Positions 1 to 64,000 of a stretch of 64,000 bases of DNA are shown piece by piece. Positions within the stretch are counted from its first letter, which is position 1. Each line of letters starts with the position of its first letter. Below the pieces are notes generated by a model, which worked only from the letters and a program-made list of their open reading frames with translations, was not told the origin of the DNA and did not search any database. The stretch lies in sequence record MZ475891.1, one strand, 5' to 3'. The position numbers were made by a program, and so were the translations under genes.

Positions 1-666
1 ATCGATATGACCATCACGATGAATCAGCACCAGACCTGTACGCTTACCAGTAGAGTCAAAAGTCACATGGTAGTGTGCAAGGTCAACGTCAGTCAGTGCG
101 CTGAAGATCTTCGTGTTAGCCACAGCACCGTTAGTGTATAAACAGTACAGGGTTTTAGCTTGGCGATCATATACGAACGACACACGCTTGGTAAGGTCAA
201 ACGGTGCGTATGCGAGATCACTGATTTTAACTACAGGCGATTGCTGCAATTCAGCCTGAGTAGGATTGCGTACACCACCACCAATAACAAGACCGTTGTA
301 CGTCGGGTTTAGGGACGCACCAAGCGGCATTGCATCAACGCCTTGCGTGAAGAAGCGATAGTCCAGCGTCTTCTTGCGAGGTACGGTGAAGATACGAGAA
401 GCTGAATGAACCAGCATCCAGTTGTCACCGTCTTTGTAATAGACGACTACAGGCTGGGTTGTTGTCTCATCAACAGTGATAGTTGCCTTGAGGGATAGTG
501 CATACACAGAACCCGTTGGCGTAATGTCCATCTGAGATGTGTTGTTGCTAAACGTACCACCAGCAACACGAAACGTCAGGACGTCGGTATGACCAGAAAT
601 CGTTACGCTATCTGACCACGTAACTGGACCGCTGGCCTGCTCGACTACAGGAATCAATTCAGCCAT
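1..666 (-). CDS. probable virion structural protein, 3'-truncated by the window edge (absent from the ORF track)
   Basis: ATG at 666 after GAGGA RBS. Frame is open for 222 codons to position 1 (MAELIPVVEQASGPVTWSDSVTISGH...). Thr/Val-rich, beta-type composition, in a structural cluster. Confidence 0.6.
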   Translation of the reverse strand, partial: MAELIPVVEQASGPVTWSDSVTISGHTDVLTFRVAGGTFSNNTSQMDITPTGSVYALSLKATITVDETTTQPVVVYYKDGDNWMLVHSASRIFTVPRKKTLDYRFFTQGVDAMPLGASLNPTYNGLVIGGGVRNPTQAELQQSPVVKISDLAYAPFDLTKRVSFVYDRQAKTLYCLYTNGAVANTKIFSALTDVDLAHYHVTFDSTGKRTGLVLIHRDGHID

Positions 667-691
667 TGCTTTTCCTCACGATGTAGAAACT

Positions 692-715
692 AAAAAGGGC
701 GGCCGAAGCCACCCT
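692..715 (-). terminator. intrinsic terminator
   Basis: AGGGTGGC-TTCG-GCCGCCCT followed by TTTTT, just after the 729 stop. Confidence 0.85.
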
Positions 716-728
716 GTGAGGAATAGGC

Positions 729-1901
729 TTAGGCGCCTGAAGTTGGAGCTGGGTCTGCCGCTTTGTAGCCACGCAGGAAGAAGACACGCATACCGGTGTT
801 GTTCGGACTGTTAGCAGTCAGAGCTTTATAGGTACGCTTCTTCGGCGTAGTGCCATCGCTTTCCATCTCGTTGTACACCTGCACGTCGAGGTCGGTACCG
901 TTCGATACAACGTCAGCAGACGCGTAACCAACAATGTCCATCTCGTACGGGTAGCTGTAGCGCTGCGTGTTGAAGCCAGCAGGCAGACGGAAGTCGAAGT
1001 GGTTATCCTCAGAGAATGGAACCATCTGATATGGGTTGATAACCGCAGAGCAGTCAGCGCTGTGCAGATGCGCAGGAGCTGGAGCAGTCGGCGCATTCAC
1101 ATCAGATTCACGCACGGTAAAGCGCATGAGCTGGTACGAACCTGGGCTGTACGTGATAGGACGCACTTCGGTGTTGTTATCCGCAGCGCCACCACCGTTA
1201 ACGGTGAACATACAGAACAGAGGAGCTTTACCATCAACAACCACAGTACCATCGCTGTTGATAGCACGCTGAACAACGAACCACGCTGCACGGCAACCAT
1301 CAGAGTCATGGCCTTCTGCCTGAATGTGAACAGCGAAGCCGTGCTCAGTCAGAGAGATGTGGTAAGTGAACGGCGTAGCTTCTGGGTCAGCGAAGATCAG
1401 ACTGTCTGGGTTAGTCTGAGTTGGCGTGGTAACGTTCTGTGGGAACGCCATAGTGCCGCTGTAGTACACGCTGTTTTGGTTAGCACCAGCAATACCACGA
1501 TGCCAGAAGCATACTTCGGTATCACCAGTTGCACCCTGAGTACCAGTGAAGCGAGCACCAATCTGACCTGAATACTCAGGCATAGAGTTGGAGGTGGTAC
1601 CAGTAGTGCCTGTCTTAGACACAGTGCCCGTGTCAGAGATCTGCGTAGGCGAAGCAACATAAAGCTGCGTGCGCTTATCAGTTCCCTTCATGGCCACACG
1701 CCATTTCTGCGTAGCAGCCAGCGGATCAATGGTATCAGTCGCTTCGATTACGAAGGACGACAGGTCGGTAGAAGGCACAGTGGTTGCTGCCGTACCGTTG
1801 AAGCTGATCAGCTTAAAGCCATTAGCCAACAAATCATTCAGAATGTCTTTCCACATCTTCAGGTTGTTGGTGTAGCCTGATTTAACAATCAGTTTGTTCA
1901 T
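729..1901 (-). CDS. putative virion fibre/structural protein, paralog of 1920..2906
   Basis: 390 aa. Shares the blocks HG..H..AEG.D..G...WFVVQR, SADC...INP.Q, NTQRY.Y...D..GY.SADV and GMR with the neighbouring gene. Confidence 0.55.
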   Translation of the reverse strand: MNKLIVKSGYTNNLKMWKDILNDLLANGFKLISFNGTAATTVPSTDLSSFVIEATDTIDPLAATQKWRVAMKGTDKRTQLYVASPTQISDTGTVSKTGTTGTTSNSMPEYSGQIGARFTGTQGATGDTEVCFWHRGIAGANQNSVYYSGTMAFPQNVTTPTQTNPDSLIFADPEATPFTYHISLTEHGFAVHIQAEGHDSDGCRAAWFVVQRAINSDGTVVVDGKAPLFCMFTVNGGGAADNNTEVRPITYSPGSYQLMRFTVRESDVNAPTAPAPAHLHSADCSAVINPYQMVPFSEDNHFDFRLPAGFNTQRYSYPYEMDIVGYASADVVSNGTDLDVQVYNEMESDGTTPKKRTYKALTANSPNNTGMRVFFLRGYKAADPAPTSGA

Positions 1902-1919
1902 GTTTCAAATCCCCTAAGA

Positions 1920-2906
1920 TTAAGCTGAATCGCCGGCAGCAACAGGAAGCATCAGACGCATACCACGGTTGTCTTTACCGTTAGCGTTCATACCCTGATA
2001 CACGGTCTTATCAGCAGCTTTCAGCGGGTTCAGTTGCACCTGAGAGCCAGAAGACAGCACGTCGGCAGAGGTGTATCCCAGCATGTCCAGTGTAGCGAAG
2101 TACACGTAACGCTGAGTGTTGATCATCTGCGGGAACAGCACGATAGCGCGGTTACCTTCGGCAATCATAACCTGTTGCATTGGGTTGATGATTGGACCGC
2201 AGTCAGCGCTCGCCTGCACAGCAGACACAGGAACGGTAGCAGCATAGATGCCGTTCTCGATAACAACGTAGCGCTGAATCGATTCAGGCTTCAATGTATC
2301 GGGGTCGCCTGCCAGACCGCCGCCACATGAGAACACAGCGAACAACGGACTCTGGTCACCAGGCTTAGTGTCGCCTTCCTGAACGCCACGCTGAACAACG
2401 AACCACGAGAACGCAGTACCGGTGTTGTCGAAGCCTTCCGCATTCACATGCAGTGCTACGCCGTGGTCAGTAACAACCAGATCGTAAGTCAGTGGGTAAG
2501 CGGTAATATCAGCAGCCACATCCATCTTCCAGTCAGCAATCTGATCGATGAAGAAGCTGGTCAGCAGGCCAGACTTAGCCATACGACCAACCTGAACTGT
2601 AGCAGAACGCATAGCAGCAGTGTAGTCTTCGGCATCAACCTGAAGATCAGGCAGGACGTTGACCGACATCTGTTTGTTTGCGTTATCAGCGGTCAGGATG
2701 ATGCCCCACTTCTGAGATGTATACAGCGGGTCTACTGAGGCGCTAGCCAGCAGATAGAACGACTTGCCGGTAGGGGTGACAGTAGTGCCAGCCTTACCAT
2801 CGACAGCGACCAGGGCAAAGCCTGACGTGATCAATTTAGCAACCAAGTCACGGGTCAGTGCTTCCAGACCGATGAGCTTAGTCACGTTAGTGTGTTGAAT
2901 TGCCAT
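1920..2906 (-). CDS. putative virion fibre/structural protein, paralog of 729..1901
   Basis: 328 aa with the same conserved blocks as 729..1901. Confidence 0.55.
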   Translation of the reverse strand: MAIQHTNVTKLIGLEALTRDLVAKLITSGFALVAVDGKAGTTVTPTGKSFYLLASASVDPLYTSQKWGIILTADNANKQMSVNVLPDLQVDAEDYTAAMRSATVQVGRMAKSGLLTSFFIDQIADWKMDVAADITAYPLTYDLVVTDHGVALHVNAEGFDNTGTAFSWFVVQRGVQEGDTKPGDQSPLFAVFSCGGGLAGDPDTLKPESIQRYVVIENGIYAATVPVSAVQASADCGPIINPMQQVMIAEGNRAIVLFPQMINTQRYVYFATLDMLGYTSADVLSSGSQVQLNPLKAADKTVYQGMNANGKDNRGMRLMLPVAAGDSA

Positions 2907-2913
2907 ATGTCAA

Positions 2914-3699
2914 TCACTCCAATACAAGATAGGTGACAGTGAGTTTAGGTTTTGCAGGGGACGTGCCGATATTCTTCATCCGCCACGAAACAACGTTGGT
3001 GTTATCTCGGTTAGCCAAGAAGCTATAACGACGCAGCTTTTTCAAGACAGGGTTACCGTCAGCATCCTCGTCGTAGAATACGCCATCATCTACCAAGAAA
3101 TTAGCAGTAGAGCGGAATAAATACGGGTTTCTGTCAGAACGATCAGAGGATTCGAACGCAGACAACTCAATGTCGAAAGCATTTGTCTCCACGCGTATGA
3201 GCATACACGATTTGTTCATCGTCAGGTCGAAGTCAAGTTGTTGGCCAGGCGTGAGATACGCACCAGCTTCGAACTCAACAGTTTTACGCACGCCCTGGTT
3301 TTCGTTGCCGCTCATATCAACCCACATCATCGTACCGTTAGCGCCAGAGGTGAGGGTCATACCCGCATACTCAGGTTCAGGCACTTGCTTATTGGGATCG
3401 ATACCAACAACAGTTAAACCAGTTTCATCTACAGCGGTTACGAACGGAGCATCAAAACGATAGTTCGATCCTCCGAATTTCGCTTCCTCCCATGTTACGT
3501 TGTCTGTACCAAGTTGATACATCTTCTTGGTCTCTGTGACGTAACACAACATCCCAGGCTTTTTATTACCTACAGACATTGCGTTACGATCAGCAAGAGT
3601 TGGCAGACAGCGCATACCCCCTCGAAGATATTTGTCCTCGAGGAGATATGGGAGAGCTGTAGATGCAGGCACCAAGAACGAAGTCATGTTGACCGGCAT
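2914..3699 (-). CDS. putative virion fibre/decoration protein
   Basis: N-terminal GGMRCLPTLADRNAM...KKPGMLCYVTETKKMYQL resembles a recurrent phage fibre N-terminal module. Located in the structural cluster. Confidence 0.45.
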   Translation of the reverse strand: MPVNMTSFLVPASTALPYLLEDKYLRGGMRCLPTLADRNAMSVGNKKPGMLCYVTETKKMYQLGTDNVTWEEAKFGGSNYRFDAPFVTAVDETGLTVVGIDPNKQVPEPEYAGMTLTSGANGTMMWVDMSGNENQGVRKTVEFEAGAYLTPGQQLDFDLTMNKSCMLIRVETNAFDIELSAFESSDRSDRNPYLFRSTANFLVDDGVFYDEDADGNPVLKKLRRYSFLANRDNTNVVSWRMKNIGTSPAKPKLTVTYLVLE

Positions 3700-3711
3700 C
3701 TACTTTCTCCT

Positions 3712-6700
3712 TTACGCAGTACCTGAGCCTGGGGTAGAAGAACCATAGGTCAGTTTGAACGTATACGCCAGATTATCAAACGGGAAGTCGTTGCGGTAAA
3801 CAACATAGTCCACGCCGTTAATCTGAACTTCCGCAGGACCTGCAAAGTTGAAGTCGTCAAACTCCAACGCGCCATCCCATGAACCAGCAAAGCCCTGTGC
3901 AGACTCCACGAAGTAACCGTAACCCAGAGACTTAGGCCACGCAACGTAGAAGAACACGTTGTTGCTACTTGTACTGGTGTTAGCAGGGCACGTCAGCGTC
4001 TGTTGACCGCTAAGCGTCAGCGCATTTTGCAGACCAGAAACGAACTGTGCATCGTAGTTCGTAACAGAGGTCACCTTAGTGCGATAGCCGAAGCGAGCAC
4101 CCAGGTCAGCAACCTGCTCTTTCTTCAACGTCACGTCTTTGGTTGCAGTCTTGCTTACACCGTTCTTGGTATAAGTCAGAGTGATTGTGACAACAGCATC
4201 AGCAGTCACTTTGTCAGACTTGAGCAAGCCGCCTACAACGCTCAGGCCAGTAGCAGTACCAGACTTAACAGCAACAGACCACACGCTACCGCTATCAGCA
4301 GTTACGTCAGGCGTGGTGCCATCAGACATAGTAGCAGTACCAGTGTACTGAGTGTTCACGCCGCCGATGATTGAATCACTACCAGTGATAGTAACTGAAT
4401 CAGGTGTCGCAGGAGCAGGCGTGTTCGTTACAGTCAGGTTCGCAGTTTGCGCTTGGCTGTTATACGAAGCAGTACCAACGATGATCGTCTGTTGCGCGGA
4501 CGTCACAGTGTTACCAACGATCTTGTCCGTGCCGTTAAACGTAAACGCAGTAGAGCTACCGCTTGAACGACTAACAACAGGAGTCAGGTCAACCGTGCTA
4601 CCGCCAGAAAGAGTCAGACGCAGAACATAAGTGCCGGTCTCACCTTTGTTGACAGCAGTTGGACCCACCAGCTCGCGCTTAGTGATAGTCTCAGCTTGGT
4701 TGATAATCTGAATCGTTTTCTCTGGCGTGTATGCCGTACCATCAACAGTGACGTTAGCAGCACGCAACGTTGCGGTTTGGTTCTGGCTGATCGTGTTCGC
4801 AGGAACATTAACTTTCGTGCGACTTGCGGTCGTACCAGACTGCAACTGAGCATACGCAGCACCCTGAGGCAGTGTCCACGTTGGGTTAGTCGCGGTGTAT
4901 TCTACCACAGCGCCAGACAGACGCGTCACACGCACATAGTATTCACCAGCAGTACCGCCCTCAGTGATTGAGTCAGGACCTACAATGTCTACAGTGCTTA
5001 CGGTGTCAGTCGGACCAGTTACGGTGAAGCTAACAGTACCAGTCTTCGTCACGCCGCCAACAGTTGCAGTAACGTTGACAGTGAACGTCAGACTTCCGTA
5101 GAACCCGTTAAGAGCTTTCGTGGTACGAATGCGCCAGCCAGTTGTTCCACCAGCAACGATCTCGAAATACTGAGCAGTCGCAGCAGGCAAGGTGTAGCTG
5201 AGTTCCGCACTTGTGCCCTCACGCGTAGAGTTATCGCTGAACGTCAGAGTGCTATGCAGGTCTTTCGCAGTCTGTGCAGCATCGTTAAATGCATACGCAG
5301 GCGTAGGAGCAGCAGGCTGAACGGACAGCAGACTGATAACAACCACGTTCTTGATCAACACGGATTTCTGTGCAGTCAAGCCACCAGCAGTCGCACGAAT
5401 CAATGCGGTGCTATCCTGAGTTACTTCGCCAGCAGTCAACACACCCGTTTGAGCGATTGATGCGAACGCGCTACCCTGAATAACAGACCACATAGGTGAT
5501 GCAACCTGAACTTCACTTCCATCACTGTAGATTGACCAGGCAGTGTATGGGCTGGTGGAGTTCTCGTTCATCTGGTCTGCGCCACGCACTTCCAGACTAA
5601 CAACAGTCGGTGGGTTACCAACGATTGATACAGGCAGCGTTGCAGTCTTCGTAATACCGTTTTCAGTATACGAGGCGTAGATGGTCACGCTAGACGTAGC
5701 GACAGGAACAGCACCAACAGTCAACGTTGAGTTATCGAATGTAGCGTACTGGTTAGTCGCTTGCAGACGGAACTCATTCGGGCTAACTGTTTCTGTATGA
5801 CCATCAGAGTAAGTAGCGAGCACGGTGTAACCCGTCTGCGTCTTCTCTTGCACTGACGATGGACCGATAATCTGAATCTTCGTCAGGTCAACAACAGGCA
5901 CCACATTGACGACAGTCAGATTGAGCGTAGCGTTGACCGTGTGAGTACCTTCTTTGTAAGAAGCGGACAGCACGACAGGAACGTCAGCAGTCACAGTACC
6001 AGCAGTAACGGTCTTGTTGACGATGGTCACAATATCCAGACGGTCAGCAGTAAACGTCAGAGGGTCAACGGTACGCGTGTGGCCATCAGAGTAAGTTGCG
6101 AGGAAAGTATAGTTCGCACTTTCGCCGCTGCGAATCGTGTTCGCACCCTGAATTGCCAGAGCAGTAACGAAGATCTCTTCTGCTTCATGGATGATTGTGA
6201 TAGGCTTGGTGCCTGTAATCGTCTGCGAGCCTGACGTGTAACTTGCATTCAGCGTAACAGCGCGATCTTGTGCTGTCTCTTTGCGTGCAGTAACGACATT
6301 GGCATCGATAGCGGTGTAGGTAGCAGGAGACGCTGTGAATGAATTGGCAGTTACCATTTCAGTGTCACCGTTCGACCAAGTTACCTTGAACGTGTACGAG
6401 GCAGAAGCCTGCGACGCGATGGTATCTTGTCCGAGAATCTCCAGCTTAGTCATCACCTGCGCCTTGACTGTTACGTCTTTGGTTGCTGTGAAGTCTACGC
6501 CGTTATATGTGTACGTTGCAGTCAGAGTAGAAACGGTATCAGTCGCAACCTTCTGCGCAGTACCCACCAGACCAACAAGCGACAGCACATCCGTTTTAGA
6601 TGAGGTGAAGTTGTTAGGCTGGACAGTTGCAACAGCGCCTGACTTGTAACGAGCAGTCACGCTGTAGGTTTCTTTCTGCTTGTACAACAGGCTGCTAGAA

Positions 6701-7725
6701 CCAATGATGGCGATAGATACCAGCTCATCATTTGGGATGAATGCGTTCTTAATCAGCAGGTCGTAAGTAGCTGTTATCGTATTGCCATACACAGGGTCAA
6801 TCTTGGTGGCAGTCACTTTGAGAACTACGTCAGCAGACAAATCAGGCGCGGTAACAGTACCGTCTTCTGAGATAGTCACACCAATAACGTTCTCTTGAAT
6901 CGTCCACACAACGCCAGTAGGATTGTGCTCGATACGGTCAGACCATTCAGCGTCGATAGCCAGCTTAACGCTGGAGTTATCTGACATGTACGAAGCTGAA
7001 CCAGGCAGGCTGATACGCAGATTCATTAAGTGAGGAGATTCCCACTCAACGTTATCTGATACAGGCTTAATCCACTTACCAATGTATTTGTTCGCATTGG
7101 CTGGGTCCTGATCAACGATTGCCAGAACGTAGCCAGGCTGCGGCTGATTCGAAGAAGCTACCTCAACAAACGCTGAGGAGTTCAGACGAATCATCGTGCG
7201 TGGATAGTCTGGGTGATCGTGATTGGTCGGATAGCGTGGGTCTGACATACGCGGGTCAGAGCCAGATACCGCAATCGGGTCTTCTGCATCAGCAGGGTCC
7301 GTCTTCGTCTGCACACTACCGATACGATTCGTATTAGCATGAGGGATTTCGAGATCCCCTTCTTCGATGCCCAGGTCACCAGCATTCTCCACAACGCGGC
7401 GGAAGAACTGCTTAGAGTTAAACAGCGAAGCGTAGTCAGGAACGGACACCCAAGAACCACGGTGGTTGCCGTCAGACACATGGCTGGTGCGGCGCAGCAC
7501 ATACTGATACTGTGGGCTGCCTGAGTTCGCATCAATCCAAATCAGATTGTATGGCTTCTCAGAGAATGACGGCTCTGTCAGCGACACTACAACTTGATAT
7601 ACGTCGGTCTGATCGTTCGCATTGGGACGAAACAGGAACGTGATTGGGTTGCGTGGAGTCAGGCCGCGAGTACGGGCCAAAGCGATGTACTGCTTGGCGA
7701 ATCCGTCAATGGTGGTCACACTCAT
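3712..7725 (-). CDS. large Ig-like repeat virion fibre protein
   Basis: 1337 aa with about 10 repeats of ~90 aa (L.I.G...I.E...Y...ATYSDG....V.P...VTI.ASYT..G.T.TATK.VTI), typical of bacterial Ig-like domains. N-terminal module is shared with 7722 and 8365; C-terminal domain is shared with 9039. Confidence 0.75.
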   Translation of the reverse strand: MSVTTIDGFAKQYIALARTRGLTPRNPITFLFRPNANDQTDVYQVVVSLTEPSFSEKPYNLIWIDANSGSPQYQYVLRRTSHVSDGNHRGSWVSVPDYASLFNSKQFFRRVVENAGDLGIEEGDLEIPHANTNRIGSVQTKTDPADAEDPIAVSGSDPRMSDPRYPTNHDHPDYPRTMIRLNSSAFVEVASSNQPQPGYVLAIVDQDPANANKYIGKWIKPVSDNVEWESPHLMNLRISLPGSASYMSDNSSVKLAIDAEWSDRIEHNPTGVVWTIQENVIGVTISEDGTVTAPDLSADVVLKVTATKIDPVYGNTITATYDLLIKNAFIPNDELVSIAIIGSSSLLYKQKETYSVTARYKSGAVATVQPNNFTSSKTDVLSLVGLVGTAQKVATDTVSTLTATYTYNGVDFTATKDVTVKAQVMTKLEILGQDTIASQASASYTFKVTWSNGDTEMVTANSFTASPATYTAIDANVVTARKETAQDRAVTLNASYTSGSQTITGTKPITIIHEAEEIFVTALAIQGANTIRSGESANYTFLATYSDGHTRTVDPLTFTADRLDIVTIVNKTVTAGTVTADVPVVLSASYKEGTHTVNATLNLTVVNVVPVVDLTKIQIIGPSSVQEKTQTGYTVLATYSDGHTETVSPNEFRLQATNQYATFDNSTLTVGAVPVATSSVTIYASYTENGITKTATLPVSIVGNPPTVVSLEVRGADQMNENSTSPYTAWSIYSDGSEVQVASPMWSVIQGSAFASIAQTGVLTAGEVTQDSTALIRATAGGLTAQKSVLIKNVVVISLLSVQPAAPTPAYAFNDAAQTAKDLHSTLTFSDNSTREGTSAELSYTLPAATAQYFEIVAGGTTGWRIRTTKALNGFYGSLTFTVNVTATVGGVTKTGTVSFTVTGPTDTVSTVDIVGPDSITEGGTAGEYYVRVTRLSGAVVEYTATNPTWTLPQGAAYAQLQSGTTASRTKVNVPANTISQNQTATLRAANVTVDGTAYTPEKTIQIINQAETITKRELVGPTAVNKGETGTYVLRLTLSGGSTVDLTPVVSRSSGSSTAFTFNGTDKIVGNTVTSAQQTIIVGTASYNSQAQTANLTVTNTPAPATPDSVTITGSDSIIGGVNTQYTGTATMSDGTTPDVTADSGSVWSVAVKSGTATGLSVVGGLLKSDKVTADAVVTITLTYTKNGVSKTATKDVTLKKEQVADLGARFGYRTKVTSVTNYDAQFVSGLQNALTLSGQQTLTCPANTSTSSNNVFFYVAWPKSLGYGYFVESAQGFAGSWDGALEFDDFNFAGPAEVQINGVDYVVYRNDFPFDNLAYTFKLTYGSSTPGSGTA

Positions 7726-8354
7726 GCTTTTTTCTCCAGAATATCGGTCGCAAGCAATTGACCATATGAAGCCTTAACTGTCGAATCAGCAACAAACGTA
7801 GAACCATTCTGACCGACGGTAGCATCCATGTTGACTTTATCCTGCACGGTCTTCACTTCGACCAGAGGCTTCTCTGGGTGCATCTCATCGTGTGGCAGAG
7901 GTGTACGCTTGTCAGTATTGCGTGGGTCAGACACAGCAACAAAAGTTGGACGACCAACAGAAGCAGGCTCAGTTGTGAGACGAGCAATACCATACTCATC
8001 CACAGCAGCATTAGGAATATCTGCGCCGCCTTCAAGGTCAGCCGGATCGTAATACTGCGGTGCCCAGAACGAGTTGAAGTTCTTCACTTCTTCCCACGTG
8101 TTCTGATAACCACCAGACGGTTGCTTGTTCTTACGCGCAATGAACTTGCGGTAGAATGCGCTGTTAACATCCATGCACAGCCAGACGACATTCATCGGCA
8201 GCACAACGCCAACAGGCTCTTGCGATGCAACAATGTGCGTGCAGCTAATGTTGAGTGTTGGGTTAATCTGACGCACGATTTGGTCTTTCGTCGTATCGTC
8301 AGCGAAACCAGTAACGGCCAACAGAGCAGCGGCCAGATCATTCAGTGTAGTCAT
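7722..8354 (-). CDS. putative fibre-associated virion protein
   Basis: Likely start is ATG 8354 (GGAG RBS; the ORF-track start overlaps the upstream gene). Shares W...D.NS and DPR..D.R.P..H..HP with neighbours. Confidence 0.55.
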   Translation of the reverse strand: MTTLNDLAAALLAVTGFADDTTKDQIVRQINPTLNISCTHIVASQEPVGVVLPMNVVWLCMDVNSAFYRKFIARKNKQPSGGYQNTWEEVKNFNSFWAPQYYDPADLEGGADIPNAAVDEYGIARLTTEPASVGRPTFVAVSDPRNTDKRTPLPHDEMHPEKPLVEVKTVQDKVNMDATVGQNGSTFVADSTVKASYGQLLATDILEKKA

Positions 8355-8364
8355 AACCGCTCCA

Positions 8365-9003
8365 TTAGTTAGAAGGTGAGGCGAGTTCGGACTCACGTAC
8401 TTTACGCCATTGAAGCGTGTTGTCTTCAAGCACCATAATCTGGTTAACTTGAGGTACGTTCTGGTCCTTAATCGGGACAAACTCTTCGCCGTAGCTACCG
8501 TTGATACTGATCATGGTGGCAGGCTTCTCGGGGTGCGTGTGATCTTTCGGGTCACGGTTATTCGTCAGTGTTTCATCACCTTCGAGGATAACACGAGATT
8601 CAGCTTCTGGATAAGACAGATAGCCGACACCACGAGTAAGAGAAGTGGCCAGAGGAGGCAGCGACTGGTTAATGACTTTGAGATCATCTGGGTCATATTG
8701 CTGGTCAGTCATTGCATCTTCATAGAAGTACAGCTGGGTCCATACATCTTTGTACGGATCGATTGGGTCTTTCACTGTACGCTTGAAAGCAGTACGGAAA
8801 GTGGAAGACTCTGGGTCCAAGTCAATCCAGATACAATTGACAGGCAGGACCACATAACGCGGAATCGCATACGAGCAGTAGAACAACAGACCTAACTGCG
8901 AACCGTCTTTGGGCAGACGAAACATGATTGGGTTTTTGTTCTGCTGGTGGATATTCGTAAGCAACTCAACGTTACTGATGAACTGTTCAAGTTTCAGTTC
9001 CAT
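8365..9003 (-). CDS. putative fibre-associated virion protein
   Basis: 212 aa, GGAG RBS. NPIMFRL, CIWIDLD and NNRDPKDHTHPEKP parallel the N-terminus of 3712..7725. Confidence 0.55.
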   Translation of the reverse strand: MELKLEQFISNVELLTNIHQQNKNPIMFRLPKDGSQLGLLFYCSYAIPRYVVLPVNCIWIDLDPESSTFRTAFKRTVKDPIDPYKDVWTQLYFYEDAMTDQQYDPDDLKVINQSLPPLATSLTRGVGYLSYPEAESRVILEGDETLTNNRDPKDHTHPEKPATMISINGSYGEEFVPIKDQNVPQVNQIMVLEDNTLQWRKVRESELASPSN

Positions 9004-9038
9004 TGTGTTCTCCGTGTAACCATAAGCGGTGATTAAAA

Positions 9039-9725
9039 TTATACAGGGTCGCCGGACTTGTTGCTGGTACTGCCGTATTTAATACGGAATACATAATCGA
9101 GGCTGTCGAATGGGAAGTCGTTACGATAAACGACATAATCATAACCGCCTAAAGATACTTCGGCTGCGCCTTCAAAGTTGAAGTCGTCGAACTCCATTGC
9201 ACCATCCCACGAGCCTGTAAAGCCTTGCGCTGTCTCTTGGAAGAATCCATACATGAGACGCTTAGGCCAAGCAACGTAGAAGAAGCGTTTGTTGTCAGAC
9301 GTCGATTCATCTGGAGGGCACGTAATGAGCTGGTCGCCTGTCTCTGTAAGAGTAGCGAGCGTAAGCGATCGGAAGAATGCGTCATCGTAATCGGTAAGCG
9401 ACATAACTTTGTCATGAATACCAAAGCGAGGTCCGTACTCACCGCTGAACGGAACGGAGACATGCACCGTGTTTGAGACACGCAGCGGCGTATCTGTATT
9501 GCCATACACCTTAGCAGTCAATCGATGTTCGCCCGTATCAAGAGTCAGGTCAGGCGCATCCAGACGAACAGTTCCTGTGCGTGAATACAGGACCTTACCG
9601 TTCTGATCTTCGATTGTTGTTTTGGTGACGCCCGTAGTGTTGTCATTAGAAATGGTGGACTGCATAGTATACGCACGAGGAAGCGCGATATAGTCCATGC
9701 TGTTACCAACGGCCAAAATGAACAT
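9039..9725 (-). CDS. virion protein with a C-terminal domain duplicated from the Ig-repeat fibre
   Basis: FFYVAWPK..YG.F.E.AQGF.GSWDGA.EFDDFNF.G.AEV...G.DYVVYRNDFPFD is shared with the C-terminus of 3712..7725. GAGG RBS. Confidence 0.6.
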   Translation of the reverse strand: MFILAVGNSMDYIALPRAYTMQSTISNDNTTGVTKTTIEDQNGKVLYSRTGTVRLDAPDLTLDTGEHRLTAKVYGNTDTPLRVSNTVHVSVPFSGEYGPRFGIHDKVMSLTDYDDAFFRSLTLATLTETGDQLITCPPDESTSDNKRFFYVAWPKRLMYGFFQETAQGFTGSWDGAMEFDDFNFEGAAEVSLGGYDYVVYRNDFPFDSLDYVFRIKYGSTSNKSGDPV

Positions 9726-9741
9726 ATGACCTCACAATACG

Positions 9742-9767
9742 AAAAAGGAGGACCGAAGCCCTCCCTT
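9742..9767 (-). terminator. intrinsic terminator after the tail sheath gene
   Basis: GGGAGGGC-TTCG-GTCCTCC followed by TTTTT. Confidence 0.85.
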
Positions 9768-9771
9768 ATGA

Positions 9772-11448
9772 TTACAGACTCAGACTGGTGGAGGTGCTGC
9801 CTGATGGGTTGATGTTGAAACGATAGATCAAACGCTTAGTGGTACGCGTCGGGTCAAGAACAATATCCAGAATCAGGTCGCCGTTAGCGATTGTCTGATT
9901 GGTGTTGTTCGTTTCGTCACACACAACTTGATAGCCACGAGAACCAGAGCTACCACCACGCAAGCCACGAGCCAGTTTGATCTCTTCGAGGAACTTCTCG
10001 ACCATCGCTTTAAGCTGCTCACGCAACACGTTATCGTTGGGATCAAACAGGCCAGTACGCGCTGAACGAGAACACACTTCAAGCACATAGCCAACCATAC
10101 GCTGAATTTGAATCTGCTGGAATGCAGAACTCTGATTGTACAGCGTACTCGCTTCCCACACTGCAAAGCCACCGCCACTAATGTCAGGCAGCTTGCGGAT
10201 GTAGTTGACCTGCTCACGGGTCAGCGCATCACGGTCGTCCTGATCATACTTCTGAGTAAGAGCAAGAATGTTCAGAGGACTTGATGCAGTGATACCAGCA
10301 GGTGCGAACCAGCTACCGCGATTGTTATCCGTGTACGCGAACACAGCACAGATCTGACCAACACAAGCCACCAGCAAGTAGCGACCAGTGTCTTCGTCGA
10401 AGATCTTAATGTCAGGCGTGTACAGGGCCATGTTGGTATCGTTCAGGTTCAGCGTCTGGCGGCGATAACGAATCGCTTTAGATACTGACTGCTCCGAAGT
10501 AGGAATACCACAGATAACAAAGCAGTTGATGTGGGCAGCAGCGGCAGCTTTCATGCCACGATGCACGATGTAGTCCTGAATAGGGCTAAGCAGCAACGTA
10601 ACACGAATCTCTTCAGGGTCACCGAAGTAATCCTGATAAGCAGCGGCCAGCTGGTCGGAGGTAACAGTATCACCGTCAGCACCACCTTTGAAGAAGATGA
10701 AGTCTGAGCCGAAGAAACTGATATCCGTAGTGAAGTACGGGTTACGGATGAAACGATAGTTGGAGCTTTCGTTTTCCATAACTGTATCAAGGCGGTACTG
10801 ACGATCAAACTCATCTGAGTAATCGTACAGGCTTGCCTGATAGCTGTTTACAGGGTTAGACCCGTTGATGTAGTTCTCGTACTCGTCGATGTAGAACAGT
10901 TTGCTGTTATACTTCGTACGGTCGTCAAACGCAGACAGGCCTTTAGGCACGGCAGAACGAATCTGGAGCGCCATGTTGTTGTTCCAGTCACCTGGGTTTT
11001 CCAGACAGATGTAGCCGATGATGTTATCATTCAGCGGGTCAGTCGGCAGGAAGCCCAATTGAGCTGGGTCGTCAACGCCAACAACGTTACCGTCTGCGTC
11101 AGTGTATGGAGTTACACGAACAACAGGCTGCAATGCAGTTGGGTCGTCAACAGTCAGCACACCAACAGCATACTTGGCGTTCTTAGTGATACGCACATAG
11201 GTAAGCTGGTTGGTTTGCTCTGAAACAGGAAGAGCCAGATACAGGCCTAGACCGTATTTTGGATCTTTGGAACCGAAAGTGTTTTTCAACACGTCTTTAC
11301 TGCGAACAGAAACACGCTGGTTAACAGGGCCACGAGAAGCCTGTCCAACGATGCCTACTACTGCTGTAGATAAAGACGTTGCACCAACGGAGAGATCCTT
11401 GACACCAGTGTAGACACCAGCAGAGGGATGCGTTGAGTTAACGGGCAT
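9772..11448 (-). CDS. contractile tail sheath protein
   Basis: 558 aa. N-terminal HPSAGVY and GQASRGPVN, RGSWFAPAG, and C-terminal FDPND...LR...V..FL..I...RGL...YQVVCDETNNT...I..G.L..DI...P are all sheath hallmarks. Confidence 0.92.
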   Translation of the reverse strand: MPVNSTHPSAGVYTGVKDLSVGATSLSTAVVGIVGQASRGPVNQRVSVRSKDVLKNTFGSKDPKYGLGLYLALPVSEQTNQLTYVRITKNAKYAVGVLTVDDPTALQPVVRVTPYTDADGNVVGVDDPAQLGFLPTDPLNDNIIGYICLENPGDWNNNMALQIRSAVPKGLSAFDDRTKYNSKLFYIDEYENYINGSNPVNSYQASLYDYSDEFDRQYRLDTVMENESSNYRFIRNPYFTTDISFFGSDFIFFKGGADGDTVTSDQLAAAYQDYFGDPEEIRVTLLLSPIQDYIVHRGMKAAAAAHINCFVICGIPTSEQSVSKAIRYRRQTLNLNDTNMALYTPDIKIFDEDTGRYLLVACVGQICAVFAYTDNNRGSWFAPAGITASSPLNILALTQKYDQDDRDALTREQVNYIRKLPDISGGGFAVWEASTLYNQSSAFQQIQIQRMVGYVLEVCSRSARTGLFDPNDNVLREQLKAMVEKFLEEIKLARGLRGGSSGSRGYQVVCDETNNTNQTIANGDLILDIVLDPTRTTKRLIYRFNINPSGSTSTSLSL

Positions 11449-11474
11449 GATTTATCTCCTTTTAAGACTGGTAG

Positions 11475-11480
11475 AAATTA
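11475..11480 (-). promoter_or_regulatory. motif B (TAATTT) upstream of the tail sheath
   Basis: GATAATTTC between a terminator and the RBS. Confidence 0.45.
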
Positions 11481-11502
11481 TCGTCAATTAGGAGATAAAT
11501 GC

Positions 11503-11528
11503 AAAAAGGGCAGCCGAAGCCACCCTTT
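11503..11528 (-). terminator. intrinsic terminator
   Basis: AGGGTGGC-TTCG-GCTGCCCT followed by TTTT. Confidence 0.85.
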
Positions 11529-11531
11529 AGG

Positions 11532-12611
11532 TTAACATGCACAGCTTGCTTGTTCGTGATCGAATTTGACATTCAGATCAATGGTCGGATAAGCAGCCAC
11601 AAACTCATCCAGACTTACGTTAAAGCCTGCGGCATTCGCATGACCATCACCACCATGCAGACGCGCTGTGTGTTTCGCAGAACCTGACTCAGCACCTGTT
11701 TTGAAATAACCACTACGCACTGAGATATACACACGGTCTTTGTTCTCACCGCCGAGACGCGGCATGATAACTGTGTGGAAGCGATTGTGGTTTTCGTAAA
11801 CGTAGGCAGCGAGTTGAGAACCGATACCACGACCAGCAGGAACAACAACGTGAGGTCCGTGACAGATTTCGTTAGCTTCTGAGAAGAACGCGTGTTCATT
11901 CAAATGCTCTTGGAACTTCTGCTCACGGTTTTCAGCGCGTTGCTGGCCACGAGTAATGATCTGCTCAATGTCACCGTGAACCAGAACATCGATAGCACGT
12001 TCAACAGTGCTTGGCGTGCTCACATACAACACACCGTGCGGTTCCACCTTCTTAAACGTTTCCGGCGCGTGACCGTCGTAGAAGAAGAACGCACGTTTGT
12101 TCTGGCGCTGCCACGTATCGTAATCAGACACCAACTGAGCCATGCGAATGACATTGTTAGCGCTACGACCAGACAGCGACTGGAAGCGAGAGATATGATG
12201 GAAGTAGGCAAGCAGTGCACCACTACCACCAGCAGTGAAAGTAAGCTGTAGAGGCTGTGCACCAATGCGGCGACACTCTTCGGCATACAGTTCATGCGAA
12301 CGGCAGTTGTGGTGGTCAAGCACAACAAAGTTGGCTTGATAGCGCTGCGTCAACACAGCCATCTGGCGTTCGGTCAATGAGAAGTCAACGATGATGATCT
12401 CTTTATACAGAGCGTCAACGTCTTTGTCTGATTGTCGAACTCCTACCATGTCTTCGATAGCTGTGCCATCCGCAAGAGCAATAGGTGCATTGTCTTTTGC
12501 GTAATGCGCAGGCAGGTAATGGATGTCGTCAGTCGAACGCGCTAGTGCGGTGATGGCTGCTGCGAAAGAACCATCCGCACATCCTTGATGATAAATCACA
12601 AGTGTAGTCAT
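11532..12611 (-). CDS. DHH/DHHA1 family phosphoesterase
   Basis: YH..C.DG, IVDFS, LDHH and C-terminal GGDGHANAAGF motifs. Confidence 0.85.
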   Translation of the reverse strand: MTTLVIYHQGCADGSFAAAITALARSTDDIHYLPAHYAKDNAPIALADGTAIEDMVGVRQSDKDVDALYKEIIIVDFSLTERQMAVLTQRYQANFVVLDHHNCRSHELYAEECRRIGAQPLQLTFTAGGSGALLAYFHHISRFQSLSGRSANNVIRMAQLVSDYDTWQRQNKRAFFFYDGHAPETFKKVEPHGVLYVSTPSTVERAIDVLVHGDIEQIITRGQQRAENREQKFQEHLNEHAFFSEANEICHGPHVVVPAGRGIGSQLAAYVYENHNRFHTVIMPRLGGENKDRVYISVRSGYFKTGAESGSAKHTARLHGGDGHANAAGFNVSLDEFVAAYPTIDLNVKFDHEQASCAC

Positions 12612-12614
12612 TGC

Positions 12615-13460
12615 TTATGCCCAATGAGTAAAGGAAGATTGTTCAGGCGGGTTGGTGATTTTGTTCACCATTTCCTGAAGGCCCGCAATTGTTGCGTCTA
12701 AGCCCATCTGGTACTGCTTATGTGCAGTATCAAGACCGTAACGTAATGCCACACAGTACAACTGCCATTCGTCAGAGGACTGGAGCATGGCAATCTTTTT
12801 GCGGTAAGCATCACGCTTCTGGCGAGCACGCAACAGACGCTGCATCAAATTAAGATTTGAGACAATTCCAGTCAGCTTCTCTAACAACTGCTCCAGACCT
12901 TCGAGGTCATCTACCATCAGCTTGAGTTTGGCTTCAAGGAAGATCGCCTGACGCTCATACTTCTGGTCTTGGGAAAGATTACGACATTTATCTGGGTGCG
13001 TCAGCTTAGCGATCTTGCGATAGACCTGCTTGCATTTGATTTGCAGTAATGTCGCTTCGACTTCACCTGCATTCATACCATCTCTGGTAGCTTCGTCGTC
13101 CTCTTCTACGACAAAGTTTTCTTCCATCTCTTTGCGCAGTTCTTCCGCAGCCAGCTTGTCTTCCAGATCATCTGATTCATCCAGATTGATTTGGTGCGCT
13201 TCGAGGATAGCAGTCAGACGGTTTACTTCCGCGATACGATCACGGTTAAACTCATTCAGCTTGTTGATGCAGTTCGTGCAGCGGTCGCGGTCGGCAGTGA
13301 AGCGAAGTTCAAGAGCATCGGCTTCGGCCTTGACGTCTTCGAGAGTTTCGTCAGCTTCTGCCTGTTCGAATGCCTGTTGATCTTCGTACTCTGCCAGCTC
13401 AGTAGAACCGTGAACAATCAGGCCGTGTTCAGCCACAACAACCAGTTCAGTTCCTGTCAT
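12615..13460 (-). CDS. coiled-coil protein with a J-domain (DnaJ-like)
   Basis: YRKIAKLTHPDK contains the HPD motif in helical context. Likely start is ATG 13460, in an ATGA overlap with the upstream gene. Confidence 0.7.
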   Translation of the reverse strand: MTGTELVVVAEHGLIVHGSTELAEYEDQQAFEQAEADETLEDVKAEADALELRFTADRDRCTNCINKLNEFNRDRIAEVNRLTAILEAHQINLDESDDLEDKLAAEELRKEMEENFVVEEDDEATRDGMNAGEVEATLLQIKCKQVYRKIAKLTHPDKCRNLSQDQKYERQAIFLEAKLKLMVDDLEGLEQLLEKLTGIVSNLNLMQRLLRARQKRDAYRKKIAMLQSSDEWQLYCVALRYGLDTAHKQYQMGLDATIAGLQEMVNKITNPPEQSSFTHWA

Positions 13461-13651
13461 GGGCGAGTAAGCTCCGAGATAGGTTTGGCTAAGAGTTCTG
13501 TAATGCGTGCCGGGCACTCTGGGTTGCGCTTCAAGTTCTTGTGCAACCACTGCAAGTTACCGCCTGACGCAGATACTTCGCTACGGAACGCAGGAAGTTT
13601 CAGTACAGCGCCGTGCTTGTTCAGCAACGCATTCAGTTCTTTCAGTAACAT
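13457..13651 (-). CDS. hypothetical protein
   Basis: 64 aa, AAGGA RBS, ATGA overlap with the next gene. Confidence 0.6.
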   Translation of the reverse strand: MLLKELNALLNKHGAVLKLPAFRSEVSASGGNLQWLHKNLKRNPECPARITELLAKPISELTRP

Positions 13652-13660
13652 CGTTTATCC

Positions 13661-14293
13661 TTAAAGAGATGAGGTCATTAAATCGAGAAGGTTTGAGACT
13701 ACATGAGCAGGACCAATTGAGATACCCGCTTGCACTGGCAGATGAACACGACGAGTAAACAACTCCATCGGGTCTGGGCCACCACCAGTCACTACGATAC
13801 GAGGTATCTTTGGAAACATCTCAAGGATATCACGCAGTCTTTCAATCTTATAGCTGGTGCTGTCTATCGTCACGTTCGATATGATCAGCATTGACGGTCG
13901 CTTGCTTTTGAGTTGTTCATAGTCGAAGCGATCACCATACAGCGTAACCCAACGCGGCTTCAAGGCTGTTGTCTCTGAATCCTCAACAGCCGCATGGAAG
14001 ATAGATAACGCTGCCATCTTCGCACGGTAGTCTGACGGGAAGCTACTAATAACCGTGATGCGTGGGTCAAGGCCAAACGGACTTTCAATCATCTTTGCAA
14101 GATGCGTCATCTGCTTGGTCTTTGAAAAAATCTTGCCTTTAAAGTAAGGCGACATTGGCTTAAAATCTTGTGAGGCTTCGACCACATCGAATGTCTCACG
14201 TTTGCCGAAAAGAAGCTGAGGGTCAACTCCCAGCGTCTGCATCTGCTTTGCTACTGCGGGTTCAAAGTCAAAAGTTAACACAATACCCTCCAT
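13661..14293 (-). CDS. hypothetical protein, possibly a degenerate P-loop/DnaC-like fold
   Basis: Alternating beta/alpha pattern (RITVISS, MLIISNV, PRIVVTGG) but no Walker A. Likely start is ATG 14293. Confidence 0.4.
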   Translation of the reverse strand: MEGIVLTFDFEPAVAKQMQTLGVDPQLLFGKRETFDVVEASQDFKPMSPYFKGKIFSKTKQMTHLAKMIESPFGLDPRITVISSFPSDYRAKMAALSIFHAAVEDSETTALKPRWVTLYGDRFDYEQLKSKRPSMLIISNVTIDSTSYKIERLRDILEMFPKIPRIVVTGGGPDPMELFTRRVHLPVQAGISIGPAHVVSNLLDLMTSSL

Positions 14294-14309
14294 TGTTCTT
14301 ATCGGGTAT

Positions 14310-14666
14310 TTACAGTTTCTGCGGCACACGCTGCCATACGGCGAACTTCACGTTCAATGCGCATTCTTCAAGCTCAGCCTCACGTCTAGGCTCGTACTTA
14401 GGTGCGTATTGCTGTAGGTGCACAGGACGCTCTACTGAGGCGAGACTGAATACACGTATCGGGTTCGTCACCTGAGAGTACGAATAGTCTTCAATGATAA
14501 CGAGATTTTCGATTCGGAGAACACCAGGAATTTCAAACACTTCAGGCAAGGTGCCGGGTTCGATTACTGTCCCCATAACCTTTTCTTGATAGTCAACAAG
14601 TGCCTTAATTAAAGCACGACCAACACTAGTAGACAGTGTAAGATTATACTCTGTGCGGAATTCCAT
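14310..14666 (-). CDS. hypothetical protein
   Basis: 118 aa, GAGGAG RBS, in operon context. Confidence 0.65.
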   Translation of the reverse strand: MEFRTEYNLTLSTSVGRALIKALVDYQEKVMGTVIEPGTLPEVFEIPGVLRIENLVIIEDYSYSQVTNPIRVFSLASVERPVHLQQYAPKYEPRREAELEECALNVKFAVWQRVPQKL

Positions 14667-14682
14667 GGTGTTCTCCTCAGTA

Positions 14683-15063
14683 TTACATCAGCGCCAGAGT
14701 CGGGTCGACGTAGGTGTATTGAAACACTACGTTCCAGCCCGATGGCGTGTTTCTGTTTGGGTGATAGCGATAGCCATACACCATGATAATGCCTTTCACT
14801 TTGTCTGGGTCTTCGAGAGTAGGATTGTACTCAACGTAAGACGGTTCCAGTTTGAGTGCGTCAGCGATATTGATTGCCCAGTCGTCTAAGTCGTAAGGAC
14901 TATCAGGCACTGGCCATGAATACGAATACTTAGGCCAGTGCTCAGCCTGCATATCAGTATCTTTTGAAATCCAATCCAGATGGCGGTAACCCATACGAAG
15001 GGCGACAGCATGAATCAGGCCTCGGTTGTTCATGTAGCTTTGAAGCTGCTTGACAGTAAGCAT
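14683..15063 (-). CDS. hypothetical protein
   Basis: 126 aa, GGAG RBS. Confidence 0.65.
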   Translation of the reverse strand: MLTVKQLQSYMNNRGLIHAVALRMGYRHLDWISKDTDMQAEHWPKYSYSWPVPDSPYDLDDWAINIADALKLEPSYVEYNPTLEDPDKVKGIIMVYGYRYHPNRNTPSGWNVVFQYTYVDPTLALM

Positions 15064-15081
15064 GGAAGTTCTCCATCAGGT

Positions 15082-15110
15082 AAAAGACAACAGGCACCGA
15101 AGTGCCCGTC
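15082..15110 (-). terminator. intrinsic terminator
   Basis: GACGGGCAC-TTCG-GTGCCTGTT followed by GTCTTTT. Confidence 0.75.
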
Positions 15111-15134
15111 AGAATCTCAGCGAGATGGCTTAAA

Positions 15135-15605
15135 TTACTTACTAAGTCCGCGCAGCAGGATAGTTGCTGTTTTAACGAATTGCTTGCGCTTATCGTCAGG
15201 CAGTTTGGCGTACTCACGCAGCAGGTCCTGCACTTCTTTTTCGTTCCCGACGTAACTATCAGTACCGCGATCACCTTCGATACCGTCAATGCCTTTCAGC
15301 ACGTTGGTCTTAGTGACACGCATCTTGAAGGTAGCGCGAACAACGTCACAGGCACGCGTCCTATCAGGAGTGGTGCTGATAGTAGAAATGTCGTAGATTG
15401 CCTGCACAGAAAAACCTTCAGGATAAGCAGCGAACACTTCTGCCAGATCGATATGCGCCATGTTATCAGGAGCTGGGATTTTAGCTTCCATACTAACAGT
15501 GAACGTCTCGCCGTCTTCGGTACTGTTGTTACCATCAAAGGCGATTTTACCATCCTGTCGCATCGTGTATGCAATCAGTTGATACAGTGGATCAACTAAA
15601 CTCAT
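15135..15605 (-). CDS. hypothetical protein
   Basis: 156 aa, coupled to the helicase stop codon. Confidence 0.65.
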   Translation of the reverse strand: MSLVDPLYQLIAYTMRQDGKIAFDGNNSTEDGETFTVSMEAKIPAPDNMAHIDLAEVFAAYPEGFSVQAIYDISTISTTPDRTRACDVVRATFKMRVTKTNVLKGIDGIEGDRGTDSYVGNEKEVQDLLREYAKLPDDKRKQFVKTATILLRGLSK

Positions 15606-17206
15606 CAGAATCTCCTCATGCCCAAGTTGGACGGCTGTCCTTTAACAGGGGCTTCTGGTTCAAAGAAGTCAGGCAGTTCAGCATCGAGCGCTTCTCCTCT
15701 CGATATGACTCCCATCCAGTTACGCAGTTTCTTCGGCGTGCGCTTGGCTTTCGCATAACCAAACTTCCAACAGAACTTCAACACACCTCGCGCGAAGCCC
15801 ATCGACTTCTCCATCTTAGGATCGATGAAGACACGAATCACAGGCGTGCGCTTGTTATCCATCGGCGTCAGAATACGACACGACTCCTGCTTCCAGTTCG
15901 GTTCGTTGTTCATCGGCATGATGTAATACAACGTATCCCAACGAGGAACGTTCAGGCCGCGCTGCATCAGCTTGCGCATACCTACCACACAACGAATCTT
16001 ACCAGCACGCGCATCATCGATAATCGGCTTACGGCGTTTCGCTTCTTTAGCTCCGCCTAAGAACACAGCCGCCACTTCTTCCATGTAGTGTTCGTTGATA
16101 CGCTGCACAAGCCGTCGTGCCTGATCAGTAAAGTTGATTGGGATTGCAAGCGAGCGACCCGCATCAAGATCTCGAATAATCCACTCAAAGATCTTATCGT
16201 TACGATCAGGGTGGTTGGCAAGGAACTTACAGAAGTTCGTCCAACCTGCTTTGCCTGTGAACTTGTTGTTGCTCTGCACCTTCTTCGACGTTTTATGAAT
16301 CGTCACTTTAGGCACAAGCTCCTCAACAAACGCTTCGGCAATCACAGGACCGAAGATTGATTCAATCAGATAGTGACGACCGTCTTTACGCTTCGGCGTT
16401 GCTGTCAAACCAAATCGATACTTCATTTTAAGAGACGCCAGCACACGGCTGTAACAGCTTGCGTTACCAGCATGGCACTCATCGACAAACAACGTACCGT
16501 AGTTCTCGTTCAACAACTTGAGTCGCTTCTTCGAGTTCTTACTGTCGCTAATCAATGACTGATAGGTCACCAGAATGATCTGGAAGTTCTTATAGTCATC
16601 GAGTGTCTTTGGAAAGCCATACAACTTCTTGCCGTACTTTTCTTCAAGCTCAGGCAAGTTCGTCATCTGCTGGATAGTCTCTAAGAAACCATCAAGGAAG
16701 TCTTTCTGGTCAGCCATGATAACTGTACGGAAACCCGAATGACATGCACCCGCAGTACCGATAACAGTCTTACCAGAACGTGGAGGTGCTTTGAAAACAC
16801 CACACAGTTCATCGAACATATCCGCGAACGGTTGCTCTTGGTACTCACGCAGCTTGCCTGTGAACTTCACTTTATAATCGTACGGCACACGACTCGTACC
16901 GTTAACGAACTTCACCTCGCTCAGACTAAGACCAGCAGTCTTTTCGAAGCGGTGCATCTCACCGTACGGGATCGAAACGTAGCGCTTACCCTTAATCTCA
17001 GAGTATTTGGCAAGGACGGTAATATCAATCAGACCTCCACGAGAACACGAACGGCATTCTTCTGATGGTCTGATTGAACGAAACTCACAGCCCTTACACG
17101 CAGCATTATCGAACTCGTAGTGAGTCATCTTCTTTATGATGTTATCGGCATCAACAGCCTTAACAGGAATGTGCAGACGACTATCGACCAGTACTTTTGC
17201 GGTCAC
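15605..17206 (-). CDS. superfamily 2 DNA helicase (UvsW/XPB-like)
   Basis: Q-motif LREYQ, Walker A APPRSGKT, DECH, motif III GLTATP, and GLNVPRWD. Confidence 0.88.
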   Translation of the reverse strand: MTAKVLVDSRLHIPVKAVDADNIIKKMTHYEFDNAACKGCEFRSIRPSEECRSCSRGGLIDITVLAKYSEIKGKRYVSIPYGEMHRFEKTAGLSLSEVKFVNGTSRVPYDYKVKFTGKLREYQEQPFADMFDELCGVFKAPPRSGKTVIGTAGACHSGFRTVIMADQKDFLDGFLETIQQMTNLPELEEKYGKKLYGFPKTLDDYKNFQIILVTYQSLISDSKNSKKRLKLLNENYGTLFVDECHAGNASCYSRVLASLKMKYRFGLTATPKRKDGRHYLIESIFGPVIAEAFVEELVPKVTIHKTSKKVQSNNKFTGKAGWTNFCKFLANHPDRNDKIFEWIIRDLDAGRSLAIPINFTDQARRLVQRINEHYMEEVAAVFLGGAKEAKRRKPIIDDARAGKIRCVVGMRKLMQRGLNVPRWDTLYYIMPMNNEPNWKQESCRILTPMDNKRTPVIRVFIDPKMEKSMGFARGVLKFCWKFGYAKAKRTPKKLRNWMGVISRGEALDAELPDFFEPEAPVKGQPSNLGMRRF

Positions 17207-17208
17207 AT

Positions 17209-17757
17209 CTATTTCCTTGAGTTCGGTAGACCGTACTCACGCTGATTGATGATGTTCAGAGTATCGACAAGCGCACGATAAGCAAACCCGCACTTGTCAA
17301 TGTCCTTGATATAGAGGTCAAGCTCTGCGACCACCGTTTCGAGATTATCAGCGTAGCGGTAATATTCCACCATTACGTTTCTGACACAGCGCTCACGTTC
17401 TTTCGCAGCACCTACGGCTTTCAAGTCTTTGGCATACGTAACCGAAGCATAATCTTGAAAACGTTCCAGCATATCATTTAACAGTTTTGAGGCTGAATGA
17501 ATGGTGGTCAGTATCTCGGTCATGCGGCTACGATAAGCCTGGTCTTGAATTATCGACTCAGCCACTTTGCTTAGCGCGTTAGTATCAGAGATATTCAACG
17601 TTCTGATCTTACGCATCTTAAACAGTTTGCGAGCTTCTTCTTGGTACTCAGCCAGAGGCAACTGGAACAAGTCGTTGGTTTTGAAAATGTCGCGGACTTT
17701 TTTGTAGCGCTTATCGTCCTTAATCTTCAGGCGAATGCGTTTTAGATCGTCCATCAA
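17209..17757 (-). CDS. hypothetical helical protein
   Basis: 182 aa, between the clamp-region genes and the helicase. Confidence 0.6.
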   Translation of the reverse strand: MMDDLKRIRLKIKDDKRYKKVRDIFKTNDLFQLPLAEYQEEARKLFKMRKIRTLNISDTNALSKVAESIIQDQAYRSRMTEILTTIHSASKLLNDMLERFQDYASVTYAKDLKAVGAAKERERCVRNVMVEYYRYADNLETVVAELDLYIKDIDKCGFAYRALVDTLNIINQREYGLPNSRK

Positions 17758-18188
17758 TCACCTTTATCAGTAACGAGCAGCGGACTTTCAGGCGTCTTGT
17801 GCGGCATAGCAAAGAAGCTGCCGTGATCATCACGATACACAAGCAAGCCACCAGACGGACCCTCAGTCGGGCATGTGAAGTTAAACAGACGTTCGAGTGG
17901 AGGCATGTAGCCTACAGACACAGCATTGAACGTGCACCACTTGGCAGATACTTCAATCAGTGAGCCGACAACTGTTTCAGCGAGACGCAGATACGATTGA
18001 CGGAAGTGATAGCTGTGCTCGATTGGAGACGCGCTATCAATCACTAACTCATTGCCGTACACTGCTTTATATATCAGGCAGAAGCGACGGCGACCACGAG
18101 GTGCATTCGGTATTTCATACAGCACATCATGTATGATGGAAGAAACGTCCCCAACGAGAACGTTTCTTTTGACAGCAAGGCTGATCAT
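17754..18188 (-). CDS. hypothetical protein
   Basis: 144 aa, overlapping its neighbours by 4 nt. Confidence 0.55.
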   Translation of the reverse strand: MISLAVKRNVLVGDVSSIIHDVLYEIPNAPRGRRRFCLIYKAVYGNELVIDSASPIEHSYHFRQSYLRLAETVVGSLIEVSAKWCTFNAVSVGYMPPLERLFNFTCPTEGPSGGLLVYRDDHGSFFAMPHKTPESPLLVTDKGD

Positions 18189-19363
18189 TGAGGCAGATAA
18201 CCGAAGTACAACAGGCTGTGCGTGTCGAACTTGTAGTTAAGGCTGAACGCCGTTAACTTGTTGATGTTCGCACCGTGGAAACCCATCGAGTGTTTTTCTT
18301 CACGCCCGATAGACTTCAACAGCTCACGCATGATACGCAGATCGAGATGTGCGCTCAGTTCACGCTCAACAGGCTTGGCCAGTGACATACTGTCCTGCAC
18401 GTTACCTGCGTCAGTACCAAACTTGAACTTGATCTCTTTCTTCTTCAAGATGATCTTCGCACTGGTGTTACCCTTCTTCTCAATCAACGTCGAGATGTTG
18501 GTGAACGGTGCAGACAGATCGCCTTTGACAACAACGCCAATCAACGGTTTGCCGAGTTGCACCAGCATGTTATCCATGTAACGGTAATCTTCATCACTCG
18601 CCTGAATCGGAGGCAGCGTCAAAACGAATGAATCAGATTCAGCAGCAAACGAACTACTGTCAACGTGGAACGTTACCTTCTCTTCACCGCAGAAGCGATA
18701 AACGAGGTCGAACATCGCACCTGTCAGACTGAAACGGAACGGCTCTGCTTTCTTTTTCAGATCGCAGGTATAACGAGAAGACGTCCAGTGACCAGGACTT
18801 TGAATCTTCATCGATTTACCATCACACACAACACGACAGATAACGGTCTGATTAGTGATCGTATCTTTCATGCTAGTCAGACGCACACCCTGAGTCATTG
18901 CGTCGATTACTTCACGCGACATAGGATGACCGCCGGAGATGTGGTGCTTGAGACCCTGCTCAACCATCGGGATCTGTTCGTCAGACAGCGGACGGATTTT
19001 GAAATCAGCTTTGTACTTACCGTTCTGCTCTGCGATAGCCACTTGCTTACCATCAAACGTCAGGATCAATTCTTTACGCTTGGTAATCAGACCGTTCAGA
19101 CTATTCGGGTCGATGTTGAACACCGTATCAGTGTCAGCAGTTGCGCCAGGCACTTGATAAGCAACGAACGTATCAGGTGTACGGCCCAGAACGAAAACAT
19201 CCGACTTGTAGGTTACGATCAGATGGATGTGCGTCAGCTTATCATCTGATTCAGAGAAACGAGTAACGCTATCAACACGCTTTAAAATGTCAGACAACAA
19301 CGTGCCTGTAAGCGTAATGTTGCAGGACTTTGATGGTTTTTTAGGAAGTCGGCAGGTCTTCAT
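18185..19363 (-). CDS. putative sliding clamp (DNA polymerase III beta-like)
   Basis: 392 aa, close to DnaN size. Repeating two-helix/beta-sheet pattern. C-terminal HLDLRIMRELLKSI resembles the DnaN FN..YL.D.L segment. Lies next to the polymerase. Confidence 0.6.
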   Translation of the reverse strand: MKTCRLPKKPSKSCNITLTGTLLSDILKRVDSVTRFSESDDKLTHIHLIVTYKSDVFVLGRTPDTFVAYQVPGATADTDTVFNIDPNSLNGLITKRKELILTFDGKQVAIAEQNGKYKADFKIRPLSDEQIPMVEQGLKHHISGGHPMSREVIDAMTQGVRLTSMKDTITNQTVICRVVCDGKSMKIQSPGHWTSSRYTCDLKKKAEPFRFSLTGAMFDLVYRFCGEEKVTFHVDSSSFAAESDSFVLTLPPIQASDEDYRYMDNMLVQLGKPLIGVVVKGDLSAPFTNISTLIEKKGNTSAKIILKKKEIKFKFGTDAGNVQDSMSLAKPVERELSAHLDLRIMRELLKSIGREEKHSMGFHGANINKLTAFSLNYKFDTHSLLYFGYLPQ

Positions 19364-19625
19364 TTTTGTCCTCTAAAACAAATTGGAGAATACCCTCAAT
19401 GTTTACAGCTTTCAGTTGCTGTCCTGTCTGCATTAACAGGCCATTGAGCACGCCGAGTAAATCAGCGCTGTGGCAATTGGGTGCAATCTGATGAACGAAA
19501 ATATCGTCAGGGATATCACCAGGATTAAGCTGCCAAGCAGTACGCAAGGCAGCTCCCATGAATGACGGTCGTTCCACCAGTTGCTTGTTCAGGAACGAAC
19601 AAACATCTTCGGCGCTCAACATCAT
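19341..19625 (-). CDS. hypothetical protein
   Basis: 94 aa, ATGA overlap with the polymerase stop. Confidence 0.55.
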   Translation of the reverse strand: MMLSAEDVCSFLNKQLVERPSFMGAALRTAWQLNPGDIPDDIFVHQIAPNCHSADLLGVLNGLLMQTGQQLKAVNIEGILQFVLEDKNEDLPTS

Positions 19626-22600
19626 TTCTTCGTAATCCTCTTGACTGCGTTCTTGAGGAGACTGCGGCTGATTTTGATTTTCTTCTTCGCATCACCAGCA
19701 GCTGCGGCAGCTTTCTTAGCCTTCTCTTCGGCTTCGTATGCTTCCCACTGCTTGATGTTCTTCGGAAGTTCTTTCTTCCACAGATCAATGTTCTTCTGAT
19801 CTTTCTTGGTCAGAGGATTCACTTTGCCCATAGAACGAATCTTGATGCCATTAGCCCACAGTTGCTTCTGCATCCACGTGGACATCAAATGGTACTGGTC
19901 TTCCATGATGCTATCAAGTTTCTTATCGACGTCGAGATCAGCTTCGCCCAACTCATCACGCTTCTGCTCAAGGCCAGCACGAATATGCTTCCTGAGTTGT
20001 TCGTAAGAGAAGTCCCAACCTTCAACGTCTTTCTCTGATGCACCGATCTCAAAGTCGATTTCAGGCACAGACGTGAACTCAAACCCTGGATGACGCTTCT
20101 GTACAAGTTCGACCACTGCACTTGTCATGGCACGCTCAATCATATCAAGCGCGAGGAAAATCCAATCATAGTGACAGTCAACGGTCAAGGAGTCATGCAC
20201 CGATACGTTCATATCAAAGTCAGGATAGACACCGTTTGCTTTCCAGTACTCAAACTTCATGCGGTCCAGAATACGAATCGCACTCATCATCAAGTCAGAA
20301 CCAAAGCCCTGAACTGGACTGTTTACCGCACGACGGTTACATGCTGCATGAACCATGTTCGCGTCTTTATGCGACTCAGGTAACATGAAACCCCACAGGT
20401 AACGACGACGACCAACAGGAGATTCAACAAAGAAGTTCTGATGAGCAAAGTTTTGAATCTTATCAAACCACTTCAAGCCAACAGGGAAACGTTTAAGGAA
20501 CTTGCCTTTGATCTCTTCGATCTCGCCAACTTCACGACCAGTTGACTTCGCAAGACCTTTGTTACCCTGCTGGTAGATCAGGCCAAAGATTACTGTCTTA
20601 ACCGCGTTACGTACGGACTTTGTTACGTCCATTACGTTTGGAATACCGAAGAAGTATGCGGCGTTAATCTTATGCACGTCACCTTCTGCTTCTACGCGGT
20701 GTTTAATCCACGGGTCAGGCACGGTACGATAACGATGACGCAACTCACGACCTTGTTCGAATACGTCTGCTACGCCTTGGTCACCTGAGATGATTGACCA
20801 ACCTCTAACTTCGTGCGCTGAGTAGTCGACCTTGATTAACAGGCGATTCTTACGCGCAATCAGAATACGTTTGATCAACTTACCCATCTCGCTACGACTC
20901 GGAACCTGTTGTAAGTTCGGGTCAGATGCAGATGTACGACCTGTCACAACTTTTAGATAGCTGTACGTTGGTCGAATCGAACGGTCATGCTTGAAGTCCT
21001 CACTCTCGCCCCACAGCTTCAACAGGCTGTTAACGTAGGCGTTCTTGAGTTTGTACGCTTTACCTAACTTGGTATACAGCGAGACAAGAGGAAGTTCTTT
21101 GTACGCCTCTTGGAAGTCTTTATCGAGCTTCGCAGACTTCTTACCGTTATCACGGAGTTGCTCGCCTTCCTTGAGAGGCTTTAAGCGCATCACATCGATG
21201 AACAGGATTTGCTTATGCTCCTGCTTCGACATATCGAACTTCGTGACCTCGACTTTGCCCATAAGACCCATCTTAGGAACATTGTCGTCTCTGCATATCA
21301 CGGCGTTCGCTGCTTTGACCTCAGGACTCGACATGAACTCGCGTTCAACGTTTCGAATCTCTTCATTGATTGGACTGTTTGGCAGGTTGAGCTTAAACAG
21401 GTAATCAATGTCGGCACCAGCGCCTGTTGTTTCCAAGACACTGAACGCATGAATCTGGTCGGAGATTTGCTCACCCACCAGCGATTCATACTTCGTGTAC
21501 TTGCTATCAACGCCACGCTTAATCTGCGACAGATAGATACGGTACGGAACGATAACGTCAAGGCCCGCATACTCCTGCACAGCTTCGTCAAGGTCAGAGT
21601 CGGCGATTGTCGCACGCATCTCCTTACCAAACGATACTTCGTGATAAACAGTCGTACCGTACTGCATTGCGAGGTTGGCTAAGTTGTAATAACCTTGGCC
21701 AGTAACGGTCAACAGCGACTTCGCGTTCTCATCGTTACCAAACTCACCCGCTTGAATATCCCAGACGTCAGCGCAATAACTGCGAATGCCAAAGTTGGAA
21801 CGCATTACGTTCAGGTCAAACTTCGCATTCGTATAGATCTGAACCTTGTTATCGTTGTCTTCGAAGTAGTCACGGAACATATCACTAATTCGACGCAACT
21901 CTTTACCGCTGAACGGACTGTCTCTGTGATAGATTGGAATCACATAGGCCGTCTCACCGTCGCACGACAACTGCACGGTCTGAATCTTGTTTTTGATTCG
22001 ATTCAGGTTCTCGGTTTCTGTATCGACTGCGACCAGCTTAGCACGCTTCATCTTTTTCAAGATCTTTTCAAGCTGCTTAACTTTGGTCACATACACCAGC
22101 TTCCAGTTGCGGTCTTTACCGCAGGTCACTGGCTTAATCGCATAGCGCATACCCTTGTTGAGCCACGGCAACATCCAACGTGCCATGTAACCCAGAGTAT
22201 ACGACGATGCGTTTATCACAGCAGGGTTCAGGACTGTGTGATAGCTAACGTTCGGCAGATGGATGAAGCTGTGCTTCTTACCATCATGCTTGAGCTTGGT
22301 GGGTATCTCAACTCCATACCAGTGCTCATAGTGTTCTTTTGAATACTGAATCTTTTCATTGTTGAGCGCCTTGAACGGAGCTTTACCAAAAGTCAGAACG
22401 TAGTCTGGCTTGTAGTCAACAATCAGATCACGAATACGATCAGCGAATGCTTGGTCAGCATCTTCCTTGTACTGCTCAGACTTGTCATACGTCTTGAACA
22501 TGTTGTAGCTAACAACGAGGAAGTTCCAATCGTCTAACGTGGTCTTTGTCGGGAACACGTCTTCGAGATACTGAATCTGATTCAGGAACAAATCGCCTTC

Positions 22601-22786
22601 TGTGCTGCTAAAGATCTTACCATTGCGCAGGTCTTCAGTTGGCATGTGATCGAGGACAAGTAGTGCTTTACCGCCTTTGGCGCTTTTACTAACGCCTTTT
22701 AAAATACGAACCCCGTCATAAGTCTGCACGTCGGCAAACTGTTCAGGTGGATCGAAGTCAAGAGCAACGTGCTTGATTTTCACCAT
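19622..22786 (-). CDS. polA: family A DNA polymerase with 3'-5' exonuclease and an N-terminal uracil-DNA-glycosylase-like domain
   Basis: Exo motifs DTETE, NAKFD and YAGLD. TGRTSASDPNLQQVP, motif A DYSAHEVR, motif B RNAVKTVIFGLIY, motif C VHDS. Confidence 0.93.
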   Translation of the reverse strand: MVKIKHVALDFDPPEQFADVQTYDGVRILKGVSKSAKGGKALLVLDHMPTEDLRNGKIFSSTEGDLFLNQIQYLEDVFPTKTTLDDWNFLVVSYNMFKTYDKSEQYKEDADQAFADRIRDLIVDYKPDYVLTFGKAPFKALNNEKIQYSKEHYEHWYGVEIPTKLKHDGKKHSFIHLPNVSYHTVLNPAVINASSYTLGYMARWMLPWLNKGMRYAIKPVTCGKDRNWKLVYVTKVKQLEKILKKMKRAKLVAVDTETENLNRIKNKIQTVQLSCDGETAYVIPIYHRDSPFSGKELRRISDMFRDYFEDNDNKVQIYTNAKFDLNVMRSNFGIRSYCADVWDIQAGEFGNDENAKSLLTVTGQGYYNLANLAMQYGTTVYHEVSFGKEMRATIADSDLDEAVQEYAGLDVIVPYRIYLSQIKRGVDSKYTKYESLVGEQISDQIHAFSVLETTGAGADIDYLFKLNLPNSPINEEIRNVEREFMSSPEVKAANAVICRDDNVPKMGLMGKVEVTKFDMSKQEHKQILFIDVMRLKPLKEGEQLRDNGKKSAKLDKDFQEAYKELPLVSLYTKLGKAYKLKNAYVNSLLKLWGESEDFKHDRSIRPTYSYLKVVTGRTSASDPNLQQVPSRSEMGKLIKRILIARKNRLLIKVDYSAHEVRGWSIISGDQGVADVFEQGRELRHRYRTVPDPWIKHRVEAEGDVHKINAAYFFGIPNVMDVTKSVRNAVKTVIFGLIYQQGNKGLAKSTGREVGEIEEIKGKFLKRFPVGLKWFDKIQNFAHQNFFVESPVGRRRYLWGFMLPESHKDANMVHAACNRRAVNSPVQGFGSDLMMSAIRILDRMKFEYWKANGVYPDFDMNVSVHDSLTVDCHYDWIFLALDMIERAMTSAVVELVQKRHPGFEFTSVPEIDFEIGASEKDVEGWDFSYEQLRKHIRAGLEQKRDELGEADLDVDKKLDSIMEDQYHLMSTWMQKQLWANGIKIRSMGKVNPLTKKDQKNIDLWKKELPKNIKQWEAYEAEEKAKKAAAAAGDAKKKIKISRSLLKNAVKRITKK

Positions 22787-22825
22787 CTAGTCCTATCAGA
22801 GTGTGTAACACAATATGATGGCTGT

Positions 22826-22834
22826 TATTTACAG
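22826..22834 (-). promoter_or_regulatory. motif A (CTGTAAATA) upstream of the DNA polymerase
   Basis: Recurrent 9-mer lying between a terminator and the start codon. Confidence 0.6.
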
Positions 22835-22847
22835 ATTTAGAAACGAG

Positions 22848-22871
22848 AAAGGGCAGCCGAAGCCACCCTTT
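22848..22871 (-). terminator. intrinsic terminator
   Basis: AGGGTGGC-TTCG-GCTGCCCT followed by TT; stem identical to the one at 11503. Confidence 0.8.
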
Positions 22872-22877
22872 GTGTTT

Positions 22878-24125
22878 TTATTTACATGCTTTGATTGCAT
22901 CAGTGATAAGGTACTGCATGTTAAGCAGAGTAGGCTTGTTCACAGATTTAGCTCCAGTGAACTTGCCACCCATCGTCTGAGCGGTGATCTCCCAATCATT
23001 GATATCGCCATCAAAGGCAGAGAACGGAGCCTGAATAGCGACCGTCTTGCACTTGTGATCTTCGATAGTCGCTTCATAGTACCAGTCCGGGCCTTGGCCC
23101 ATACCATCGGAATGAACTGCGCGGAACTTGTATTTGCCACCTGTAGCACGCGTCAATTGATCTGCGATTTTGTTGTGTTGCGCCTGCGTGAACTTTTCAA
23201 ACTTAGCAGGGGTAACTTGCGCAAAGGCAATGTCGCCGCCCAATGGCTGGACAGGTGGGAACAGAACATATGGACCCTTCTTAGCTTTACCGCCTTTACC
23301 GTCCGTGCTTTGCACGCCAGCAACGAATGCAGCGAACGCCTTGTCGAAGTCGTTGAACGTACCCAGCTGTTTAGCTTTACGATCTTCTGGGTTACCATGA
23401 ACAACATCTTCAATGTGCTCCCCGAACTTCACGCTAGCCACAGTGAATCTACCTTTGCCTATGAGATCCTTATAGGAGAATTTCATGTCAGCGCTTTCAC
23501 CGAAAATGATAGCAGTGTTCGGTCCGTCTGGCGACGGTGTATAGAAGTAGAAGGAGTCACTTGAGCCATCATCGGCCATGCCCCCGATAGCGGAGCCAGG
23601 AACTTTCTTCAATCCCGAGAACTTAGCAATACGCTTACCTGACAATACGTCATCGCCATCATCAGGCTCAAACAGAGTTTGGAATTGTTCCATCGTGTGA
23701 ACGACTACGCCGGAAGCAGCAGAGCCAGCAGCCTTGCCAGACTTAGCATTAGTAGCAGCTACACCACGCTTGGTCGTAGCAGCAACAGCATTACCCGCAG
23801 CAGGTTTGATTTTGATCGCACGCAGAGCATTGATGGTAGCCACCAGCGTCTTCGCCTTGTACAAGTTACGCACAGCGGTGACGAGGGTTTTACCAGCAGC
23901 TTTCTTGGCGAGGCTCTGAGTAGCATCTTCGTCTTTCAGCAGCTCCAGCATCGTGGACAACTTAGACGTGTCCAGCTCTTTGATCTTAACCAGCTCTTCC
24001 AGACGTTTGATAATCACAGCAGCGTTCTTACCAAACAGGATGGCGGCGTTAGCCAGTTGAGGCTTAGTCGCAGATTCAGACTTAACCGTCTGCTCTTTAT
24101 CGAAATTCAATTTAATCAGTGACAT
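22878..24125 (-). CDS. putative internal virion protein (MSLIK...SESA family)
   Basis: N-terminus MSLIKLNF...KSESA matches 42574 and 43580. Lys/Ala-rich first third with a distinct C-terminal domain. Confidence 0.5.
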   Translation of the reverse strand: MSLIKLNFDKEQTVKSESATKPQLANAAILFGKNAAVIIKRLEELVKIKELDTSKLSTMLELLKDEDATQSLAKKAAGKTLVTAVRNLYKAKTLVATINALRAIKIKPAAGNAVAATTKRGVAATNAKSGKAAGSAASGVVVHTMEQFQTLFEPDDGDDVLSGKRIAKFSGLKKVPGSAIGGMADDGSSDSFYFYTPSPDGPNTAIIFGESADMKFSYKDLIGKGRFTVASVKFGEHIEDVVHGNPEDRKAKQLGTFNDFDKAFAAFVAGVQSTDGKGGKAKKGPYVLFPPVQPLGGDIAFAQVTPAKFEKFTQAQHNKIADQLTRATGGKYKFRAVHSDGMGQGPDWYYEATIEDHKCKTVAIQAPFSAFDGDINDWEITAQTMGGKFTGAKSVNKPTLLNMQYLITDAIKACK

Positions 24126-24134
24126 GTTAAGTCC

Positions 24135-24689
24135 TTACTTGCGGTTTTTAGTCCAGTTAGAGTTCTGAGGTTTCTTTTCGCTTTGTGGCGAAGTGTTTCC
24201 CTCGTTAATATCCTCCTCCTCGTCCTCATCTTCGTCCTCGACGACAGGCTCAGCAGCAGGCGCGGCTTCGATCTTAGTCACTTCGAGAATTTGAGAGGGC
24301 AGTGGATTCTGATTTACAGATGAAGCGACAGCAGCAGGTTCGCTTACTGTAGGCTCTACAGCAGCAGTCGCACCTACAACATGTTCGTGGACGATCTGCT
24401 TAGTCAGCAACGCGCCTTTCTCAGCGAGAATCTGATCAGCACGTTCTTGGTCCCACTTAACCCACAGGATATCGAGACCCTTGTGTGCGTACATGAAACC
24501 CTGAGGCAGCTTACCACGACCGTTGAACGGCAGGCCGTTAGAAGGAACGCCAGGCTCGAACTCATCCATCAGTTCCCACTTGCGTTTAGCCGTGATACAC
24601 TTCGGTCCCCATACACCATCACATGCACCATCGTACAGATCGAGCATGGTCATGATGACTTGGAGTTTCTGATAGAATTTATTCAGCAT
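24135..24689 (-). CDS. putative peptidoglycan-binding-domain protein with acidic tail
   Basis: LQ..M.ML.LY.G..DGVWGPKC..A...W matches the PG_binding_1 helix-loop pattern. C-terminus EDEDEDEEED. Confidence 0.55.
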   Translation of the reverse strand: MLNKFYQKLQVIMTMLDLYDGACDGVWGPKCITAKRKWELMDEFEPGVPSNGLPFNGRGKLPQGFMYAHKGLDILWVKWDQERADQILAEKGALLTKQIVHEHVVGATAAVEPTVSEPAAVASSVNQNPLPSQILEVTKIEAAPAAEPVVEDEDEDEEEDINEGNTSPQSEKKPQNSNWTKNRK

Positions 24690-24951
24690 CTTTCTTTTTC
24701 TCCGGACGAGGGACGTCTTTGCCGATGATACGTTTGAACAAACGCAAAGCCATAACAGCCTCGGTCTGAGCCATACGAGATTGCTGCTGGAACTGCATCG
24801 GATTTTCTTTCATCCAATCAACTACACGCTGCAACTCACGCGCAGTAATCAGCTTTTGGGCCAGCTTACCTTGAAGGTACACACGAACACCAGTAGTCGA
24901 AATCTTCGCTGCACTGGTGCTCTCTGCCAAATTGATCACAATTTTAGTCAT
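24679..24951 (-). CDS. small basic protein with N-terminal ESTSA tag
   Basis: 90 aa, MTKIVINLAESTSAAK. Confidence 0.6.
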   Translation of the reverse strand: MTKIVINLAESTSAAKISTTGVRVYLQGKLAQKLITARELQRVVDWMKENPMQFQQQSRMAQTEAVMALRLFKRIIGKDVPRPEKKKDAE

Positions 24952-24967
24952 TATCTTTTCCTTAAAA

Positions 24968-24987
24968 GAAAGGGGCCGAAGCCCCTT
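24968..24987 (-). terminator. intrinsic terminator after the SNF2 gene
   Basis: AAGGGGC-TTCG-GCCCCTT followed by T-tract. Confidence 0.85.
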
Positions 24988-24990
24988 GTC

Positions 24991-27900
24991 TTACACTGAC
25001 TTGTCTTTCGACGCAGTGAGTTTCAGTTTAGTCAACGCAGCCAGACACTGTTTCATGTTCGGGATGCTGTAGCCAGCTTTCTGAATACGGTTGATACGCG
25101 CTTTCGCACCAGCAACGTTCTTCACGAAACTAATCCACATACCAGACGACAGGCTGAACGTACCGAACTTACGAGTGTTCGGGATTTTCGTTCCCACGAA
25201 GCGTTTCACTTTCGGGTTAGTCGCAAGGTCGAACATGATACGCAGACGATCTTCCATCACCATCGGATATGCTTTGATGTGCTTAACATCTTTCGCAGAG
25301 GTGTGACGAATCTGGAAGAACTGTTTCAACTGCGACTGTGCCTTAACAGCCAGCTGGTAGTTGAAGCTAAGTTTAGGCGTAGACTCATCGAAGAAGTCCT
25401 GAACGAACTCCAGACGGCGAGAGGACGGACCGTCAAAGTCCAGCTTCTTAGCCTCGATGAAGTCCAAGAACTTCTCAAAGTCAGAGTAGTACGCGCAATC
25501 GATATACACGTAATCCCCGAACTCGGTGAACTCGAAGTCCTTGAGCGCTTTCGCATCAGGGTCGGTCGCATCTGCATACAGAGCAACAAAGCCGTTGTAC
25601 ACGGTAGGCGTCAGTTCCAGAGACATATCGGTACCGTCGTCCAATGTAACAGCAGCACCACGAACAGCCTTGCGCACTTTGTTGTCCAGCGGAGGAAGTT
25701 CAGCAGCCTTACGACGACGAACACGGGCAGCTGCCTGCTCTACGCCTTCGTTGATTGGCTTACCTTCTTCTTTGTTCGCTTTACGTTGAGTAACGCGGGC
25801 GTTCTTACGCTCTTGAGCCTCAACTTTCTTCTCGGTTGCTTTCGAGTCGGCAGTTTGAGTCTCATCGGTCACGGTGTCTTCGACTTCAACGCGCTTGGCT
25901 TCTGCCTCAACACGCTTACGGTCTTTAGCTGTCGCCCACGGCTTACGCACTTCAAAGAAGCGTTTCAGATCAGCAGGAGATACCTTACCAGCGTAATGCA
26001 CTTTGTTCGCAGGCACAGTAACGATTTCCTCGCCACCAGCAAGACGAACACGCACGGTACTGATAGGGCTGTCAGCACGCAGCTTACCGTCAGCAGTACG
26101 AACCGTAACGCTCACGATGATACCGTTACCGAACTCAGTCACAACAGGTGCACGGTTCAGCGCGTCTTTAACGTTCTCACCTGAGGAGAAGTTCTGGTTG
26201 CGTGCCCAATCAAGCAGACGCTCCAGTCCCCAGTTATGACGGTCTGGGATCTTCTGGTTAGCAACGATAGGTACCTGCTCCATGATACGGAAGTCACGCA
26301 GAGCTGGAGTAGCAGGCAGCGGCTGCATTGCTGCAATCGTTGTCTTACGCATCTCTTGGAACTCTTGCGCTTCAATATCGTTCAGGTCACGCTTGGCCAG
26401 GAAGTACGGTTTAAAGTCTTCCATCGTGTTGTTATCGATCAACAGACTTGCATTCATCTTGATTGGAGCAAGCTGATACTGGTCAAGTTTCTCGTAACGC
26501 TGGTTACCTTTCTCATCGAAACGAGTTTTCTCCAGCGTTTTCCACATCAGACGTGCAACCTTACCTACTTCAAGAGTCTTGTTCGTCATCACCCAATCGA
26601 TGAACACGGCTTCGCGTTTCATATCGCCTGGCTTACCGTTCTCATCAAGCACGGCAGCAGCAACGTCAGGACGGAAGATACGCGCAGTAGACTGATCGTA
26701 TGTACCTGGTGACCACGGGGTGTCGCAGCGAATGATACGACTACCCATCTGCATGTTGTGGCCTTCACTGATTGCCTGTTCGTTAGCAATCAGAATCTGC
26801 ACACGGTCATCGGTCTTGAACGCGTCAAGGTTGGCCTCTTTGTTTTGGCCTAACTTACCGACTTCACCGTGATACACAACAGCGACCTTCTTGTAGTTCT
26901 CAGGCAGAGAGTTATAGATTGCGTTTGCAGCACGCGTGTAGCGAGTGAACACAATCAACTTGCCCTGAACCTCTGGCTTCCAGTAGTCTGGGTCTTCCGG
27001 AGGTGGAACCATTGAAGGTGGCAGTGTTTGACGCTGGAACTCTTCGGACTGTTTACGTGCCAGATACTTCTGACCCTGATAGACAGCCATGTCAAGCTCA
27101 CGAGGAGTAACGCCCTGCGTCCAGTTAAAGATTTGCTGCTCTTTGACCAGCGGGTCACGTTCAGGCTGCACTTCAAAGTGCTTGCGAATACGCTCGATGA
27201 TAGTCAGGACTTTCGCAGAAACGAACTTGGTGACACCAGCGTTTTCAAACGTCAGACGAGCAACGTCATCACCCATCGGGTCGGTCAGCATCATCTCCAT
27301 GCGCTGGAAGTACATGTTGAGGTCAGCGTTACCTGCGAGCAATGCGCCCAGGTCATCACCTTCTTCAATATCATCTTCATCAATGTCGTCAGAGGCAGTA
27401 GCTTCTGCACCGTCCTCTTCGTCATCTTCACCAGCAGATGCAGCACGGCGTTTGGCGTTGTTAGCAGCTTCCTGCAACTTCTCCAGTACCTGAGCATACA
27501 TCGCGTTATACACCTCTTGGTGCAGCGATGAGTTAGGCACAGTCGGGTCATCAATCTCAACCTGAATGAAGGTATCGATTGGGTTCGGCAACATGAACGC
27601 CCAGTTCTTACGCTTGAACGAGATGAACGCAGTGTGGTTAGACATACGCGAGTGAGCACGACGAATCATTTCAATGTCGTCTTTCGCGCCGTCGTATGCA
27701 ACGTCGAGAGAATCACCGAACATCGCAGGCGTCATCAGTGCAGCCTGACCAACAATGTCACGTACGCGGTCAGTTACCAGAGTACCAGTAGCGATACGCG
27801 CATAGCGAACAGATGGTGCGGTGAATACTGCTTTGGTATTGAAGTGCACCTGAGAACCAGACTGGCCTCCAGAGAAGTTCTTAACCTTGTGCGACTCATC

Positions 27901-30825
27901 CAGCATAACGTAGCTGAAATTGAAGCGGTTAACGAACTCAACAGCACCACGTACGCGAACACGCACACCACCAATGTCAACGTTGAACGTACCGGTCTGC
28001 AAGAAGCTCAGGCCAACGATGAAGAGGGTGTTCTGAGGAGCCTGCTTAATCACGTCGTACATACGGTCTTCACCCCAGGAGTTCACGGTGTCAGACGTAA
28101 TAGGTACGGCGTTCCAACCATCAGCAATCTTGTGCAAGTCATCACACCAGTTCGATACGAGGTTGGTAGGGCAGATGATCAGAGGACGAATGTTCTCTTC
28201 ACCCAGGTCATTCAGCTCCTGAATGGTAGCAGCAATATCGGACAGACCGATGATTGTCTTACCGCCGCCAGGCGCGATAAAGACTGTAGCGTAACGCGGA
28301 CGGCGGCGAAGTGTTTTGTGCGCTTCTACCTGATGTGGTAAGAGTGCAGCACCTGCTTTGAGTCCAGGAATACGAATGTCTTCAATCGTGATACCCTGAT
28401 CAGGCTTGAGGCGTTCGATCTCAGTTTCCGCAGATTCGAAAATCTCCAGAGACTTAGGAATGACCGCGCTATACAGCTTGGAGAATGGCAGAATGATTTG
28501 CTGCAAACGTTCTGCGCCTGGCGCTTCGTCGCTTTCAACCAGAGAGCTAAACAGCTTCTTACGATCAGCACTGCCGATAGCAGCAGCCAGCTCACGATAC
28601 AGCGCACCACCGAAGTAGTTGTTCAGTCGCGCCATGTCGCTGATTTTGGCAGTCTGACCCATCACGAAGTAATGCGTGTGATTAGGCAGAGACTCCATAG
28701 CACCAGCAATGTCACCGCTCATCTCAGTAACGGTAGTCGCTACCATGTTAGAGCCGCGTAGGCCAGATGCATCGTTGAGCACGCGCAGCATGATACGCAT
28801 AGCAATCAGGCCAGAATCACCCTGAGCCAGAGTAAAGTCATTCTCAATCAGACCCGCGTACAGGTTGCTGTCGAGAGAGCTTTCGGTCAGTGACGCGTTC
28901 TCTGCATCCATGCCGATTGCAGCACGCGCTTGCTTAATCAGCGTAGGCAAATCAGGCACCAGCTTGTGGTTGAATGCGAAAGAATACGCAGCCACAGTCT
29001 GTGCGATGATGCTAACAAGGCCATCAACTTCCGAGTCTTCGGTGGTCGTGAACACGATGGTCTTGTCGTTGACGCTATCGATCAGTTTGCCTTTCGCAGC
29101 TTCCAGTTTAGCCGCCTGCAACAGCAGGTCATTAGCAACACGATACGAGGTCATGTTACCGCTAGACTGATTGCTCATGATGTTGCGAATAACGTTCGAC
29201 GCTGAGCGGAAGTTAGGCGTTTCGCCAGGCTCTGCAAAGTCGTAGCCCAGCATATCAGCAACGTCTAACGAGTTAGGCGCTTTCATGCCGACAGTACGGG
29301 TTTCGTTAACCGACAGGCCACCACCGTTCGAGGTGTTAACCACCAGCGCGAAGTCTGGGTCGACGCCGATACACACGTTGCTGAATCGCGTTAACGATTT
29401 GGCTTCCGCCTGCATCGAGTTATCGAAGTCGAGGTTGCCGTTCTGAATAGCGAAGATGTTGGTACGCAGCGTCTGGTGTTCAGTAGACAGCGGTACGCCT
29501 TTCGCAAACAGATGCTCCAGCACGCGGTTCAGTTCGGTTTCGTAGTTGCGCACCATCTCAACGTCAATGTCTTCACGGCGAGGCAACACAGACAGCGTAC
29601 CGTTAGGCATGATGGTCAGATCGTTTTCATCTGCCACAACATCGTGGACAGCGTAGCCGAACTTCTCACGCAGTTGTTTGAGCGCAGGCAGGCCAGTAGC
29701 AGAGGTAACGTAACGTGGGATACGCGCAGCACGCGTGATACCAGTACGAGTAGAACCACTGATACGGAAGTAATAGCTCGTCCAGCCCTGGAACCAACGA
29801 TACAGACACATGGTCTGAGTGTCAGCACCCTGAGAGATGTACTCAACCATCTCTTTGCTCAGGTTAACAATCAGGCCGCCTTCTGCACGAATGTCGGTAG
29901 CGATTGCTACTTCGTTGAACTCCAGCGGATAGTCGTGGCTGATCTTCATCGCTTCGAGTTTGCGATCAATCATCTGCTTGCCTGGAATAGAGCGCAGGCC
30001 CAGAGTCATGAAGTCGCCGAGCGCATCAACAACGTCTTTGTCCAGATTACGGAACAGGTTGATATCCAGATTGTGCATCTTCGGGTGCACACCACGCAGC
30101 GCCGCGTTGTAGATAGACCAGTCTTTGCCGAGAGGGATACGAACAACTTTGGTCTGGAACACGTTGGCGTTGGTACGCGCTTCACCGAAGATATCCTTGT
30201 ACAGGGTCTTCGCGGCGTTGATAGCTGCCTGAGCAATGTCAGAGCTATACACCTGAATGTTCATCTGCTCAAAGTTAGAGTCGTTATCGACACGAGGACG
30301 ATCACTACCCTGACTGTTCGTAACGTTGAAGTTACCCGCACCAGCAGCTGGAGACTGCGGGCATGGCGTGCCTGACATGATAATGTCTTTGCCGCCTGGG
30401 TACACGGTACTGTTTTCGATGATAGCGCCTGAGGTATTGCTCAAGTTTTCCGCTAACGCCGTTTTGATTTCACGCGACAGCTTACCACTGTTCAGCAGCA
30501 CCTGAATCTTGTTCGTGGACATGTCCACATATTGCTGCACACGCTTGGTGAACTCTTCTGGCGCTACTTCCAGAATGTCTTCGAACTCAGCACCATTACG
30601 GATGATGTAGTTGAGCAAGTCGAATGCTGCATAGATACGGGCGACAGTTGACGCAGAGAACACGGCCAGTGTTTCATAGTGACGGCGTGCTTTGCCTGTC
30701 ACGTACATCTTGGACATGAGCTGCTCGGAGCCGAACGGTACAGGTTTTACCGCCAGCGCCTGATTAAAGCTATCAGCAATTTGCTGGGTCGCTGTGGCGG
30801 AGGTACTGATAATCTGATTCATCAT
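24991..30825 (-). CDS. giant SNF2-family helicase/ATPase
   Basis: LLPHQ, APGGGKT, PLIICP..L..NW, LDESH, ATGT, EGHNMQ, PWSPG...QSTARIFR. About 800-aa N-terminal and 450-aa C-terminal extensions. Confidence 0.88.
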   Translation of the reverse strand: MMNQIISTSATATQQIADSFNQALAVKPVPFGSEQLMSKMYVTGKARRHYETLAVFSASTVARIYAAFDLLNYIIRNGAEFEDILEVAPEEFTKRVQQYVDMSTNKIQVLLNSGKLSREIKTALAENLSNTSGAIIENSTVYPGGKDIIMSGTPCPQSPAAGAGNFNVTNSQGSDRPRVDNDSNFEQMNIQVYSSDIAQAAINAAKTLYKDIFGEARTNANVFQTKVVRIPLGKDWSIYNAALRGVHPKMHNLDINLFRNLDKDVVDALGDFMTLGLRSIPGKQMIDRKLEAMKISHDYPLEFNEVAIATDIRAEGGLIVNLSKEMVEYISQGADTQTMCLYRWFQGWTSYYFRISGSTRTGITRAARIPRYVTSATGLPALKQLREKFGYAVHDVVADENDLTIMPNGTLSVLPRREDIDVEMVRNYETELNRVLEHLFAKGVPLSTEHQTLRTNIFAIQNGNLDFDNSMQAEAKSLTRFSNVCIGVDPDFALVVNTSNGGGLSVNETRTVGMKAPNSLDVADMLGYDFAEPGETPNFRSASNVIRNIMSNQSSGNMTSYRVANDLLLQAAKLEAAKGKLIDSVNDKTIVFTTTEDSEVDGLVSIIAQTVAAYSFAFNHKLVPDLPTLIKQARAAIGMDAENASLTESSLDSNLYAGLIENDFTLAQGDSGLIAMRIMLRVLNDASGLRGSNMVATTVTEMSGDIAGAMESLPNHTHYFVMGQTAKISDMARLNNYFGGALYRELAAAIGSADRKKLFSSLVESDEAPGAERLQQIILPFSKLYSAVIPKSLEIFESAETEIERLKPDQGITIEDIRIPGLKAGAALLPHQVEAHKTLRRRPRYATVFIAPGGGKTIIGLSDIAATIQELNDLGEENIRPLIICPTNLVSNWCDDLHKIADGWNAVPITSDTVNSWGEDRMYDVIKQAPQNTLFIVGLSFLQTGTFNVDIGGVRVRVRGAVEFVNRFNFSYVMLDESHKVKNFSGGQSGSQVHFNTKAVFTAPSVRYARIATGTLVTDRVRDIVGQAALMTPAMFGDSLDVAYDGAKDDIEMIRRAHSRMSNHTAFISFKRKNWAFMLPNPIDTFIQVEIDDPTVPNSSLHQEVYNAMYAQVLEKLQEAANNAKRRAASAGEDDEEDGAEATASDDIDEDDIEEGDDLGALLAGNADLNMYFQRMEMMLTDPMGDDVARLTFENAGVTKFVSAKVLTIIERIRKHFEVQPERDPLVKEQQIFNWTQGVTPRELDMAVYQGQKYLARKQSEEFQRQTLPPSMVPPPEDPDYWKPEVQGKLIVFTRYTRAANAIYNSLPENYKKVAVVYHGEVGKLGQNKEANLDAFKTDDRVQILIANEQAISEGHNMQMGSRIIRCDTPWSPGTYDQSTARIFRPDVAAAVLDENGKPGDMKREAVFIDWVMTNKTLEVGKVARLMWKTLEKTRFDEKGNQRYEKLDQYQLAPIKMNASLLIDNNTMEDFKPYFLAKRDLNDIEAQEFQEMRKTTIAAMQPLPATPALRDFRIMEQVPIVANQKIPDRHNWGLERLLDWARNQNFSSGENVKDALNRAPVVTEFGNGIIVSVTVRTADGKLRADSPISTVRVRLAGGEEIVTVPANKVHYAGKVSPADLKRFFEVRKPWATAKDRKRVEAEAKRVEVEDTVTDETQTADSKATEKKVEAQERKNARVTQRKANKEEGKPINEGVEQAAARVRRRKAAELPPLDNKVRKAVRGAAVTLDDGTDMSLELTPTVYNGFVALYADATDPDAKALKDFEFTEFGDYVYIDCAYYSDFEKFLDFIEAKKLDFDGPSSRRLEFVQDFFDESTPKLSFNYQLAVKAQSQLKQFFQIRHTSAKDVKHIKAYPMVMEDRLRIMFDLATNPKVKRFVGTKIPNTRKFGTFSLSSGMWISFVKNVAGAKARINRIQKAGYSIPNMKQCLAALTKLKLTASKDKSV

Positions 30826-31319
30826 TCACCCAGTTTAGTGTAGTTGTCAATCACTGACTGCCACAAAGCAGGCACCTGAAGGCGACGATCAGCAGCAATG
30901 TCCGAGAGAGTCATTGCCAATGCGTATGCACGCAGAGGTTTGAGTCCTTCAAACTTATCACGAGTGAACACCGAACCTAATTGCTCGTTGGTCAGTTCGT
31001 TATACTGCTCGCGGTATTCTGCACGATACTTAACGTAGCTACCGTCATCAACAGGGGTGGTGTCAGGCGCGGACTGTGCGAATTGAATCGTCTTAGCCAT
31101 AGCATCCATCAACAGCAGAAGGTCTGCTTGATCGTATGGCGAAATGTCAGGTACGCCCGCTTTACCCAAAAGGTCCACAACTGATTGCGGCAATTGGATA
31201 GGCTCACGCGAATCTGACACAGACTGCATAATCCCTTGAGCTGCACCAGCGTAGCGTTTATCACTACCAGCCAGTTCAGCCAAGAGAGAAACGAGTCGTG
31301 CGTTAATCTCTAAACTCAC
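30822..31319 (-). CDS. hypothetical protein
   Basis: 165 aa, GGAG RBS, overlapping the SNF2 start. Confidence 0.6.
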   Translation of the reverse strand: MSLEINARLVSLLAELAGSDKRYAGAAQGIMQSVSDSREPIQLPQSVVDLLGKAGVPDISPYDQADLLLLMDAMAKTIQFAQSAPDTTPVDDGSYVKYRAEYREQYNELTNEQLGSVFTRDKFEGLKPLRAYALAMTLSDIAADRRLQVPALWQSVIDNYTKLGE

Positions 31320-31329
31320 GGTGATTCTC

Positions 31330-32112
31330 CTAAGTAAAAATGCTCTTGACCAAACTGTTGAGTTTCTTCTCTACGGCAGTGCGCTTGTGAGAAGTCAAAA
31401 AACAGCACAGTCTGCGAGACTGTAAGTGCAACGCAAAAGCATTACCCTTAACGCGCATACAGCTAATCCCCAGGTCCAGATTCCATGGATGCCACTGACG
31501 CGGTAATAACATGGCTTGCTGAATCGCCGGATAAGTGTCCGTAACAACAGGCGAAGGGGACTTTGCAAGTTTCTGAGTCAAATTATCAGTCTTGAACAAA
31601 GCCTTAGGCTGTTTGTTAGAAAACCAGTAAGGAACCTGTCTGTGGAGTATCTCACCCACTTTAGGGATTCCTGTGCGATTAGTCTGTGGCACGTATACCA
31701 AGTATATATCAACTGTCGTGTTAATGCAATTGGCTACGCGATTAAAATCGCTGGTGGTTCGTGAGTGCACCTCAGCAAGACGAAACTTGCTATTGAACTC
31801 AATACGTTGCAGCCAGCGTTTCAGATCTGTCTGTTGCAGTTTAAGCAGCGCACGCGCACTATCGATTGAATGACGAGTGACACGCGGCACAGGACGAATC
31901 AAATACTTTGTGCTGGTGCGAGACAGAGAAGACAGGAAGCCATCAACAACACGTTCCATGCCCAGAGGCTGAGGCAGCGAGTTGAACAAATCTACCGCTG
32001 TTTGTGTTGAGATGTACGATCCCCAAGCATCAAGATACTCAGGGTCTACGCAATCAGGGAAGTTCCGCAGATCGAGACCGACAGCAGAACCATAGGCTTT
32101 CAAACGACTCAC
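31330..32112 (-). CDS. hypothetical protein
   Basis: 260 aa, overlapping the HNH stop. Confidence 0.6.
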   Translation of the reverse strand: MSRLKAYGSAVGLDLRNFPDCVDPEYLDAWGSYISTQTAVDLFNSLPQPLGMERVVDGFLSSLSRTSTKYLIRPVPRVTRHSIDSARALLKLQQTDLKRWLQRIEFNSKFRLAEVHSRTTSDFNRVANCINTTVDIYLVYVPQTNRTGIPKVGEILHRQVPYWFSNKQPKALFKTDNLTQKLAKSPSPVVTDTYPAIQQAMLLPRQWHPWNLDLGISCMRVKGNAFALHLQSRRLCCFLTSHKRTAVEKKLNSLVKSIFT

Positions 32113-32474
32113 CGTCTACCTCCATGAAGCAACTTCGAACCTCTTCGGTTCGCTGAGCCTATCTGGTTATTATCACAATCATGGCACAGCAGCTCCAGAT
32201 TGTGTTTGAGATTGCTTCCACCACGTGAGTGGGGAACTTTGTGGTTAAGAATCAGTTGTGGTGTGCGCTTGCCACAACGTTCGCACGCTTGACCACGCTC
32301 ATCGATGATCTGCATTTTGAATGCGTGCCACTCTGAACGGTCCATACGAACATGCGTACCAGCACGCGCACGCTCCATACCTGAAACACCAGCAAGGCGT
32401 TGAGTAGTAGACAGGCTACGACCCCGACCGCCATTCTGTCTTGCAGCGATACCGCCACGCGCTCTATATACCAT
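32109..32474 (-). CDS. HNH endonuclease
   Basis: CERC...NHKVPHSRGGSNLKHNLELLCHDC. GGAGG RBS. Confidence 0.85.
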   Translation of the reverse strand: MVYRARGGIAARQNGGRGRSLSTTQRLAGVSGMERARAGTHVRMDRSEWHAFKMQIIDERGQACERCGKRTPQLILNHKVPHSRGGSNLKHNLELLCHDCDNNQIGSANRRGSKLLHGGRR

Positions 32475-32507
32475 GAGAACCTCCTACAGTTTATTTTACA
32501 GTTGTTT

Positions 32508-33329
32508 TTATGCTGAGGAGCTGAATATCTCAACTGTTTTATTCAAGCCCGCCTGGTACGCCATCTCAATGTCTTTAGCAGCGTTACGGATAATCTGCGT
32601 AACAGCAGCATCGGCTTTGGCGATCTCTTCGATAGCGAGGTTCTTTTTGTTCCACGCTTTGAGCAGATGGTTAACGCCAACAAGAATCGTACCGGCAGAC
32701 TCTGCAAATGGTCCCATAACTTCGGCATTAAGGATTTCAGCAAGCTGGGAAACGTCACGCAACGCACGAAGGTCAGCGATGATTTCACGCATCTGATTGT
32801 ATAGCTGCATCAGCGCATAAATATCACGGCTTTGTTTCTTGTCGCGGTAGTTCTCCTCACAGATACGAGCCATAGACTGACACTGACCAAACATTGTCAT
32901 GTACTCGGCGATCTGTTCATTCTCTTGCTTGATAACGTCAGGTACTTCGGACAGCACTTCCATCAGTTCGCCTTCTAAGGCAACGAGGTCAGTACCACCC
33001 ATAGACTTGACTTTCTTTTTCTTCTTCGCCTCTTTGATTGTCTCAACGGCGTTAGTTTTCTTCTTCTTTTTCTTCGCTTTCTTTTCTTCTTTCACGGCCA
33101 ATGCTTTCTGTGTAGCCGCAATATCCGCATACATCTCATCGGCATCAATGCGCGTAGGCATAATGTCTTTCGAGCTATCGGATTTCTTTTTCTTTTTAAC
33201 CTTCACGCCTTTGCTAACTGTCTTAGCTTTCTTGACGGAAGTCTTTGCCTTCACCGTCGCCTTCTTTTTCTTCTTGACAGGAAGAGGCTGAGCGTGTGAG
33301 CCAATGTCGTCCAAGCTTATGGCTGGCAT
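32508..33329 (-). CDS. Lys-rich protein, possible terminase small subunit
   Basis: Poly-Lys N-half and helical C-half. RDIYALMQLYNQMREIIADLRAL loosely resembles the T4 gp16 oligomerisation helices. Confidence 0.35.
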   Translation of the reverse strand: MPAISLDDIGSHAQPLPVKKKKKATVKAKTSVKKAKTVSKGVKVKKKKKSDSSKDIMPTRIDADEMYADIAATQKALAVKEEKKAKKKKKKTNAVETIKEAKKKKKVKSMGGTDLVALEGELMEVLSEVPDVIKQENEQIAEYMTMFGQCQSMARICEENYRDKKQSRDIYALMQLYNQMREIIADLRALRDVSQLAEILNAEVMGPFAESAGTILVGVNHLLKAWNKKNLAIEEIAKADAAVTQIIRNAAKDIEMAYQAGLNKTVEIFSSSA

Positions 33330-33351
33330 AGTGAAATCCTCTGAGGAAATG

Positions 33352-33378
33352 AAAAAGGGAACCCTGTTAGGCTCCCTT
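33352..33378 (-). terminator. intrinsic terminator
   Basis: GGGAGCC-TAACAG-GGTTCCC followed by TTTTT. Confidence 0.75.
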
Positions 33379-33387
33379 TAGGGTTTG

Positions 33388-34215
33388 TTAGAAGCTGTGT
33401 GCGCGAATACGATCAGCCAGAAGCGAGAAGTATTCAGGGCTGTAGCGATACACCTTAGCGTAGTAGTCGAGCAGCTTAGGCACATCAACACCAGCAGCGG
33501 CAGACACGCTATCCAGCGCAGGGAACTGGCGCTCGTCAAGCTCATCGCTCGGCAGCACAGCTACCATTGAAGATGAGGTGATTTGTTCGTTGTTACCTTC
33601 GAAGTCAACAACAAGGAAGCTGTTGTCGTCAGTAACACGCGCAGCGACGAAGCCAACGGTCAACGCACCAGACGCAGACACGAAGCTAATCATGTCACCG
33701 CCCTGAGCACCAGCACGGTCAGCAGCATTAGCAGACAGAGCCTGGGCAACTTCTGGCAGACGTGCATTCAGGTTGAAAGCAGCAGCACCAGACACAGAGC
33801 GAATCATATCGATCAGGTCGGCGTTATCGTTTGCTTCTGACTGGCGCACCAGAACATCTTCACCGCTTTCAGATTTGCGAACAGCCCACATGCGCTCTTG
33901 TTTGTCCATGTACATATTCTTGGACAGAGCCTGGAACTCATCGCCCATCTGAGCAACAGGAACGATATCCTGCATACGGGTCAGAATGGTACGAACGAAG
34001 CTGGAGGTTTTACCCTGCTCAATCATCGAGGTCGCACCCTGAACAGGCATGAACTCGCGATCACAGGAAGCACTCACGATAGCACCGAAATTATCGGTAA
34101 TATCTTCGTTTGGGGTATGTGTAACTTGCACGATGGCCACACTCTGGGTGTCGTTGAGCTGGTCAATCTGCTTGATGAAAGCGTCCATTGTCATCTCCTG
34201 GGATATGTTTGACAA
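33388..34215 (-). CDS. hypothetical protein, probably virion-associated
   Basis: 275 aa in a structural-looking cluster. An internal ATG after GGAG is an alternative start. Confidence 0.55.
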   Translation of the reverse strand: MSNISQEMTMDAFIKQIDQLNDTQSVAIVQVTHTPNEDITDNFGAIVSASCDREFMPVQGATSMIEQGKTSSFVRTILTRMQDIVPVAQMGDEFQALSKNMYMDKQERMWAVRKSESGEDVLVRQSEANDNADLIDMIRSVSGAAAFNLNARLPEVAQALSANAADRAGAQGGDMISFVSASGALTVGFVAARVTDDNSFLVVDFEGNNEQITSSSMVAVLPSDELDERQFPALDSVSAAAGVDVPKLLDYYAKVYRYSPEYFSLLADRIRAHSF

Positions 34216-34237
34216 TATGAAATTAGTATTTCGAGGG

Positions 34238-35434
34238 TTACCTGGTCACGCTGTAACGCGCATTTACCCAGATACTTCGGTTACCAACAGTTGCCCACTT
34301 GGTAGTAGGAGCGTTTGTGATGCCGAGCTTGCCGAGAGAACGCGCGCCATCGATAGCACCAGAACCCTGAGAACCATCACCATCGTTGATACCAGCTTTC
34401 GACAGTTTGTTCTTCAAGTTGGTGACAGGACCTTGTATCTGTGTTTCGATTCTGCCTAAAGCAGCTTCGATAGCAGGGGTGCGGTCCATATTGAGGTTTA
34501 CTACTTGCCCCGTGAAGTCAAAGGCCATACTGCCCTCTGCTTGCAACTGAGCGGCGAGCGCATAGTAACACGCACACGTTAGCCAACCATCAAGTATTGT
34601 ACCTTGCATGTTCGTACCACTAAAGCCCGTAACGCGAGGGCCTACCATATTGAACAGCGCAAGGCCACGATAGAGATAACCAATCAGATCAGCCTGTGTA
34701 TATTCCAACTCAGGTATCACGTTGAATGCACGCGCTTTGTTGATGTGGTCTTCGACAAAGGAAGCAGCGAGCAACACTTGAGGAGTGATTACCCACAGCT
34801 TGTACGTGTACATCTTGGTCGTCTTACGTGTCGCAGAAGTGTGTGAAGCGATAAGCGAGATGGGTTCGAGGCGACGAGTCGCTATCCATACAGGCACTTT
34901 GAACACGCAGGTATCAGCACGATTCACAATCATCTTAACACCCGCATCGCTGGAACTAATGTCAGTCGCAATGATTTGGTTGTTGAGGGACAACTGGAAG
35001 CGCAGCTTATCACCACGAGTATCAAAATGAAAAGGCAACGTTAGCTCAAACGTTTCTTCATCGCCGAACAAACACACAATGTCTGTTACACGGTTTTCAG
35101 TCAGAGGCTCAACGGTCAGTTCTTGGCGCGACTGCACGAGTCCCTCTTCGGACTCATATCGCCATGAGACAGTCAGACGTTTAGCGTCCGTAAGACCCAT
35201 GTTAGGAACTGCAAGGTCTGCGGTCCAATAGCCAGGCACTTCACCTGTTGTGGCAACCACTTGAGCAAGCACAGAACGATCTGAGGGATCGATGAGCGTT
35301 ACCACAGGCCCCATGTCGTCTGACTGAGGATAAATCGGTTCGTCTAGATCGTTGAAGAAACCTTCCTCAACGACCAATACGTTACCTTCAACAGTGCGCA
35401 TATCAACCTGCCTTAGTGAGTCCCAGGTACTCAA
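34238..35434 (-). CDS. putative head-tail adaptor/neck protein with N-terminal beta-sandwich
   Basis: C-half EYTQADLIGYLYRGLALFN resembles head-completion proteins of large phages. Alternative ATG start at 35401. Confidence 0.35.
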   Translation of the reverse strand: MSTWDSLRQVDMRTVEGNVLVVEEGFFNDLDEPIYPQSDDMGPVVTLIDPSDRSVLAQVVATTGEVPGYWTADLAVPNMGLTDAKRLTVSWRYESEEGLVQSRQELTVEPLTENRVTDIVCLFGDEETFELTLPFHFDTRGDKLRFQLSLNNQIIATDISSSDAGVKMIVNRADTCVFKVPVWIATRRLEPISLIASHTSATRKTTKMYTYKLWVITPQVLLAASFVEDHINKARAFNVIPELEYTQADLIGYLYRGLALFNMVGPRVTGFSGTNMQGTILDGWLTCACYYALAAQLQAEGSMAFDFTGQVVNLNMDRTPAIEAALGRIETQIQGPVTNLKNKLSKAGINDGDGSQGSGAIDGARSLGKLGITNAPTTKWATVGNRSIWVNARYSVTR

Positions 35435-36509
35435 TTAAATTGCGTAGCTGGTCATTGAACCCACCGGATATAAGCGCTCTCGCCATATTCAAGTGATTCG
35501 AAGAAACTGCACGCACAACCTTAGCCTGATACTCTGGAACGTTTTGCATGTTCTGAGTCAGGTTGTAGAAATAGCTGCGCACAAAGTTAGTTCGCTCCAC
35601 ATTGCTCGCTTCCATATCAGACGTATCTTGCGTCGGAGTAAGAAGCATATACAGGGCAGCAAGCAGTTCAGGAGTCGGGTCAACAATCTGCGATGCGATA
35701 GCGGCACTAAGTTTCATCATGCCTTTCGCAACGAAGTCCGCGACAGTTTTGTCGATATACTCGGTGCCAGACTTGCCTACGTTCGGAAGATATAGTTTCG
35801 GCAGAATGTACATGCAGAAGTAAAGAGGGAAGTCTTTACGCATAACGTCCGAGATAAGCATCTCTGAATAGTCTTTCCAGATGTTCACGTTGTAGTGCCA
35901 TTCATCGTACGGCACAGTGCGCATCAGGTTAGACACACTCAGGTCGAGCACCTGATTGGCTGTCGTAGCCAAGTCGATGTAGTTTGCAGCAGGCGAAAGG
36001 GACGCACTCGAAACCAATTGAACGTAGTTACGAGTCACGGCACCAACAGTGTTATAGATAACATTGAGGAACTCAAGTCCGTTGCCGTTAAGCGCAAACA
36101 ACACAGAGCGAGGTAGACCGACAGTCAGGTATTCGTTATTGTCAGCTACACCCCATAAACGCCAATAGCGCCCACGACCAAGCTGCGTCAGAGGTTGAGG
36201 CAGCACGCGGTTGGGGCGCGGCTTGAGGCAAAACGTGAAGCAGATACCGCTGTCAATCATGATCACTGAATCATCAGGACGATTCGAGTAACCCATCGAC
36301 ATTTGATTGTCGGTACTGAATACGTTAACCAGAGTGAAGTTCAGAGCTTTGGTGAAAGGCATCTGAGCTTCAATTATCTGGGAGATGACTTGACGCAAGA
36401 TAGTGTCAAGCACATAAGGAGAAGCACTTCGCATTTGTTGCGGTCGATACTGACCACCGAAAGTGCTTTCCTTGAATGTGCGATCTACCTTGTAGTGGGT
36501 CATTGCCAT
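35403..36509 (-). CDS. hypothetical protein, probably virion-associated
   Basis: 368 aa, coupled to 36509..37798. Confidence 0.55.
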   Translation of the reverse strand: MAMTHYKVDRTFKESTFGGQYRPQQMRSASPYVLDTILRQVISQIIEAQMPFTKALNFTLVNVFSTDNQMSMGYSNRPDDSVIMIDSGICFTFCLKPRPNRVLPQPLTQLGRGRYWRLWGVADNNEYLTVGLPRSVLFALNGNGLEFLNVIYNTVGAVTRNYVQLVSSASLSPAANYIDLATTANQVLDLSVSNLMRTVPYDEWHYNVNIWKDYSEMLISDVMRKDFPLYFCMYILPKLYLPNVGKSGTEYIDKTVADFVAKGMMKLSAAIASQIVDPTPELLAALYMLLTPTQDTSDMEASNVERTNFVRSYFYNLTQNMQNVPEYQAKVVRAVSSNHLNMARALISGGFNDQLRNLIEYLGLTKAG

Positions 36510-37798
36510 TACTTGACCGACTGTTTAAGCAGACGCTTCTGTTGAGGACTCAGACCCATAACGTCGGAGATTTGATCAATCTTCGCCAGAGTCAGAACGC
36601 CTTTAGCAGTACCGCTAGAACCAGTCAAGCTGATCTTAACGAACTCACGTCCTTCACGACCTGTGACCAGCTGGTGGATAAGAGTGTTCTTACCGCTACG
36701 GCCTGCACGTAATGCGCTGCTTGCCATGCCCAGAATCTCGGTAACAGCTTCGCGCTTCTCAGAAGGAGACAGGCCAGGAACGAGACGCACATAAAGGCTA
36801 TCGTTCTGCACACGCACGGAGTCGAAGATTTCTTTGTTACGACCACGAACGGTGTGCTGGCGTTGACCCAACTGAGTCATGTTACGCAGGTCATCAGTCG
36901 AACGATTGATAGGCTTACGTTCGCTGTAGTTCAGGAATCCATCCAGAGCCATCAGCTGGTTGATAGCACGCTTCATTTCAGGAGCGGTTTCAATCAGACG
37001 GCCCAGTGGGAATGAGTTAGGAACTTTCTCATCCACCAGCGAGGTGATGTAGTTTTCACTCAGACCAGTAGCCACTGCAATCTTGGTAGAGACTACGATA
37101 GCATAGGTCGGATAGTGCAAGCCGTCAGAGTTCACGAAGTTATCGATGAACACATAGGTCTGGAAGATGATTGGGTCAGTACCCTGCGCGATGAAAGTAC
37201 GTGTACGAATCTTAGAGTAATCTTCTTTACTCAGAATCTTCGACAGGTAGTTAGCGATGGTAGCAGCCAACTTGGTGTGTTCTTTCGGTGCGCCGTTCTT
37301 AACGTCAATGCTCATCAAACGCACCAGCTGGGTTTGCTGGTCTTTGGCCTGATTGATAACACTAAGCAGTGACTTGGAAGCGCCTGTCTGATCTTTGAAG
37401 GCACTGAACGTTTTGCTATTCAGAATCTGATAAGCAACGGACAACTCGCCGATAGCCTGAGACAACTGACTGACCTGAGCGTTATATTTAGCTTTGTTCT
37501 GGACGTCAGAAATATCAATCTTCGACAAGTCGATCACTTGGTTCAGATCGATTGACTTGGCCTGTTTACCTTTGATTGAGCCTTCCAGATCAGAAAGTTC
37601 AATCGCTTTAGGGCTGGCGCTAACAGACAGCAGCTTCTTAGGAATGGTTACAGAAGTAGCAAGAGAGATAACGTTTTCAAGTACCTTCTTGAACTCTTTA
37701 GCAGTACGTGCATTACGCAACGCCACCATGTTCCCAGAGCCGTAATCAACGGATGCGCTGATGCTGCTAACTTCATTGTTTTTGGCAGTCTTAGCCAT
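36509..37798 (-). CDS. hypothetical protein, probably virion-associated (SSISA tag)
   Basis: Likely start is ATG 37798 after GAGGA: MAKTAKNNEVSSISASV. Confidence 0.55.
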   Translation of the reverse strand: MAKTAKNNEVSSISASVDYGSGNMVALRNARTAKEFKKVLENVISLATSVTIPKKLLSVSASPKAIELSDLEGSIKGKQAKSIDLNQVIDLSKIDISDVQNKAKYNAQVSQLSQAIGELSVAYQILNSKTFSAFKDQTGASKSLLSVINQAKDQQTQLVRLMSIDVKNGAPKEHTKLAATIANYLSKILSKEDYSKIRTRTFIAQGTDPIIFQTYVFIDNFVNSDGLHYPTYAIVVSTKIAVATGLSENYITSLVDEKVPNSFPLGRLIETAPEMKRAINQLMALDGFLNYSERKPINRSTDDLRNMTQLGQRQHTVRGRNKEIFDSVRVQNDSLYVRLVPGLSPSEKREAVTEILGMASSALRAGRSGKNTLIHQLVTGREGREFVKISLTGSSGTAKGVLTLAKIDQISDVMGLSPQQKRLLKQSVK

Positions 37799-37911
37799 GA
37801 TTATCCTCGGCTGGGGCAATTGTTCGAATCGAGTAAAAATTAGCGACAAGGAGCTGTTTATTTCTGATCTTAGCGCAGGAAGACTTTACAAATTTTTTGA
37901 CTGAGAATGAC

Positions 37912-37939
37912 AAAAGGGCCACCCGAAGGCAGCCCTTTT
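37912..37939 (-). terminator. intrinsic terminator, T-tracts on both sides
   Basis: AAAAGGGCTGCC-TTCG-GGTGGCCCTTTT. Confidence 0.85.
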
Positions 37940-37971
37940 GTTTTCGCATCTGTATAGCTGACCGAAGTCAA

Positions 37972-38637
37972 TTAAACAGTTACTTTACCTTTTGCTTTAG
38001 TCTTGGCAGCTTTCTTAGCGCCAGTCTTCTGAGCAGCGGTACCTTTGTGGTGAACAGCTTTAGCAGTAGTCTGCTTGCCACCTTTCAGACGCGGTAACGG
38101 CTTAAGGGTAGGCTTCTTCAGGGTAACTGCCTTCGGCGCCACTTTCGGAGTCACGATCTTACCGGCCTTGATGGTCGGCTTGTTCGCTTTACGCGCGGCC
38201 AGACGAGCTTTCTGTTTCGCGATCAGGTTGCTGTAACCAGCTTTCTGTTTCGCGGCCAGGTTGCTACGTGCAACTTTCTGACGGGCCAGCAGCAGTTTAC
38301 GCACACGGCTCTGAGAAGCTTGGGTAGCTTTCAGACCTTTGGCGTATTTAGCCTGGCGCTCTTTCAGACGCTGCTCAATGCTTTTGCCTTTGGCGCGAGC
38401 TTTAGTTTTACGCAGGTGGGTAGCACGTTCACCGTCGAACTTTTTCTCAGCAGCGGTTTTCTTCGCAGCAGGCTTTTTAGCCGCAGCTTTTTTCGCTGTT
38501 GGAGTTTTGGTGCCAGCAGTTTTAGGCTTACGTGCAGTGGTTTTCTTCGCAGCAGGTTTTTTAGCAGCGGTTTTCTTGGCTTTAGATCCACCTTTAACCG
38601 GGTCGGTAGGTGAAGTCAGTTTGCGTTTTACGGCCAT
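37972..38637 (-). CDS. histone H1-like / HC2-like basic DNA-condensing protein
   Basis: 221 aa, extremely Lys/Ala-rich, with AAKKPAAKKTAA repeats and GAGGA RBS. Confidence 0.7.
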   Translation of the reverse strand: MAVKRKLTSPTDPVKGGSKAKKTAAKKPAAKKTTARKPKTAGTKTPTAKKAAAKKPAAKKTAAEKKFDGERATHLRKTKARAKGKSIEQRLKERQAKYAKGLKATQASQSRVRKLLLARQKVARSNLAAKQKAGYSNLIAKQKARLAARKANKPTIKAGKIVTPKVAPKAVTLKKPTLKPLPRLKGGKQTTAKAVHHKGTAAQKTGAKKAAKTKAKGKVTV

Positions 38638-38703
38638 GATTATATCCTCAAGTTACAATGAAACTTCGTCCTATGGACATTAAGTTTTGAAATCAGCAAG
38701 TAA

Positions 38704-38709
38704 AAATTA
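38704..38709 (-). promoter_or_regulatory. motif B upstream of the H1-like gene
   Basis: ACTAATTTTT. Confidence 0.45.
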
Positions 38710-38752
38710 GTATAATCCCCGTAGGAATAAACAGGAAATTTCCTAAACATTT

Positions 38753-39832
38753 TTACTGTACTGTATATCCGATTTCAGACAACACCGCGTCCAATTCTTT
38801 CCGTGCTCGCACACGCAAAGACTTTTTAATTCCCGATGCCTTAAGGTAATCCTTTAGGCCATCACGTGGGTCGATATCCGCAAGCGCCAACTCACTAACA
38901 TCAACTGTATCTATATTATCGAGATCGACACGTTTATTCGTGGAATTTATTTGGGAAATGTTAGGCACGCGTGTGCGTATGTCTGCTGGGATAGAGACTT
39001 CTTCTTTCACTATAACTCGATAACGAATAGCAGAGTTGGCTTCGAGACGCGACCAATCCTTTTGAGTTTCAATCAATACTGTTTCCAGTCTAAAGCCAGG
39101 CTTGCTGTCAACAAACTTCTGCTTGACCACCAGCTCTTTGTTCTTGTACTGCGCCTTGAAGTGAATGAAACCTTTAGGCAGAGACTCGCCGAATGTCTTT
39201 TGATACGGTGCACCACAGTACGTGAAGCGTTTCTTCTCCAGCACTTGATGTAAATGGATGTGACCACTGATCGTGTAATCACGCGGGTCAACTTTAATGT
39301 CGTGCTTCGCTTTGAGAGGACGACCGTTATCACCCAGAGCACCAACAGCTTCAACGTGACAGAAGTTAAGGCATGGCTTCTTGTGCTTGATGCTCTCCTT
39401 TGCAGGGTGCGGCAGGAAGTTAACAACAATACCGTCAATCTCAACCTGTTCAGGTCTGAGGTAGATGTGCAGCGACTTGAGGAACGACCACTCACAGAAT
39501 GTTTTAATCAGGTCCATGCTGGTGGTTGTCATATCCGCCCAGTCATGGTTGCCGCCACAGTAATGACTTTCAATGATACCGTCATACTTGAGGAAGTGCT
39601 GCATCAGTCTGCGCTTCGTCTCATCGTCCATGCGGAACTTATCAGTAATGTCGCCGGGGATAAAGATGTGCTTGATGCCGTGCTCAAGGGCGTACTGGTA
39701 GATGCGATCAATTGTTTCGAGTTGACGGTCAACGTGATCTTGTGGGAAGTGATTCGATAAACCTTCCAAGTGCCAGTCAGCGGTTGCAAGTGCTTCAAGG
39801 AACGCAGTGGCGATCTTACTCTTTTTCATCAT
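38753..39832 (-). CDS. Mre11/SbcD-like nuclease
   Basis: ADWH, PGDITD, GGNHD and GHIH metallophosphoesterase motifs. Confidence 0.88.
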   Translation of the reverse strand: MMKKSKIATAFLEALATADWHLEGLSNHFPQDHVDRQLETIDRIYQYALEHGIKHIFIPGDITDKFRMDDETKRRLMQHFLKYDGIIESHYCGGNHDWADMTTTSMDLIKTFCEWSFLKSLHIYLRPEQVEIDGIVVNFLPHPAKESIKHKKPCLNFCHVEAVGALGDNGRPLKAKHDIKVDPRDYTISGHIHLHQVLEKKRFTYCGAPYQKTFGESLPKGFIHFKAQYKNKELVVKQKFVDSKPGFRLETVLIETQKDWSRLEANSAIRYRVIVKEEVSIPADIRTRVPNISQINSTNKRVDLDNIDTVDVSELALADIDPRDGLKDYLKASGIKKSLRVRARKELDAVLSEIGYTVQ

Positions 39833-39858
39833 TCTGTTCCATACGTTTTAGTGTAAGC

Positions 39859-39867
39859 TATTTACAG
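39859..39867 (-). promoter_or_regulatory. motif A upstream of the Mre11-like gene
   Basis: CTGTAAATA directly after a terminator. Confidence 0.6.
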
Positions 39868-39892
39868 AATAAAGGGCAGCCGAAGCCGCCCA
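39868..39892 (-). terminator. intrinsic terminator
   Basis: GGGCGGC-TTCG-GCTGCCC followed by TTTATT. Confidence 0.75.
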
Positions 39893-39928
39893 ATGTTGGT
39901 CAGATGATAAAAATTATTGTACAAATAG

Positions 39929-39951
39929 AAAACGCCCCGTTAGGAGCGTTT
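39929..39951 (-). terminator. intrinsic terminator
   Basis: AAACGCTCC-TAAC-GGGGCGTTT followed by T. Confidence 0.75.
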
Positions 39952-39953
39952 GC

Positions 39954-40724
39954 CTATAGATCAGTATAGGAGCGAGTGAAGTACGACTGCACCATAGGCC
40001 GAGTACCTGCAATCAAGTTTTGACCGAAGAATATATCGTCAGCACTGAATCGAAACAGTCGATTGTTAAACACGCATTCATACTTGAAGGGATTTCGTGG
40101 CGTATCGTTTTCTGTCGTGTCCAAATACAGAATCATGTCGGAATCATCATAGCTGGTGTAGCTGTATGATGAGGCATTGATAGTCATAGACTCACAGCGA
40201 ATGTAGCGGAAGGTGGGCGGGTTATCCACGAAGTTATAGGTGTCTAGTTCGACCTTACCTACTCGCGCAACACGAAAACTATTATTGGCATCCGTTACCA
40301 TCAATGCGCTAATAGTCAGAGAAGGCGACTGGGCTCCGGTACGAACATGCGTGCGCCCGTAAAACATCCGACTGCGTAACGTTGTATCGTTAGAAAAGAA
40401 AATTGTATTGCACGGAGTCCATGCAAGCGCAGTCACCTCTTGACCTAGAGAACAACCTCCAGCCAGAGTAGTGCCCGTGTGGATGTTGCTTGCATTAGGC
40501 ATAGCAGAGTATGCCCACTTTAGGTTTGACGCATAGCGCTTGGATGCGGCCACACCACTAACAGTATTAGCCTGACCATTTATACCAAGCGTGAACAGCG
40601 ATTTGTTCACGACGTCTAACGGCGAAGCCGCGTTGTCAAGCAGTGAGGTCTGATCGTCAAACGCAAACACTTGAGGACACAGCTTGTCGAATACACCGTA
40701 ATTGGTTAGATGATATTGCATCAT
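39954..40724 (-). CDS. hypothetical protein
   Basis: 256 aa, GAGG RBS. Confidence 0.6.
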   Translation of the reverse strand: MMQYHLTNYGVFDKLCPQVFAFDDQTSLLDNAASPLDVVNKSLFTLGINGQANTVSGVAASKRYASNLKWAYSAMPNASNIHTGTTLAGGCSLGQEVTALAWTPCNTIFFSNDTTLRSRMFYGRTHVRTGAQSPSLTISALMVTDANNSFRVARVGKVELDTYNFVDNPPTFRYIRCESMTINASSYSYTSYDDSDMILYLDTTENDTPRNPFKYECVFNNRLFRFSADDIFFGQNLIAGTRPMVQSYFTRSYTDL

Positions 40725-41227
40725 GACCTCTCTTTAAATCTCAGCCAGTCATTCCACCAGTAATCAACAGGGATGGATTTGCGTAGCGCATAGTCAATGC
40801 AGTTCTGAGTTCCTGAAGGAGCACCACAACATAATGATGCAAGCCTATCTGTGTTATCTACCATGAAGTGATTGCGCTTGTTCAACGCGAACCCTACATT
40901 GCCGTCCATGTGAAGCACATCTTCTTTCGAGCTGACTATGTGGACTTCGTGGCTTTTGTTCAGCAGCACATCGAGATCCCAAACGCTCTCAGTAGGCCAG
41001 CGGTCATTGAAGCCTAAATAAGGAATGCACGACACGATGCGGTGACCCTGAGCAAGACCGGCAGCAGCGACAGCTTGGTCGAAGCCTAACGCACAGCCTA
41101 CCCAAAGCTCCACATCTGTGTCTATCTTTAACAACTGACGGTGGGCGAACTTATAGAGGCGTTGCTTTGCCTCAGAACCGTACCCACCTAAATACTGTGG
41201 ACGGTGACCAGTGAATGAAAGTTTCAT
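40721..41227 (-). CDS. SLOG superfamily YspA/DUF1273-like protein
   Basis: SFTGHRP, GCALGFDQ..A, IPY..F..RW, RNHFMVD and GT.NCIDYA. Confidence 0.8.
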   Translation of the reverse strand: MKLSFTGHRPQYLGGYGSEAKQRLYKFAHRQLLKIDTDVELWVGCALGFDQAVAAAGLAQGHRIVSCIPYLGFNDRWPTESVWDLDVLLNKSHEVHIVSSKEDVLHMDGNVGFALNKRNHFMVDNTDRLASLCCGAPSGTQNCIDYALRKSIPVDYWWNDWLRFKERS

Positions 41228-41236
41228 GATCACTAT

Positions 41237-42061
41237 TTACAGTTGTATGGTAGCCCTACTGCGTATCGAAAGAGAAGGCTTAGTGCCAGGCGCAACAGGC
41301 AAATTGATTTGATCGCTTACTACCAGTTCGTCTTTGAGTTTGACGATCACTCGCAGTGCGGGAGAGTACATGATACCTAAGTCCAGTATAGGCTTCTCGT
41401 CCGCAGGCACGAAATTGCCTGTTAGCCAAGAGATGCAGTTAGAGCTTATGAGCGCTGCTCGTCCGCCATAGCCAGGACGTTCGTGGCCGTAAGAGGCTTG
41501 GCCACGCATGATAAGCAACTCAGGCAGAACCGGACCAAAGGAATATTTGGGATTGTCGTAGCGGTAGGTTTCGTACGAGGCAGTGTTACCCAGCGTGTAT
41601 ATGTCTGCGCCTGTAATCGTGTTCATGCGAGCAACGTATGTATAGGAGTAACCTCCTCCGTACGCACCGTAACAACCAAACATAGGCATAGACATTGCAA
41701 CTGTTGCATCACGAGCAACTTCTGGAAAGACGGCAGCGAGGGAATTTGATGCGCTGTGTGCTACACCCATAATAGTATCTGCACCGACGTTATACGAACC
41801 TATCACAGGATTCGTTATCATGTCACTGAATTTTGTTCGGCGGGTATTGAACATGAAATTGGTCATATAGTATTTGTCGCCGAGTTGGCCTACAACACCA
41901 TTGACGAATGTTTTGCCTGCAATGCCGCGCGCTTTAGGCGTCAGTGCAACTATCTGATCAGGTGACTCTATCTCATCGATGTTGATTGCATCGCGTGAGT
42001 CAAACATTACCAGCTCACCAAATTGTTCGAATGTAGTATTTGCTTGCGCTAGATATAGCAT
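41237..42061 (-). CDS. hypothetical protein
   Basis: 274 aa, AAGGA RBS. Confidence 0.6.
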   Translation of the reverse strand: MLYLAQANTTFEQFGELVMFDSRDAINIDEIESPDQIVALTPKARGIAGKTFVNGVVGQLGDKYYMTNFMFNTRRTKFSDMITNPVIGSYNVGADTIMGVAHSASNSLAAVFPEVARDATVAMSMPMFGCYGAYGGGYSYTYVARMNTITGADIYTLGNTASYETYRYDNPKYSFGPVLPELLIMRGQASYGHERPGYGGRAALISSNCISWLTGNFVPADEKPILDLGIMYSPALRVIVKLKDELVVSDQINLPVAPGTKPSLSIRSRATIQL

Positions 42062-42161
42062 ACAAAATTCCTTAGAGGCAGGTCAGAGCAAACGTGGAAC
42101 GCTTACTTGCTGAACTTTGGAGGGAGTTAGGCACAGAGCACTTCCATGTACTCACCTACTG

Positions 42162-42527
42162 TTACGCGATGACTGTGATCTCGTGGTCTTTAGACGCCCA
42201 CACTTTCTCACGGATGTTACGAGGCATAACGATGCAACCGTTAGATGCTGTGCCTGGTGCTTTGATGCTATCGCCATGCATCTGGAAAGACGCACGACCA
42301 AACATCTCATTGTCCTTGTGCGGCACTAAGTCCATAATGTACGGACCAGTCTTCTGACTAGTGCGCGGAGCACTGCACGTATAAATACCCTGAGGCAGTG
42401 GGCCTTCGTTCTTGACTGACTGCGACTGAGGGTCATTCTTGTGGGCACCCAGACCAGCATAGCCACGAGCCACCAGCTGGTGGTTGGCGTCAAACAGTTC
42501 GCCTGTACTCTGTTTATAAGTCCACAT
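42162..42527 (-). CDS. Tlde1/DUF2778-like L,D-transpeptidase-fold protein
   Basis: WTYKQSTGEL, GYAG, GPLPQG.Y, GRASFQMHGDS and ASNGCIV (His...S-x-G-C). Start ATG 42527 after AGGAG. Confidence 0.78.
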   Translation of the reverse strand: MWTYKQSTGELFDANHQLVARGYAGLGAHKNDPQSQSVKNEGPLPQGIYTCSAPRTSQKTGPYIMDLVPHKDNEMFGRASFQMHGDSIKAPGTASNGCIVMPRNIREKVWASKDHEITVIA

Positions 42528-42548
42528 ATGATTCTCCTGAGAAATGAG

Positions 42549-42569
42549 AAAGCCCCAATTAAGGGGCTT
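42549..42569 (-). terminator. intrinsic terminator
   Basis: AAGCCCC-TTAATT-GGGGCTT followed by T. Confidence 0.75.
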
Positions 42570-42573
42570 AGGT

Positions 42574-43569
42574 TTATTTACGTTTGGCTTTCTTAGCCAC
42601 ACCGTACTCTGGGTTCTTGTCAGAGATATTGTACTGACGGCCACCAGCTTCCTGGATCATGTCAGGCAGTTCATCCAATCCAGTTTTCTCAGCGTGAGCA
42701 CCCGTGAACTGGTAAGTCTTACCATCTTTAGCCATAATCTCAATTGAACCATTCTTGCCGATAGAATAATTCATATGCTTGAGATCAGATTTACGGAAGC
42801 CAGGAATTTCTTTCTTGGCGTTGGCCAGCATAGTTTTTTCTTCTGCTTCCCACTGCTTGCGCATTTGTGCCAAACGCTTCGCACCGCCTGGTTTCATTTT
42901 CTTCATTGCACCAGGACGAACTTGTTTCTGTGCAGGCTTCTTCCTTAGCATCGGTTTAGTAGCTGCATCTACTTCATCCATGGACAGAACGCGGCCTTTA
43001 GCCGGCGCTTTCTTAGCTGCTTTGGTGATAGTCTTGCTGCCCAGCGCATCGAACTTGGCAGAAGCCAGGAACTTAGGCTTGAACTGACCACGCTTACCAG
43101 TAACACCGAACTCGTTCAGTTTGGCAGTGCGCAGCGCAGCTAACACCTTAGGTGCTTTTTCAGTGATGCCCTGAAGAGAAGTTGAGGTCAGGCCCATCTT
43201 CAAGCCAGACAGTCCGTGCTTACGTGCATAAGACGCAGACTCTTTCAGATGCAACTTGGCTTCTTTCAGTGCAGCGCTGCCCTTAGCTTTATAGTCAGCA
43301 GCTTTGGCAGAAGCGCGAGACTTTGCATCACCGGTCAGCGTTTTGACTTTAGCGCGGGTCTTGCTCCACGCATCGATGTTACGCGCAGCACTAATGCCAG
43401 CAGTCTTAGCTTTCTTCAAATGACCGAGGATGGTGGTCAGTTCTGCTTTCTTCTCTGAGTTAATAACCAGAGTAGCAACGCCATTCACCTTAGCGATTTT
43501 GTAGCTAGGCTTTTTAGCAGCAGACTCAGACACAACGTGATCTGCAAGATTGATTTTAATGAGTGACAT
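42574..43569 (-). CDS. basic putative internal virion protein (MSLIKINL...VSESA family)
   Basis: Lys/Ala-rich. The N-terminal ~110 aa is paralogous to 43580. Confidence 0.55.
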   Translation of the reverse strand: MSLIKINLADHVVSESAAKKPSYKIAKVNGVATLVINSEKKAELTTILGHLKKAKTAGISAARNIDAWSKTRAKVKTLTGDAKSRASAKAADYKAKGSAALKEAKLHLKESASYARKHGLSGLKMGLTSTSLQGITEKAPKVLAALRTAKLNEFGVTGKRGQFKPKFLASAKFDALGSKTITKAAKKAPAKGRVLSMDEVDAATKPMLRKKPAQKQVRPGAMKKMKPGGAKRLAQMRKQWEAEEKTMLANAKKEIPGFRKSDLKHMNYSIGKNGSIEIMAKDGKTYQFTGAHAEKTGLDELPDMIQEAGGRQYNISDKNPEYGVAKKAKRK

Positions 43570-43579
43570 AGAGATGACC

Positions 43580-44581
43580 TTATGCGTTGTATTGAGTCAA
43601 TGGCCGTGGCTTACGCTTCGGCAAACGTTTTGTTTTTATACCAGCAGCTTTATCTGAGGCGCGTTTATCTTCGCGTGCAGAGATGCCAACTGTTTGTGAC
43701 AGGTAGCTGGTCAATGAAGCCTTAGACAAGGTTTCTTTGCGCTTGCCTGAGTCAACAACATATGAATTGCCCGAAGCGTGCGTGATCTTGAGCTTGAGCT
43801 TACCATTATCATAATGGATGTTGCCGTCAGCATCACCGTACAGTTTGGCAGACGCAGCTTTTTCCTGATACTTCTCCAGCTTGTCGATAATGCTACGCAG
43901 AGCGCTACTGCTTTTGTAGATATTGTTCAGATGTTTCTTACCTTCGTCCACTTTAGGCGCGGCAGCTTTCTTCGTCACAGGCTTTGTAACTAAACGCTTG
44001 GTAGTTTTCACAGCAGGTGCTTTACCCGAAGCTGCGATCTTCTCACCAATCTTATCGAACTTATCACCAGTAGCATATCGAGGCTTCAAAGGTACTGTGT
44101 GATGTGCACCGTATTTTGCACGGAAACTATCAGGCTTCGCTTTACTGATCTTGCCTAACGTATAGGTCGGGTCAGTTTGTGTGATATACGACGCTTTGAT
44201 GGACAGGTCGAGCGCACTCAAGCCAGCTTTTTTCAAAAGATCAGCAGCAGCTTTAGCAAGTGCTTTGGCTTCTGTTACACCGTGCTTGATAGCTGCTTTG
44301 TTATCACTAATCTTTTCACGAATAGGCGCTTTCTTTGCAGGGGTCTGAGCCTGACTTAGCTTGAGTTTCAATTTCTCAGTAGCAACACCAAGCTTTGCCG
44401 CAGACACACCGAGAGTTTTGGCCTTCTTGAGATTAGCAACGGCCTTCGTAACAGCGGACTTGTGTTTGCTGTCAATTACGAGGGCCTGTGCACCGCCGAT
44501 AGGAACGAGATGATAAGCTGGCTTGGCTTTGGCGGATTCAGATACTGCAAACTCCGCCAAATTGATTTTGATAAGTGACAT
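43580..44581 (-). CDS. basic putative internal virion protein (MSLIKINL...VSESA family)
   Basis: Tandem paralog of 42574 at the N-terminus. Confidence 0.55.
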   Translation of the reverse strand: MSLIKINLAEFAVSESAKAKPAYHLVPIGGAQALVIDSKHKSAVTKAVANLKKAKTLGVSAAKLGVATEKLKLKLSQAQTPAKKAPIREKISDNKAAIKHGVTEAKALAKAAADLLKKAGLSALDLSIKASYITQTDPTYTLGKISKAKPDSFRAKYGAHHTVPLKPRYATGDKFDKIGEKIAASGKAPAVKTTKRLVTKPVTKKAAAPKVDEGKKHLNNIYKSSSALRSIIDKLEKYQEKAASAKLYGDADGNIHYDNGKLKLKITHASGNSYVVDSGKRKETLSKASLTSYLSQTVGISAREDKRASDKAAGIKTKRLPKRKPRPLTQYNA

Positions 44582-44590
44582 AGCTGTTCC

Positions 44591-45187
44591 TTAGACTCTG
44601 CCGGTCATAGTAAATTCTTTGCCCGCAGAGTAATCTCCTAAGGCCGCATAAAGAGAATCACGCAACATCTTCTGAATGATATCCGAGTTATACGCGGACG
44701 CGTCGCGGAAAGCGACTTCAACAGTTTCAGTGCGTGGGTTGATCACAGCATAACGCAAAGGTGCAATCTCCTGAGCGTCACACCACAGATCGACAACGTG
44801 CTGTAGTCCAGGCGTCATCTGAATTTTGAAATCAGACAGCAGGAACACAGCACTTTGAATTGGCGGCGGAGCAGACTGAGAGACAACAGCATTGTCTCCA
44901 AGTTTCTCCATAGCCATAGACGCATTGTACACTGAGGAGAATTTCGTTTTCAGTGCAGAGGTCTGTACTACCTTATAGCTATTCGATGAAATGCCCTGAC
45001 GGCGCAGCTTGGCAATACGCACAACGTAATCACCAGAATCGTCTGAGGCAAATGCAACGTAAGCGTAGCTCACGAAGCCAGGCTCCTCACTAAGCAGCTT
45101 GTGGTCAAGGGCACGAACACCCAAGACAGCACTAAGTGCCTGTAGGCCCATCTGAACTTCGCGGGAAAGAGACACGTACATTTCCAT
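44591..45187 (-). CDS. hypothetical protein (MEMYVSLSR tag)
   Basis: Likely start is ATG 45187, just after the endolysin stop. Confidence 0.55.
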   Translation of the reverse strand: MEMYVSLSREVQMGLQALSAVLGVRALDHKLLSEEPGFVSYAYVAFASDDSGDYVVRIAKLRRQGISSNSYKVVQTSALKTKFSSVYNASMAMEKLGDNAVVSQSAPPPIQSAVFLLSDFKIQMTPGLQHVVDLWCDAQEIAPLRYAVINPRTETVEVAFRDASAYNSDIIQKMLRDSLYAALGDYSAGKEFTMTGRV

Positions 45188-45194
45188 TAGCGAA

Positions 45195-45764
45195 TTATTT
45201 AACCCCCACGTGTTTAGCCAGATTGATAACGCGAGTAACCCAACCATACACGTTCTCTTCTTGGTCTTCTGACTTCTTCGCCAGATTAAGCAAGAATGCT
45301 TTACGCATGGAGTTGAAGCTATCTGTAAGTACAGAAATGTCACGCACCTTAGCGTACAGGCCTAAGGTCGATAACGTTTTAGGTCCGATGTTTGGTGCAG
45401 GCACAAAATCGGGATACAACTTCTGGCGATTGTTGAATACGTTCAGCAAGCCTTGAAGCTCCAGCGCAGCAGTACCCGCACCTGAGTTGACTGCATAGTC
45501 AAACACATAGATGGCGAGTTCTTCGCTGTACTTGGCAATGTCATCGCACTTGCACAAGTCCCAATAGTTCTTGGCATAGATCGCTTCTGCGGTTTCACGA
45601 GGCAATACTTTCATATCACCCTGATAACCATAAGCGCGAGCGACTGGCTGAGTGATACCCCAGCGAGTGGGGCCGCCACGGTCAGCAGCGCGATTTGTGT
45701 AACGTTCGCCACCTTCTCTGTCGATAAGCTCTGAGGTAGCGCGAATAGCTAATTGACTAGGCAT
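45195..45764 (-). CDS. endolysin, glycoside hydrolase family 108 with C-terminal PG-binding domain
   Basis: IDREGG.RYTN...DRGGPTRWGIT, FDYAVNSG and GW..RV. Start ATG 45764 after AAGG. Confidence 0.9.
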   Translation of the reverse strand: MPSQLAIRATSELIDREGGERYTNRAADRGGPTRWGITQPVARAYGYQGDMKVLPRETAEAIYAKNYWDLCKCDDIAKYSEELAIYVFDYAVNSGAGTAALELQGLLNVFNNRQKLYPDFVPAPNIGPKTLSTLGLYAKVRDISVLTDSFNSMRKAFLLNLAKKSEDQEENVYGWVTRVINLAKHVGVK

Positions 45765-45792
45765 GATATTTACCTTTACGAAGTGTACGAGA

Positions 45793-45798
45793 AAATTA
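45793..45798 (-). promoter_or_regulatory. motif B upstream of the endolysin
   Basis: GATAATTTT directly after a terminator. Confidence 0.45.
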
Positions 45799-45812
45799 TC
45801 ATAGGGAACGAC

Positions 45813-45832
45813 AAAAGGGGCCGAAGCCCCTT
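45813..45832 (-). terminator. intrinsic terminator
   Basis: AAGGGGC-TTCG-GCCCCTT followed by TT. Confidence 0.85.
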
Positions 45833-46170
45833 CAGAATAGCCATCTAATTGAATAGCAGAACAAGCCTGACCAAAAACCAATATGAGCGCAGTATGCGTG
45901 TTGCATGAAACGTGATTGCACATACGGCTTTAGGAAGCAATCATACAGCGCACCATACATACCACCGAGTGCTGCGAACACTAGCATCGTACAGGCAAGC
46001 TGCATCTGAGGCATATCTACGACAAAGATACCAACAAGGACGATCAGCACTTCAACGATTACCAGATGATAGATGTTCAGCGGTTTGGTGAAGCCGCCGC
46101 ACACAAGAGGTCTAAGGTCAGCAGACGCAACCATCAAAAACAGGATTAGAAATTGATAGTCGATTGACAT
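45832..46170 (-). CDS. small membrane protein
   Basis: 112 aa with 3-4 hydrophobic segments. Confidence 0.55.
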   Translation of the reverse strand: MSIDYQFLILFLMVASADLRPLVCGGFTKPLNIYHLVIVEVLIVLVGIFVVDMPQMQLACTMLVFAALGGMYGALYDCFLKPYVQSRFMQHAYCAHIGFWSGLFCYSIRWLF

Positions 46171-46475
46171 GCGTGATCGACCTCATCGGTTGTGATGCGT
46201 TGTTGACGTCTGGCCTTGAGGGCGACTTGAGCCATCATACCGTTCTTGACCATTTGCTGCAACTCTTCATCAGTCAGTGCGCTCATTGCCTGTTTGATAT
46301 GACTAAGGTTAGCAAGGTCACGAGGGTCGAAGTGATCAGAATGTTTGTGGACGACAGCACTGCCAAGACGACCAACATCCATTCCTGCACAACGATGCCA
46401 GACTTCATCCGCATCAGGGTCAGTCTGCACAAGCAGCGTGCCGTGACGCTCAACGTCATGAATGTTACGACTCAT
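46146..46475 (-). CDS. hypothetical protein
   Basis: Likely start is ATG 46475 after GGGAG. Confidence 0.55.
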   Translation of the reverse strand: MSRNIHDVERHGTLLVQTDPDADEVWHRCAGMDVGRLGSAVVHKHSDHFDPRDLANLSHIKQAMSALTDEELQQMVKNGMMAQVALKARRQQRITTDEVDHACQSTINF

Positions 46476-46476
46476 A

Positions 46477-47190
46477 TCAAACTCCCTGATTAGCAACGTA
46501 GGTGTCGGTGATGTTCGCAGTCTTCTCAACGTTACCGCGAATGTAACCTATCTCAAACACCTGCACATTATGTTTGACCACAGCTTCACCGTCAGTCTCA
46601 CACGCACCGCTATGAATGTCCAAGAAAGCCTGACACAATCGGTCAGTAACAGGCTTAGCTAAGATCTTCATCAGCGTATGCTTCTGGACAGCAGTCATCT
46701 TGATCGGCAGTGCATCAATCTCACGCTCGATAGACTTGCGCCCGCCCCCGTACACCCAACGACAAATAGTGTTAGTGATTGGTTTCTGGTGCGTCTTGCT
46801 CGGCAGCTTATAGATGAATGTCATCAGGCTGTAGAACAGGCTGCCATCGACTGCGCGTTTCTTCAAGTCATCAAGATAAGCACCAACAGGTGACAGCTTA
46901 CCTTTCTGAGGAACTAATTGGTCGAGCTTGAGATCAACATCAAGCCCGTAGCGGTTAAGCACCTCAGAGTGACCGAACACAAAGACGATGTGCTCTGGCA
47001 GATCACGAATCGCAATCGCGTTGCGACTGTAATCACGCGAGCCTACAATGAAAATGTATTTGCGGTATTTCTTCGCTGGATTTAAGAACCCATTGGACGG
47101 CACAAAGGTGACGCGCTGTGCTTCACCTTTCTTTTTAAGCCATCCCATCACCTGCTCTGGGCTCTGTCGCGTTACTGCAATTACTGGCAT
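46477..47190 (-). CDS. hypothetical protein
   Basis: 237 aa, coupled to the Rad50 stop. Confidence 0.6.
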   Translation of the reverse strand: MPVIAVTRQSPEQVMGWLKKKGEAQRVTFVPSNGFLNPAKKYRKYIFIVGSRDYSRNAIAIRDLPEHIVFVFGHSEVLNRYGLDVDLKLDQLVPQKGKLSPVGAYLDDLKKRAVDGSLFYSLMTFIYKLPSKTHQKPITNTICRWVYGGGRKSIEREIDALPIKMTAVQKHTLMKILAKPVTDRLCQAFLDIHSGACETDGEAVVKHNVQVFEIGYIRGNVEKTANITDTYVANQGV

Positions 47191-49511
47191 CAGATCACCT
47201 TACGACTAAGAGACGACACACCAGACTTCTTAGTGACCGTCCACTGATTGTTAGAGAAGTGCTCAACATCGTTTGGAGTTATCCAGTAGATGTTAGGAAT
47301 GATCTGCTTGAGAATCGGCAGGAAGTTGTTGACGATGTGACTGCTCACAGCAGGACTGCAACTGTTGTCGGGCTCATCCAGAACGATGAAGTTGGTGCGG
47401 CGGTTAGCTGGGATGAACGGCATGATCGCTACAGCAAACAGCAATCTAAAGCAGTTCGTCTCTGCACCACTCATGATACCAATGTCCGTAGTCTTCTTAG
47501 AGATCATACGAGTCACGGTAGCACCAACACCCTGCTTGGTCGTGAACAAATCAAAGTGCATCGGTTCAGGGAACACCAGCGAGGAGTATTCGTTCAGCTT
47601 CTTCTCAATCTGTTTCAAACGACCTTCGACGGCTTTCAGTTTCAGCGCGTTGTTCGAGTATGCTTTGTATAGCACCTCAAACACTTTGCGCTTATCGATC
47701 AGAGGCTGCAAGTCCGCGAGCTTACCACGAAGTTCCTTGAGAGTCTCCTCGTAGTGCTCATGCTCTTGGATGCGCATCTTGATCTTCTGGGCCTTGTGCT
47801 CTTTCTTATCAATGTCGTCTGTCAGCTTCTCAACTTCCTGAGTAACCTTCTTGAACTCGGCATCAAGCAGATAGAAGTCGTTGGAAGGTTTGCCTACAGC
47901 TTTGAGCGCACCAAGCAATTCACGCAACGTCTCAAGGTCTTCGATGCGACCCTCAATGACTTTACGTTTCTTCTTCGGCTTCTCAATCTTCTTCGGCTTC
48001 TTCAATGAATCGAGGCGAGTGTTGAGCTTGTCATACTTCTTGGCAGACTCAAACTGCTCTTCCATTTTATCCAACAGCTTACCGACCTTTTTCATACGAG
48101 CTTGAAGTTCTTCACGGTCGAGCTTCGGCTTCTTGACCTTGTTGTCTTTGAGCGCTTGGAGTTCAGCAGACAACGCATAATAGTCCAGAGCTTCGATGCA
48201 GTCATCAACAGTAGCCCGTGCACGGGTTGCAGCTTTAGCCATCGACTTCATATCAACATCCTGAGAACACGTAGGGCACTTTGTACCTTCAACATGTTCG
48301 GACAGATGCTCAAATGCTTTTACGATTGCTCGCGCTTCTGCTCGCGCATCACGAGCTTCTTCCTCAGTTCGTTTAGGACTTTTGAGCTTAGATAGCCGCT
48401 TTTCCAATTGTTTGACTGAGGACTGCCATGCTCGGTATTCTTCTTGCTGGCCATCAATCTCCTCCAGGAGCTGTTCGATTTCTTCCTCTTCGGCCACCAG
48501 CTTGCGATGCTTCTTGCTTGCGGCTTTGCTATCAAAGTCCGAGCAATCGCCGAGTTCTTCAAGTTGCTTGTGCAGCTTTTTCAGATCTGCCTTATACTCT
48601 TCCAGCAGTTCCTCATACTCGGCGTACATGTCGTGCAGTGCAAGGTCGGAGCGGAGTTTCTTTAGCTCCTGTTTGGGATCATCTGACTCAATGCCAAGCG
48701 TGTCGAGTTGATGTTTAATCTTCTCATACTTCTTGGCAGTGTTACGTTCGGTACTTACTTCAACAAGACGCTCGGACAAGTTGTTACGCTTGGCCTTGAG
48801 CTTGTCGATCATGCTGATAATACTTTTCAGCGTGTTCTTTTCTTCTGCATGGATGTCCAGCGCGTTTTGTTTACGCTGCATAACGTCCAGCATATCGGCC
48901 AGGCCTTTAGATTCTGTCTCGGCATCTTTTGCCAGATCAAGTTTCTTCTTGAGCGCTGCGCGAATGTTATCGAACACATCGAGGTTGAACAAGCTGGTCA
49001 GGTACTTGAGACGATCAGCAGGAGCAGCACGCTGGAACGGATGAGAGATCTGCGACTGGATGTAGCAGTAGCTGTAGAACTCATCTTTAGACAGAGGCCA
49101 GTGCTTCTGTACCCAAGAGCGTGCAACGTCCTGACGACCAACCTTCTGGTCTTCGCCGTTGTAGAATACCTGATACTTGGTAGACGACTGCACGACACGA
49201 ACAATGCCACCAAGCGGTGACTTCCATGACAGGTCAATCGAGCTACCCTTGCCGAGCATGTTACCCTTGTCTTTCTTTTTCATCGCAAGGGGATCAGCTT
49301 CATACAGCAAGGTAGGTATTGCAGCGAACAGCATACTCTTACCTACGCCGTTCGTGTTTTCCTTAACGTCTGGACTATCGAGGTTCTTTCCGCAGATTGT
49401 TGCGAAGCCCTCTTTGTCAAGGCCATCAATGTCGAGTTCCTTGTACACGCCAACGTCGCGCAAGTGAATCTCTTTCAGGCCAATACCGTGTTGCTGTTTT
49501 ACTTTCGCCAT
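47190..49511 (-). CDS. Rad50/SbcC-like SMC ATPase
   Basis: Walker A G.N...NGVGKS, coiled coils, zinc hook CPTC, signature MSGAE, Walker B LDEPD. Confidence 0.92.
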   Translation of the reverse strand: MAKVKQQHGIGLKEIHLRDVGVYKELDIDGLDKEGFATICGKNLDSPDVKENTNGVGKSMLFAAIPTLLYEADPLAMKKKDKGNMLGKGSSIDLSWKSPLGGIVRVVQSSTKYQVFYNGEDQKVGRQDVARSWVQKHWPLSKDEFYSYCYIQSQISHPFQRAAPADRLKYLTSLFNLDVFDNIRAALKKKLDLAKDAETESKGLADMLDVMQRKQNALDIHAEEKNTLKSIISMIDKLKAKRNNLSERLVEVSTERNTAKKYEKIKHQLDTLGIESDDPKQELKKLRSDLALHDMYAEYEELLEEYKADLKKLHKQLEELGDCSDFDSKAASKKHRKLVAEEEEIEQLLEEIDGQQEEYRAWQSSVKQLEKRLSKLKSPKRTEEEARDARAEARAIVKAFEHLSEHVEGTKCPTCSQDVDMKSMAKAATRARATVDDCIEALDYYALSAELQALKDNKVKKPKLDREELQARMKKVGKLLDKMEEQFESAKKYDKLNTRLDSLKKPKKIEKPKKKRKVIEGRIEDLETLRELLGALKAVGKPSNDFYLLDAEFKKVTQEVEKLTDDIDKKEHKAQKIKMRIQEHEHYEETLKELRGKLADLQPLIDKRKVFEVLYKAYSNNALKLKAVEGRLKQIEKKLNEYSSLVFPEPMHFDLFTTKQGVGATVTRMISKKTTDIGIMSGAETNCFRLLFAVAIMPFIPANRRTNFIVLDEPDNSCSPAVSSHIVNNFLPILKQIIPNIYWITPNDVEHFSNNQWTVTKKSGVSSLSRKVI

Positions 49512-49705
49512 TAGATATACTCGAAGGCTTCTTCCTGAATCAAACCTTTACCGTGAGTCTGCTCGAAGATTTCGATTTCATCATCGGTGTAAGGCTCAGC
49601 AGATTCTGCGATTACGTGATACGCAATGCTTTCATCGCGGTTGGCCAGATGCTCAGGCTTTACGATACGCCACACTGGAACTTGAATTGGTTCGCGATCA
49701 ATCAT
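49511..49705 (-). CDS. small hypothetical protein
   Basis: Likely ATG 49705 in an ATGA overlap; stop overlaps the Rad50 start. Confidence 0.55.
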   Translation of the reverse strand: MIDREPIQVPVWRIVKPEHLANRDESIAYHVIAESAEPYTDDEIEIFEQTHGKGLIQEEAFEYI

Positions 49706-49914
49706 TGGTAAACAGTCTCCGTTACTACCCACATGTCAGGGTCATTATATTTTTGACGCAGTTCTTGGAGAGCTTCGTCGGAAAGAGGTTGGCTGGTGGT
49801 GCAGACGCATTGAGCAACGACCTCCGGCTTAGAAGTAACAGGGTTAATGTCGTGATCGTGACGCATCACGTTCCACTGTTGCTTAGGGGTCATTGAAATA
49901 TAAAGGTGTTCCAT
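49702..49914 (-). CDS. small hypothetical protein
   Basis: 70 aa, downstream of a CTGTAAATA motif. Confidence 0.55.
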   Translation of the reverse strand: MEHLYISMTPKQQWNVMRHDHDINPVTSKPEVVAQCVCTTSQPLSDEALQELRQKYNDPDMWVVTETVYQ

Positions 49915-49951
49915 AGCGCTTGCCTATGTGTAGTGTATTGTTGATGGACGT

Positions 49952-49960
49952 TATTTACAG
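49952..49960 (-). promoter_or_regulatory. motif A upstream of the Rad50 operon
   Basis: CTGTAAATA after a terminator. Confidence 0.6.
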
Positions 49961-49978
49961 TATTTGAGGCATACAGAC

Positions 49979-50010
49979 AAAAAGAAGGGCCACCATCTAG
50001 GCAGCCCTTG
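49979..50010 (-). terminator. intrinsic terminator
   Basis: AAGGGCTGCC-TAGAT-GGTGGCCCTT followed by CTTTTT. Confidence 0.75.
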
Positions 50011-50016
50011 CATGTC

Positions 50017-50463
50017 TTAATATCTACGAGGCTTCTTAGGCTTCTTGATCGTAGACTTAGGACGCTTGATAGCCCGCAGTGCTTTGCGTGCTTCCACAAT
50101 TTGTTTGGCTACAGTGGAACGACGAGCTTTGACCTGGTCTGTATCTTGGTCAGTGCCTTTCAGCTTATCGAGTCTGTTCCATTCTTGCACCAGACGATCA
50201 ACAACACCAGCACGACCTACGCGTTGCTGGTTGATGCGCACAATGTCCTGATGAGTCTTCACGGAGTTTTGTGCGTCTTTCTGTTTAGCACGCGCAGATG
50301 CAACGTGGTCAGAGTTACCCTCAGCAGACTTCTCGTTAAGCTGCTTACGTCTAAGTGCCAGACGGCGTTGCGCTTGCTTGAGTTCGTCTTTGGAGTTCTC
50401 CAGTTGCGTCTGCATGTCTTCAAGAGGACTTGAGCGTGCGCTCAGACTAACGAGAAGTTCCAT
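50017..50463 (-). CDS. basic coiled-coil protein (MELLVSLSA tag)
   Basis: Start ATG 50463 after GAGGA. Confidence 0.6.
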   Translation of the reverse strand: MELLVSLSARSSPLEDMQTQLENSKDELKQAQRRLALRRKQLNEKSAEGNSDHVASARAKQKDAQNSVKTHQDIVRINQQRVGRAGVVDRLVQEWNRLDKLKGTDQDTDQVKARRSTVAKQIVEARKALRAIKRPKSTIKKPKKPRRY

Positions 50464-50470
50464 AGGTTCC

Positions 50471-51022
50471 TCACACAGGCTGTATGGTAATGATCTGGAC
50501 GCCTTGTTCATTACGCGACTTGAGAATGCGGAAGCGGAAGTCTATTGGATAAATCCATTCGAGTTCATCCATAAGACCATCAAGAATCATCTCACGTTCT
50601 TCTTCGTCACCACCGAATTCTTTATCAAGATCAGCAGCCATGATAAGATTGTACGTGCGTTGCCAATAGTTGAAGGCTTTGTTCTTTGGCCCAGGAAGAA
50701 TCTCCAGCATCGTATCTGTCTTGCCTGCCTTTGCAAAACCTTTAGCAGTAGCGAAGTCTTGACTGAACGACAGGTACTTGTTGATCATCACGAAAGGATT
50801 CTTAGCCTGCTTAAACAGAGCCATGAGTTCTTTTTCGTACAGACCACGATACAGAGGCATCTCAGGACGCTCGGGATATTTAGCGATCAGATCATCAAGC
50901 GCAGGGCTGGAGCGATTAGCGTCAATCACATGCCCTTTATCGTGGAGCATCGTCCACATAATGTCTTGCTGTCTGTCGGTGTAGGCAGGTATCTTAGCAC
51001 TGAGGCTAACCATAAGTTCCAT
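50471..51022 (-). CDS. putative ADP-ribosyltransferase (R-S-E class; VIP2/Alt/Mod-like)
   Basis: LYRG, YLSFS and ELEWIYPIDFRFRI give the ordered R...S-x-S...E-x-E triad. N-terminus MELMVSLSA. Confidence 0.7.
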   Translation of the reverse strand: MELMVSLSAKIPAYTDRQQDIMWTMLHDKGHVIDANRSSPALDDLIAKYPERPEMPLYRGLYEKELMALFKQAKNPFVMINKYLSFSQDFATAKGFAKAGKTDTMLEILPGPKNKAFNYWQRTYNLIMAADLDKEFGGDEEEREMILDGLMDELEWIYPIDFRFRILKSRNEQGVQIITIQPV

Positions 51023-51038
51023 ACATGTTCCTTAAAAG

Positions 51039-51061
51039 AAAAGGCGGACCGAAGCCCGCCT
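51039..51061 (-). terminator. intrinsic terminator
   Basis: AGGCGGGC-TTCG-GTCCGCCT followed by TTT. Confidence 0.85.
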
Positions 51062-51150
51062 CTGAGTAATGTGCGCTATGCACTCGACGGTTAAGTCTCC
51101 TGCTATTGTTTTACCTCGTTGCAGTAAACGAGGAGATAAGGATCACCTCC

Positions 51151-51699
51151 TCAGACGGTACCTAATACTTCAAGCACATCTTCGTCGTCCACACTTGCAG
51201 ACCACGAACGCATAACAGAAGCATTGCCGCGATTGCCTGTCAGCATTGATTTAACTGCTGGTGTGGCTTCGATTTCGGCATAGTGTTCCAAGAGAGCTTT
51301 GTCATCTTTGAACCACATAATGGAGTTACCGTCCTTAGGGACGATCAAGAATTGGGTAGGCTTCTGGGTGACGTTTAACGTCAGGTAGTAATCACCAGCA
51401 CCTTTAGGAGTCAGCATCGGCATTGGCTTCATCGCATACATGAAGTCCTTAGCGTGCATGAGTTTCTGATCGCCGAGCAACCAGATTGCGCCTTCTTCGC
51501 CTTGACGCACAGCAGACAAATCGCCTTTACGTGTTGCAATCGTTCCGAATACATCTTTATCGAAACGTGACAGACCGAAGATCAGCGATGCGAGACGCTT
51601 CAGGTCCGGGGTCGTGCATGGACTGTTGATTACAGCCATACCCTCAGACCCAAGTGTGAATTTAGAGAGTGAAATAAAGAGTTCCATCGTAACGTCCAT
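51151..51699 (-). CDS. hypothetical protein (MELFISLSK tag)
   Basis: 182 aa; alternative ATG at 51687. Confidence 0.6.
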   Translation of the reverse strand: MDVTMELFISLSKFTLGSEGMAVINSPCTTPDLKRLASLIFGLSRFDKDVFGTIATRKGDLSAVRQGEEGAIWLLGDQKLMHAKDFMYAMKPMPMLTPKGAGDYYLTLNVTQKPTQFLIVPKDGNSIMWFKDDKALLEHYAEIEATPAVKSMLTGNRGNASVMRSWSASVDDEDVLEVLGTV

Positions 51700-51752
51700 A
51701 CCGTCTTATGAATGTATGGTAAAATTAGTGTTCCTTAAGACATTTCTGAAAT

Positions 51753-51782
51753 AAAAAAGGGCGACCCTTAGGCCACCCTTTT
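51753..51782 (-). terminator. intrinsic terminator
   Basis: AGGGTGGCC-TAAG-GGTCGCCCT followed by TTTTT. Confidence 0.8.
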
Positions 51783-51797
51783 GTTAGTTATTTACCA

Positions 51798-53075
51798 CTA
51801 CTTCTTCTTTTTCTTTTTCTTGGGCTTTTCGTCTTCGTCGTCATCTTCGACTTCGTTACCCAATTTCACAGACAGCTTGCCTTCATAAATGTCGGCCATC
51901 AGACTGAGGATAGTTGCTTCCAACATAATGTCAGCAGGCACGGAGGTACTGTTGAATGCTACCTCTGCTTCTGCCAGTGCTTTCTGCAAATAGATCAGGC
52001 AAACAAGATTGACCTTAATCTTCTCTTGCTTAACCATATTCAGGAACATCTTGAGGCCAGCAGACTGCCACTTGTTTGTGTCAGAGTAATGACCAAGCGC
52101 ACCGTGAAGTACCCAGCGTGCTTTCGCTACGATTGCTCGTGGGTTGTTTGCTTCACGCAGGAACTGAATGACGCCGATAAGGTCCATCGCAATGAACGCA
52201 CCGATAGTCTGAACTGCTTTGCCTTCCATTTCAATTTCTGGATCGGCCGCTGCAAGTTCTGCCACCAGCTTCTTATCAAACGCTTCACCGCCTTTAACTG
52301 ACGCAAAGATGTTTTGCATCATCGTGATTGCACCGCGCATCTGACCGCCTGCATACTCGGCAACCTGATGCAACGCTGATTCAGCTTTATCACGCGCTTT
52401 ATCTTTCTTAGGCATGATGCCAAGAATATCAGCGATTTCTGACAGACGCTTCGCAATGATGTCGGTAGGAATCGGCCTGATAGGAAGTTGTGTCATACGA
52501 CTGATCATCGTATCTTTCATCTTCTCAGGGTTCGTGGTCACAAAGATGAACACGACATGCGCTGGTGGTTCTTCAATGATCTTGAGGAACTTCGATTCGG
52601 CTGCGCTCGACATGAGGTGCGCTTCATCGAGAATGAACACACGGCGCTTGAACATAGGTGCCAGAGGTGCTGAGTCAACGATGCGCTGCGAGCCTTCAAC
52701 TTTACCAGAGTCGCTACCCATATCGAACTCTTGCACGTCAGGGTGCTGGCCGTTGTTGTACATCATGCGACACGAGGCACACTTACCACACGCGCTAAAC
52801 GAATCACAGTTGATGTACTTTGCGACGAGACGCGCAAACGTTGTTTTGCCGCTACCCAGATGACCTGTGATAATCATCGTTGATGGAACTGTTTTCGACT
52901 TCTGCCAACCGTTCATGATCTTAACGATGTGGTCTTGACCTACATAGTCTTCGATACGAGTCGGTCGGAACTGAGCGGCAAAGTTTACCGTAGTCAGTTC
53001 AGTAGAAGATTCGGACTTGGAACTATCTGAACCAAAGTCGCGTTTCTTCTTCTTTTTCTTTTCTTCTTTCGCCAT
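51798..53075 (-). CDS. dnaX: clamp loader AAA+ subunit (DNA polymerase III gamma/tau-like)
   Basis: FRPTRIEDYVGQDHI, GHLGSGKTT, zinc module C...CGKCASC, LDEAH, LK.IEEPP and SR. Confidence 0.9.
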   Translation of the reverse strand: MAKEEKKKKKKRDFGSDSSKSESSTELTTVNFAAQFRPTRIEDYVGQDHIVKIMNGWQKSKTVPSTMIITGHLGSGKTTFARLVAKYINCDSFSACGKCASCRMMYNNGQHPDVQEFDMGSDSGKVEGSQRIVDSAPLAPMFKRRVFILDEAHLMSSAAESKFLKIIEEPPAHVVFIFVTTNPEKMKDTMISRMTQLPIRPIPTDIIAKRLSEIADILGIMPKKDKARDKAESALHQVAEYAGGQMRGAITMMQNIFASVKGGEAFDKKLVAELAAADPEIEMEGKAVQTIGAFIAMDLIGVIQFLREANNPRAIVAKARWVLHGALGHYSDTNKWQSAGLKMFLNMVKQEKIKVNLVCLIYLQKALAEAEVAFNSTSVPADIMLEATILSLMADIYEGKLSVKLGNEVEDDDEDEKPKKKKKKK

Positions 53076-53111
53076 GATGCTATTGCCCTTTAGTTTGATG
53101 CTTACTGTCGA

Positions 53112-53120
53112 TATTTACAG
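53112..53120 (-). promoter_or_regulatory. motif A upstream of the clamp loader
   Basis: CTGTAAATA after a terminator. Confidence 0.6.
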
Positions 53121-53129
53121 ATTTTAGAC

Positions 53130-53165
53130 AAAAAGAAAGGACCACATCCAAAATGGAGGGTCCTT
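53130..53165 (-). terminator. intrinsic terminator
   Basis: AAGGACC...GGTCCTT stem followed by TCTTTTT. Confidence 0.65.
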
Positions 53166-53216
53166 AAAAAGTCTATCTCTGGTATGGGACAGCTATCACT
53201 AGTGGCAACAGGTGAT

Positions 53217-53426
53217 TCATGCAAAGCTCATCTCCCAGCGGGGCGTCACGCGGGAAAAGAGTTTAAATTCTTCAGGTGGGTTAGACTTGATTTCGTTGAT
53301 GGCTGCTTCAACGTCATCGTAATCGTGAAGTCCAGCTTGTACGGTCTGCGTAACGAACGTACCATCTGAATTGATCAAGTCAGCGACGACTCGATAACTT
53401 GGGCGACTCTGTTGCATCCTAAACAT
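53217..53426 (-). CDS. small hypothetical protein
   Basis: 69 aa, AGGAG RBS, upstream CTGTAAACA motif. Confidence 0.6.
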   Translation of the reverse strand: MFRMQQSRPSYRVVADLINSDGTFVTQTVQAGLHDYDDVEAAINEIKSNPPEEFKLFSRVTPRWEMSFA

Positions 53427-53475
53427 AACATCTCCTGAATATTAAACCTCAACGTTCTTGAATTATGTTTACAGA

Positions 53476-53871
53476 TTGCTTCGGTCCGTCCTTGCGATCT
53501 AAAGTCAGAATAGTCTTAAACTCCAATAAGCTCTTGTTAGAACGTATTGGAGTCCACCCTGTCAGATGACGGTCGTTCAGGGCTTTCTCCCCGCACACTT
53601 ATATAGCGCCGTGCGGCAGGCTGCGCTCGCGAGGTCTTATGTTTTCCACGGCAGGTGGTCCAGGAGGTAGCGTCCTCTGAAAAGATACCCGCCGCACAAC
53701 AGCCTCGCTATCGGCCAATCAGCGATACGCGGTGTTACGCTGAATCGACCTAAATGACTCTGGCCGAGTCGTGTACAAAAAAGAGTTCGGTCCCAATCAA
53801 AAAGATGGCGAAAAAGAAAGGGACCGAACAAAAGGCACTCAGCGCAAACTCCTTATGCACTGTTTTTGTAC
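53476..53871 (-). ncRNA. candidate large structured non-coding RNA
   Basis: No well-supported CDS. Multiple 5-10 bp helices, including G-U pairs that work only on the minus strand. Upstream TAATTT motif at 53878-53883. Confidence 0.55.
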
Positions 53872-53877
53872 TTGGGA

Positions 53878-53883
53878 AAATTA
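53878..53883 (-). promoter_or_regulatory. motif B upstream of the candidate ncRNA
   Basis: ACTAATTTT, 7 nt before the first helix. Confidence 0.45.
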
Positions 53884-53911
53884 GTGACATTCCCTTTTAT
53901 TCAGAAAATTC

Positions 53912-54487
53912 TTAGTCGATGGTTAATTGCATCTGACGCAGAGTTTTGAGAAAATGTCTGCGTTGGAAAGATTCGATGCGGTACGGATGATCGATATGTT
54001 TGTTCCAGCCCTGATTAAATAGCATAATGTTGTCGGGCAATTTCTCGGCACCATTCCACTTCGGTTTATCATCTACAAGCAGGTAATTGCCTGCACCATG
54101 AACCGAATCAAGGAACGCAATTTTATCAGGGTAAATCAGTGGACTAATCACATGGAAGTGATCTATCACGTGGAGAAGTCCGCGCATCGCTAGACGCGAG
54201 TAACGAGTTCCAAGTTCGTGATAGCCACGATGAGTGCAAACACCAACAGAGTAACCTTGCTGCACAAGATACTCCAACGTGCCCTTTGCATACTGACGCA
54301 TACGCGCATCGAGCATGAACGTCGGACTATTCAGTATCTCACTGAAATGAATACCGCCATTCTCAGGCGTAATGTATTCACCTTCACCGATAGTAACTCC
54401 TTTGGCAGCAAGTTTCTTGCGCATCACAGGGTGAGTCTCAAAGAACGTATCATCCAAATCGAAAAAGATTTTCTTTAGCTTTTGCAT
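53912..54487 (-). CDS. HAD-family 5'(3')-deoxyribonucleotidase
   Basis: FFDLDDT (motif I), VCTHR and LVDDKP. Confidence 0.8.
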   Translation of the reverse strand: MQKLKKIFFDLDDTFFETHPVMRKKLAAKGVTIGEGEYITPENGGIHFSEILNSPTFMLDARMRQYAKGTLEYLVQQGYSVGVCTHRGYHELGTRYSRLAMRGLLHVIDHFHVISPLIYPDKIAFLDSVHGAGNYLLVDDKPKWNGAEKLPDNIMLFNQGWNKHIDHPYRIESFQRRHFLKTLRQMQLTID

Positions 54488-54822
54488 TAATGCCTCGTGC
54501 TGTTAAAGAGCATGGGAATGTCGTTGATGTGTCCGAGATTGAGAAGTAGGTCTGTGTGTAGCAGGCGCATCTCATCCGCGTTGCAAATAACAATGACTTC
54601 TTGCAGTGGGTCAATTAAGAATCGAGGCACCTCAAGCAATTCGACGGTCATGCCATCATCAAGCTCGTCAACAAGGTGCGCACCCTCCATCCATGTTCTA
54701 CCTTCAGCATCATCTTTCAAATGACCGATAAAGTATTCGTCATCCAGCTCTATCATCATTAGTGCTGTGTGATCAATTTCTAGATCATCAAATTCAAAAT
54801 GAAAGTCATCGTCGTTGCACAT
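54487..54822 (-). CDS. acidic hypothetical protein
   Basis: 111 aa, coupled in the operon. Confidence 0.55.
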   Translation of the reverse strand: MCNDDDFHFEFDDLEIDHTALMMIELDDEYFIGHLKDDAEGRTWMEGAHLVDELDDGMTVELLEVPRFLIDPLQEVIVICNADEMRLLHTDLLLNLGHINDIPMLFNSTRH

Positions 54823-54824
54823 GG

Positions 54825-55415
54825 CTATGCCCTCAGGTCAACCAATATAGATCCGCTTAGGTCACGCAGCATCTCTCGACCAAGAGGCGTGTACATGATT
54901 TGATGCACAGCAATACGTTCGAGGAACTGTTTGCTGGAATGCACATCGTGTCCTGTACGCTTTCGAACAAACTCTATGATCGAGGGAGCAGGTTGAATGA
55001 GGAACGTCAGTATCTCCGCATCGTGGAGAACACTACCCATGTCAGTGATTGGCTTTAGCTCAGTCTCCTGATCAAGGATATATCGGATAACGCGTTCCTC
55101 GTTACCAGTTTTAGGATTATGCTTAAAGAAGGCGCGAGCAGATTCAACCATAAGTTTGAAATCATACTCGTCATCCGCAGTAGGCATTCTGAGAAAGAGA
55201 GCAGCAAGCAACAAATTTATTTCCACCTGTGGACCACGTTCAATGTTGAGCATCGCGTGTGCGGTGAGCACTACATCAAGCGCATAGTCACGAGTATACA
55301 GAGGATGAGAGGCTACTGTTCTGTCAAAATAGTCAAGGGCTGTGCGAAGTCCGTGACGAGATAACAGGTGCTCTGCCTTAACACGAGCTAGGCGTTGCAC
55401 CCTAGTCTTCTCCAC
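54825..55415 (-). CDS. hypothetical protein, possibly a degenerate HD-fold
   Basis: LLAALFL and VLHDAEIL resemble HD-domain helices, but the canonical HD dyad is absent. Confidence 0.4.
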   Translation of the reverse strand: MEKTRVQRLARVKAEHLLSRHGLRTALDYFDRTVASHPLYTRDYALDVVLTAHAMLNIERGPQVEINLLLAALFLRMPTADDEYDFKLMVESARAFFKHNPKTGNEERVIRYILDQETELKPITDMGSVLHDAEILTFLIQPAPSIIEFVRKRTGHDVHSSKQFLERIAVHQIMYTPLGREMLRDLSGSILVDLRA

Positions 55416-56376
55416 CGATCTCTTTGAGGCTGTTCTTGATTGCTTTGCGCAGCGTCTTGCCTACGTCAATGCCATCAACATGTTTTGCGAACACATGCGC
55501 AAACAGCGTCGTCGGATTTTTCATGATTGCTCTATCGAGATCAGGACGACCCTCAGCGATTTGCATTTCACCAGGCCACAGTTCAGCAACGGCGGAGCTA
55601 TCGTTAGCGGCGATAAGCTCAAGCTCGCGGACTGAGATAGAGTTCTGGCGTGCAATCGTTCGGAAGATGAGATCAACGAAAGGCAGGAGATCTTCTGACA
55701 CAACGTTCTTCACGTCTTTGGCATCGCCAGCACGCTGGAAGTCTTCCATGAGATCTGTCAGGACTTTCTTGTCGATCTTATGCACGTTGCGCAGTTTGTT
55801 GAACAACACCATCCAGCGAACTTTACGCTTGGAACTAATCAGGTGCGTCCACACACTTTCGCCGAGAGCGATCAGCAAACGATTATACACGTCAACTGAA
55901 ACTGACTCACGGCTAACGAACACGGTCAGCTCATCATGCCACTCGTCTTTCTTAAACTTAGAACGGAACGAGTGTGTCTTGGAGCCTGACTGCTGGACAA
56001 AGTTGATGCGCTTACAGCGGCGCAGTGCTTCATGCAGCTTGTACTTCTCGATCACTTTCGGGAGTCGCTTCACTCCCTTACGACACGCTTTGGCGCAATC
56101 GGTTTCACGACCGTAGAGAGCGAGAGAAGGAAGGCCAGACATTACAGCGAGACTCGCGTAAGGTCGGACGGTAACTCCACAAACAGACATGCCGGGTTCA
56201 GGGTCTTTGCCCAGTACGGCAAGAACATCGCCTGCTTTAGGACTGAACTTGATTGACTCTGGGTCAGGAGTACCGAGTGTTGCAGCCAGAAGGCCGACGG
56301 TCTTGCCTGTAGCCAGAACCAAATGATTTTTGTTGCCCTGCCTCACGACAAGGTAATCTTGCTCACTATGTTTCAT
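55402..56376 (-). CDS. hypothetical protein
   Basis: 324 aa. Confidence 0.6.
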   Translation of the reverse strand: MKHSEQDYLVVRQGNKNHLVLATGKTVGLLAATLGTPDPESIKFSPKAGDVLAVLGKDPEPGMSVCGVTVRPYASLAVMSGLPSLALYGRETDCAKACRKGVKRLPKVIEKYKLHEALRRCKRINFVQQSGSKTHSFRSKFKKDEWHDELTVFVSRESVSVDVYNRLLIALGESVWTHLISSKRKVRWMVLFNKLRNVHKIDKKVLTDLMEDFQRAGDAKDVKNVVSEDLLPFVDLIFRTIARQNSISVRELELIAANDSSAVAELWPGEMQIAEGRPDLDRAIMKNPTTLFAHVFAKHVDGIDVGKTLRKAIKNSLKEIGGED

Positions 56377-56387
56377 AACAACCCTAG

Positions 56388-56900
56388 TTAACGAGGAATG
56401 TAATCAGAGACGTTAGCTTCCTTAGCGTCTGCTGTACGATGGCGAATCAGTCGGCTTGTTGTATCTGCTGGTGGAAAGCAGACAATAGGCTTGACGACCA
56501 TGACTGTCAGTTGTTGCGGCCACATGTCGTGATCGATCATACGCGAGGCAATAATATGTGCGGCGCGTTCGGCATCTTCACGCAAATGGTCAAACTCCAA
56601 CAGCAACACCTGAGGCTTTTGATCAATCTCGTTAACAGCGTGATCAAGTTCCATCAGGTTCGTAGCAACATAGCTTCGGCAGTGCAGCGTTCCAGAGTAG
56701 TCACGCGGTCCGATATAGACAACGTTCTCTGGGTCAACATCATCGATTGCATTGCAGATGAAATCAGGGACGAACTTGCCCAAGTCCCCTTCCAGTGCGA
56801 CAAAAGACATATCAAAAGGATCGTGCCTCATAACGGTCATGACAGCACGTCCATAGCCAGACAGATAGTTCATCAGTCTGTATACGAGATCACTATGCAC
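56388..56900 (-). CDS. hypothetical protein
   Basis: 170 aa, GAGG RBS, GTG start. Confidence 0.55.
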   Translation of the reverse strand: MHSDLVYRLMNYLSGYGRAVMTVMRHDPFDMSFVALEGDLGKFVPDFICNAIDDVDPENVVYIGPRDYSGTLHCRSYVATNLMELDHAVNEIDQKPQVLLLEFDHLREDAERAAHIIASRMIDHDMWPQQLTVMVVKPIVCFPPADTTSRLIRHRTADAKEANVSDYIPR

Positions 56901-56911
56901 GTTAACCTCTT

Positions 56912-57067
56912 TTAGAATGCGGGAGTGTAGGTGTATTTGCGCTTCTTCAACTTCGCTGCCGCGTTCTCACGGTCTAAGTCGTCGAAGATACCTACCCGTC
57001 GGTGGTAACGAAATTTCGGATGAACGGAAATATGTTTGACGATAGCACTTACGGGCTCGGTAGGCAT
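56912..57067 (-). CDS. small basic protein (51 aa, below the ORF-track cutoff)
   Basis: GAGGTG RBS, then MPTEPVSAIVKHISVHPKFRYHRRVGIFDDLDRENAAAKLKKRKYTYTPAF. Fills the intergenic gap exactly. Confidence 0.65.
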   Translation of the reverse strand: MPTEPVSAIVKHISVHPKFRYHRRVGIFDDLDRENAAAKLKKRKYTYTPAF

Positions 57068-57075
57068 ATATCACC

Positions 57076-57573
57076 TCAATCAGGTTTATCCAGAATACGC
57101 TCCAACTCACATTTGAGAAATTCTTCGTGCTCTTGGTCATGACCTGCTTCGAAGTAAATATCAAAATGGTTGTCGTAGTTTTTCAGTGTAATAGAAATTA
57201 AAGGGTGGCCGCTCGGTAGATGCGATCTCAGATAGTACGCTACGATAAAAACATCGTAGGTCTTTAGCTTCCGTGGAGCCGCCGCCTGCTCCAACATCTT
57301 TGCATAGAGCGCTTCGTACTTCTCTTGGTACTTCTTCTTTTTATTAAAGAAATCCAAGAGATTAGCCACAACATGCCGCTTTTTCATATAGATAGAAGCC
57401 CCGATAAGATTCTCGGCGGCGCTCACGAACTTCAAATCAGACATATCGGGCTTTAGTTTAATAAATTTTGCGTAATCATATTGGTCACGCAGGACAACCT
57501 CCATCTTTGCAGCTATACGCAAAATACGGTCGACGTTGGGTTGCTTCACTCTAGGCATAATAGAACTCAACAA
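57076..57573 (-). CDS. hypothetical protein, paralog of 57592..58116
   Basis: Shared motifs L..HLPS.HP and L..ELERI. Confidence 0.6.
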   Translation of the reverse strand: MLSSIMPRVKQPNVDRILRIAAKMEVVLRDQYDYAKFIKLKPDMSDLKFVSAAENLIGASIYMKKRHVVANLLDFFNKKKKYQEKYEALYAKMLEQAAAPRKLKTYDVFIVAYYLRSHLPSGHPLISITLKNYDNHFDIYFEAGHDQEHEEFLKCELERILDKPD

Positions 57574-57591
57574 TAGTGCATGTTTACAGAA

Positions 57592-58116
57592 TCAATCGGC
57601 AGTAGACCCAATGCGCTCTAGTTCGTAGGTCAAGTAAGCATCCCACGAATAGAAGCCATCTTTAGCCAACACAGAATCAAACTGGCGGCTGATCTTCGTA
57701 CCTTTAGGAAAGCGAATGCGATCAGACAGACGTTGAAGTCTGGCGTAGGTCATCTCAACTTTCTTCACAATTGGGTGTGTGCTTGGTAAATGATTCTGCA
57801 GGAACTTGCAGCTAAAGATCAGCGGGAAGTCTTTGAGGAGTTCCACCGATTCTTTTTGCGCAGCCACCAGCCCACTATAGTCATTCACCTGCTCATGGAT
57901 TTCAGGATGAGCATAGTACCAATCGTCGAGAGACTCTAACCCAAGACGTTCTTCGTACATCATTGACTCGTACATTACCATCAGTACGGGCTTCTCTTCC
58001 TTCTTATCCTTGAAAGCAACAAACAGTTTGGGATAAGTTCCAAACTTCTTTTCCATAAAGACTTCGAGGATTATCGCATAACGAAGAATCTCAAATTCGG
58101 TTAGTACCTTGCTCAT
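57592..58116 (-). CDS. hypothetical protein, paralog of 57076..57573
   Basis: FLQNHLPSTHP and YLTYELERI. Confidence 0.6.
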   Translation of the reverse strand: MSKVLTEFEILRYAIILEVFMEKKFGTYPKLFVAFKDKKEEKPVLMVMYESMMYEERLGLESLDDWYYAHPEIHEQVNDYSGLVAAQKESVELLKDFPLIFSCKFLQNHLPSTHPIVKKVEMTYARLQRLSDRIRFPKGTKISRQFDSVLAKDGFYSWDAYLTYELERIGSTAD

Positions 58117-58119
58117 ACC

Positions 58120-59724
58120 TTACTCCGAAATATCTTTGTCACAAAACTTTTTAGCAATGAACGTGGCATCGGTACTTTCAATGCTGTCGCCCTCAACACA
58201 AAGTAAAGCACCATCGTGCTCAAGAGAATAAACGCCTTTGATATTCGGGCAATTGAGAATCGCATCGAACAGGTACTTACTCTCCCAGCCGGCAAGCATG
58301 TGGTTTAGCACTCGGCGCCTTATCTTCTTATCACTTTCGCCTTCTTCTGGATCATAGTTAGAACCAGTGGCGCAAGTCAACACGCCATACTCAGGACGCT
58401 TTGACTTTTTGTTTTTCCGAAACTGCTTTGCGTACTCATTAAGCAAATCTCGTATTGAGAAATAGAGCAACGATGTTCTGGTGTTCCAGTCCTCCATAGC
58501 AGTACGAACTTTATATTTCGGCATCGTCTTACGGAGTTCTTTGTAGACGTTGCTGTACGGGTTGATCTCCAATTGACCAGCGGAGAAGATGGTTGCATAC
58601 AAACAAATCTTTGCCGTCTTCTTATCCATCTGAGATATACGAGCCATGTCCTCCACAGACTTAATATCGTCGAAGAATCCGTAGTCAATCGAATACGAGG
58701 CCAACTCGTTTCGTAACACGTTGAACTGGCTGGACTTCATGTCCCAGTTAGTACCTACAGTAAAGCAGGCTTGTTTAAGAATGCTCGGCAAGTTTTGAAA
58801 ACCACCGCCGATTTCAAACAAGCGACCACCAATCTGAGACAGTCGGTATCGAGGCCAGTAGCGAATAGTTAACGGGTTAGTGTTAGCAATCTGCACAGGT
58901 CCAGAAACGATTGTGTCCAAGAGAGCTTTAACCTGCAAATATTGTTTCTTTGCTTTGTTGTTAGCAATCAAGGACTTCTCTTCAAGGTACTCAAGTATCG
59001 GTTCGATGTTAACCTCATTAGGCAGCATCTTATCCAACACTTTGCGATACAGTAGCCTGCCCGTTAAACCTTTTCCGCGGTCCCTGTTTCTATCAAGGGA
59101 CTTGAGATCGTGCTGAGGTCTAACAAAAGGCAGCTTAGAATTTTTCTCTATCATGGACCACACAGTCACACCATAGTCTTCTCGCAATATGCGCACAGGA
59201 CTATAGAAACGGACACGCTTTAGAATCTCCTGAGACGTGTGGTGCTTGATATGTTGGTACATCCCGTCAAGAATCTCCTGACGTATGCGGAACTCTCTGC
59301 TAAGGCCCTTTTTCTTATCATAAGGCTTCGTCTCAAAGACGTTAACCATCAACCAGTCCAAGGATCTACTGAAAGTACCTTCTTTTTTAGCATACTTGCC
59401 GACAGCAACGCTATTTCCGCCTCTACGGAAGCCAAATACCATCGGCAGCTCTGTTTGACCTAAAATCTTAGGAAAAGGTACCCATACGCGGCCAAACTTC
59501 TTCTTTTTGTGTTTGCGCGACGGGTACAAGCTGCATTGAAGAATGTGCCAGAAGAAAAGATTCAATTGAGTACGAAACTCACGCTCGGAGTCCGCAGGCC
59601 CCGTATAAGGACATGCGTTTACCACGTTGCTTTTCACCCAAAGAACGACTTCTTTCTCCTGGTAGGAGGGGTTCTTGATCAGAACGGCCCCCTGACCGGA
59701 AACGATTCGTTTTTTCATACTCAC
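58120..59724 (-). CDS. minimal family-A-fold polymerase (TV-Pol-like), no exonuclease domain
   Basis: Ordered motifs GGRL...FQNLPS, NWDMKSSQ (A), KTAKICLYATIF (B), LNHMLAGWE and EHDG (C). Confidence 0.7.
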   Translation of the reverse strand: MSMKKRIVSGQGAVLIKNPSYQEKEVVLWVKSNVVNACPYTGPADSEREFRTQLNLFFWHILQCSLYPSRKHKKKKFGRVWVPFPKILGQTELPMVFGFRRGGNSVAVGKYAKKEGTFSRSLDWLMVNVFETKPYDKKKGLSREFRIRQEILDGMYQHIKHHTSQEILKRVRFYSPVRILREDYGVTVWSMIEKNSKLPFVRPQHDLKSLDRNRDRGKGLTGRLLYRKVLDKMLPNEVNIEPILEYLEEKSLIANNKAKKQYLQVKALLDTIVSGPVQIANTNPLTIRYWPRYRLSQIGGRLFEIGGGFQNLPSILKQACFTVGTNWDMKSSQFNVLRNELASYSIDYGFFDDIKSVEDMARISQMDKKTAKICLYATIFSAGQLEINPYSNVYKELRKTMPKYKVRTAMEDWNTRTSLLYFSIRDLLNEYAKQFRKNKKSKRPEYGVLTCATGSNYDPEEGESDKKIRRRVLNHMLAGWESKYLFDAILNCPNIKGVYSLEHDGALLCVEGDSIESTDATFIAKKFCDKDISE

Positions 59725-59753
59725 ATCGTGATTACCTGAGTTTTTCTATCTGA

Positions 59754-59762
59754 TATTTACAG
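59754..59762 (-). promoter_or_regulatory. motif A upstream of the minimal polymerase
   Basis: AATCTGTAAATA. Confidence 0.55.
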
Positions 59763-59782
59763 ATTCAGACTTATCTTATGAC

Positions 59783-60100
59783 CCGTACGCTACAGCGCTT
59801 GGTACGGCTACAGCTACTACAGCGGAGCTAGCGGGATACGCGCTTGGCTTGCTCGAAACATGGAAGGAGAGGTACATCTTTAGGCGGCACGTTTTGTAGA
59901 GGCTGAATCCGAGAGATTAGCACTATCAATGCCCCTCCACCCATGCTGGAGCTGCTTAGAATAGCATTCTGTTAGGATAATTTAGGTCGTCTAAACCGTG
60001 TAAATTTTCCCGAGAAAACAGACGATTTTCCGTAAAACACGCCCGTTTTCAGACAAAAACCAGAAAAATCTTAATAAAATCAAGGACTTTTCCGAAAACT
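59783..60100. repeat. origin-like non-coding region with short direct repeats and phased A/T tracts
   Basis: CTACAGC three times (59790, 59808, 59817), inverted repeat CCGTAC/GTACGG, and TTTTC..AAAA units at 60005, 60026, 60046 and 60088. Confidence 0.5.
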
Positions 60101-60110
60101 ACTCAGGAAA

Positions 60111-60770
60111 TCACTTCTTGCGAGAGATCTTTTGGTTCAATTTCTTACCGATTTGAGACAAAACGCGCTCGACTGTTTCACCGTCACGTTCACCGATAGC
60201 CATAGCGAGCCTTTCGCCCTGTTCACGCGATAGCTCAGGCATAATCAGCTTGAGCATCTTTGATCGCGCCTTTGCAGACTTTGATTTGCCTCTTGACAGC
60301 GATTGCGTTTCCATTTCGGCAGCAACACGGCTCATTGTGCGCTGCACGCGACGATCTGCGAATATATCACCGAAGATATTGCCAAACAGGTCCTGGAACG
60401 AACGTCCTCCACCAAATATCTCATCCTTTGTGAAGCGCACTTCCTTTCCTAGCGCATTGCGCTTAACGCTGTGCGTGCTTTCCACTTCGTTTTGGACGCG
60501 TGCACCTTCGATGAAGTTCTCATCAGGCCGCGATTTCTTACCTTCAGCGCCGGGCTTAGTGACGCCGTTACGCAGCTCAGCACGCCCCTCAACAGCCGCG
60601 TCAGGGTCAAACATGTCATCAGTGTTGACGCTTTGGTTAGGGTCAAAGGGAATCTTGTCTGTCAGCTTGTTTTCATCTGGCCACGAACGAGGGATATCCG
60701 ACGCCGGTTGTGGGCTATTTGTCATATCACCGTTCTTCTCACTGTTCAGACTCACATAAATCTTGGTCAT
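60111..60770 (-). CDS. hypothetical protein, probably virion-associated (MTKIYVSLNS tag)
   Basis: 219 aa, GGAG RBS. Confidence 0.55.
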   Translation of the reverse strand: MTKIYVSLNSEKNGDMTNSPQPASDIPRSWPDENKLTDKIPFDPNQSVNTDDMFDPDAAVEGRAELRNGVTKPGAEGKKSRPDENFIEGARVQNEVESTHSVKRNALGKEVRFTKDEIFGGGRSFQDLFGNIFGDIFADRRVQRTMSRVAAEMETQSLSRGKSKSAKARSKMLKLIMPELSREQGERLAMAIGERDGETVERVLSQIGKKLNQKISRKK

Positions 60771-60779
60771 TTGTTTCTC

Positions 60780-61886
60780 CTAGAGAATTTTAAAGCCCTT
60801 GAAAATGTTATACGCGTATTCTTTGCGTTGCACGGCACGGGTGGTGCACACCCATTCCCATTGATCGTTCTTTGCTGTGCGCTTCTTCGGCGCTTCCATC
60901 ACTTTCAGCACATAGTTTTTGAAAGGCAGAACCAGCAAATCTTCAGGCTCAAGCGGTCCACAACGCGCAGGCAGAACAACACTCAGGTTACCTACAGTCA
61001 GTTCCTGATCGTAATCCAGCACGTTTGCTTCTTCGCTGATATTGCCTTTAACGTAAGGTACGCCCAGATCGAATATCATTGTGGCATGTGTGAAAGCCTC
61101 AACGCCACCGATTCTGATCGTTACGTTCTTGCCACGAAACTTATCCAGCGTTTCCGCTTTCAACTCGACTGCTACGCCGTTTAGCATCAGCATAGGACGT
61201 GGGAAAGCAGGAAGCACTTTCTCATTCAATCTGACCGAATAAGTCGCCTGCGTAAAGTATTTTGGAATAAGCTGATCGAACTCAACGAAGCCGTCTTTGC
61301 GTACTTGACGGAACGTAGAAGGGCTGGTGGACTGATCGTATGTGTAGCCTTCAATGCGTAGCGCATGGTGCTGCATCATAACGTTGTACACGAAGCCTGT
61401 GCTAATGAATCCAGGCACGATGCCTTGACGGAAGCACACAGCACAGTTGGCGTTGTTACCGCCATCCCATTTGACGCTCATCTCTTCTTCGGTGTCGCCC
61501 ATGAGATCTGCTGCGCTCAACGTTGCGTTCTCACCTTCGTCGAGGTCATCAAGGCTAACCGTTTGACGTCCACCACCAAACATGCCTTTCGACACAGTGT
61601 TCAGCTTGACGTTACCCTGAGTGCCGAGGCTTGAACGGCCAACGCTTTTCATTCCACCTAAGTTGGAATCAAAGTCGTCGTTGACTGTTTTGTTGCAACT
61701 GCACGTCAGACCGAATTTTGCTTTCTTGAATATGATAATGTCCGTAGCATCAACGGCTAATGCCTGTTCTACTTTGGACTTGACCACTTCCTGAATGGAG
61801 TCGAGGCGCTGCTGCACTCGCTTTGTCTCGTAGGTCTTGTGGCGATCATATTTATTACGGGGTTTGCCACGTTCAATCCAGCTCAT
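60780..61886 (-). CDS. hypothetical protein with Cys cluster, possibly head completion
   Basis: CSC...CAVC motif, GGAG RBS, upstream TAATTT motif. Confidence 0.45.
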   Translation of the reverse strand: MSWIERGKPRNKYDRHKTYETKRVQQRLDSIQEVVKSKVEQALAVDATDIIIFKKAKFGLTCSCNKTVNDDFDSNLGGMKSVGRSSLGTQGNVKLNTVSKGMFGGGRQTVSLDDLDEGENATLSAADLMGDTEEEMSVKWDGGNNANCAVCFRQGIVPGFISTGFVYNVMMQHHALRIEGYTYDQSTSPSTFRQVRKDGFVEFDQLIPKYFTQATYSVRLNEKVLPAFPRPMLMLNGVAVELKAETLDKFRGKNVTIRIGGVEAFTHATMIFDLGVPYVKGNISEEANVLDYDQELTVGNLSVVLPARCGPLEPEDLLVLPFKNYVLKVMEAPKKRTAKNDQWEWVCTTRAVQRKEYAYNIFKGFKIL

Positions 61887-61984
61887 ATTAATCTCCTTTG
61901 TTGCTCTGAAATTATTGTGCTGTTTCCGTGCCTTTCACATCAAAAATATTTATTTAGTAGCACAATGAAAATACGGAGTTTCAT

Positions 61985-62533
61985 ATGCGCGTTCTTTCAG
62001 GCGACCCGGGTAAGGTTAACTTCGCGCTGTCTGTCCAGGAGTTCAAGGACAAACGCATTACTGTTATAGGCACTCGCATGTTCCGCAGTCCTATACAGAA
62101 CCTGCATTACGATATGCGTCAGCCCACAAAAGAGTTTCTTGCCGAGCTTGAGCTAATATGGAAACTCTACGGACCGTTCGATGCCATGTGCTTTGAGCGC
62201 TTCCAGTCGCGTGGTCTTGGCGGCAACACCATTGAAGCTATCAGCCTCATGCTCGGTGTCATATCGTTCTTTGCGTTGAAGAAGAAATGCCCCCTTGATT
62301 TAATCACTGCTAGTCAGTGGAAAAATGCTTTCAACCGCAGCATGGACCTTAAAGGCTATTATGCGGAATACAATTTGACGTCAAAGAAAAGCCAAAAAGC
62401 AATTCATGAATTTGATGCGAGTCTCATTGGCGTCTATACCTTCTATCGACATTCAGAAATCAAACCGTTTGCAGGCTTCAATCGTATCATCGATGCGTAT
62501 GTTCCACGATTCCTGGAAGCACCTGTTCTTTGA
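61985..62533 (+). CDS. RuvC-like Holliday junction resolvase
   Basis: VLSGDPG..NFA, CFERF and HEFDAS carry the RNase H-fold acidic residues. Confidence 0.8.
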   Translation: MRVLSGDPGKVNFALSVQEFKDKRITVIGTRMFRSPIQNLHYDMRQPTKEFLAELELIWKLYGPFDAMCFERFQSRGLGGNTIEAISLMLGVISFFALKKKCPLDLITASQWKNAFNRSMDLKGYYAEYNLTSKKSQKAIHEFDASLIGVYTFYRHSEIKPFAGFNRIIDAYVPRFLEAPVL

Positions 62534-62542
62534 GGAAATGAA

Positions 62543-62878
62543 ATGAGCATTGAACTTGAAACCCGTGTAATGAACATGCTGGCCGGCATTAGCCGTCATC
62601 TGGTTAAGCTTGGTAAAGGTGATGTGGCTGCCTACCAAGATCGTTTCTTCTTTGAGCATTCATTCAGTACGCTGAACAAAGAAGACGACGAGACCGATGT
62701 GGTCGCTGTGTTGCGCGAAAAGATTGTGGCAGAACTTGCCGTGCGTGATATTGCACTGGCCGAAGATTATCAGCCTGTACTTACCTACAGACCGATGATT
62801 CTGCATCCGACAAACGAAGGTGAGTTCGTGTCGATCGTGGTTGGTTTCCCACTTGATGCACCAGTGGTCCTGCCATAA
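62543..62878 (+). CDS. hypothetical protein
   Basis: 111 aa, GAGGA RBS. Confidence 0.6.
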   Translation: MSIELETRVMNMLAGISRHLVKLGKGDVAAYQDRFFFEHSFSTLNKEDDETDVVAVLREKIVAELAVRDIALAEDYQPVLTYRPMILHPTNEGEFVSIVVGFPLDAPVVLP

Positions 62879-62881
62879 ATT

Positions 62882-62890
62882 CTGTAAATG
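62882..62890 (+). promoter_or_regulatory. motif A variant upstream of 62923
   Basis: ATTCTGTAAATG, oriented with the plus-strand gene. Confidence 0.5.
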
Positions 62891-62922
62891 ATCTTACTTG
62901 GTTAACCTGTAGGATATTTGCG

Positions 62923-63582
62923 ATGGCGAAGTCAGTGAAAGAACGAAAAGCGGTTACGAAGATCGCTAAAACAAAGAAGGGAAAAATTCCTATTCGCATT
63001 ATCGAGGACACGCGCCCAATAGTCATTTGCCCCGAGATGGAAGACAAACCTCGTCCGTTTCGTTTTCGCGGTCAGTGCCCGATAACAACCTGCCAGTATT
63101 GCACACGCGAAACTGCAACTGGATGCATGTCGTTAGACCGCAAAGAGTCTTCCGATCGTTCTATCTCTAACCGCGAGATTGCGTACTATAAGCGTAGCCT
63201 CTTTCCTGAACTTAAAGAGATGGATCAGAAACAGTTGGACACGACTGTTCGACGGGCACAGACTCGTACCCGTACTGCTATCTGTCTCAATATGTTTATT
63301 GCCTCCGTTGATGATTCTGATTCTGATCGTTCATTTCAGTACGTGAAGGGCAGACACCCGTCAGTGGACAATGTGCATAACTACATGGTTCAAACCTTTA
63401 CCGACTACAGACCTTGGATGCTTGCATATCTTGATGATGAGAAGCGCTTCGAAGAACTGGTCGGTAAGATAGCAAATTCTGAATTTAATTTAGGTACAGC
63501 CTTGCGTCTTACGCCTCGTAAGTATCAGGTGTTCTGCAAAGCTCTAAACGACCTTAAACAATCTGGAGAAACCAATGAGTGA
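62923..63582 (+). CDS. putative zinc-finger/HTH DNA-binding protein
   Basis: CPITTCQYC...C followed by SNREIAYY...QLDTTVRRAQTR. Confidence 0.4.
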   Translation: MAKSVKERKAVTKIAKTKKGKIPIRIIEDTRPIVICPEMEDKPRPFRFRGQCPITTCQYCTRETATGCMSLDRKESSDRSISNREIAYYKRSLFPELKEMDQKQLDTTVRRAQTRTRTAICLNMFIASVDDSDSDRSFQYVKGRHPSVDNVHNYMVQTFTDYRPWMLAYLDDEKRFEELVGKIANSEFNLGTALRLTPRKYQVFCKALNDLKQSGETNE

Positions 63583-64000
63583 TAACTTCATTACTCTTGA
63601 GCAATATCGCGCGATGATCGAACGCAACATCCTGACCGAACCCGCGATGTTAGTCAAGAACCAGACTCAGCCACTTGGGCGAATCATCTTCCAAGCGCTG
63701 GGCGACAACATGCAGATGAAGGACATCATTGTTCCTGACTCTCGCAATGCGATTGACCTGACTCAGCAAGCGCCGCTGTCTAACCTGCTGGCCAGCTCGC
63801 AACTCAAGTCGCTGATTCAGCTTCGCCGTCTGGTAATCTTGAATCCGGATGATATGCCTGCACCAGAGCAAGGCATTAAGAAGCCTACTCTTTCGCAAGA
63901 GCCTGTTGCTGGCGCTACCTCGATCGATGGTACCACGATTCCAAACGCGACTGTTATTGTTGAGCAAAACGGTAACGTCTGGACTGGTACTTCAAACGGT
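63575..64000 (+). CDS. probable virion protein with an Ig-like domain, 3'-truncated (absent from the ORF track)
   Basis: GGAG RBS, ATG at 63575, open to the window end: MSDNFITLEQY...GATSIDGTTIPNATVIVEQNG. Confidence 0.6.
   Translation, partial: MSDNFITLEQYRAMIERNILTEPAMLVKNQTQPLGRIIFQALGDNMQMKDIIVPDSRNAIDLTQQAPLSNLLASSQLKSLIQLRRLVILNPDDMPAPEQGIKKPTLSQEPVAGATSIDGTTIPNATVIVEQNGNVWTGTSNG

Follow-up and report, generated by a model that had tools for sequence, protein, structure and literature searches.

Many otherwise unrelated proteins of the Erwinia jumbo phage pEa_SNUABM_13, a myovirus of the PaBG/Alexandra group, begin with a short leader that ends in S-x-S. We consider it likely, with a probability of roughly 0.7, that these leaders are capsid-targeting propeptides that are cut by the head protease and load proteins for injection with the DNA. 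The stretch analyzed here (the window) comprises 64,000 nucleotides of sequence record MZ475891.1; the tagged genes that it contains, all carried on the minus strand, are collected in Table 1 with two further features.

In the proposed mechanism, the leader would draw its protein into the procapsid core during head assembly, and the prohead serine protease, which is gp151 of the near-identical phage pEa_SNUABM_7 and is encoded outside the window, would then cut at S-x-S, with Ser at P3 and P1. This cleavage would strip the leaders, trim the protease's own N-terminus, remove the propeptides of head proteins and fragment gp149. The mature cargo would remain in the head and enter the cell alongside the DNA. 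Its predicted members are a 217-kDa SNF2 ATPase, an ADP-ribosyltransferase and many small basic proteins of unknown function, together with an NAD-dependent ligase and a Nudix hydrolase encoded outside the window. That S-x-S is cut, that the leader acts in targeting and that the cargo is injected is what we infer from the observations below; by analogy with T4, the leader alone may be enough for targeting. The initial annotation had already read the tag as a signal for capsid targeting and cleavage, and our analysis supports this reading, if indirectly.

Table 1. Tagged genes and related features of the window, with the leader or site, the residue that follows it and the positions that encode it.
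Gene	Coordinates	Strand	Length (aa)	pI	Description	Leader or site	Next residue	Encoded at
gp180	22878-24125	-	415	9.3	long type A leader	MSLIKLNFDKEQTVKSES	A	24072-24125
gp182	24679-24951	-	90	10.2		MTKIVINLAESTS	A	24913-24951
gp183	24991-30825	-	1944		SNF2-family ATPase	MMNQIISTS	A	30799-30825
gp188	33388-34188	-	266	4.4	acidic head-module protein adjoining the head-tail connector	AIVSAS (internal, residues 37-41)	C	34066-34080
gp191	36509-37798	-	429	9.7		MAKTAKNNEVSSIS	A	37757-37798
gp198	42574-43569	-	331	10.3	type A leader	MSLIKINLADHVVSES	A	43522-43569
gp199	43580-44581	-	333	10.2	type A leader	MSLIKINLAEFAVSES	A	44534-44581
gp200	44591-45187	-			probable true start; type B leader	MEMYVSLS	R	45164-45187
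gp208	50017-50463	-	148	10.7	type B leader	MELLVSLS	A	50440-50463
gp209	50471-51022	-	183		Alt/Mod-like ADP-ribosyltransferase; type B leader	MELMVSLS	A	50999-51022
gp210	51151-51687	-	178		type B leader	MELFISLS	K	51664-51687
gp216	55402-56376				second peptidase, unrelated to the prohead protease
gp222	60111-60770	-	219	9.2	possible variant leader	MTKIYVSLN	S	60744-60770

Architecture, enrichment and conservation of the leaders

Each of the eleven N-termini quoted in the initial annotation is present in the sequence. The coordinates attached to them there (22878, 24679 and so forth) are real gene ends, but since the genes lie on the minus strand they mark the stop codons, and the leaders sit at the high-coordinate ends. 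Nine tags stand at GenBank-annotated starts (pEaSNUABM13_00180, 182, 183, 191, 198, 199, 208, 209 and 210), and of the remaining two, that of gp200 stands at a better alternative start and that of gp222 is a variant. The annotated start of gp200, at 45247, makes the gene overlap gp201 by 53 nt. An internal ATG 20 codons downstream, at 45187, lies 7 nt past the gp201 stop and avoids the overlap, so translation probably begins there. It is uncertain whether gp222, in which S-L-N replaces S-x-S, belongs to the tag family. At least seven more tagged proteins were found outside the window, among them an NAD-dependent DNA ligase and a Nudix hydrolase, so that the earlier figure of about 11 holds within the window and rises to approximately 18 in total.

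The leaders are 6-18 residues long and end in hydrophobic-x-S-x-S, usually followed by Ala, with Ser at P1 in 18/18 tags. The S-x-S of the originally proposed S-x-S-[A/K/R] tag is real, but the motif is better written as hydrophobic(P5)-x-S(P3)-x-S(P1), Ala being the favored next residue. Two types were distinguished: type A consists of M-[SA]-L-I-K-I-N-L plus about 8 residues, and the short type B begins M-E-[LI]-x-[VI]. The clamp loader also has an S-x-S near its N-terminus, but the residues around it are Lys-rich and not hydrophobic, and neither Alexandra nor PaBG conserves it; we treated it as background.

The carriers have little else in common. When 21 tagless sequences were compared by BLASTP, only three related pairs remained (gp198 and gp199, gp180 and gp254, gp141 and gp157), in agreement with the earlier remark that the downstream sequences are largely unrelated, and at least 12 carriers showed no detectable similarity beyond the leader. 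A leader common to otherwise unrelated proteins, as in systems of the capsid-targeting sequence (CTS) type, is therefore directly observed. Many carriers are also very basic, as had been noted for several of them, with a pI above 9 in 11/18 tagged proteins compared to 27% genome-wide.

Next, we quantified the enrichment of the motif at N-termini. Within the first 25 residues, S.S[AKR] occurs in 9/68 window proteins, compared to 1.6 predicted by interior windows (binomial 3.5e-5). Comparison with shuffled controls, a check set beforehand, confirmed the excess: across 2000 shuffles of the window proteins the mean was 1.2 and the maximum 6. Genome-wide counts were made on pEa_SNUABM_7, which is 99% identical and has 346 annotated proteins; they gave S.SA in residues 2-22 of 15/346 proteins (3.4 expected; 2.7e-6) and hydrophobic-x-S-x-S-[AKRST] in 17/346 (4.05 expected; 1e-6). 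Held-out loci were scanned with the pattern fixed in advance and yielded 8/65 genes versus 1.5 expected in three metagenomic relatives, 2 of those 8 being conserved tail-sheath N-termini, and 5/32 versus about 0 expected in phage Alexandra. The Ser codons vary from tag to tag, which argues for selection on the peptide and not for a DNA repeat.

The leaders recur in orthologues from other genera. SNF2 orthologues of 55-63% and 29% identity retain one (MQIFSTSA in JA13, MLISTSK in Yoloswag and MGSLFTLNSLSA in PaBG), and the counterparts of gp180 in Yoloswag and JA13 keep a leader ending in STSA or SVSA. In eight orthologues of the ADP-ribosyltransferase gp209, with 66-99% identity, S6, L7, S8 and A9 are invariant and residues 2-5 vary. 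In Alexandra, the gp200 counterpart (gp199 there) starts MEIFVSLAK, and the orthologues of gp208 (gp211) and gp210 (gp212) start MKILISLSV and MEIFVSLSK, respectively. All 25 of 25 representatives of the gp199 family start M[SA]LI[KR]IN..SESA, and in relatives with two modules FDSESA or VESESA recurs precisely where the modules join. The leaders are better conserved than the protein bodies. In the AF2 model of gp199, residues 1-18 have a pLDDT below 50 and the fold begins near residue 21, suggesting that the leader is a separate disordered peptide just ahead of the fold. The leaders of PaBG are degenerate, with Ala in place of Ser (MLMIAEA, ..AVAAKA), and no leader is present on the ligase and Nudix hydrolase orthologues of this phage. 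The tags on these two enzymes are lineage-specific N-terminal extensions and may be coincidental.

These data bear on whether the resemblance could be functionless in itself, due to chance or left over from the duplication of neighboring genes. We defined the motif only after seeing the data, the three BLASTP pairs are paralogous and gp208-210 are adjacent, all of which would fit such an origin. Nevertheless, the excess is about four-fold or more, with P around 1e-6 genome-wide, it recurs in held-out genomes, and neither the dissimilarity of the bodies nor the stronger conservation of the leaders is expected from it. We consider this explanation very improbable.

Signal peptides for export, of the Sec, Tat or lipoprotein kind, would likewise be N-terminal. 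Signal peptidase I follows the -3/-1 rule and cleaves at a small-x-small site, which S-x-S followed by Ala superficially fits. However, the leaders span only 6-18 residues with a hydrophobic run of at most about 5, type B leaders lack a basic n-region and have Glu as their second residue, and the SNF2 ATPase, DNA ligase and ADP-ribosyltransferase act on cytoplasmic targets, leaving export a next to negligible probability. By inspection, the leaders do not combine a basic n-region with a hydrophobic core of about 7 or more residues and a small-x-small c-region, and we rejected their assignment as Sec, Tat or lipoprotein signal peptides.

Some bodies could be assigned to families. Pfam SNF2-rel_dom and Helicase_C and PHROG 21391 confirmed gp183 as the SNF2 protein named in the initial annotation; at 217 kDa, it is the largest predicted cargo. 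The ADP-ribosyltransferase assignment of gp209 was borne out by PHROG 832 (RNA polymerase ADP-ribosylase, E 2.6e-13), with no Pfam match and no PDB sequence match in the copies searched. Y-R-G (R59), L-S-F-S (S85, S87) and E153-x-E155 are invariant across the 8 orthologues, and this R / S-x-S / E-x-E signature, together with the domain homology, marks gp209 as a predicted Arg-specific Alt/Mod-type enzyme. gp191 matches PHROG 36434, a family of unknown function, no family was found for gp182 in Pfam or PHROG, and the body of gp180 is related only to gp254, itself encoded outside the window.

Prohead protease, head-module proteins and PaBG virions

We then turned to the protease that would cut the leaders. 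Its consensus, built from 35 homologues, itself starts ..S-x-S-F, and H124 and S181, the presumptive catalytic His and Ser, are invariant among them. For the Alexandra protease, which is 90% identical, the AF2 model (pLDDT 84.8, residues 1-18 disordered) gave 49 matches at E <= 1e-3 in BFVD, many of which, at E 1e-4 to 1e-7, are annotated as prohead serine protease, COG3740 or Peptidase U9. The top PDB match of the model was T4 gp21 (5jbl), weak and not significant at E 0.08. As modeled, the protein has the characteristic prohead serine protease fold (HK97 gp4 / T4 gp21 / assemblin-type). At the sequence level, there was no Pfam match (S77, S78, U9) at E <= 0.01 and no PDB match, and the only family match was PHROG 18299, 'head maturation protease'. 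The unrelated peptidase gp216, encoded in the window, may alternatively be the enzyme that processes the leaders.

The motif is also frequent in proteins of the head module. gp149, an acidic scaffold-like protein encoded between the MCP and the protease, contains 22 S.S sites versus 8.2 +/- 2.6 expected (0 of 2000 shuffles), including four EDFDSES repeats and a PTLVSLS-R that is identical to a type B tag; its homologues in L018, L019 and L020 are likewise enriched. gp188 has six S-x-S in all, and the one near residue 40 is kept by orthologues of four genera (AVLSES then A in JA13, AAVSES then T in Yoloswag, ITASAS then P in PaBG). Probably, gp188 either has a longer propeptide or belongs to the core. 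In the MCP, the best-conserved candidate site is A-L-S-x-S followed by TGE. One subclade has L-D-x-[KR] instead, while its cargo tags and protease N-terminus are still S-x-S, and the candidate may therefore be no cleavage site; covariation between protease and substrate, looked for at this position, was not found.

Evidence from virions comes from PaBG, for which CsCl-purified particles have been analyzed by SDS-PAGE/MALDI (PMC7412058). Band 1, visible with Coomassie, is gp202 (1969 aa, 221 kDa), the orthologue of the tagged gp183, and band 9 is gp83, which resembles the gp199 family only in its 11-residue LIKINL leader; the masses in the virion table are predicted masses only (PMC7412058).

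The presence of these two leader-bearing proteins in purified virions (PMC7412058) argues against recognition of the leader outside the head machinery, in which case the tagged proteins would not be virion components. Candidates for the recognizing factor would then be the gp216 peptidase, a factor that sets timing or localization in the infected cell and, if the leader is an N-terminal degron, a protease or unfoldase of the host. In line with this, gp216 and PaBG gp182 are annotated as peptidase or Zn-metalloprotease, and a DNA ligase or Nudix hydrolase inside a capsid would be unusual. Conversely, the prohead protease family conserves the motif at its N-terminus, gp149 and gp188 are enriched in it, and nearly all tagged genes lie in a minus-strand block together with structural genes, where they occupy hypervariable clusters that differ between genera. 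On balance, we regard recognition outside the head as unlikely.

Another explanation, also unlikely in our view but deserving slightly more weight, accepts cutting at S-x-S by the prohead protease and takes the leader not as an address but as a cap to be removed, like a propeptide of the zymogen or folding type, with head entry mediated by other parts of the protein or by co-assembly with the scaffold. Behavior as a cleavage site is indeed the best-supported part of the evidence. In SPN3US, 42 head proteins are packaged uncleaved (PMC10052503), so a protein need not have a leader cut off to be packaged. Moreover, high basicity is seen both in gp192 and in PaBG gp191, a protein of the virion that lacks this leader. 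On the other hand, a bare cleavage site needs no conserved hydrophobic segment of 5-12 residues exactly at the N-terminus, yet LIKINL upstream of the site is common to unrelated bodies, including PaBG gp83, and M-E-[LI]-x-[VI] is common to unrelated neighbors.

If the leaders are capsid-targeting propeptides, it is conceivable, though we put this somewhat below even odds, that the PaBG/Alexandra clade pre-loads its capsids through one portable leader of 8-18 residues with a modular, rapidly exchanging enzyme kit that is injected before gene expression. NAD-dependent DNA ligase, Nudix hydrolase, topoisomerase I and, in relatives, Acb1-type anti-CBASS phosphodiesterases would then be cargo classes new as virion contents, traveling together with the 217-kDa SNF2 translocase and the ADP-ribosyltransferase. 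The leader would, in addition, provide a ready-made tag to load foreign proteins into large capsids.

Comparison with known systems

A very large helicase-family protein in the virion, as in PaBG gp202, recalls the Dar anti-restriction system of phage P1 (DarB, in the head); the likeness of DarB to gp183 is one of description, and the domains detected in gp183 are only SNF2 and Helicase_C. KMPT-N (PF20294), a domain typical of the 'polyvalent proteins' of Iyer et al. 2017, directly follows the leader in the paralogous pair gp141 and gp157. Unlike in both of these systems, functions here are distributed among many proteins, each with its own tag, instead of being joined in a single polypeptide.

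The phiKZ-like phages (SPN3US, phiKZ, 201phi2-1) are jumbo myoviruses as well, in which a prohead serine protease cuts many head and ejection proteins at a P3-x-P1 motif, as we infer here. Shared features are a small residue at P3, a preference for Val at P4, the occurrence of the motif several times in propeptides (PMC10052503) and self-processing of the protease, putative in our case. The SPN3US protease gp245 cuts after A-X-E (PMC10052503), with Glu at P1 in place of Ser; most SPN3US propeptides are 111-254 residues long compared to 6-18 here (PMC10052503), and the self-processing site is C-terminal in gp245 and would be N-terminal here. The PaBG group is an unrelated clade, for which no chimallin or virion RNA polymerase was noted.

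The closest parallel in principle is T4, in which a CTS is carried by the internal proteins IPI-III and the Alt ADP-ribosyltransferase and removed by the prohead protease gp21, and the internal-protein loci of T-even phages are hypervariable (PMC3012670). In both cases, an N-terminal leader of approximately 10 residues is the sole common feature of diverse, fast-evolving, mostly basic proteins from hypervariable loci, including an ADP-ribosyltransferase. In T4, the leader ends at a head protease site and its cargo goes into the cell with the DNA, and the same would hold for pEa_SNUABM_13. The T4 prohead protease site ends in Glu, whereas the putative site here is S-x-S. With P1 Ser in every tag, we rejected membership of the T4 CTS/gp21 substrate sequence family; there is no sequence similarity, and two leader types occur here. 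The predicted cargo list is also larger than that of T4, with the SNF2 ATPase, NAD-dependent ligase and Nudix hydrolase, to which relatives of pEa_SNUABM_13 add topoisomerase I and Acb1-like enzymes. We judge that the leaders follow the principle of the T4 CTS, and that what is new is a different cleavage motif and an unusual predicted cargo.

Enrichment of a short leader at the N-termini of unrelated proteins

Over bases 42000-52000 the window agrees at 100% identity with Erwinia phage pEa_SNUABM_13. This phage falls within the group of jumbo myoviruses formed by PaBG, Lu11, Y3, Yoloswag, Alexandra and Dickeya-AD1 (PMC7412058). Almost all genes of the window are on the minus strand, so the coordinates in the initial annotation mark stop codons, and the sequence encoding each N-terminal peptide is found at the higher coordinate of its gene. 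The eleven N-termini that it quoted are all present in the sequence, and nine tags lie at GenBank-annotated starts (gp180, 182, 183, 191, 198, 199, 208, 209 and 210). For gp200, the peptide MEMYVSLSR requires initiation at the ATG at 45187, which lies 20 codons into the annotated ORF and 7 nt past the gp201 stop. Because this start abolishes the overlap with gp201 and leaves a 7-nt gap, we favor it as the probable true start, which would give gp200 a leader of the type B class and make the GenBank start wrong. MTKIYVSLNS is a variant tag reading S-L-N, and an S-x-S in the clamp loader was considered as a tag and rejected.

The motif is in excess at N-termini, with S.S[AKR] occurring in the first 25 residues of 9 of 68 window proteins (1.6 expected, binomial 3.5e-5; mean 1.2 and maximum 6 in 2000 shuffles). 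Genome-wide counts, taken on the 346 proteins of the 99%-identical pEa_SNUABM_7, gave 15 proteins with S.SA in residues 2-22 (3.4 expected, 2.7e-6), 21 with S.S[AKR] (7.4 expected, 2.4e-5) and 17 with hydrophobic-x-S-x-S-[AKRST] (4.05 expected, 1e-6). Since the motif was picked after the data were seen, most weight belongs to the held-out sets, for which the pattern was fixed beforehand: S.SA was found in 8 of 65 proteins from three metagenomic relatives (1.5 expected, 1.3e-4), two of the eight being conserved tail-sheath N-termini that are probably unrelated to the tag, and in 5 of 32 at the Alexandra locus (about 0 expected).

Alignment of 18 leaders on the motif, 6-18 residues in length, shows no exception to Ser at P3 and P1 (the positions before the supposed cut); Ala follows the motif in 15 of the 18, P5 is hydrophobic in 16 and P4 is Val in 7. 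Two classes can be distinguished: type A, M-[SA]-L-I-K-[IL]-N-[LF] plus about eight residues and then S-E-S (gp180, 198 and 199, with gp182 similar), and type B, M-E-[LI]-x-[VI]-S-L-S (gp200, 208, 209 and 210, also gp127 and gp253).

The two functions named in the initial annotation were borne out: gp183 (1944 residues) belongs to the SNF2 family of ATPases (Pfam SNF2-rel_dom and Helicase_C) and gp209 is an Alt/Mod-like ADP-ribosyltransferase (ART; PHROG 832, R / S-x-S / E-x-E signature), for whose profile a PDB sequence search returned no match. Eight other window carriers are without family assignment, and the genome-wide listing adds gp83, 127, 141, 156, 157, 253 and 254 outside the window (numbering of pEa_SNUABM_7). 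Within the window, the ART and the SNF2 protein are the only tagged proteins given a function by Pfam or PHROG; beyond it, only a ligase, a Nudix hydrolase and the KMPT-N proteins have one (Table). The KMPT-N domain (PF20294), otherwise known as the N-terminal module of phage 'polyvalent' proteins, also begins gp150, the gene adjoining the head protease.

With the leaders removed, all-against-all BLASTP joined only gp198 with gp199, gp180 with gp254 and gp141 with gp157; the carriers are thus largely unrelated, as had been claimed, and the tag is spread over a dozen independent families or more. Several were also said to be very basic, in agreement with a pI above 9 in 11 of 18 carriers against 27% of all proteins. 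A DNA-level repeat or shared 5' cassette was rejected, as Ser codons and upstream sequences differ among tags; the conserved unit is therefore the peptide and not a DNA cassette.

Some further features of the window were recorded. The gene product gp192 (221 aa, pI 11.8, 31% Lys+Arg), encoded just after the SbcD gene, has no leader; its positional counterpart in PaBG, gp191, is likewise very basic and counts among the virion proteins, appearing in several gel bands. Possibly gp192 is an internal head protein of histone-like character that enters by another route. GC-rich hairpins GGGCTTCGGCCC and GGCGGGCTTCGGTCCGCC lie upstream of gp182 and gp209, followed by a T-run and TTTTAAGGAA immediately 5' of the start codon, an element that by its sequence is terminator-like and abuts a predicted ribosome-binding site. 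Neither tRNA genes nor Rfam matches were found in the window. The HNH endonuclease gene gp186, within the conserved block from the SNF2 gene to the head-tail connector, recurs at this position in JA13, Yoloswag and PaBG.

Coordinates of the features discussed (window positions unless a locus or genome is named; L006, pEa_SNUABM_7; L015, PaBG; L018-L020, metagenomic relatives)
Feature	Position	Strand	Remarks
Window	MZ475891.1 positions 124001-188000		pEa_SNUABM_13; record length 264.7 kb
Hairpin upstream of gp182	24952-24990
Hairpin upstream of gp209	51023-51060
gp186	32109-32474	-	HNH endonuclease
gp188	33388-34188		acidic; adjoins head-tail connector
gp192	37972-38637	-	very basic
gp200	44591-45247	-	GenBank start 45247; 53-nt overlap with gp201
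gp127	outside window		Nudix hydrolase; MMLNVSLS then A
gp156	outside window		NAD-dependent DNA ligase; MKVRLSIS then A
gp141, gp157	L006:2431-3108 and 18251-20197		KMPT-N directly after leader
Head genes	outside window		MCP gp147, gp148, gp149, gp150, protease gp151
gp149	L006:8885-10957	-	same gene upstream of window in pEa_SNUABM_13
Acb1-family match (Pfam)	L018:4265-4789		anti-CBASS 2H phosphoesterase; MQISIS
Acb1-family match (Pfam)	L019:5887-6390		anti-CBASS 2H phosphoesterase; MEIAIDVNA
Acb1-family match (Pfam)	L020:1725-2210		anti-CBASS 2H phosphoesterase; MQLQISISA
PaBG Acb1-type homologue	PaBG 182632-183165		annotated LigT-like; MQIKVAMYSA
PaBG_00224 ORF	PaBG 179714-181105 (L015)		upstream ATG 179714
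Protease region with endonuclease gene	L018:9059-10750

Conservation of the leader and its occurrence on virion proteins

Orthologues of the SNF2 protein retain the leader at 55-63% identity (JA13, MQIFSTSA; Yoloswag, MLISTSK) and, in PaBG, at 29% (MGSLFTLNSLSA). Across eight ART orthologues (66-99% identity), S6-L7-S8-A9 is invariant and residues 2-5 vary. When 1.84 billion representative proteins were scanned in full with HMMER, gp199 proved to have 25 relatives. Twenty-four open with a type A leader that terminates in S-E-S-A or a near equivalent (S-A-S-A in P0174); in the 25th, P0190, the leader begins at an internal Met, ends S-Q-S-A and is preceded by an unrelated N-terminal stretch, and the start of this protein is probably mis-called. 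An AF2 model of gp199 shows disorder up to residue 18, with the fold starting near residue 21; Foldseek of this model against the PDB returned only non-significant coiled-coil look-alikes. The DNA of the corresponding regions is not conserved in Alexandra, which carries a different assortment of small genes there, eight with type A or type B leaders. The same pattern is seen at the hypervariable internal-protein loci of T-even phages, where the leader is the sole constant (PMC3012670).

The structural proteome of PaBG comprises 14 proteins, identified by SDS-PAGE/MALDI of CsCl-purified particles with only predicted masses tabulated, and its authors state that proteolytic processing affects some virion proteins (PMC7412058). 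Band 1 is gp202 (221 kDa; PMC7412058), which corresponds to PaBG_00202, the 1969-residue, leader-bearing orthologue of the window SNF2 protein. Band 9 is PaBG gp83, of unknown function (PMC7412058); by profile comparison, only the 11 leader residues of its N-terminus, MLIKINLLEAVAAKA, are common with the gp199 family. Leader-like N-termini also occur on PaBG topoisomerase I (MHTSLSA), gp217 (MLMIAEA) and others, some with Ala for Ser; the PaBG ligase and Nudix hydrolase orthologues have no leader. The Dickeya JA/AD phage paper contains no proteomics.

In the metagenomic relatives, the leader is present on topoisomerase I and the ligase, and leader-like peptides open the proteins matching the Acb1 Pfam family (Table); BLASTP found no Acb1-type homologue in the Snuvirus genome. 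Judged by these N-termini, some members of the clade may package anti-signalling enzymes. The PaBG_00224 ORF reaches an upstream ATG, giving 463 aa that open with MLLSLSLAS then K; as homology to a leader-bearing protein of 503 aa in a metagenomic relative (L019) spans this whole ORF, the deposited PaBG_00224 is probably N-terminally truncated.

S-x-S sites in the head protease and head-module proteins

The protease gp151 matches PHROG 18299 and has no match in Pfam or in a PDB sequence search. Its fold is that of a prohead serine protease: the AF2 model of the 90%-identical Alexandra protease (pLDDT 84.8) retrieved dozens of BFVD entries with this annotation (E 1e-4 to 1e-7), with T4 gp21 the best, non-significant, match in the PDB, and His124 and Ser181 are invariant in 35 homologues. 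The family consensus opens with S-x-S-F (MTQLIKSES-F in gp151), a segment within the first 18 residues that is disordered in the model. A second peptidase, gp216, may be the processing enzyme instead of the head protease. In one metagenomic relative (L018), a 51-codon ORF repeating the protease N-terminus comes first, a GIY-YIG (LEM-3-like) endonuclease gene next and the complete protease gene last, an arrangement suggestive of a homing-endonuclease insertion in which the 5' end was duplicated.

Between the major capsid protein (MCP) and protease genes lies gp149, a 690-residue protein with Cys-rich N-terminal motifs, a poly-Asp/Glu center, the PHROG label 'ATPase' and no Pfam match. S-x-S occurs 22 times in this protein; shuffles that preserve its composition give 8.2 +/- 2.6, and none of 2000 reaches that number. 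A hydrophobic residue precedes 16 of the 22 (2.8 expected). Four EDFDSES repeats are among these sites, as is PTLVSLS-R, which has the same sequence as a type B tag. Homologues in the three metagenomic relatives are likewise enriched (counts as high as those observed arise in 14, 66 and 15 of 2000 shuffles); PaBG gp82 is not. Such an excess is what one would expect of a scaffold or core protein undergoing cleavage into pieces, and gp149 looks like a multiply cleaved protein of this kind, not an ATPase. Six S-x-S are found in gp188, and the one near residue 40 is retained in JA13, Yoloswag and PaBG.

Some gp199 relatives are built of two modules, and in these the second module begins exactly at a further ..HFDSESA.. 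or ..VESESA.., which argues for cleavage-site behavior and not for a mere start-of-protein signal. The main rival to the targeting reading is that the S-x-S site is cut and the leader itself does not address the protein; on the side of targeting, we would assign that role to the hydrophobic segment upstream of the motif. Two of the two-module relatives, P0181 and P0186, combine an N-terminal type A leader with S-E-S-A at the junction to a gp199-like module and look like small polyproteins meant for splitting.

The MCP carries A-L-S-Q-S at residues 31-35, followed by TGE and conserved in about 70% of 95 homologues. No covariation was found between this site and the protease or cargo, and a subclade with L-D-x-[KR] at this MCP position retains the S-x-S protease N-terminus and the leaders, which weakens the assignment; the site may not be cut. 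A second candidate, LVHSQS then N (residues 63-68), is conserved only among close relatives; PaBG has A-P-S-A at 69-72. The PaBG capsid protein reportedly loses 'about 20%' of its mass (PMC7412058), a figure that loss of about 70 of the 368 MCP residues through a cut at this second candidate would fit.

Proposed route into the head and relation to known systems

In the reading we prefer, the leader would carry a protein into the core of the assembling procapsid, where the prohead serine protease would cut after hydrophobic-x-S-x-S, releasing the cargo, trimming the protease itself and degrading gp149, and the freed cargo would be ejected along with the DNA. We put the probability of this overall reading, which extends the capsid-targeting and cleavage signal proposed initially, at about 0.7. 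The scissile bond would follow the second Ser, or possibly the Ala.

If correct, a single sequence rule would predict the injected proteome of a whole, almost unstudied jumbo-phage clade of the PaBG/Alexandra type, which includes fire-blight biocontrol candidates. Some 18 proteins, whose functions are mostly unknown, would become candidates for a first strike that probably acts against host defenses, and delivery in pre-made form would be suggested for enzymes such as SNF2 translocases, ligases and Nudix hydrolases and, among relatives, for Acb1-like phosphodiesterases. The rule would also provide a very short tag for packing foreign proteins into a large capsid.

No mention of the leader was found in the PaBG paper, the Dickeya jumbo-phage paper or a comparative jumbo-phage review. 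The principle itself is known from the T4 capsid-targeting sequence and the propeptide processing of phiKZ-like phages; novelty lies in the motif itself, in so short a leader, in the clade of phages and in a large part of the predicted cargo. SPN3US gp245 cuts at A-x-E (PMC10052503), a site that shares the P3-x-P1 logic and the preference for Val at P4 seen here but has Glu at P1 where we infer Ser. An S-x-S specificity of the prohead protease would likewise set this clade apart from T4 and the phiKZ-like phages, whose sites have Glu at P1.

Follow-up and report, generated by a model that had tools for sequence, protein, structure and literature searches.

Evidence for a conserved, pseudoknot-containing RNA in a gene-free gap of Erwinia and Dickeya jumbo phages

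Structured orphan RNAs that are several hundred nucleotides long are uncommon, and several of them have turned out to be ribozymes or unexpected RNA assemblies. Rfam 15 includes GOLLD, ROOL, OLE, raiA, HEARO, pRNA, 6S RNA, tmRNA and RNase P RNA, as well as the group I and group II introns and all riboswitch classes. The kind closest to the RNA described here is that of the large structured orphan RNAs, of which GOLLD and ROOL are examples. GOLLD, ROOL and OLE form homo-oligomers (PMC12286853).

The window analyzed here, a stretch of 64,000 nt, corresponds to bases 124001-188000 of Erwinia phage pEa_SNUABM_13, a jumbo phage of 264.7 kb. From position 1 up to ~61900, every annotated gene of the window is on the minus strand. 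The gap at 53427-53911 (485 nt), between a 69-aa gene and a 191-aa gene, was recognized in an initial annotation as the longest gene-free gap of the window, and it is (the runner-up measures 386 nt). That annotation placed in it a structured non-coding RNA of ~400 nt, encoded on the minus strand and outside the known families, a view that is borne out by the present analysis at a length of ~350-400 nt; we consider it very probable that the minus strand of the gap encodes a conserved structured RNA. None of the 4227 models of Rfam 15 matched the window at gathering thresholds, nor the corresponding loci of seven relatives, and the permissive E-value mode returned noise only (best 20.6 bits against a threshold of 50). 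ARAGORN detected no tRNA or tmRNA in the window, and literature searches returned no description of the RNA and no transcriptome of these phages.

Phage source and distribution of the gap

The 191-aa gene is referred to as HAD-like, a label based only on a DxDxT-type motif and on PHROG matches to a polynucleotide-kinase/phosphatase family. A single-protein search with its product found relatives in the same phage group only, and no annotation was obtained when five neighboring proteins were compared with NCBIfam and PDB sequences. The clamp-loader protein (51798-53075, minus strand) carries lysine runs at its start (MAKEEKKKKKKR...) and at its end (...KPKKKKKKK), which are encoded by long A/T runs.

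A distant blastn search with the gap matched 46 phage records. Nine of them are near-identical, namely pEa_SNUABM_13 and its close relatives, and the others, 64-72% identical, come from Alexandravirus, with Dickeya phage AD1 among them, and from Sasquatchvirus Y3. In all three groups the gap is syntenic and carries no gene annotation, and its length is 467-480 nt in all relatives' loci retrieved. The identity of the gap to its relatives (0.69) is equaled or undercut by that of most flanking genes (0.54-0.70), including the HAD-like gene (0.54-0.57), the 69-aa gene (0.62-0.67) and a 111-aa gene (0.56-0.62); the clamp loader (~0.77) is the sole flanking gene more identical than the gap.

Tracing the clamp loader led to more diverged copies, which occur in Yoloswagvirus, Rivsvirus and Salmondvirus; three environmental phage contigs carry diverged copies as well. 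Yoloswag and pEa_SNUABM_5 retain a recognizable 5' domain and 3' core around a different and longer middle, and one of the environmental contigs is similar to this type. The Salmondvirus phages JA13, JA11, JA29 and JA33 have the core only, and their RNA is ~280 nt long. Altogether, the RNA is carried by 56 of 50,697 phage records, all from Erwinia or Dickeya jumbo phages, and by the three environmental contigs. The phages that come next by clamp loader, PaBG and Lu11, lack such a gap and gave no match.

Other candidate homologs were rejected. Alcaligenes phage Afa-NA1, whose clamp loader is 56% identical to that of the window, has a 482-nt gap upstream of the gene (2441-2922 of the extracted locus), which is filled with CAACTGATACATGAG-like repeat units and is a different region. 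An exact-pattern scan of a public viral collection returned known phages, the three environmental phage contigs and three chance matches. A metagenome scan of the same kind with the palindrome of helix P12 (described below) returned 120 loci, nearly all by chance; their covariance-model scores were at most 35 bits and owed to the hairpin alone, and two of them (L042 and L163) proved unrelated once read.

Strand and architecture of the RNA

The minus-sense RNA from 53872 to 53515 folds to -141.2 kcal/mol (z = -5.2), and none of 100 shuffled sequences folded as well, whereas the plus-sense fold has z = -3.0. Across 15 sequences the consensus energy is -110.9 kcal/mol in the minus sense vs. -68.4 kcal/mol in the plus sense, and the minus-sense consensus pairs contain 149 G-U cells vs. 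six A-C cells. Selection acts on the RNA (minus) strand. The initial annotation had argued for structure from the many helices and for this strand from two of them with G-U pairs; the structure exceeds chance expectation, most of its helices are kept by compensatory changes in relatives, and the strand argument is confirmed by the alignment.

ORFs of 46-64 aa are present in the region, and none is conserved in any frame, as frame, length, position and strand all vary among the clades. The 64-aa ORF at 53637-53831, which the initial annotation had named as the coding alternative, has equivalents of 54, 32 or 21 aa elsewhere, and the indels in the aligned gap have lengths that are not multiples of three. 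The coding reading was rejected. Annotated and unannotated ORFs fall at the homologous locus in Yoloswag (1743-1907 and 2542-2745 of the extracted sequence) and in pEa_SNUABM_5 (1734-1859). The hypothetical-protein ORFs gp204 (Yoloswag) and gp214 (SNUABM_5) overlie the RNA on opposite strands and are probably spurious. Yoloswag also has an unannotated 67-aa ORF similar to the 69-aa gene of the window and to its SNUABM_5 homolog.

The RNA spans ~53872 to at least 53520 (~355 nt) on the minus strand, which is also the strand of the neighboring genes; we infer both ends from the sequence. Twelve helices are backed by covariation. They are arranged in three parts: a 5' three-way junction (P1-P3), a lineage-variable middle (P4 and P5), and a conserved 3' core made of nested P6-P8, an H-type pseudoknot, P11 and P12. 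When the three covariation sets are taken together, 93-98% of the cells are paired and 43 of 86 pairs show compensatory change, counts that come from only about six independent lineages and are biased toward the tested structure in two of the three sets, which were made on alignments fitted to it. All helices and motifs listed in the initial annotation are present in the sequence, and most of the helices recur below; the exceptions, which lack comparative support, are the 10-bp complementarity of 53611-20 with 53688-97, the GAGG/CCTC stem and a hairpin with a second GGCC loop. The pseudoknot and the two-domain build had escaped that annotation, as had the resemblance of its 10-bp hairpin to a terminator.

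The 5' domain (53773-53871, minus strand) was examined in a covariance-model-guided alignment of 22 sequences, in which 97.6% of the cells are paired, compared with 34-47% in slid-partner controls, and 15 of 25 pairs show compensatory change. P1 (53863-71/53773-81) is a 9-bp helix, P2 (53856-62/53840-46) carries an invariant GGAGU in its loop, and P3 (53820-29/53785-94) is a 10-bp helix followed by a U-run at 53777-82. P3 is paired in 100% of the cells, with nine of its 10 pairs covarying, and its stem sequence is wholly replaced in Yoloswag and SNUABM_5 while the pairing is kept. In every clade, and in all 22 sequences, P3 is a G+C-rich stem of 9-12 bp directly followed by 5-12 U. Together with its six U (53777-53829, minus strand) it has the form of an intrinsic terminator lying within the RNA, and it may terminate transcription to some degree. 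The loop of P3 is 25 nt in the window and 8 nt in Yoloswag, and a consensus scan that requires a terminator loop of 3-8 nt makes no call at P3. Across phages the U-run at the homologous sites is 5 to 12 nt long, and members of the SNUABM_13 clade, near-identical as they are, still range from 6 to 9 nt. P1 joins the 5' end to bases past the U-run, and lineages keep this complementarity with differing sequences (GTAC/GTAC, CGTAA/TTACG, GCGTAA/TTGTGC). Because P1 pairs bases that lie past the U-run, the read-through form would also be under selection.

In the middle domain, the P4 hairpin GACTC-GGCCA-GAGTC (53756-53770, minus strand) is invariant and shows no covariation. It is present in the SNUABM_13, Alexandravirus and Sasquatchvirus clades, where its loop GGCC is invariant (19 sequences) and unpaired in the supported fold, and is absent in Yoloswag, SNUABM_5 and JA13. 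P5 (53713-53750, minus strand) is a long hairpin (GGTC..TCAGC / GCTGA..GGCC) with an invariant apical loop, GTAACACCGCGT. Its cells are 90% paired in a MAFFT alignment fitted to no structure, a C-G to U-A change occurs in Y3, and it is found as well by single-sequence folding and by RNAalifold. Relative to Y3, pEp_SNUABM_52 carries a 10-nt tandem duplication, GTAACACCGC (columns 185-194 of alignment A1), in this otherwise invariant loop. In Yoloswagvirus and Rivsvirus the middle domain is replaced.

The initial annotation had paired the P4 loop with that of a second hairpin, as complementary GGCC loops. The 5-bp hairpin around GATTGGCCGAT can indeed be drawn, but in the comparatively supported fold P5 takes up the second GGCC (53713-16) as its 3' strand, opposite GGTC at 53747-50. 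The hairpin needed to expose it shows zero compensatory change at the aligned columns and is mutually exclusive with P5 and P6. In Y3 three segments have changed together (AGT/ACT/AGT), so that this hairpin stays available there as an alternative to P5.

The 3' core begins with nested P6-P8 (53629-53708, minus strand), in which P6 (53703-08/53629-34), P7 (53698-701/53641-44) and P8 (53688-96/53647-55) enclose one another. In the same unfitted alignment, 93.1% of the P4-P8 cells are paired and compensatory change is seen in 12 of 33 pairs (three of five in P7, seven of 10 in P8); slid controls are 28-40% paired. Double changes within clades are located at P8 partner positions: five of the seven gap differences of pEa_SNUABM_25 fall there, and they include G-C to U-A, G-U to G-C and one G-U to A-A. 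The hexamers GCTACC in the P8 loop (53666-71) and TAAGAC at 53634-39 are invariant. The comparison of clades also bears on an alternative helix that the initial annotation had proposed, in which one CCGCAC would pair with either of two GTGCGG copies. Both copies exist; the upstream copy is restricted to the SNUABM_13 clade, and its pairing clashes with the covarying P8 and S2. The 10-bp complementarity (53688-97/53611-20), which includes one G-U, exists only in the clade of the window, and in SNUABM_25 two of its bases have changed with their P8 partners and 53611-20 has not.

Downstream of P6-P8 lies an H-type pseudoknot (53591-53627, minus strand), in which S1 (53623-27/53605-09) and S2 (53610-16/53591-97) follow each other in the crossing order S1-5', S2-5', S1-3', S2-3'. 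Five of six S2 pairs show compensatory change. The crossing topology was found at the same site, with 12-13 bp, in 10 of 10 sequences tested from six lineages; these ten have at least six different stem sequences, and only 0-18 of 300 shuffles per sequence reach the observed number of base pairs. The stems measure 5-8 bp, loop 1 0-6 nt, the junction 0-3 nt and loop 3, A-rich in most sequences, 6-9 nt; a conserved GGGGAGAAAG follows. In Yoloswag and SNUABM_5, AATCCCTCT is present in the P3 loop and also as a pseudoknot strand.

P11 (CCCTG/CAGGG; 53557-53582, minus strand) is a longer helix in the relatives, with compensatory change in six of eight pairs, and its loop GACCGTCATC does not vary among the three window-type clades. 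The element that caps P11 in those clades, ACCGTCAT, occurs in Yoloswag (~1810-1835) and SNUABM_5 (~1775-1800) in a different hairpin upstream of GCTACC. P12, the terminal hairpin (53520-53553, minus strand), is formed by ACTCCAATA / TATTGGAGT and an inner stem, and 98% of its cells are paired. Its seven proximal pairs are invariant, and the two adjoining outer-stem pairs and the inner stem covary (e.g., ..AAGA/TCTT.. in JA13). For S2, P11 and P12 together (23 sequences), 94.8% of the cells are paired and 16 of 28 pairs are compensatory, and slid controls reach 28-50%. A tail past P12 (TTAAGAYT..TCTKACTTTA; 53500-53519, minus strand) is near-invariant in the 15 aligned sequences of A1 and unconserved in Yoloswag, SNUABM_5 and JA13.

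Many of the loop and junction blocks are invariant, and within the core seven such blocks are invariant across the clades that carry them. A by-eye search for partners of GCTACC, GACCGTCATC, GTAACACCGCGT and TAAGAC within the RNA gave none that was convincing, and no catalytic motif, partner protein, target or tertiary contact was found.

Candidate transcription signals and possible roles

Two recurrent motifs flank the RNA. Motif B, CTAATTTT (53877-53884, minus strand), lies 6-7 nt upstream of P1 and contains the TAATTT (53878-83) already seen in the initial annotation. Its TAATT is invariant directly upstream of the RNA in all clades, and the motif recurs in seven other intergenic gaps of the window (e.g., 11449-11531, 37799-37971, 45765-45831 and 51688-51797), which suggests that it is a promoter. 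Late expression, as initially proposed, is reasonable, since TAATTT-type motifs also precede the tail sheath and endolysin-like genes. Outside the RNA proper, a variant of motif A, CTGTAAACATAATTCA (53459-53474, minus strand), stands between the RNA and the 69-aa gene, at the 3' boundary where a motif A promoter had been claimed. Its CTGTAAA is invariant in 15 of 15 sequences of A1, and the variant is promoter-like and would serve the 69-aa gene and the clamp loader. Motif A, CTGTAAATA, recurs before the DNA polymerase, HNH endonuclease, SbcD and clamp-loader genes (gaps such as 22787-22877, 49915-50016 and 53076-53216), is annotated in the record of phage Lu11 as a putative middle/late promoter, and in our view resembles the T4 late promoter TATAAATA. 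By motif recurrence and the function of the genes that follow, motifs A and B appear to represent two classes of promoter in these phages. Both are usually preceded by a GGGYGGC-TTCG-GCYRCCC terminator with a T-run. The phage group encodes sigma-70-type factors (PMC7412058), and the motifs may be read by the host core polymerase with phage sigma factors. The second-longest gap of the window (59725-60110, 386 nt) lies ~2 kb inside the switch of gene orientation and holds TTTTCCG(T/A)AAA copies, several inverted repeats and, at its end, a copy of motif A; it may be regulatory or origin-like.

JA13 and JA29 have motif B first, then the core, then a G+C-rich hairpin with T9 that shows compensatory changes, and finally motif A. 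Between the RNA and the homolog of the 69-aa gene, Yoloswag and SNUABM_5 have a 107-aa membrane-like gene. Because of the placement of the motifs, the terminator in JA13 and JA29 and the intervening gene in Yoloswag and SNUABM_5, we favor an independent RNA gene over a leader.

Our preferred reading, to which we give a probability of roughly 0.55, is that of a folded RNA that has a gene of its own, is expressed late and acts in trans, and of which a short isoform ending at P3 may exist. Transcription would start at the late-type motif 6-7 nt before P1; part of it may stop at P3 and yield a short RNA of ~95 nt, and the remainder would read through to the full RNA, P1 being able to form only after read-through. 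The folded core would then act in trans late in infection, and not as the leader of a downstream mRNA, either in complex with protein or through a self-contained tertiary fold (a scaffold, decoy or catalyst). In the clade of the window no terminator follows P12, so the RNA could extend into the 69-aa/clamp-loader mRNA. A further proposal, which we put forward tentatively, is that the late ~355-nt RNA represents a new class of complex-fold phage RNA whose core acts by itself, as a ribozyme or a machine built of RNA alone or of RNA and protein. If so, it could serve, e.g., as a decoy for a host defense or RNA-repair factor or as a late-infection scaffold, and how much short RNA is made relative to full-length RNA would be set by the terminator-like 5' domain.

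If the RNA were instead a cis-acting leader or attenuator, it would be the 5' UTR of the 69-aa/clamp-loader transcript, with P3 and its U-run as a regulated terminator and the downstream domain tuning stability or translation. Such a role would suit a terminator-like hairpin just after the promoter motif, the lack of a terminator after P12 in the clade of the window, and a site on the same strand within the block of replication genes. We nevertheless regard it as unlikely, given that the largest conserved domain lies downstream and not upstream of that hairpin, that a separate promoter motif stands between the RNA and the next gene, that Yoloswag and SNUABM_5 have another gene downstream, and that in JA13 and JA29 a strong terminator lies between the RNA and the clamp loader. 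Less likely than a leader is a multimeric or switching RNA, in which palindromic GGCC loops dimerize and alternative pairings (AGC/GCT/AGC; the two GTGCGG copies) act as a switch. The absence of P4 in three clades, the place of the second GGCC in the P5 stem, the uncompensated hairpin that excludes P5 and P6, and the clade-specific GTGCGG duplication, not maintained in SNUABM_25, all speak against it. In its favor are the invariant, unpaired GGCC of the P4 loop, the joint change in Y3 that keeps both P5 and the second hairpin possible, and a different hairpin in JA13 with TTGGCCTT in its loop.

The location directly after the HAD-like gene in all clades would also fit a 3' element of the upstream operon, i.e., a processing, stability or termination module of the HAD-like gene transcript, with P3 ending read-through from upstream. 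This is improbable, as the stop codon and P1 are separated by a conserved promoter motif, structure that is conserved and covaries continues for ~250 nt past the terminator-like hairpin, and the ordinary terminators of the genome are short tetraloop hairpins immediately past the stop codon. Selection on the DNA itself, for an origin, a packaging site or an array of protein-binding palindromes, might account for the invariant perfect inverted repeat of P12 and for the adjoining replication genes. It is very improbable in view of the wobble asymmetry between the strands, the far better fold on one of them and helices that keep pairing despite sequence turnover; moreover, the 9-mer of the inverted repeat is not enriched elsewhere in the window. 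We give least credence to one or more unannotated small protein genes, such as the 64-aa ORF: short ORFs do exist, and annotated ones cover the homologous region in Yoloswag and SNUABM_5, but none is constant across clades, the indels disregard the reading frame, and those two ORFs lie on opposite strands.

The RNA shows clear covariation, a pseudoknot and a modular build, with the core alone in Salmondvirus, and its phages can be cultivated on tractable hosts, which makes deletion, pull-down and structure work feasible. Annotation can be corrected in 56 records that lack an RNA gene, and for the two hypothetical-protein ORFs that overlie it. The two motifs provide candidate promoter classes for a phage group whose transcription program is unmapped in the literature searched.

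Comparison with known RNAs

Several known kinds of RNA were considered for this locus. A group I or group II intron is at odds with flanking ORFs that are complete, each with its own stop, Shine-Dalgarno sequence and start, that are separately conserved, and that in some clades are separated by a further gene. A riboswitch or attenuator does not fit, since P6-P12, the largest of the conserved and covarying domains, is found 75-260 nt past the terminator-like hairpin and since what follows the RNA varies: the 69-aa gene in the window type, the membrane-like gene of 107 aa in Yoloswag and SNUABM_5 or, in JA13, a terminator and then the clamp loader. A CsrA/RsmA sponge was dismissed because only one hairpin-loop GGA, that of the P2 loop, is conserved (alignments A1 and A5). 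For an oligomerizing kissing-loop RNA of the pRNA or ROOL/GOLLD type the signs are divided: the GGCC of the P4 loop does not vary in three clades, three others lack the hairpin, and the second GGCC lies in a stem.

Partial likenesses remain at the level of modules. As in riboswitch or attenuator leaders, a promoter-proximal folded domain contains an intrinsic-terminator-like hairpin with a U-run; unlike them, the main conserved domain comes after that hairpin, the downstream gene is inconstant, the RNA has its own terminator in Salmondvirus, and no riboswitch model matches. The pseudoknot resembles those of the T4 gene 32 operator, SAM-II and preQ1-II in its two stems of 5-8 bp in crossing order and its short loop 1, but it is one module of a much larger RNA, with no sequence similarity to these H-type pseudoknots and no adjacent start codon. 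The predicted short isoform would be similar to Hfq-type small RNAs in its length (~95 nt), its end in a G+C-rich hairpin with a U-tail and its conserved exposed loop, except that its 5' end pairs with bases past the U-run.

Among phage RNAs, phi29 pRNA is likewise a phage-encoded structured RNA, and the palindromic GGCC loop could in principle give loop-loop contacts. The Erwinia RNA differs from it in being much larger, in having a pseudoknot and in its location in the replication module; it has no match to the pRNA family, and its GGCC hairpin is missing in three clades. The Erwinia jumbo phages of this group are not known to be related to phi29. GOLLD, ROOL and OLE are longer than the Erwinia phage RNA (~355 nt, or ~280 nt in Salmondvirus), which matches no Rfam model, has no tRNA genes around it in the window and is limited to the 56 Erwinia/Dickeya jumbo-phage records and three environmental contigs. 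With GOLLD and ROOL it has in common only the size class, the phage origin and the unassigned role. The likeness to GOLLD, ROOL and OLE is that of a phage-borne RNA of several hundred nucleotides, with many helices and with invariant loops and junctions.

What the first reader, a model, noticed from the sequence alone, without database searches (positions are those of the whole stretch)
58120..59724. Second, stripped-down family-A-fold polymerase beside an origin-like region
Seen: the C-terminal half of this 534-aa ORF aligns by eye with the main polymerase. PRYRLSQIGGRL...FQNLPS matches PTYSYLKVVTGRT...LQQVPS; NWDMKSSQ matches KVDYSAHE (catalytic Asp); KTAKICLYATIF matches RNAVKTVIFGLIY; LNHMLAGWE matches VNSPVQGFG; EHDG matches VHDS. 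There is no exonuclease domain, and the basic N-half may bind DNA. Established: compact polymerases related to PolA and T7 RNAP (TV-Pol family) occur in phages and mobile elements and were proposed to be primase-polymerases. Inference: a dedicated primer or initiator enzyme acting at the adjacent repeat region, or a small RNA polymerase. Its template and product are unknown.
Basis: partly seen in the sequence, partly recalled or inferred. Interest (0 to 1): 0.75.

Follow-up and report, generated by a model that had tools for sequence, protein, structure and literature searches.

The report
Second, minimal TV-Pol polymerase in jumbo phage
This unannotated 534-residue gene of a 264-kb Erwinia jumbo phage encodes a second, stripped-down DNA-polymerase-I-type enzyme of the little-studied TV-Pol family, with an intact active site, no proofreading domain and a strongly basic N-terminal domain of unknown fold; its job beside the phage's normal polymerase and primase is still unknown.

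Summary
The ORF (58120-59724, minus strand, 534 aa) is real and matches a 'hypothetical protein' of Erwinia phage pEa_SNUABM_13 at 99.8% identity. Pairwise BLASTP, Pfam, NCBIfam and HMMER-versus-PDB see nothing. A high-confidence AlphaFold model (pLDDT 91) hits only family-A DNA polymerases at the top of the PDB (E=3e-5). A domain-trimmed profile-profile alignment with Klenow is colinear over 255 columns (P=7e-4, above 81 shuffled or reversed controls). It maps R301/D328/K372/H503-D504 onto R668/D705/K758/H881-D882.

Microcystis phage Ma-LMM01 gp030, the only non-canonical PolA-like ORF in a genome named as a TV-Pol carrier, matches the family profile (E=1e-24; hhalign 98.9%). A distant member sits beside a D5-like helicase.

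Residues 1-218 are basic (pI 10.2), are not an exonuclease, and match no solved fold.

The phage also has a replicative PolA, clamp, clamp loader and a DnaG-type primase, so this enzyme is accessory. Whether it primes, repairs or transcribes is unresolved. The adjacent 386-bp gap is conserved but shows no origin-type repeats or skew switch. It is a new member of a known kind.

The parts
58120..59724 (-). Whole gene: 534-aa TV-Pol-family polymerase (GTG start, stop included)
   Evidence: ORF list. 99.8% identical to pEaSNUABM13_00221. PHROG 30690, 'unknown function', E=1.6e-209. AF2 model pLDDT 91.4, pTM 0.88.
59071..59724 (-). N-terminal basic domain, residues 1-218: mixed alpha/beta, unknown fold, not an exonuclease
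   Evidence: pI 10.2, net charge +23, basic in all 21 close homologs. Separate AF2 model pLDDT 79.5. No PDB fold match: best E=1.5, with only weak MarR/PadR-like ~80-column hits at prob <=0.13. No Pfam match. Colinear but only suggestive match to the N-terminus of Ma-LMM01 gp030 (hhalign P=0.013, 126 columns).
58123..59064 (-). Minimal family-A polymerase domain, residues 221-534 (short bihelical thumb, Arg hairpin, palm, reduced fingers)
   Evidence: Foldseek PDB: the top 33 hits are all family-A DNA polymerases (Klenow 3e-5, Taq, Bst, Pol nu, Pol theta, DpoZ). hhalign versus Klenow/PolA profile P=7.4e-4 over 255 columns. Helices 241-252 and 256-273 form the thumb pair.
58774..58860 (-). Pre-motif A, residues 289-317 (Y..Y..GGRLFE.GGGFQNLP...K): beta-hairpin with R301 (= Klenow R668) and QN.P (= Q677 N678 P680)
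   Evidence: R301 69/70, Q310 69/70 and K317 67/70 conserved. Aligned to TGRLSS..PNLQNIP.
58720..58749 (-). Motif A, residues 326-335 (NWDMKSSQFN): catalytic D328 (= D705), with Q333 at the steric-gate position (= E710)
   Evidence: D328 69/70 and Q333 64/70 conserved. D328 lies at the end of strand 325-329, followed by helix 332-343. hhalign register.
58585..58623 (-). Motif B / O-helix, residues 368-380 (KKTAKICLYATIF): K372 (= K758), Y376 (= F762), F380 (= Y766)
   Evidence: K372 is invariant in 70/70. The family profile's best real PDB sequence hit is T7 DNA polymerase motif B (E=0.7, sub-threshold). hhalign.
58282..58317 (-). Minor-groove-sensing motif, residues 470-481 (RRVLNHMLAGWE): R470 (= R841), N474 (= N845), A478 (= Q849; Q in 38/49 distant members), G479 (= G850)
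58204..58227 (-). Motif C, residues 500-507 (SLEHDGAL): H503-D504 (= H881-D882) at the turn between strands 495-501 and 505-510
   Evidence: H503, D504 and G505 are conserved in all but one of the sequences with a residue there. Strand-turn-strand from DSSP. hhalign.
59725..60110 (-). Conserved upstream non-coding gap with two invariant single-copy blocks (59983-60009 and 59872-59894); whether it is a regulatory leader, a promoter or another cis element is not resolved
   Evidence: 66-73% identical and of similar length in relatives whose protein is ~72% identical. Alignment A7 shows 27-nt and 23-nt invariant blocks, each unique in the window. Block 1 was tested and occurs once per genome. A 330-510 bp gap is kept in 15 of 17 related loci. 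No covariation support for an RNA fold.

Best explanation
The gene encodes a TV-Pol-family enzyme, the minimal form of the family-A (Pol I / T7-type) polymerase. Residues 221-534 form a short two-helix thumb, a beta-hairpin carrying the primer/template-contacting Arg (R301), an RRM-type palm with the two metal-binding Asp (D328, D504), and a reduced fingers domain with the O-helix Lys (K372). There is no 3'-5' or 5'-3' nuclease domain. Residues 1-218 are a strongly basic domain of unknown fold.

Shown: the fold, the family, the conservation of the catalytic set, the lack of a nuclease domain, the basic N-domain, and conserved single-copy placement inside the replication/recombination gene block of one jumbo-phage lineage.

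Inferred: it is an active, template-directed, non-proofreading polymerase that makes DNA rather than RNA. The basic N-domain would supply the nucleic-acid grip that the truncated thumb cannot. The enzyme would serve as an accessory initiating polymerase (primase-polymerase type, as proposed for TV-Pols and shown for CcPol-MP) alongside the phage's replicative PolA, clamp, clamp loader and DnaG-type primase.

My step-wise confidence: TV-Pol-family fold and membership 0.9; catalytically active 0.8; DNA rather than RNA product 0.7; de novo priming or initiation as its role 0.35.
For: Fold: the AF2 model has pLDDT 91.4. The top 33 Foldseek PDB hits are all family-A DNA polymerases, at E down to 3e-5 and prob 1.00. 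In BFVD, helicase-fused proteins of Pyramimonas orientalis virus (3e-7), Zamilon (1e-4) and Catovirus rank among ordinary phage PolAs.

Residues: hhalign versus Klenow gives R301=R668, D328=D705, K372=K758, Y376=F762, F380=Y766, R470=R841, N474=N845, G479=G850 and H503-D504=H881-D882. The score beats 81 controls. These residues are conserved in 64-70 of 70 sequences.

Family: Ma-LMM01 gp030 is the only non-canonical PolA-like ORF in a genome that Iyer et al. 2008 (PMC2579912) name as carrying a TV-Pol element, and it sits next to a transposase pair. It matches the family polymerase profile at E=1e-24 and hhalign 98.9%. It is not seen by the PolA profile. With the close clade alone the match is E=9e-5 and hhalign 83%.

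Context of distant members: P0059 lies directly after a D5_N/DUF5906/Pox_D5 helicase, and P0045 lies near a resolvase.

DNA over RNA: the family profile versus Klenow gives P=0.002, T7 DNAP 0.002 and T7 RNAP 0.62. The R..N...QG minor-groove motif is present. The position of T7 RNAP Y639 is Phe. The phage lineage carries a sigma factor.

Context of the target: clamp loader, SbcCD, Holliday-junction resolvase, PolA, clamp and helicase are in the window. Synteny is conserved in SNUABM_13, JA11 and SNUABM_5.

Precedent: CcPol-MP, a protein placed in TV-Pol, is a dNTP primase when paired with an ssDNA-binding partner (PMC7581432).
Against: No activity has been measured for this protein or for any close relative.

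The phage has its own DnaG-type primase (Zn ribbon + Toprim), so a second primase is not obviously needed.

The target locus has no D5-like helicase, resolvase or transposase neighbour within about 9 kb.

The Arg of the RxxxK motif (Klenow R754) is only K/R in 42 of 70 members.

The steric-gate Glu of DNA polymerases is Gln (Q333), so sugar selectivity cannot be read off the sequence.

I could not inspect model coordinates, so juxtaposition of D328 and D504 rests on alignment and secondary-structure position, not on a measured distance.

Canonical statistics are modest: hhalign probability versus PolA is only 26%, and Pfam, NCBIfam and HMMER-versus-PDB give no hit.
Confidence: 0.5

Rival explanations
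1. It is a non-proofreading repair, translesion or recombination-associated DNA polymerase. It would extend 3' ends in D-loops, fill gaps or bypass lesions during recombination-dependent replication of the 264-kb genome, in the way exonuclease-less family-A enzymes such as Pol theta and Pol nu work. It would not start chains de novo.
For: The fold hits include Pol nu and Pol theta. There is no exonuclease. The primer-terminus and minor-groove contacts (R301, R470, N474, G479) are kept. The gene lies among the Holliday-junction resolvase, SbcCD and clamp loader, with RecA and SSB nearby in the JA11 relative. The phage already has a DnaG primase. Chen et al. 2024 proposed repair as one option for the analogous divPolA2 (PMC11348598).
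Against: The family's wider relatives sit in mobile elements next to D5-like helicases, resolvases or transposases. That context argues for element replication, not repair. No lesion-bypass signature can be read from the sequence. A large basic N-domain is not a feature of known family-A repair polymerases.
Confidence: 0.3
2. It is a small single-subunit DNA-dependent RNA polymerase. The basic N-domain would recognise a phage promoter and the enzyme would transcribe a subset of phage genes or make a replication primer transcript.
For: T7 RNAP and mitochondrial RNAPs appear in the Foldseek list at E=3e-3 to 2e-2. The steric-gate Glu is absent (Q333) and motif C is HDG rather than HDE. An RNA polymerase role was raised for the analogous divPolA2 (PMC11348598). 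Iyer et al. suggested an ancestral primase/RNAP capacity for TV-Pols (PMC2579912).
Against: The family profile has no sequence signal to T7 RNAP (P=0.62), against 0.002 for Klenow and T7 DNAP. The residue at the T7 Y639 position is Phe (20/21 in the close clade). Gln is isosteric with the Glu gate. There is no match to the RNAP N-terminal domain or specificity loop. The lineage encodes a sigma factor, implying use of host RNA polymerase (PMC7412058). The phage's own replicative PolA also has HDS at motif C, so HDG is not diagnostic.
Confidence: 0.1
3. It is a domesticated or selfish leftover of a TV-Pol transposon that entered an ancestor of this phage lineage. It would now be dispensable or catalytically irrelevant to the phage.
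For: TV-Pols are typically cargo of mobile elements, and the Ma-LMM01 copy sits beside transposases (PMC2579912). Nothing in the target's immediate neighbourhood has a known functional link to it.
Against: The gene is single-copy and syntenic across phages whose orthologs are only 36-100% identical. Examples are SNUABM_13, Alexandra, JA11, the Yersinia phage fHe-Yen9-02 and 17 IMG/VR loci, nearly all on 250-268 kb genomes. Every catalytic residue is retained. No transposase or resolvase is adjacent.
Confidence: 0.07

Closest known systems
TV-Pol family (Iyer, Abhiman & Aravind 2008, Biol Direct 3:39; PMC2579912)
   Same: It has the minimal family-A core: a bihelical thumb, an Arg hairpin, a two-Asp palm and HTH-like fingers with the O-helix Lys. 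It has no nuclease domain and carries an extra N-terminal globular domain. There is a significant profile match to the Ma-LMM01 member. Distant members lie next to a D5-like helicase, a resolvase or a transposase.
   Different: The target sits as a conserved core-like gene in a 264-kb jumbo phage that has a full replication apparatus of its own. It has no helicase, resolvase or transposase neighbour. The Arg of RxxxK is not conserved. Its N-domain is mixed alpha/beta in the model, whereas the TV-Pol N-domain was predicted all-helical; homology between the two N-domains is only suggestive (P=0.013).
CcPol-MP primase of SCCmec (Bebel et al. 2020, eLife; PMC7581432; Rice 2022 bioRxiv 10.1101/2022.12.02.518924)
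   Same: It is an exonuclease-less family-A polymerase placed in TV-Pol. It is the only biochemically characterised relative. It shows that such an enzyme can prime with dNTPs when given a single-strand-binding module.
   Different: CcPol needs a separate small OB-fold partner (MP) and keeps the E710 and F762 equivalents. The target has Q333 and Y376, has a fused basic N-domain, and has no recognisable SSB-like neighbour; the downstream small genes have no detectable fold assignment.
divPolA2 (Chen et al. 2024, Virol J 21:200; PMC11348598)
   Same: It has the same design and the same situation: a second, diverged PolA in a phage that already has a regular DNA polymerase, with an active-looking palm, no exonuclease, a reduced or missing thumb and a novel N-terminal globular domain. 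It shares the GGR..(.)QNLP...YD block.
   Different: It is not the same family at the sequence level. HMMER finds no match, and hhalign aligns only 43 columns (P=0.004, prob 8%) against a 30-sequence divPolA2 profile. divPolA2 has VFDE at motif C, whereas the target has EHDG.
Canonical family-A DNA polymerases (E. coli Pol I Klenow, Taq, Bst, T7 gp5; Pfam PF00476)
   Same: It has the same fold and active-site architecture, with motifs A, B and C and the R..N...QG motif in the same order.
   Different: There is no Pfam match. It is about 100 residues shorter in the thumb and fingers, has no exonuclease domain, has Gln instead of Glu at the steric gate, and has HDG instead of HDE.
T7-like single-subunit RNA polymerases
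   Same: It shares the ancestral palm and fingers, with weaker Foldseek hits (E=3e-3).
   Different: There is no profile signal (P=0.62). It has no RNAP N-terminal domain, specificity loop or Tyr at the Y639 position, and it is half the size or less.

Membership tests
TV-Pol family | Significant sequence-profile relationship to an acknowledged member | tested here: met
   Ma-LMM01 gp030 versus the family polymerase-domain profile gives hmmsearch E=1.1e-24 and hhalign prob 98.9%, E=1.4e-17, 279 columns. It is the only hit among 158 segments of the whole genome. With the close clade alone: E=9e-5 (next best 0.94) and hhalign 83%, E=8.6e-6. Caveat: that gp030 is the member Iyer et al. meant is inferred. 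It is the only non-canonical PolA-like ORF and it is adjacent to transposases, but this was not confirmed by accession.
TV-Pol family | Thumb reduced to a two-helix antiparallel unit | tested here: met
   Helices 241-252 and 256-273 come directly before the Arg hairpin in the AF2 model. hhalign aligns them with the distal thumb of Klenow. This rests on a predicted structure only.
TV-Pol family | [quoted passage not shown] | tested here: met
   Strands 293-295 and 302-304 carry R301. It is conserved in 69/70 and aligned to Klenow R668.
TV-Pol family | RRM-type palm with two conserved catalytic Asp | tested here: met
   D328 (69/70) and D504 (all but one of the sequences with a residue there) align to D705 and D882. 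The distance between them was not measured because no coordinates were available.
TV-Pol family | Fingers with RxxxK motif and a conserved Asp | tested here: inconclusive
   K372 is conserved in 70/70. Position -4 (368) is K or R in only 42/70. The fingers Asp (D359) is D in 17/21 close members but variable in distant ones.
TV-Pol family | No fused or linked nuclease domain | tested here: met
   There is no exonuclease in Pfam, and the N-domain has no DEDD-like or other fold match. Neighbouring genes are not nucleases, except the divergently transcribed resolvase 2.3 kb away.
TV-Pol family | Genomic association with a D5-like helicase, or with a resolvase, integrase or transposase | tested here: not met
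   None lies within about 9 kb of the target or in the syntenic loci of JA11 and SNUABM_5. The feature is met only by distant members: P0059 next to a D5 helicase, P0045 near a resolvase, and gp030 next to transposases.
Family-A DNA polymerase (Pfam DNA_pol_A, PF00476) | Match to the curated family model | tested here: not met
   There was no Pfam hit at E<=10 for the target, or at E<=0.01 for any of 52 family members.
Family-A DNA polymerase (Pfam DNA_pol_A, PF00476) | Polymerase-domain fold with motifs A, B and C in order | tested here: met
   Foldseek PDB E=3e-5, prob 1.00. Colinear hhalign alignment, P=7.4e-4, above all controls.
Family-A DNA polymerase (Pfam DNA_pol_A, PF00476) | Steric-gate Glu (Klenow E710) excluding ribonucleotides | tested here: not met
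   The aligned residue is Q333, which is Q in 64/70. An alternative register would place N335 there. Neither is Glu.
T7-like single-subunit RNA polymerase | Sequence or fold affinity, Tyr at the Y639 position, promoter-binding N-domain and specificity loop | tested here: not met
   hhalign versus T7 RNAP gives P=0.62. F380 sits at the Y639/Y766 position. The N-domain matches nothing. Foldseek hits to RNAPs are 100-fold weaker than to DNAPs.
PolA-SSB (CcPol-MP type) primase | Adjacent small OB-fold ssDNA-binding partner gene | not tested
   The gene that starts 3 nt after the stop (57592-58116) has no Pfam, PHROG or PDB-sequence match.
divPolA2 | Profile-level sequence relationship to AUR84708 and its relatives | tested here: inconclusive
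   Only the GGR..QNLP..YD block aligns: 43 columns, P=0.004, prob 8%. HMMER finds nothing.

The most novel reading that the evidence does not exclude
The enzyme is an origin-specific, primer-independent initiator polymerase. Its basic N-domain would recognise the single-copy invariant element kept immediately upstream of its own gene (59872-60009), and the minimal family-A core would start the first DNA (or mixed RNA/DNA) chain there. The DnaG primase would be left to do lagging-strand work. That would make TV-Pols sequence-directed replication initiators and would give the first defined origin-plus-initiator pair for this jumbo-phage lineage.
Probability: 0.12. Interest if true: 0.8.

Novelty: new member of a known kind. 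Interest (0 to 1): 0.45.

Why it matters
TV-Pols were defined by computation in 2008 as the likely minimal, ancestral form of the Pol I / T7 polymerase superfamily. Apart from CcPol-MP, none has been characterised biochemically.

Here a TV-Pol turns up as a conserved, syntenic, single-copy gene in a whole lineage of culturable 250-268 kb phages (Erwinia, Dickeya, Yersinia hosts). In every database record seen here it is labelled 'hypothetical protein', or in one case 'putative helicase'. No Pfam, NCBIfam or annotated PHROG model covers it.

That gives three things:
- a correct annotation for dozens of genomes;
- a tractable phage system in which to ask what a second, proofreading-less polymerase does next to a complete replisome;
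- a test case for whether a fused basic domain can substitute for the separate ssDNA-binding partner that turns CcPol into a primase.

Tried and rejected
These attempts led nowhere or gave negative results.
- Pairwise BLASTP of the two polymerases gave nothing significant or in register.
- phmmer and hmmsearch of the protein and of three family profiles against PDB sequences gave no significant hit. The only relevant one was a sub-threshold T7 DNAP motif B match.
- Pfam on the target, on its two halves and on 52 members gave nothing. NCBIfam gave nothing.
- Untrimmed hhalign versus PolA was weak and mis-registered at motif A. Domain trimming was needed.
- I tested membership in divPolA2 and could not support it.
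- 'Missing primase' idea: rejected, because a DnaG-type primase is present.
- N-domain as a degenerate exonuclease or known DNA-binding fold: no support.
- Origin features in 59725-60110: only short two-copy repeats, one weak sigma-70-like site whose -10 is not conserved in relatives, and no skew switch.
- RNA element in that gap: no Rfam hit and a positive (unfavourable) covariation term.
- General phage promoter motif: rejected, since both blocks are unique in the window and block 1 occurs once per genome.
- Search for relatives in 185,579 prokaryotic genomes found only one MAG contig.
- A plasmid search with gp030 gave two weak hits, neither in the taxa of the TV-Pol paper.
- A plasmid search with the target's polymerase domain failed because of my own frame error and was not repeated.
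- A conserved downstream partner was not found. The two small downstream genes are weak paralogs of each other, and the first of them (57592-58116) is not detectably related to the JA11 neighbour.
- The supplement of the TV-Pol paper is not held as text, so the Ma-LMM01 accession could not be checked.
Full report
**What is there.** The window is a stretch of an Erwinia amylovora jumbo phage. The ORF at 58120-59724 (minus strand, 534 aa, GTG start) is 99.8% identical to a 'hypothetical protein' of phage pEa_SNUABM_13 (264.7 kb), with the same boundaries as the GenBank CDS. tblastn finds one copy per genome in 43 phage records of Erwinia, Dickeya and Yersinia, at 23-100% identity. IMG/VR adds 17 loci, nearly all on 250-268 kb genomes. 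PHROGs files it in family 30690, 'unknown function'. Pfam and NCBIfam have no model for it.

**Checking the observation.** Pairwise BLASTP between the two proteins shows nothing. Neither the protein nor family profiles reach any PDB sequence by HMMER; the best real hit is a sub-threshold match of the profile to motif B of T7 DNA polymerase.

In an alignment of 21 close homologs, and in one of 70 sequences that includes 49 distant representatives from a 1.8-billion-protein search, the following are invariant or nearly so:
- R301, Q310 and K317
- N326, D328 and Q333
- K372
- G479 and E481
- H503-D504-G505

I trimmed the family alignment to residues 221-534 and compared it with a PolA profile headed by the Klenow polymerase domain. 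That gives a single colinear 255-column hhalign alignment (P=7.4e-4, score 34.4). Forty column-shuffled, forty block-shuffled and one reversed template all scored lower (maxima 20.4, 26.8 and 17.1). The register is:
- R301 = R668
- K317 = R690
- D328 = D705
- Q333 = E710
- K372 = K758
- Y376 = F762
- F380 = Y766
- R470 = R841
- N474 = N845
- G479 = G850
- H503-D504-G505 = H881-D882-E883

**Structure.** AlphaFold2 on the 70-sequence alignment gives a confident model (mean pLDDT 91.4, pTM 0.88). Foldseek against the PDB returns family-A DNA polymerases as the first 33 hits: Klenow 3e-5, Taq, Bst, Pol nu, Pol theta, the apicoplast polymerase and DpoZ, all at prob 1.00. T7 RNA polymerase and mitochondrial RNA polymerases come about 100-fold weaker.

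In the model, D328 ends strand 325-329 and is followed by a helix. D504 sits in the turn between strands 495-501 and 505-510. These are the classic motif A and motif C positions.

**Which family.** Iyer et al. (PMC2579912) name Microcystis phage Ma-LMM01 as carrying a TV-Pol element. They describe a subset of the family with an extra N-terminal domain, found next to transposases or resolvases.

I fetched the whole Ma-LMM01 genome and scanned all 158 stop-to-stop segments of at least 120 aa. The family profile hits one, gp030 (506 aa, beside the transposase pair gp031/gp032), at E=2e-23. The canonical PolA profile hits only that phage's ordinary polymerase, gp178. hhalign of gp030 against the family gives 98.9% probability (E=1.4e-17, 279 columns), whereas gp030 against PolA gives nothing.

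Using only the 21 close jumbo-phage sequences, gp030 is still the top hit (E=9e-5, next best 0.94; hhalign 83%, E=8.6e-6). gp030 also matches 26 of the 75 collected family members directly.

Context of distant members agrees. P0059 lies directly downstream of a D5_N/DUF5906/Pox_D5 helicase, and P0045 lies near a resolvase and ArdC. In the viral structure library, helicase-fused proteins of Pyramimonas orientalis virus, Zamilon and Catovirus rank with or above ordinary phage PolAs.

I therefore file the protein in the TV-Pol family, with one caveat. That gp030 is the member meant by Iyer et al. is inferred from its uniqueness and context, not from an accession.

**The N-terminal half.** Residues 1-218 are separated from the polymerase domain by a low-confidence linker. 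They have pI 10.2 and net charge +23, and the equivalent region is basic in all 21 close homologs. Modelled alone (pLDDT 79.5), the domain matches no solved fold. The best hits are E=1.5, with only weak ~80-column resemblances to MarR/PadR winged helices at prob <=0.13. It is not a degenerate exonuclease.

It aligns colinearly with the N-terminus of gp030 over 126 columns (FFWH.LQ / F.HTFLCQ, VPFP / VPLP, G.SREFRIR.EILD / GICFRYRIHEHIID). The statistics are only suggestive (P=0.013). Only the nearer relatives share this domain; distant ones have other N-termini.

**Context.** The window carries:
- an SF2 helicase
- a sliding clamp
- the PolA
- SbcD and SbcC
- a clamp loader
- a Holliday-junction resolvase

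A canonical DnaG-type primase (CHC2 zinc ribbon plus Toprim) lies about 6.5 kb upstream of the target, just outside the window. The same gene is annotated in the Dickeya JA phages, where a sigma factor, SSB and RecA are also nearby.

The order is kept in SNUABM_13, JA11 and SNUABM_5: resolvase, then two unknown genes, a long gap, the target, small unknown genes, a peptidase-like gene and the clamp loader. The target has no helicase, resolvase or transposase neighbour. So in this lineage the TV-Pol is an accessory enzyme inside the phage's own replication/recombination block. It is neither the cargo of a visible mobile element nor the only primase.

**DNA or RNA, priming or extending.** The sequence signal favours DNA polymerases. 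The family profile against single sequences gives P=0.002 for Klenow, 0.002 for T7 DNA polymerase and 0.62 for T7 RNA polymerase.

Several residue-level features point the same way:
- The R..N...QG minor-groove motif is present.
- Motif B reads K...Y...F, like T7 DNA polymerase's K...Y...Y.
- The position of T7 RNAP Y639 is Phe.

Against a clean DNA-polymerase reading, the steric-gate Glu is Gln in 64 of 70 members (an alternative register would give Asn). Motif C is HDG, though the phage's own replicative PolA has HDS. CcPol, the only assayed TV-Pol, keeps the Glu and Phe. It uses dNTPs and primes only when bound to a separate ssDNA-binding protein (PMC7581432).

A fused, highly basic domain could play that role here. 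That is the basis for my preferred mechanism, but nothing I could run separates priming from mere extension.

**The adjacent gap.** The region 59725-60110 has no tandem or iteron-like repeats. It holds only short two-copy matches and three GCTGTAG heptamers in 34 bp at 59790-59823. The GC skew shows no turn. The one sigma-70-like site is not conserved at its -10 in relatives.

The gap is nonetheless conserved. It has similar length and 66-73% identity in phages whose protein is ~72% identical. It holds two perfectly invariant blocks at fixed spacing, 59983-60009 and 59872-59894. Both are unique in the window, and block 1, which I tested, occurs once per genome. A 330-510 bp gap precedes the gene in 15 of 17 related loci, but the blocks are not found in the clades with 46% identity or less. 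There is no Rfam match and no covariation support for an RNA fold.

I read it as a gene-specific regulatory leader or other cis element. 'Origin-like' is not supported, and it is not excluded either.

**Comparison with what is known, and novelty.** The closest described analogue in phages is divPolA2 (PMC11348598). It is also a second diverged PolA with a novel N-domain and no exonuclease. However, a 30-sequence divPolA2 profile aligns with this family only over the GGR..QNLP..YD block (P=0.004), so they are separate lineages of similar design.

The TV-Pol family itself has been known since 2008. What is new is its presence as a conserved, unannotated gene of a jumbo-phage lineage with a complete replisome, together with the description of its basic N-domain. 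I rate it a new member of a known kind, of moderate interest.

Noticed in passing
window 59725-60110 (blocks 59983-60009 and 59872-59894): The non-coding gap upstream of the gene is conserved. It holds two perfectly invariant blocks at fixed spacing in the 71-73% identity subgroup. Both are unique in the window, and block 1 occurs once per genome. A 330-510 bp gap is kept across the whole clade. Its function is unknown.
   Followed up: partly
window 59721-59726 (minus strand): An out-of-frame ATG followed at once by TGA (a start-stop mini-ORF) overlaps the GTG start codon. It is conserved in all five phages aligned and may be a translational control element.
   Followed up: no
L001:1383-2489 (pEa_SNUABM_13, about 6.5 kb upstream of the target, just outside the window): This 'hypothetical protein' is a canonical DnaG-type primase, with a CHC2 zinc ribbon plus Toprim.
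   Followed up: yes
L003:20001-21635 (Dickeya phage JA11 gp200): The JA11 ortholog is annotated as 405 aa, but the tblastn match begins 417 nt upstream of the annotated start. BFVD holds 405-aa and 284-aa forms for JA11 and JA13. This points to a missed N-terminus or a frameshift in those records.
   Followed up: no
L002:5025-6692 (Erwinia phage pEa_SNUABM_5): The distant ortholog (23% identity) is annotated 'putative helicase' but has no helicase domain in Pfam. There are only weak HTH-like hits in the fingers region. This is a likely misannotation.
   Followed up: partly
window 57592-58116 and 57076-57573 (minus strand): Two small genes directly downstream are weak tandem paralogs of each other (E=1e-4 over 31 residues). 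The first starts 3 nt after the target's stop codon. Neither has a Pfam or PHROG match, and a PDB-sequence search of the first (57592-58116) found nothing. They could be partner proteins; their folds were not predicted.
   Followed up: partly
L021:22746-24266 (Microcystis phage Ma-LMM01 gp030): This 'hypothetical protein' next to the transposase pair gp031/gp032 is the only TV-Pol-like ORF in that genome. It is separate from the phage's regular split PolA (gp178/gp180).
   Followed up: yes
L004:7642-8001 (metagenomic large phage carrying P0024): A 30%-identical relative in an unrelated large phage (QueC, UvrD-type helicase, Thy1 and AAA ATPase nearby) is also preceded by a ~360-bp gap without a called gene.
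   Followed up: no
window 61918-62057 (minus strand): There is a sub-threshold Rfam match to the eukaryotic snoRNA SNORA13 (31 bits against a gathering score of 53). I treat it as chance.
   Followed up: no
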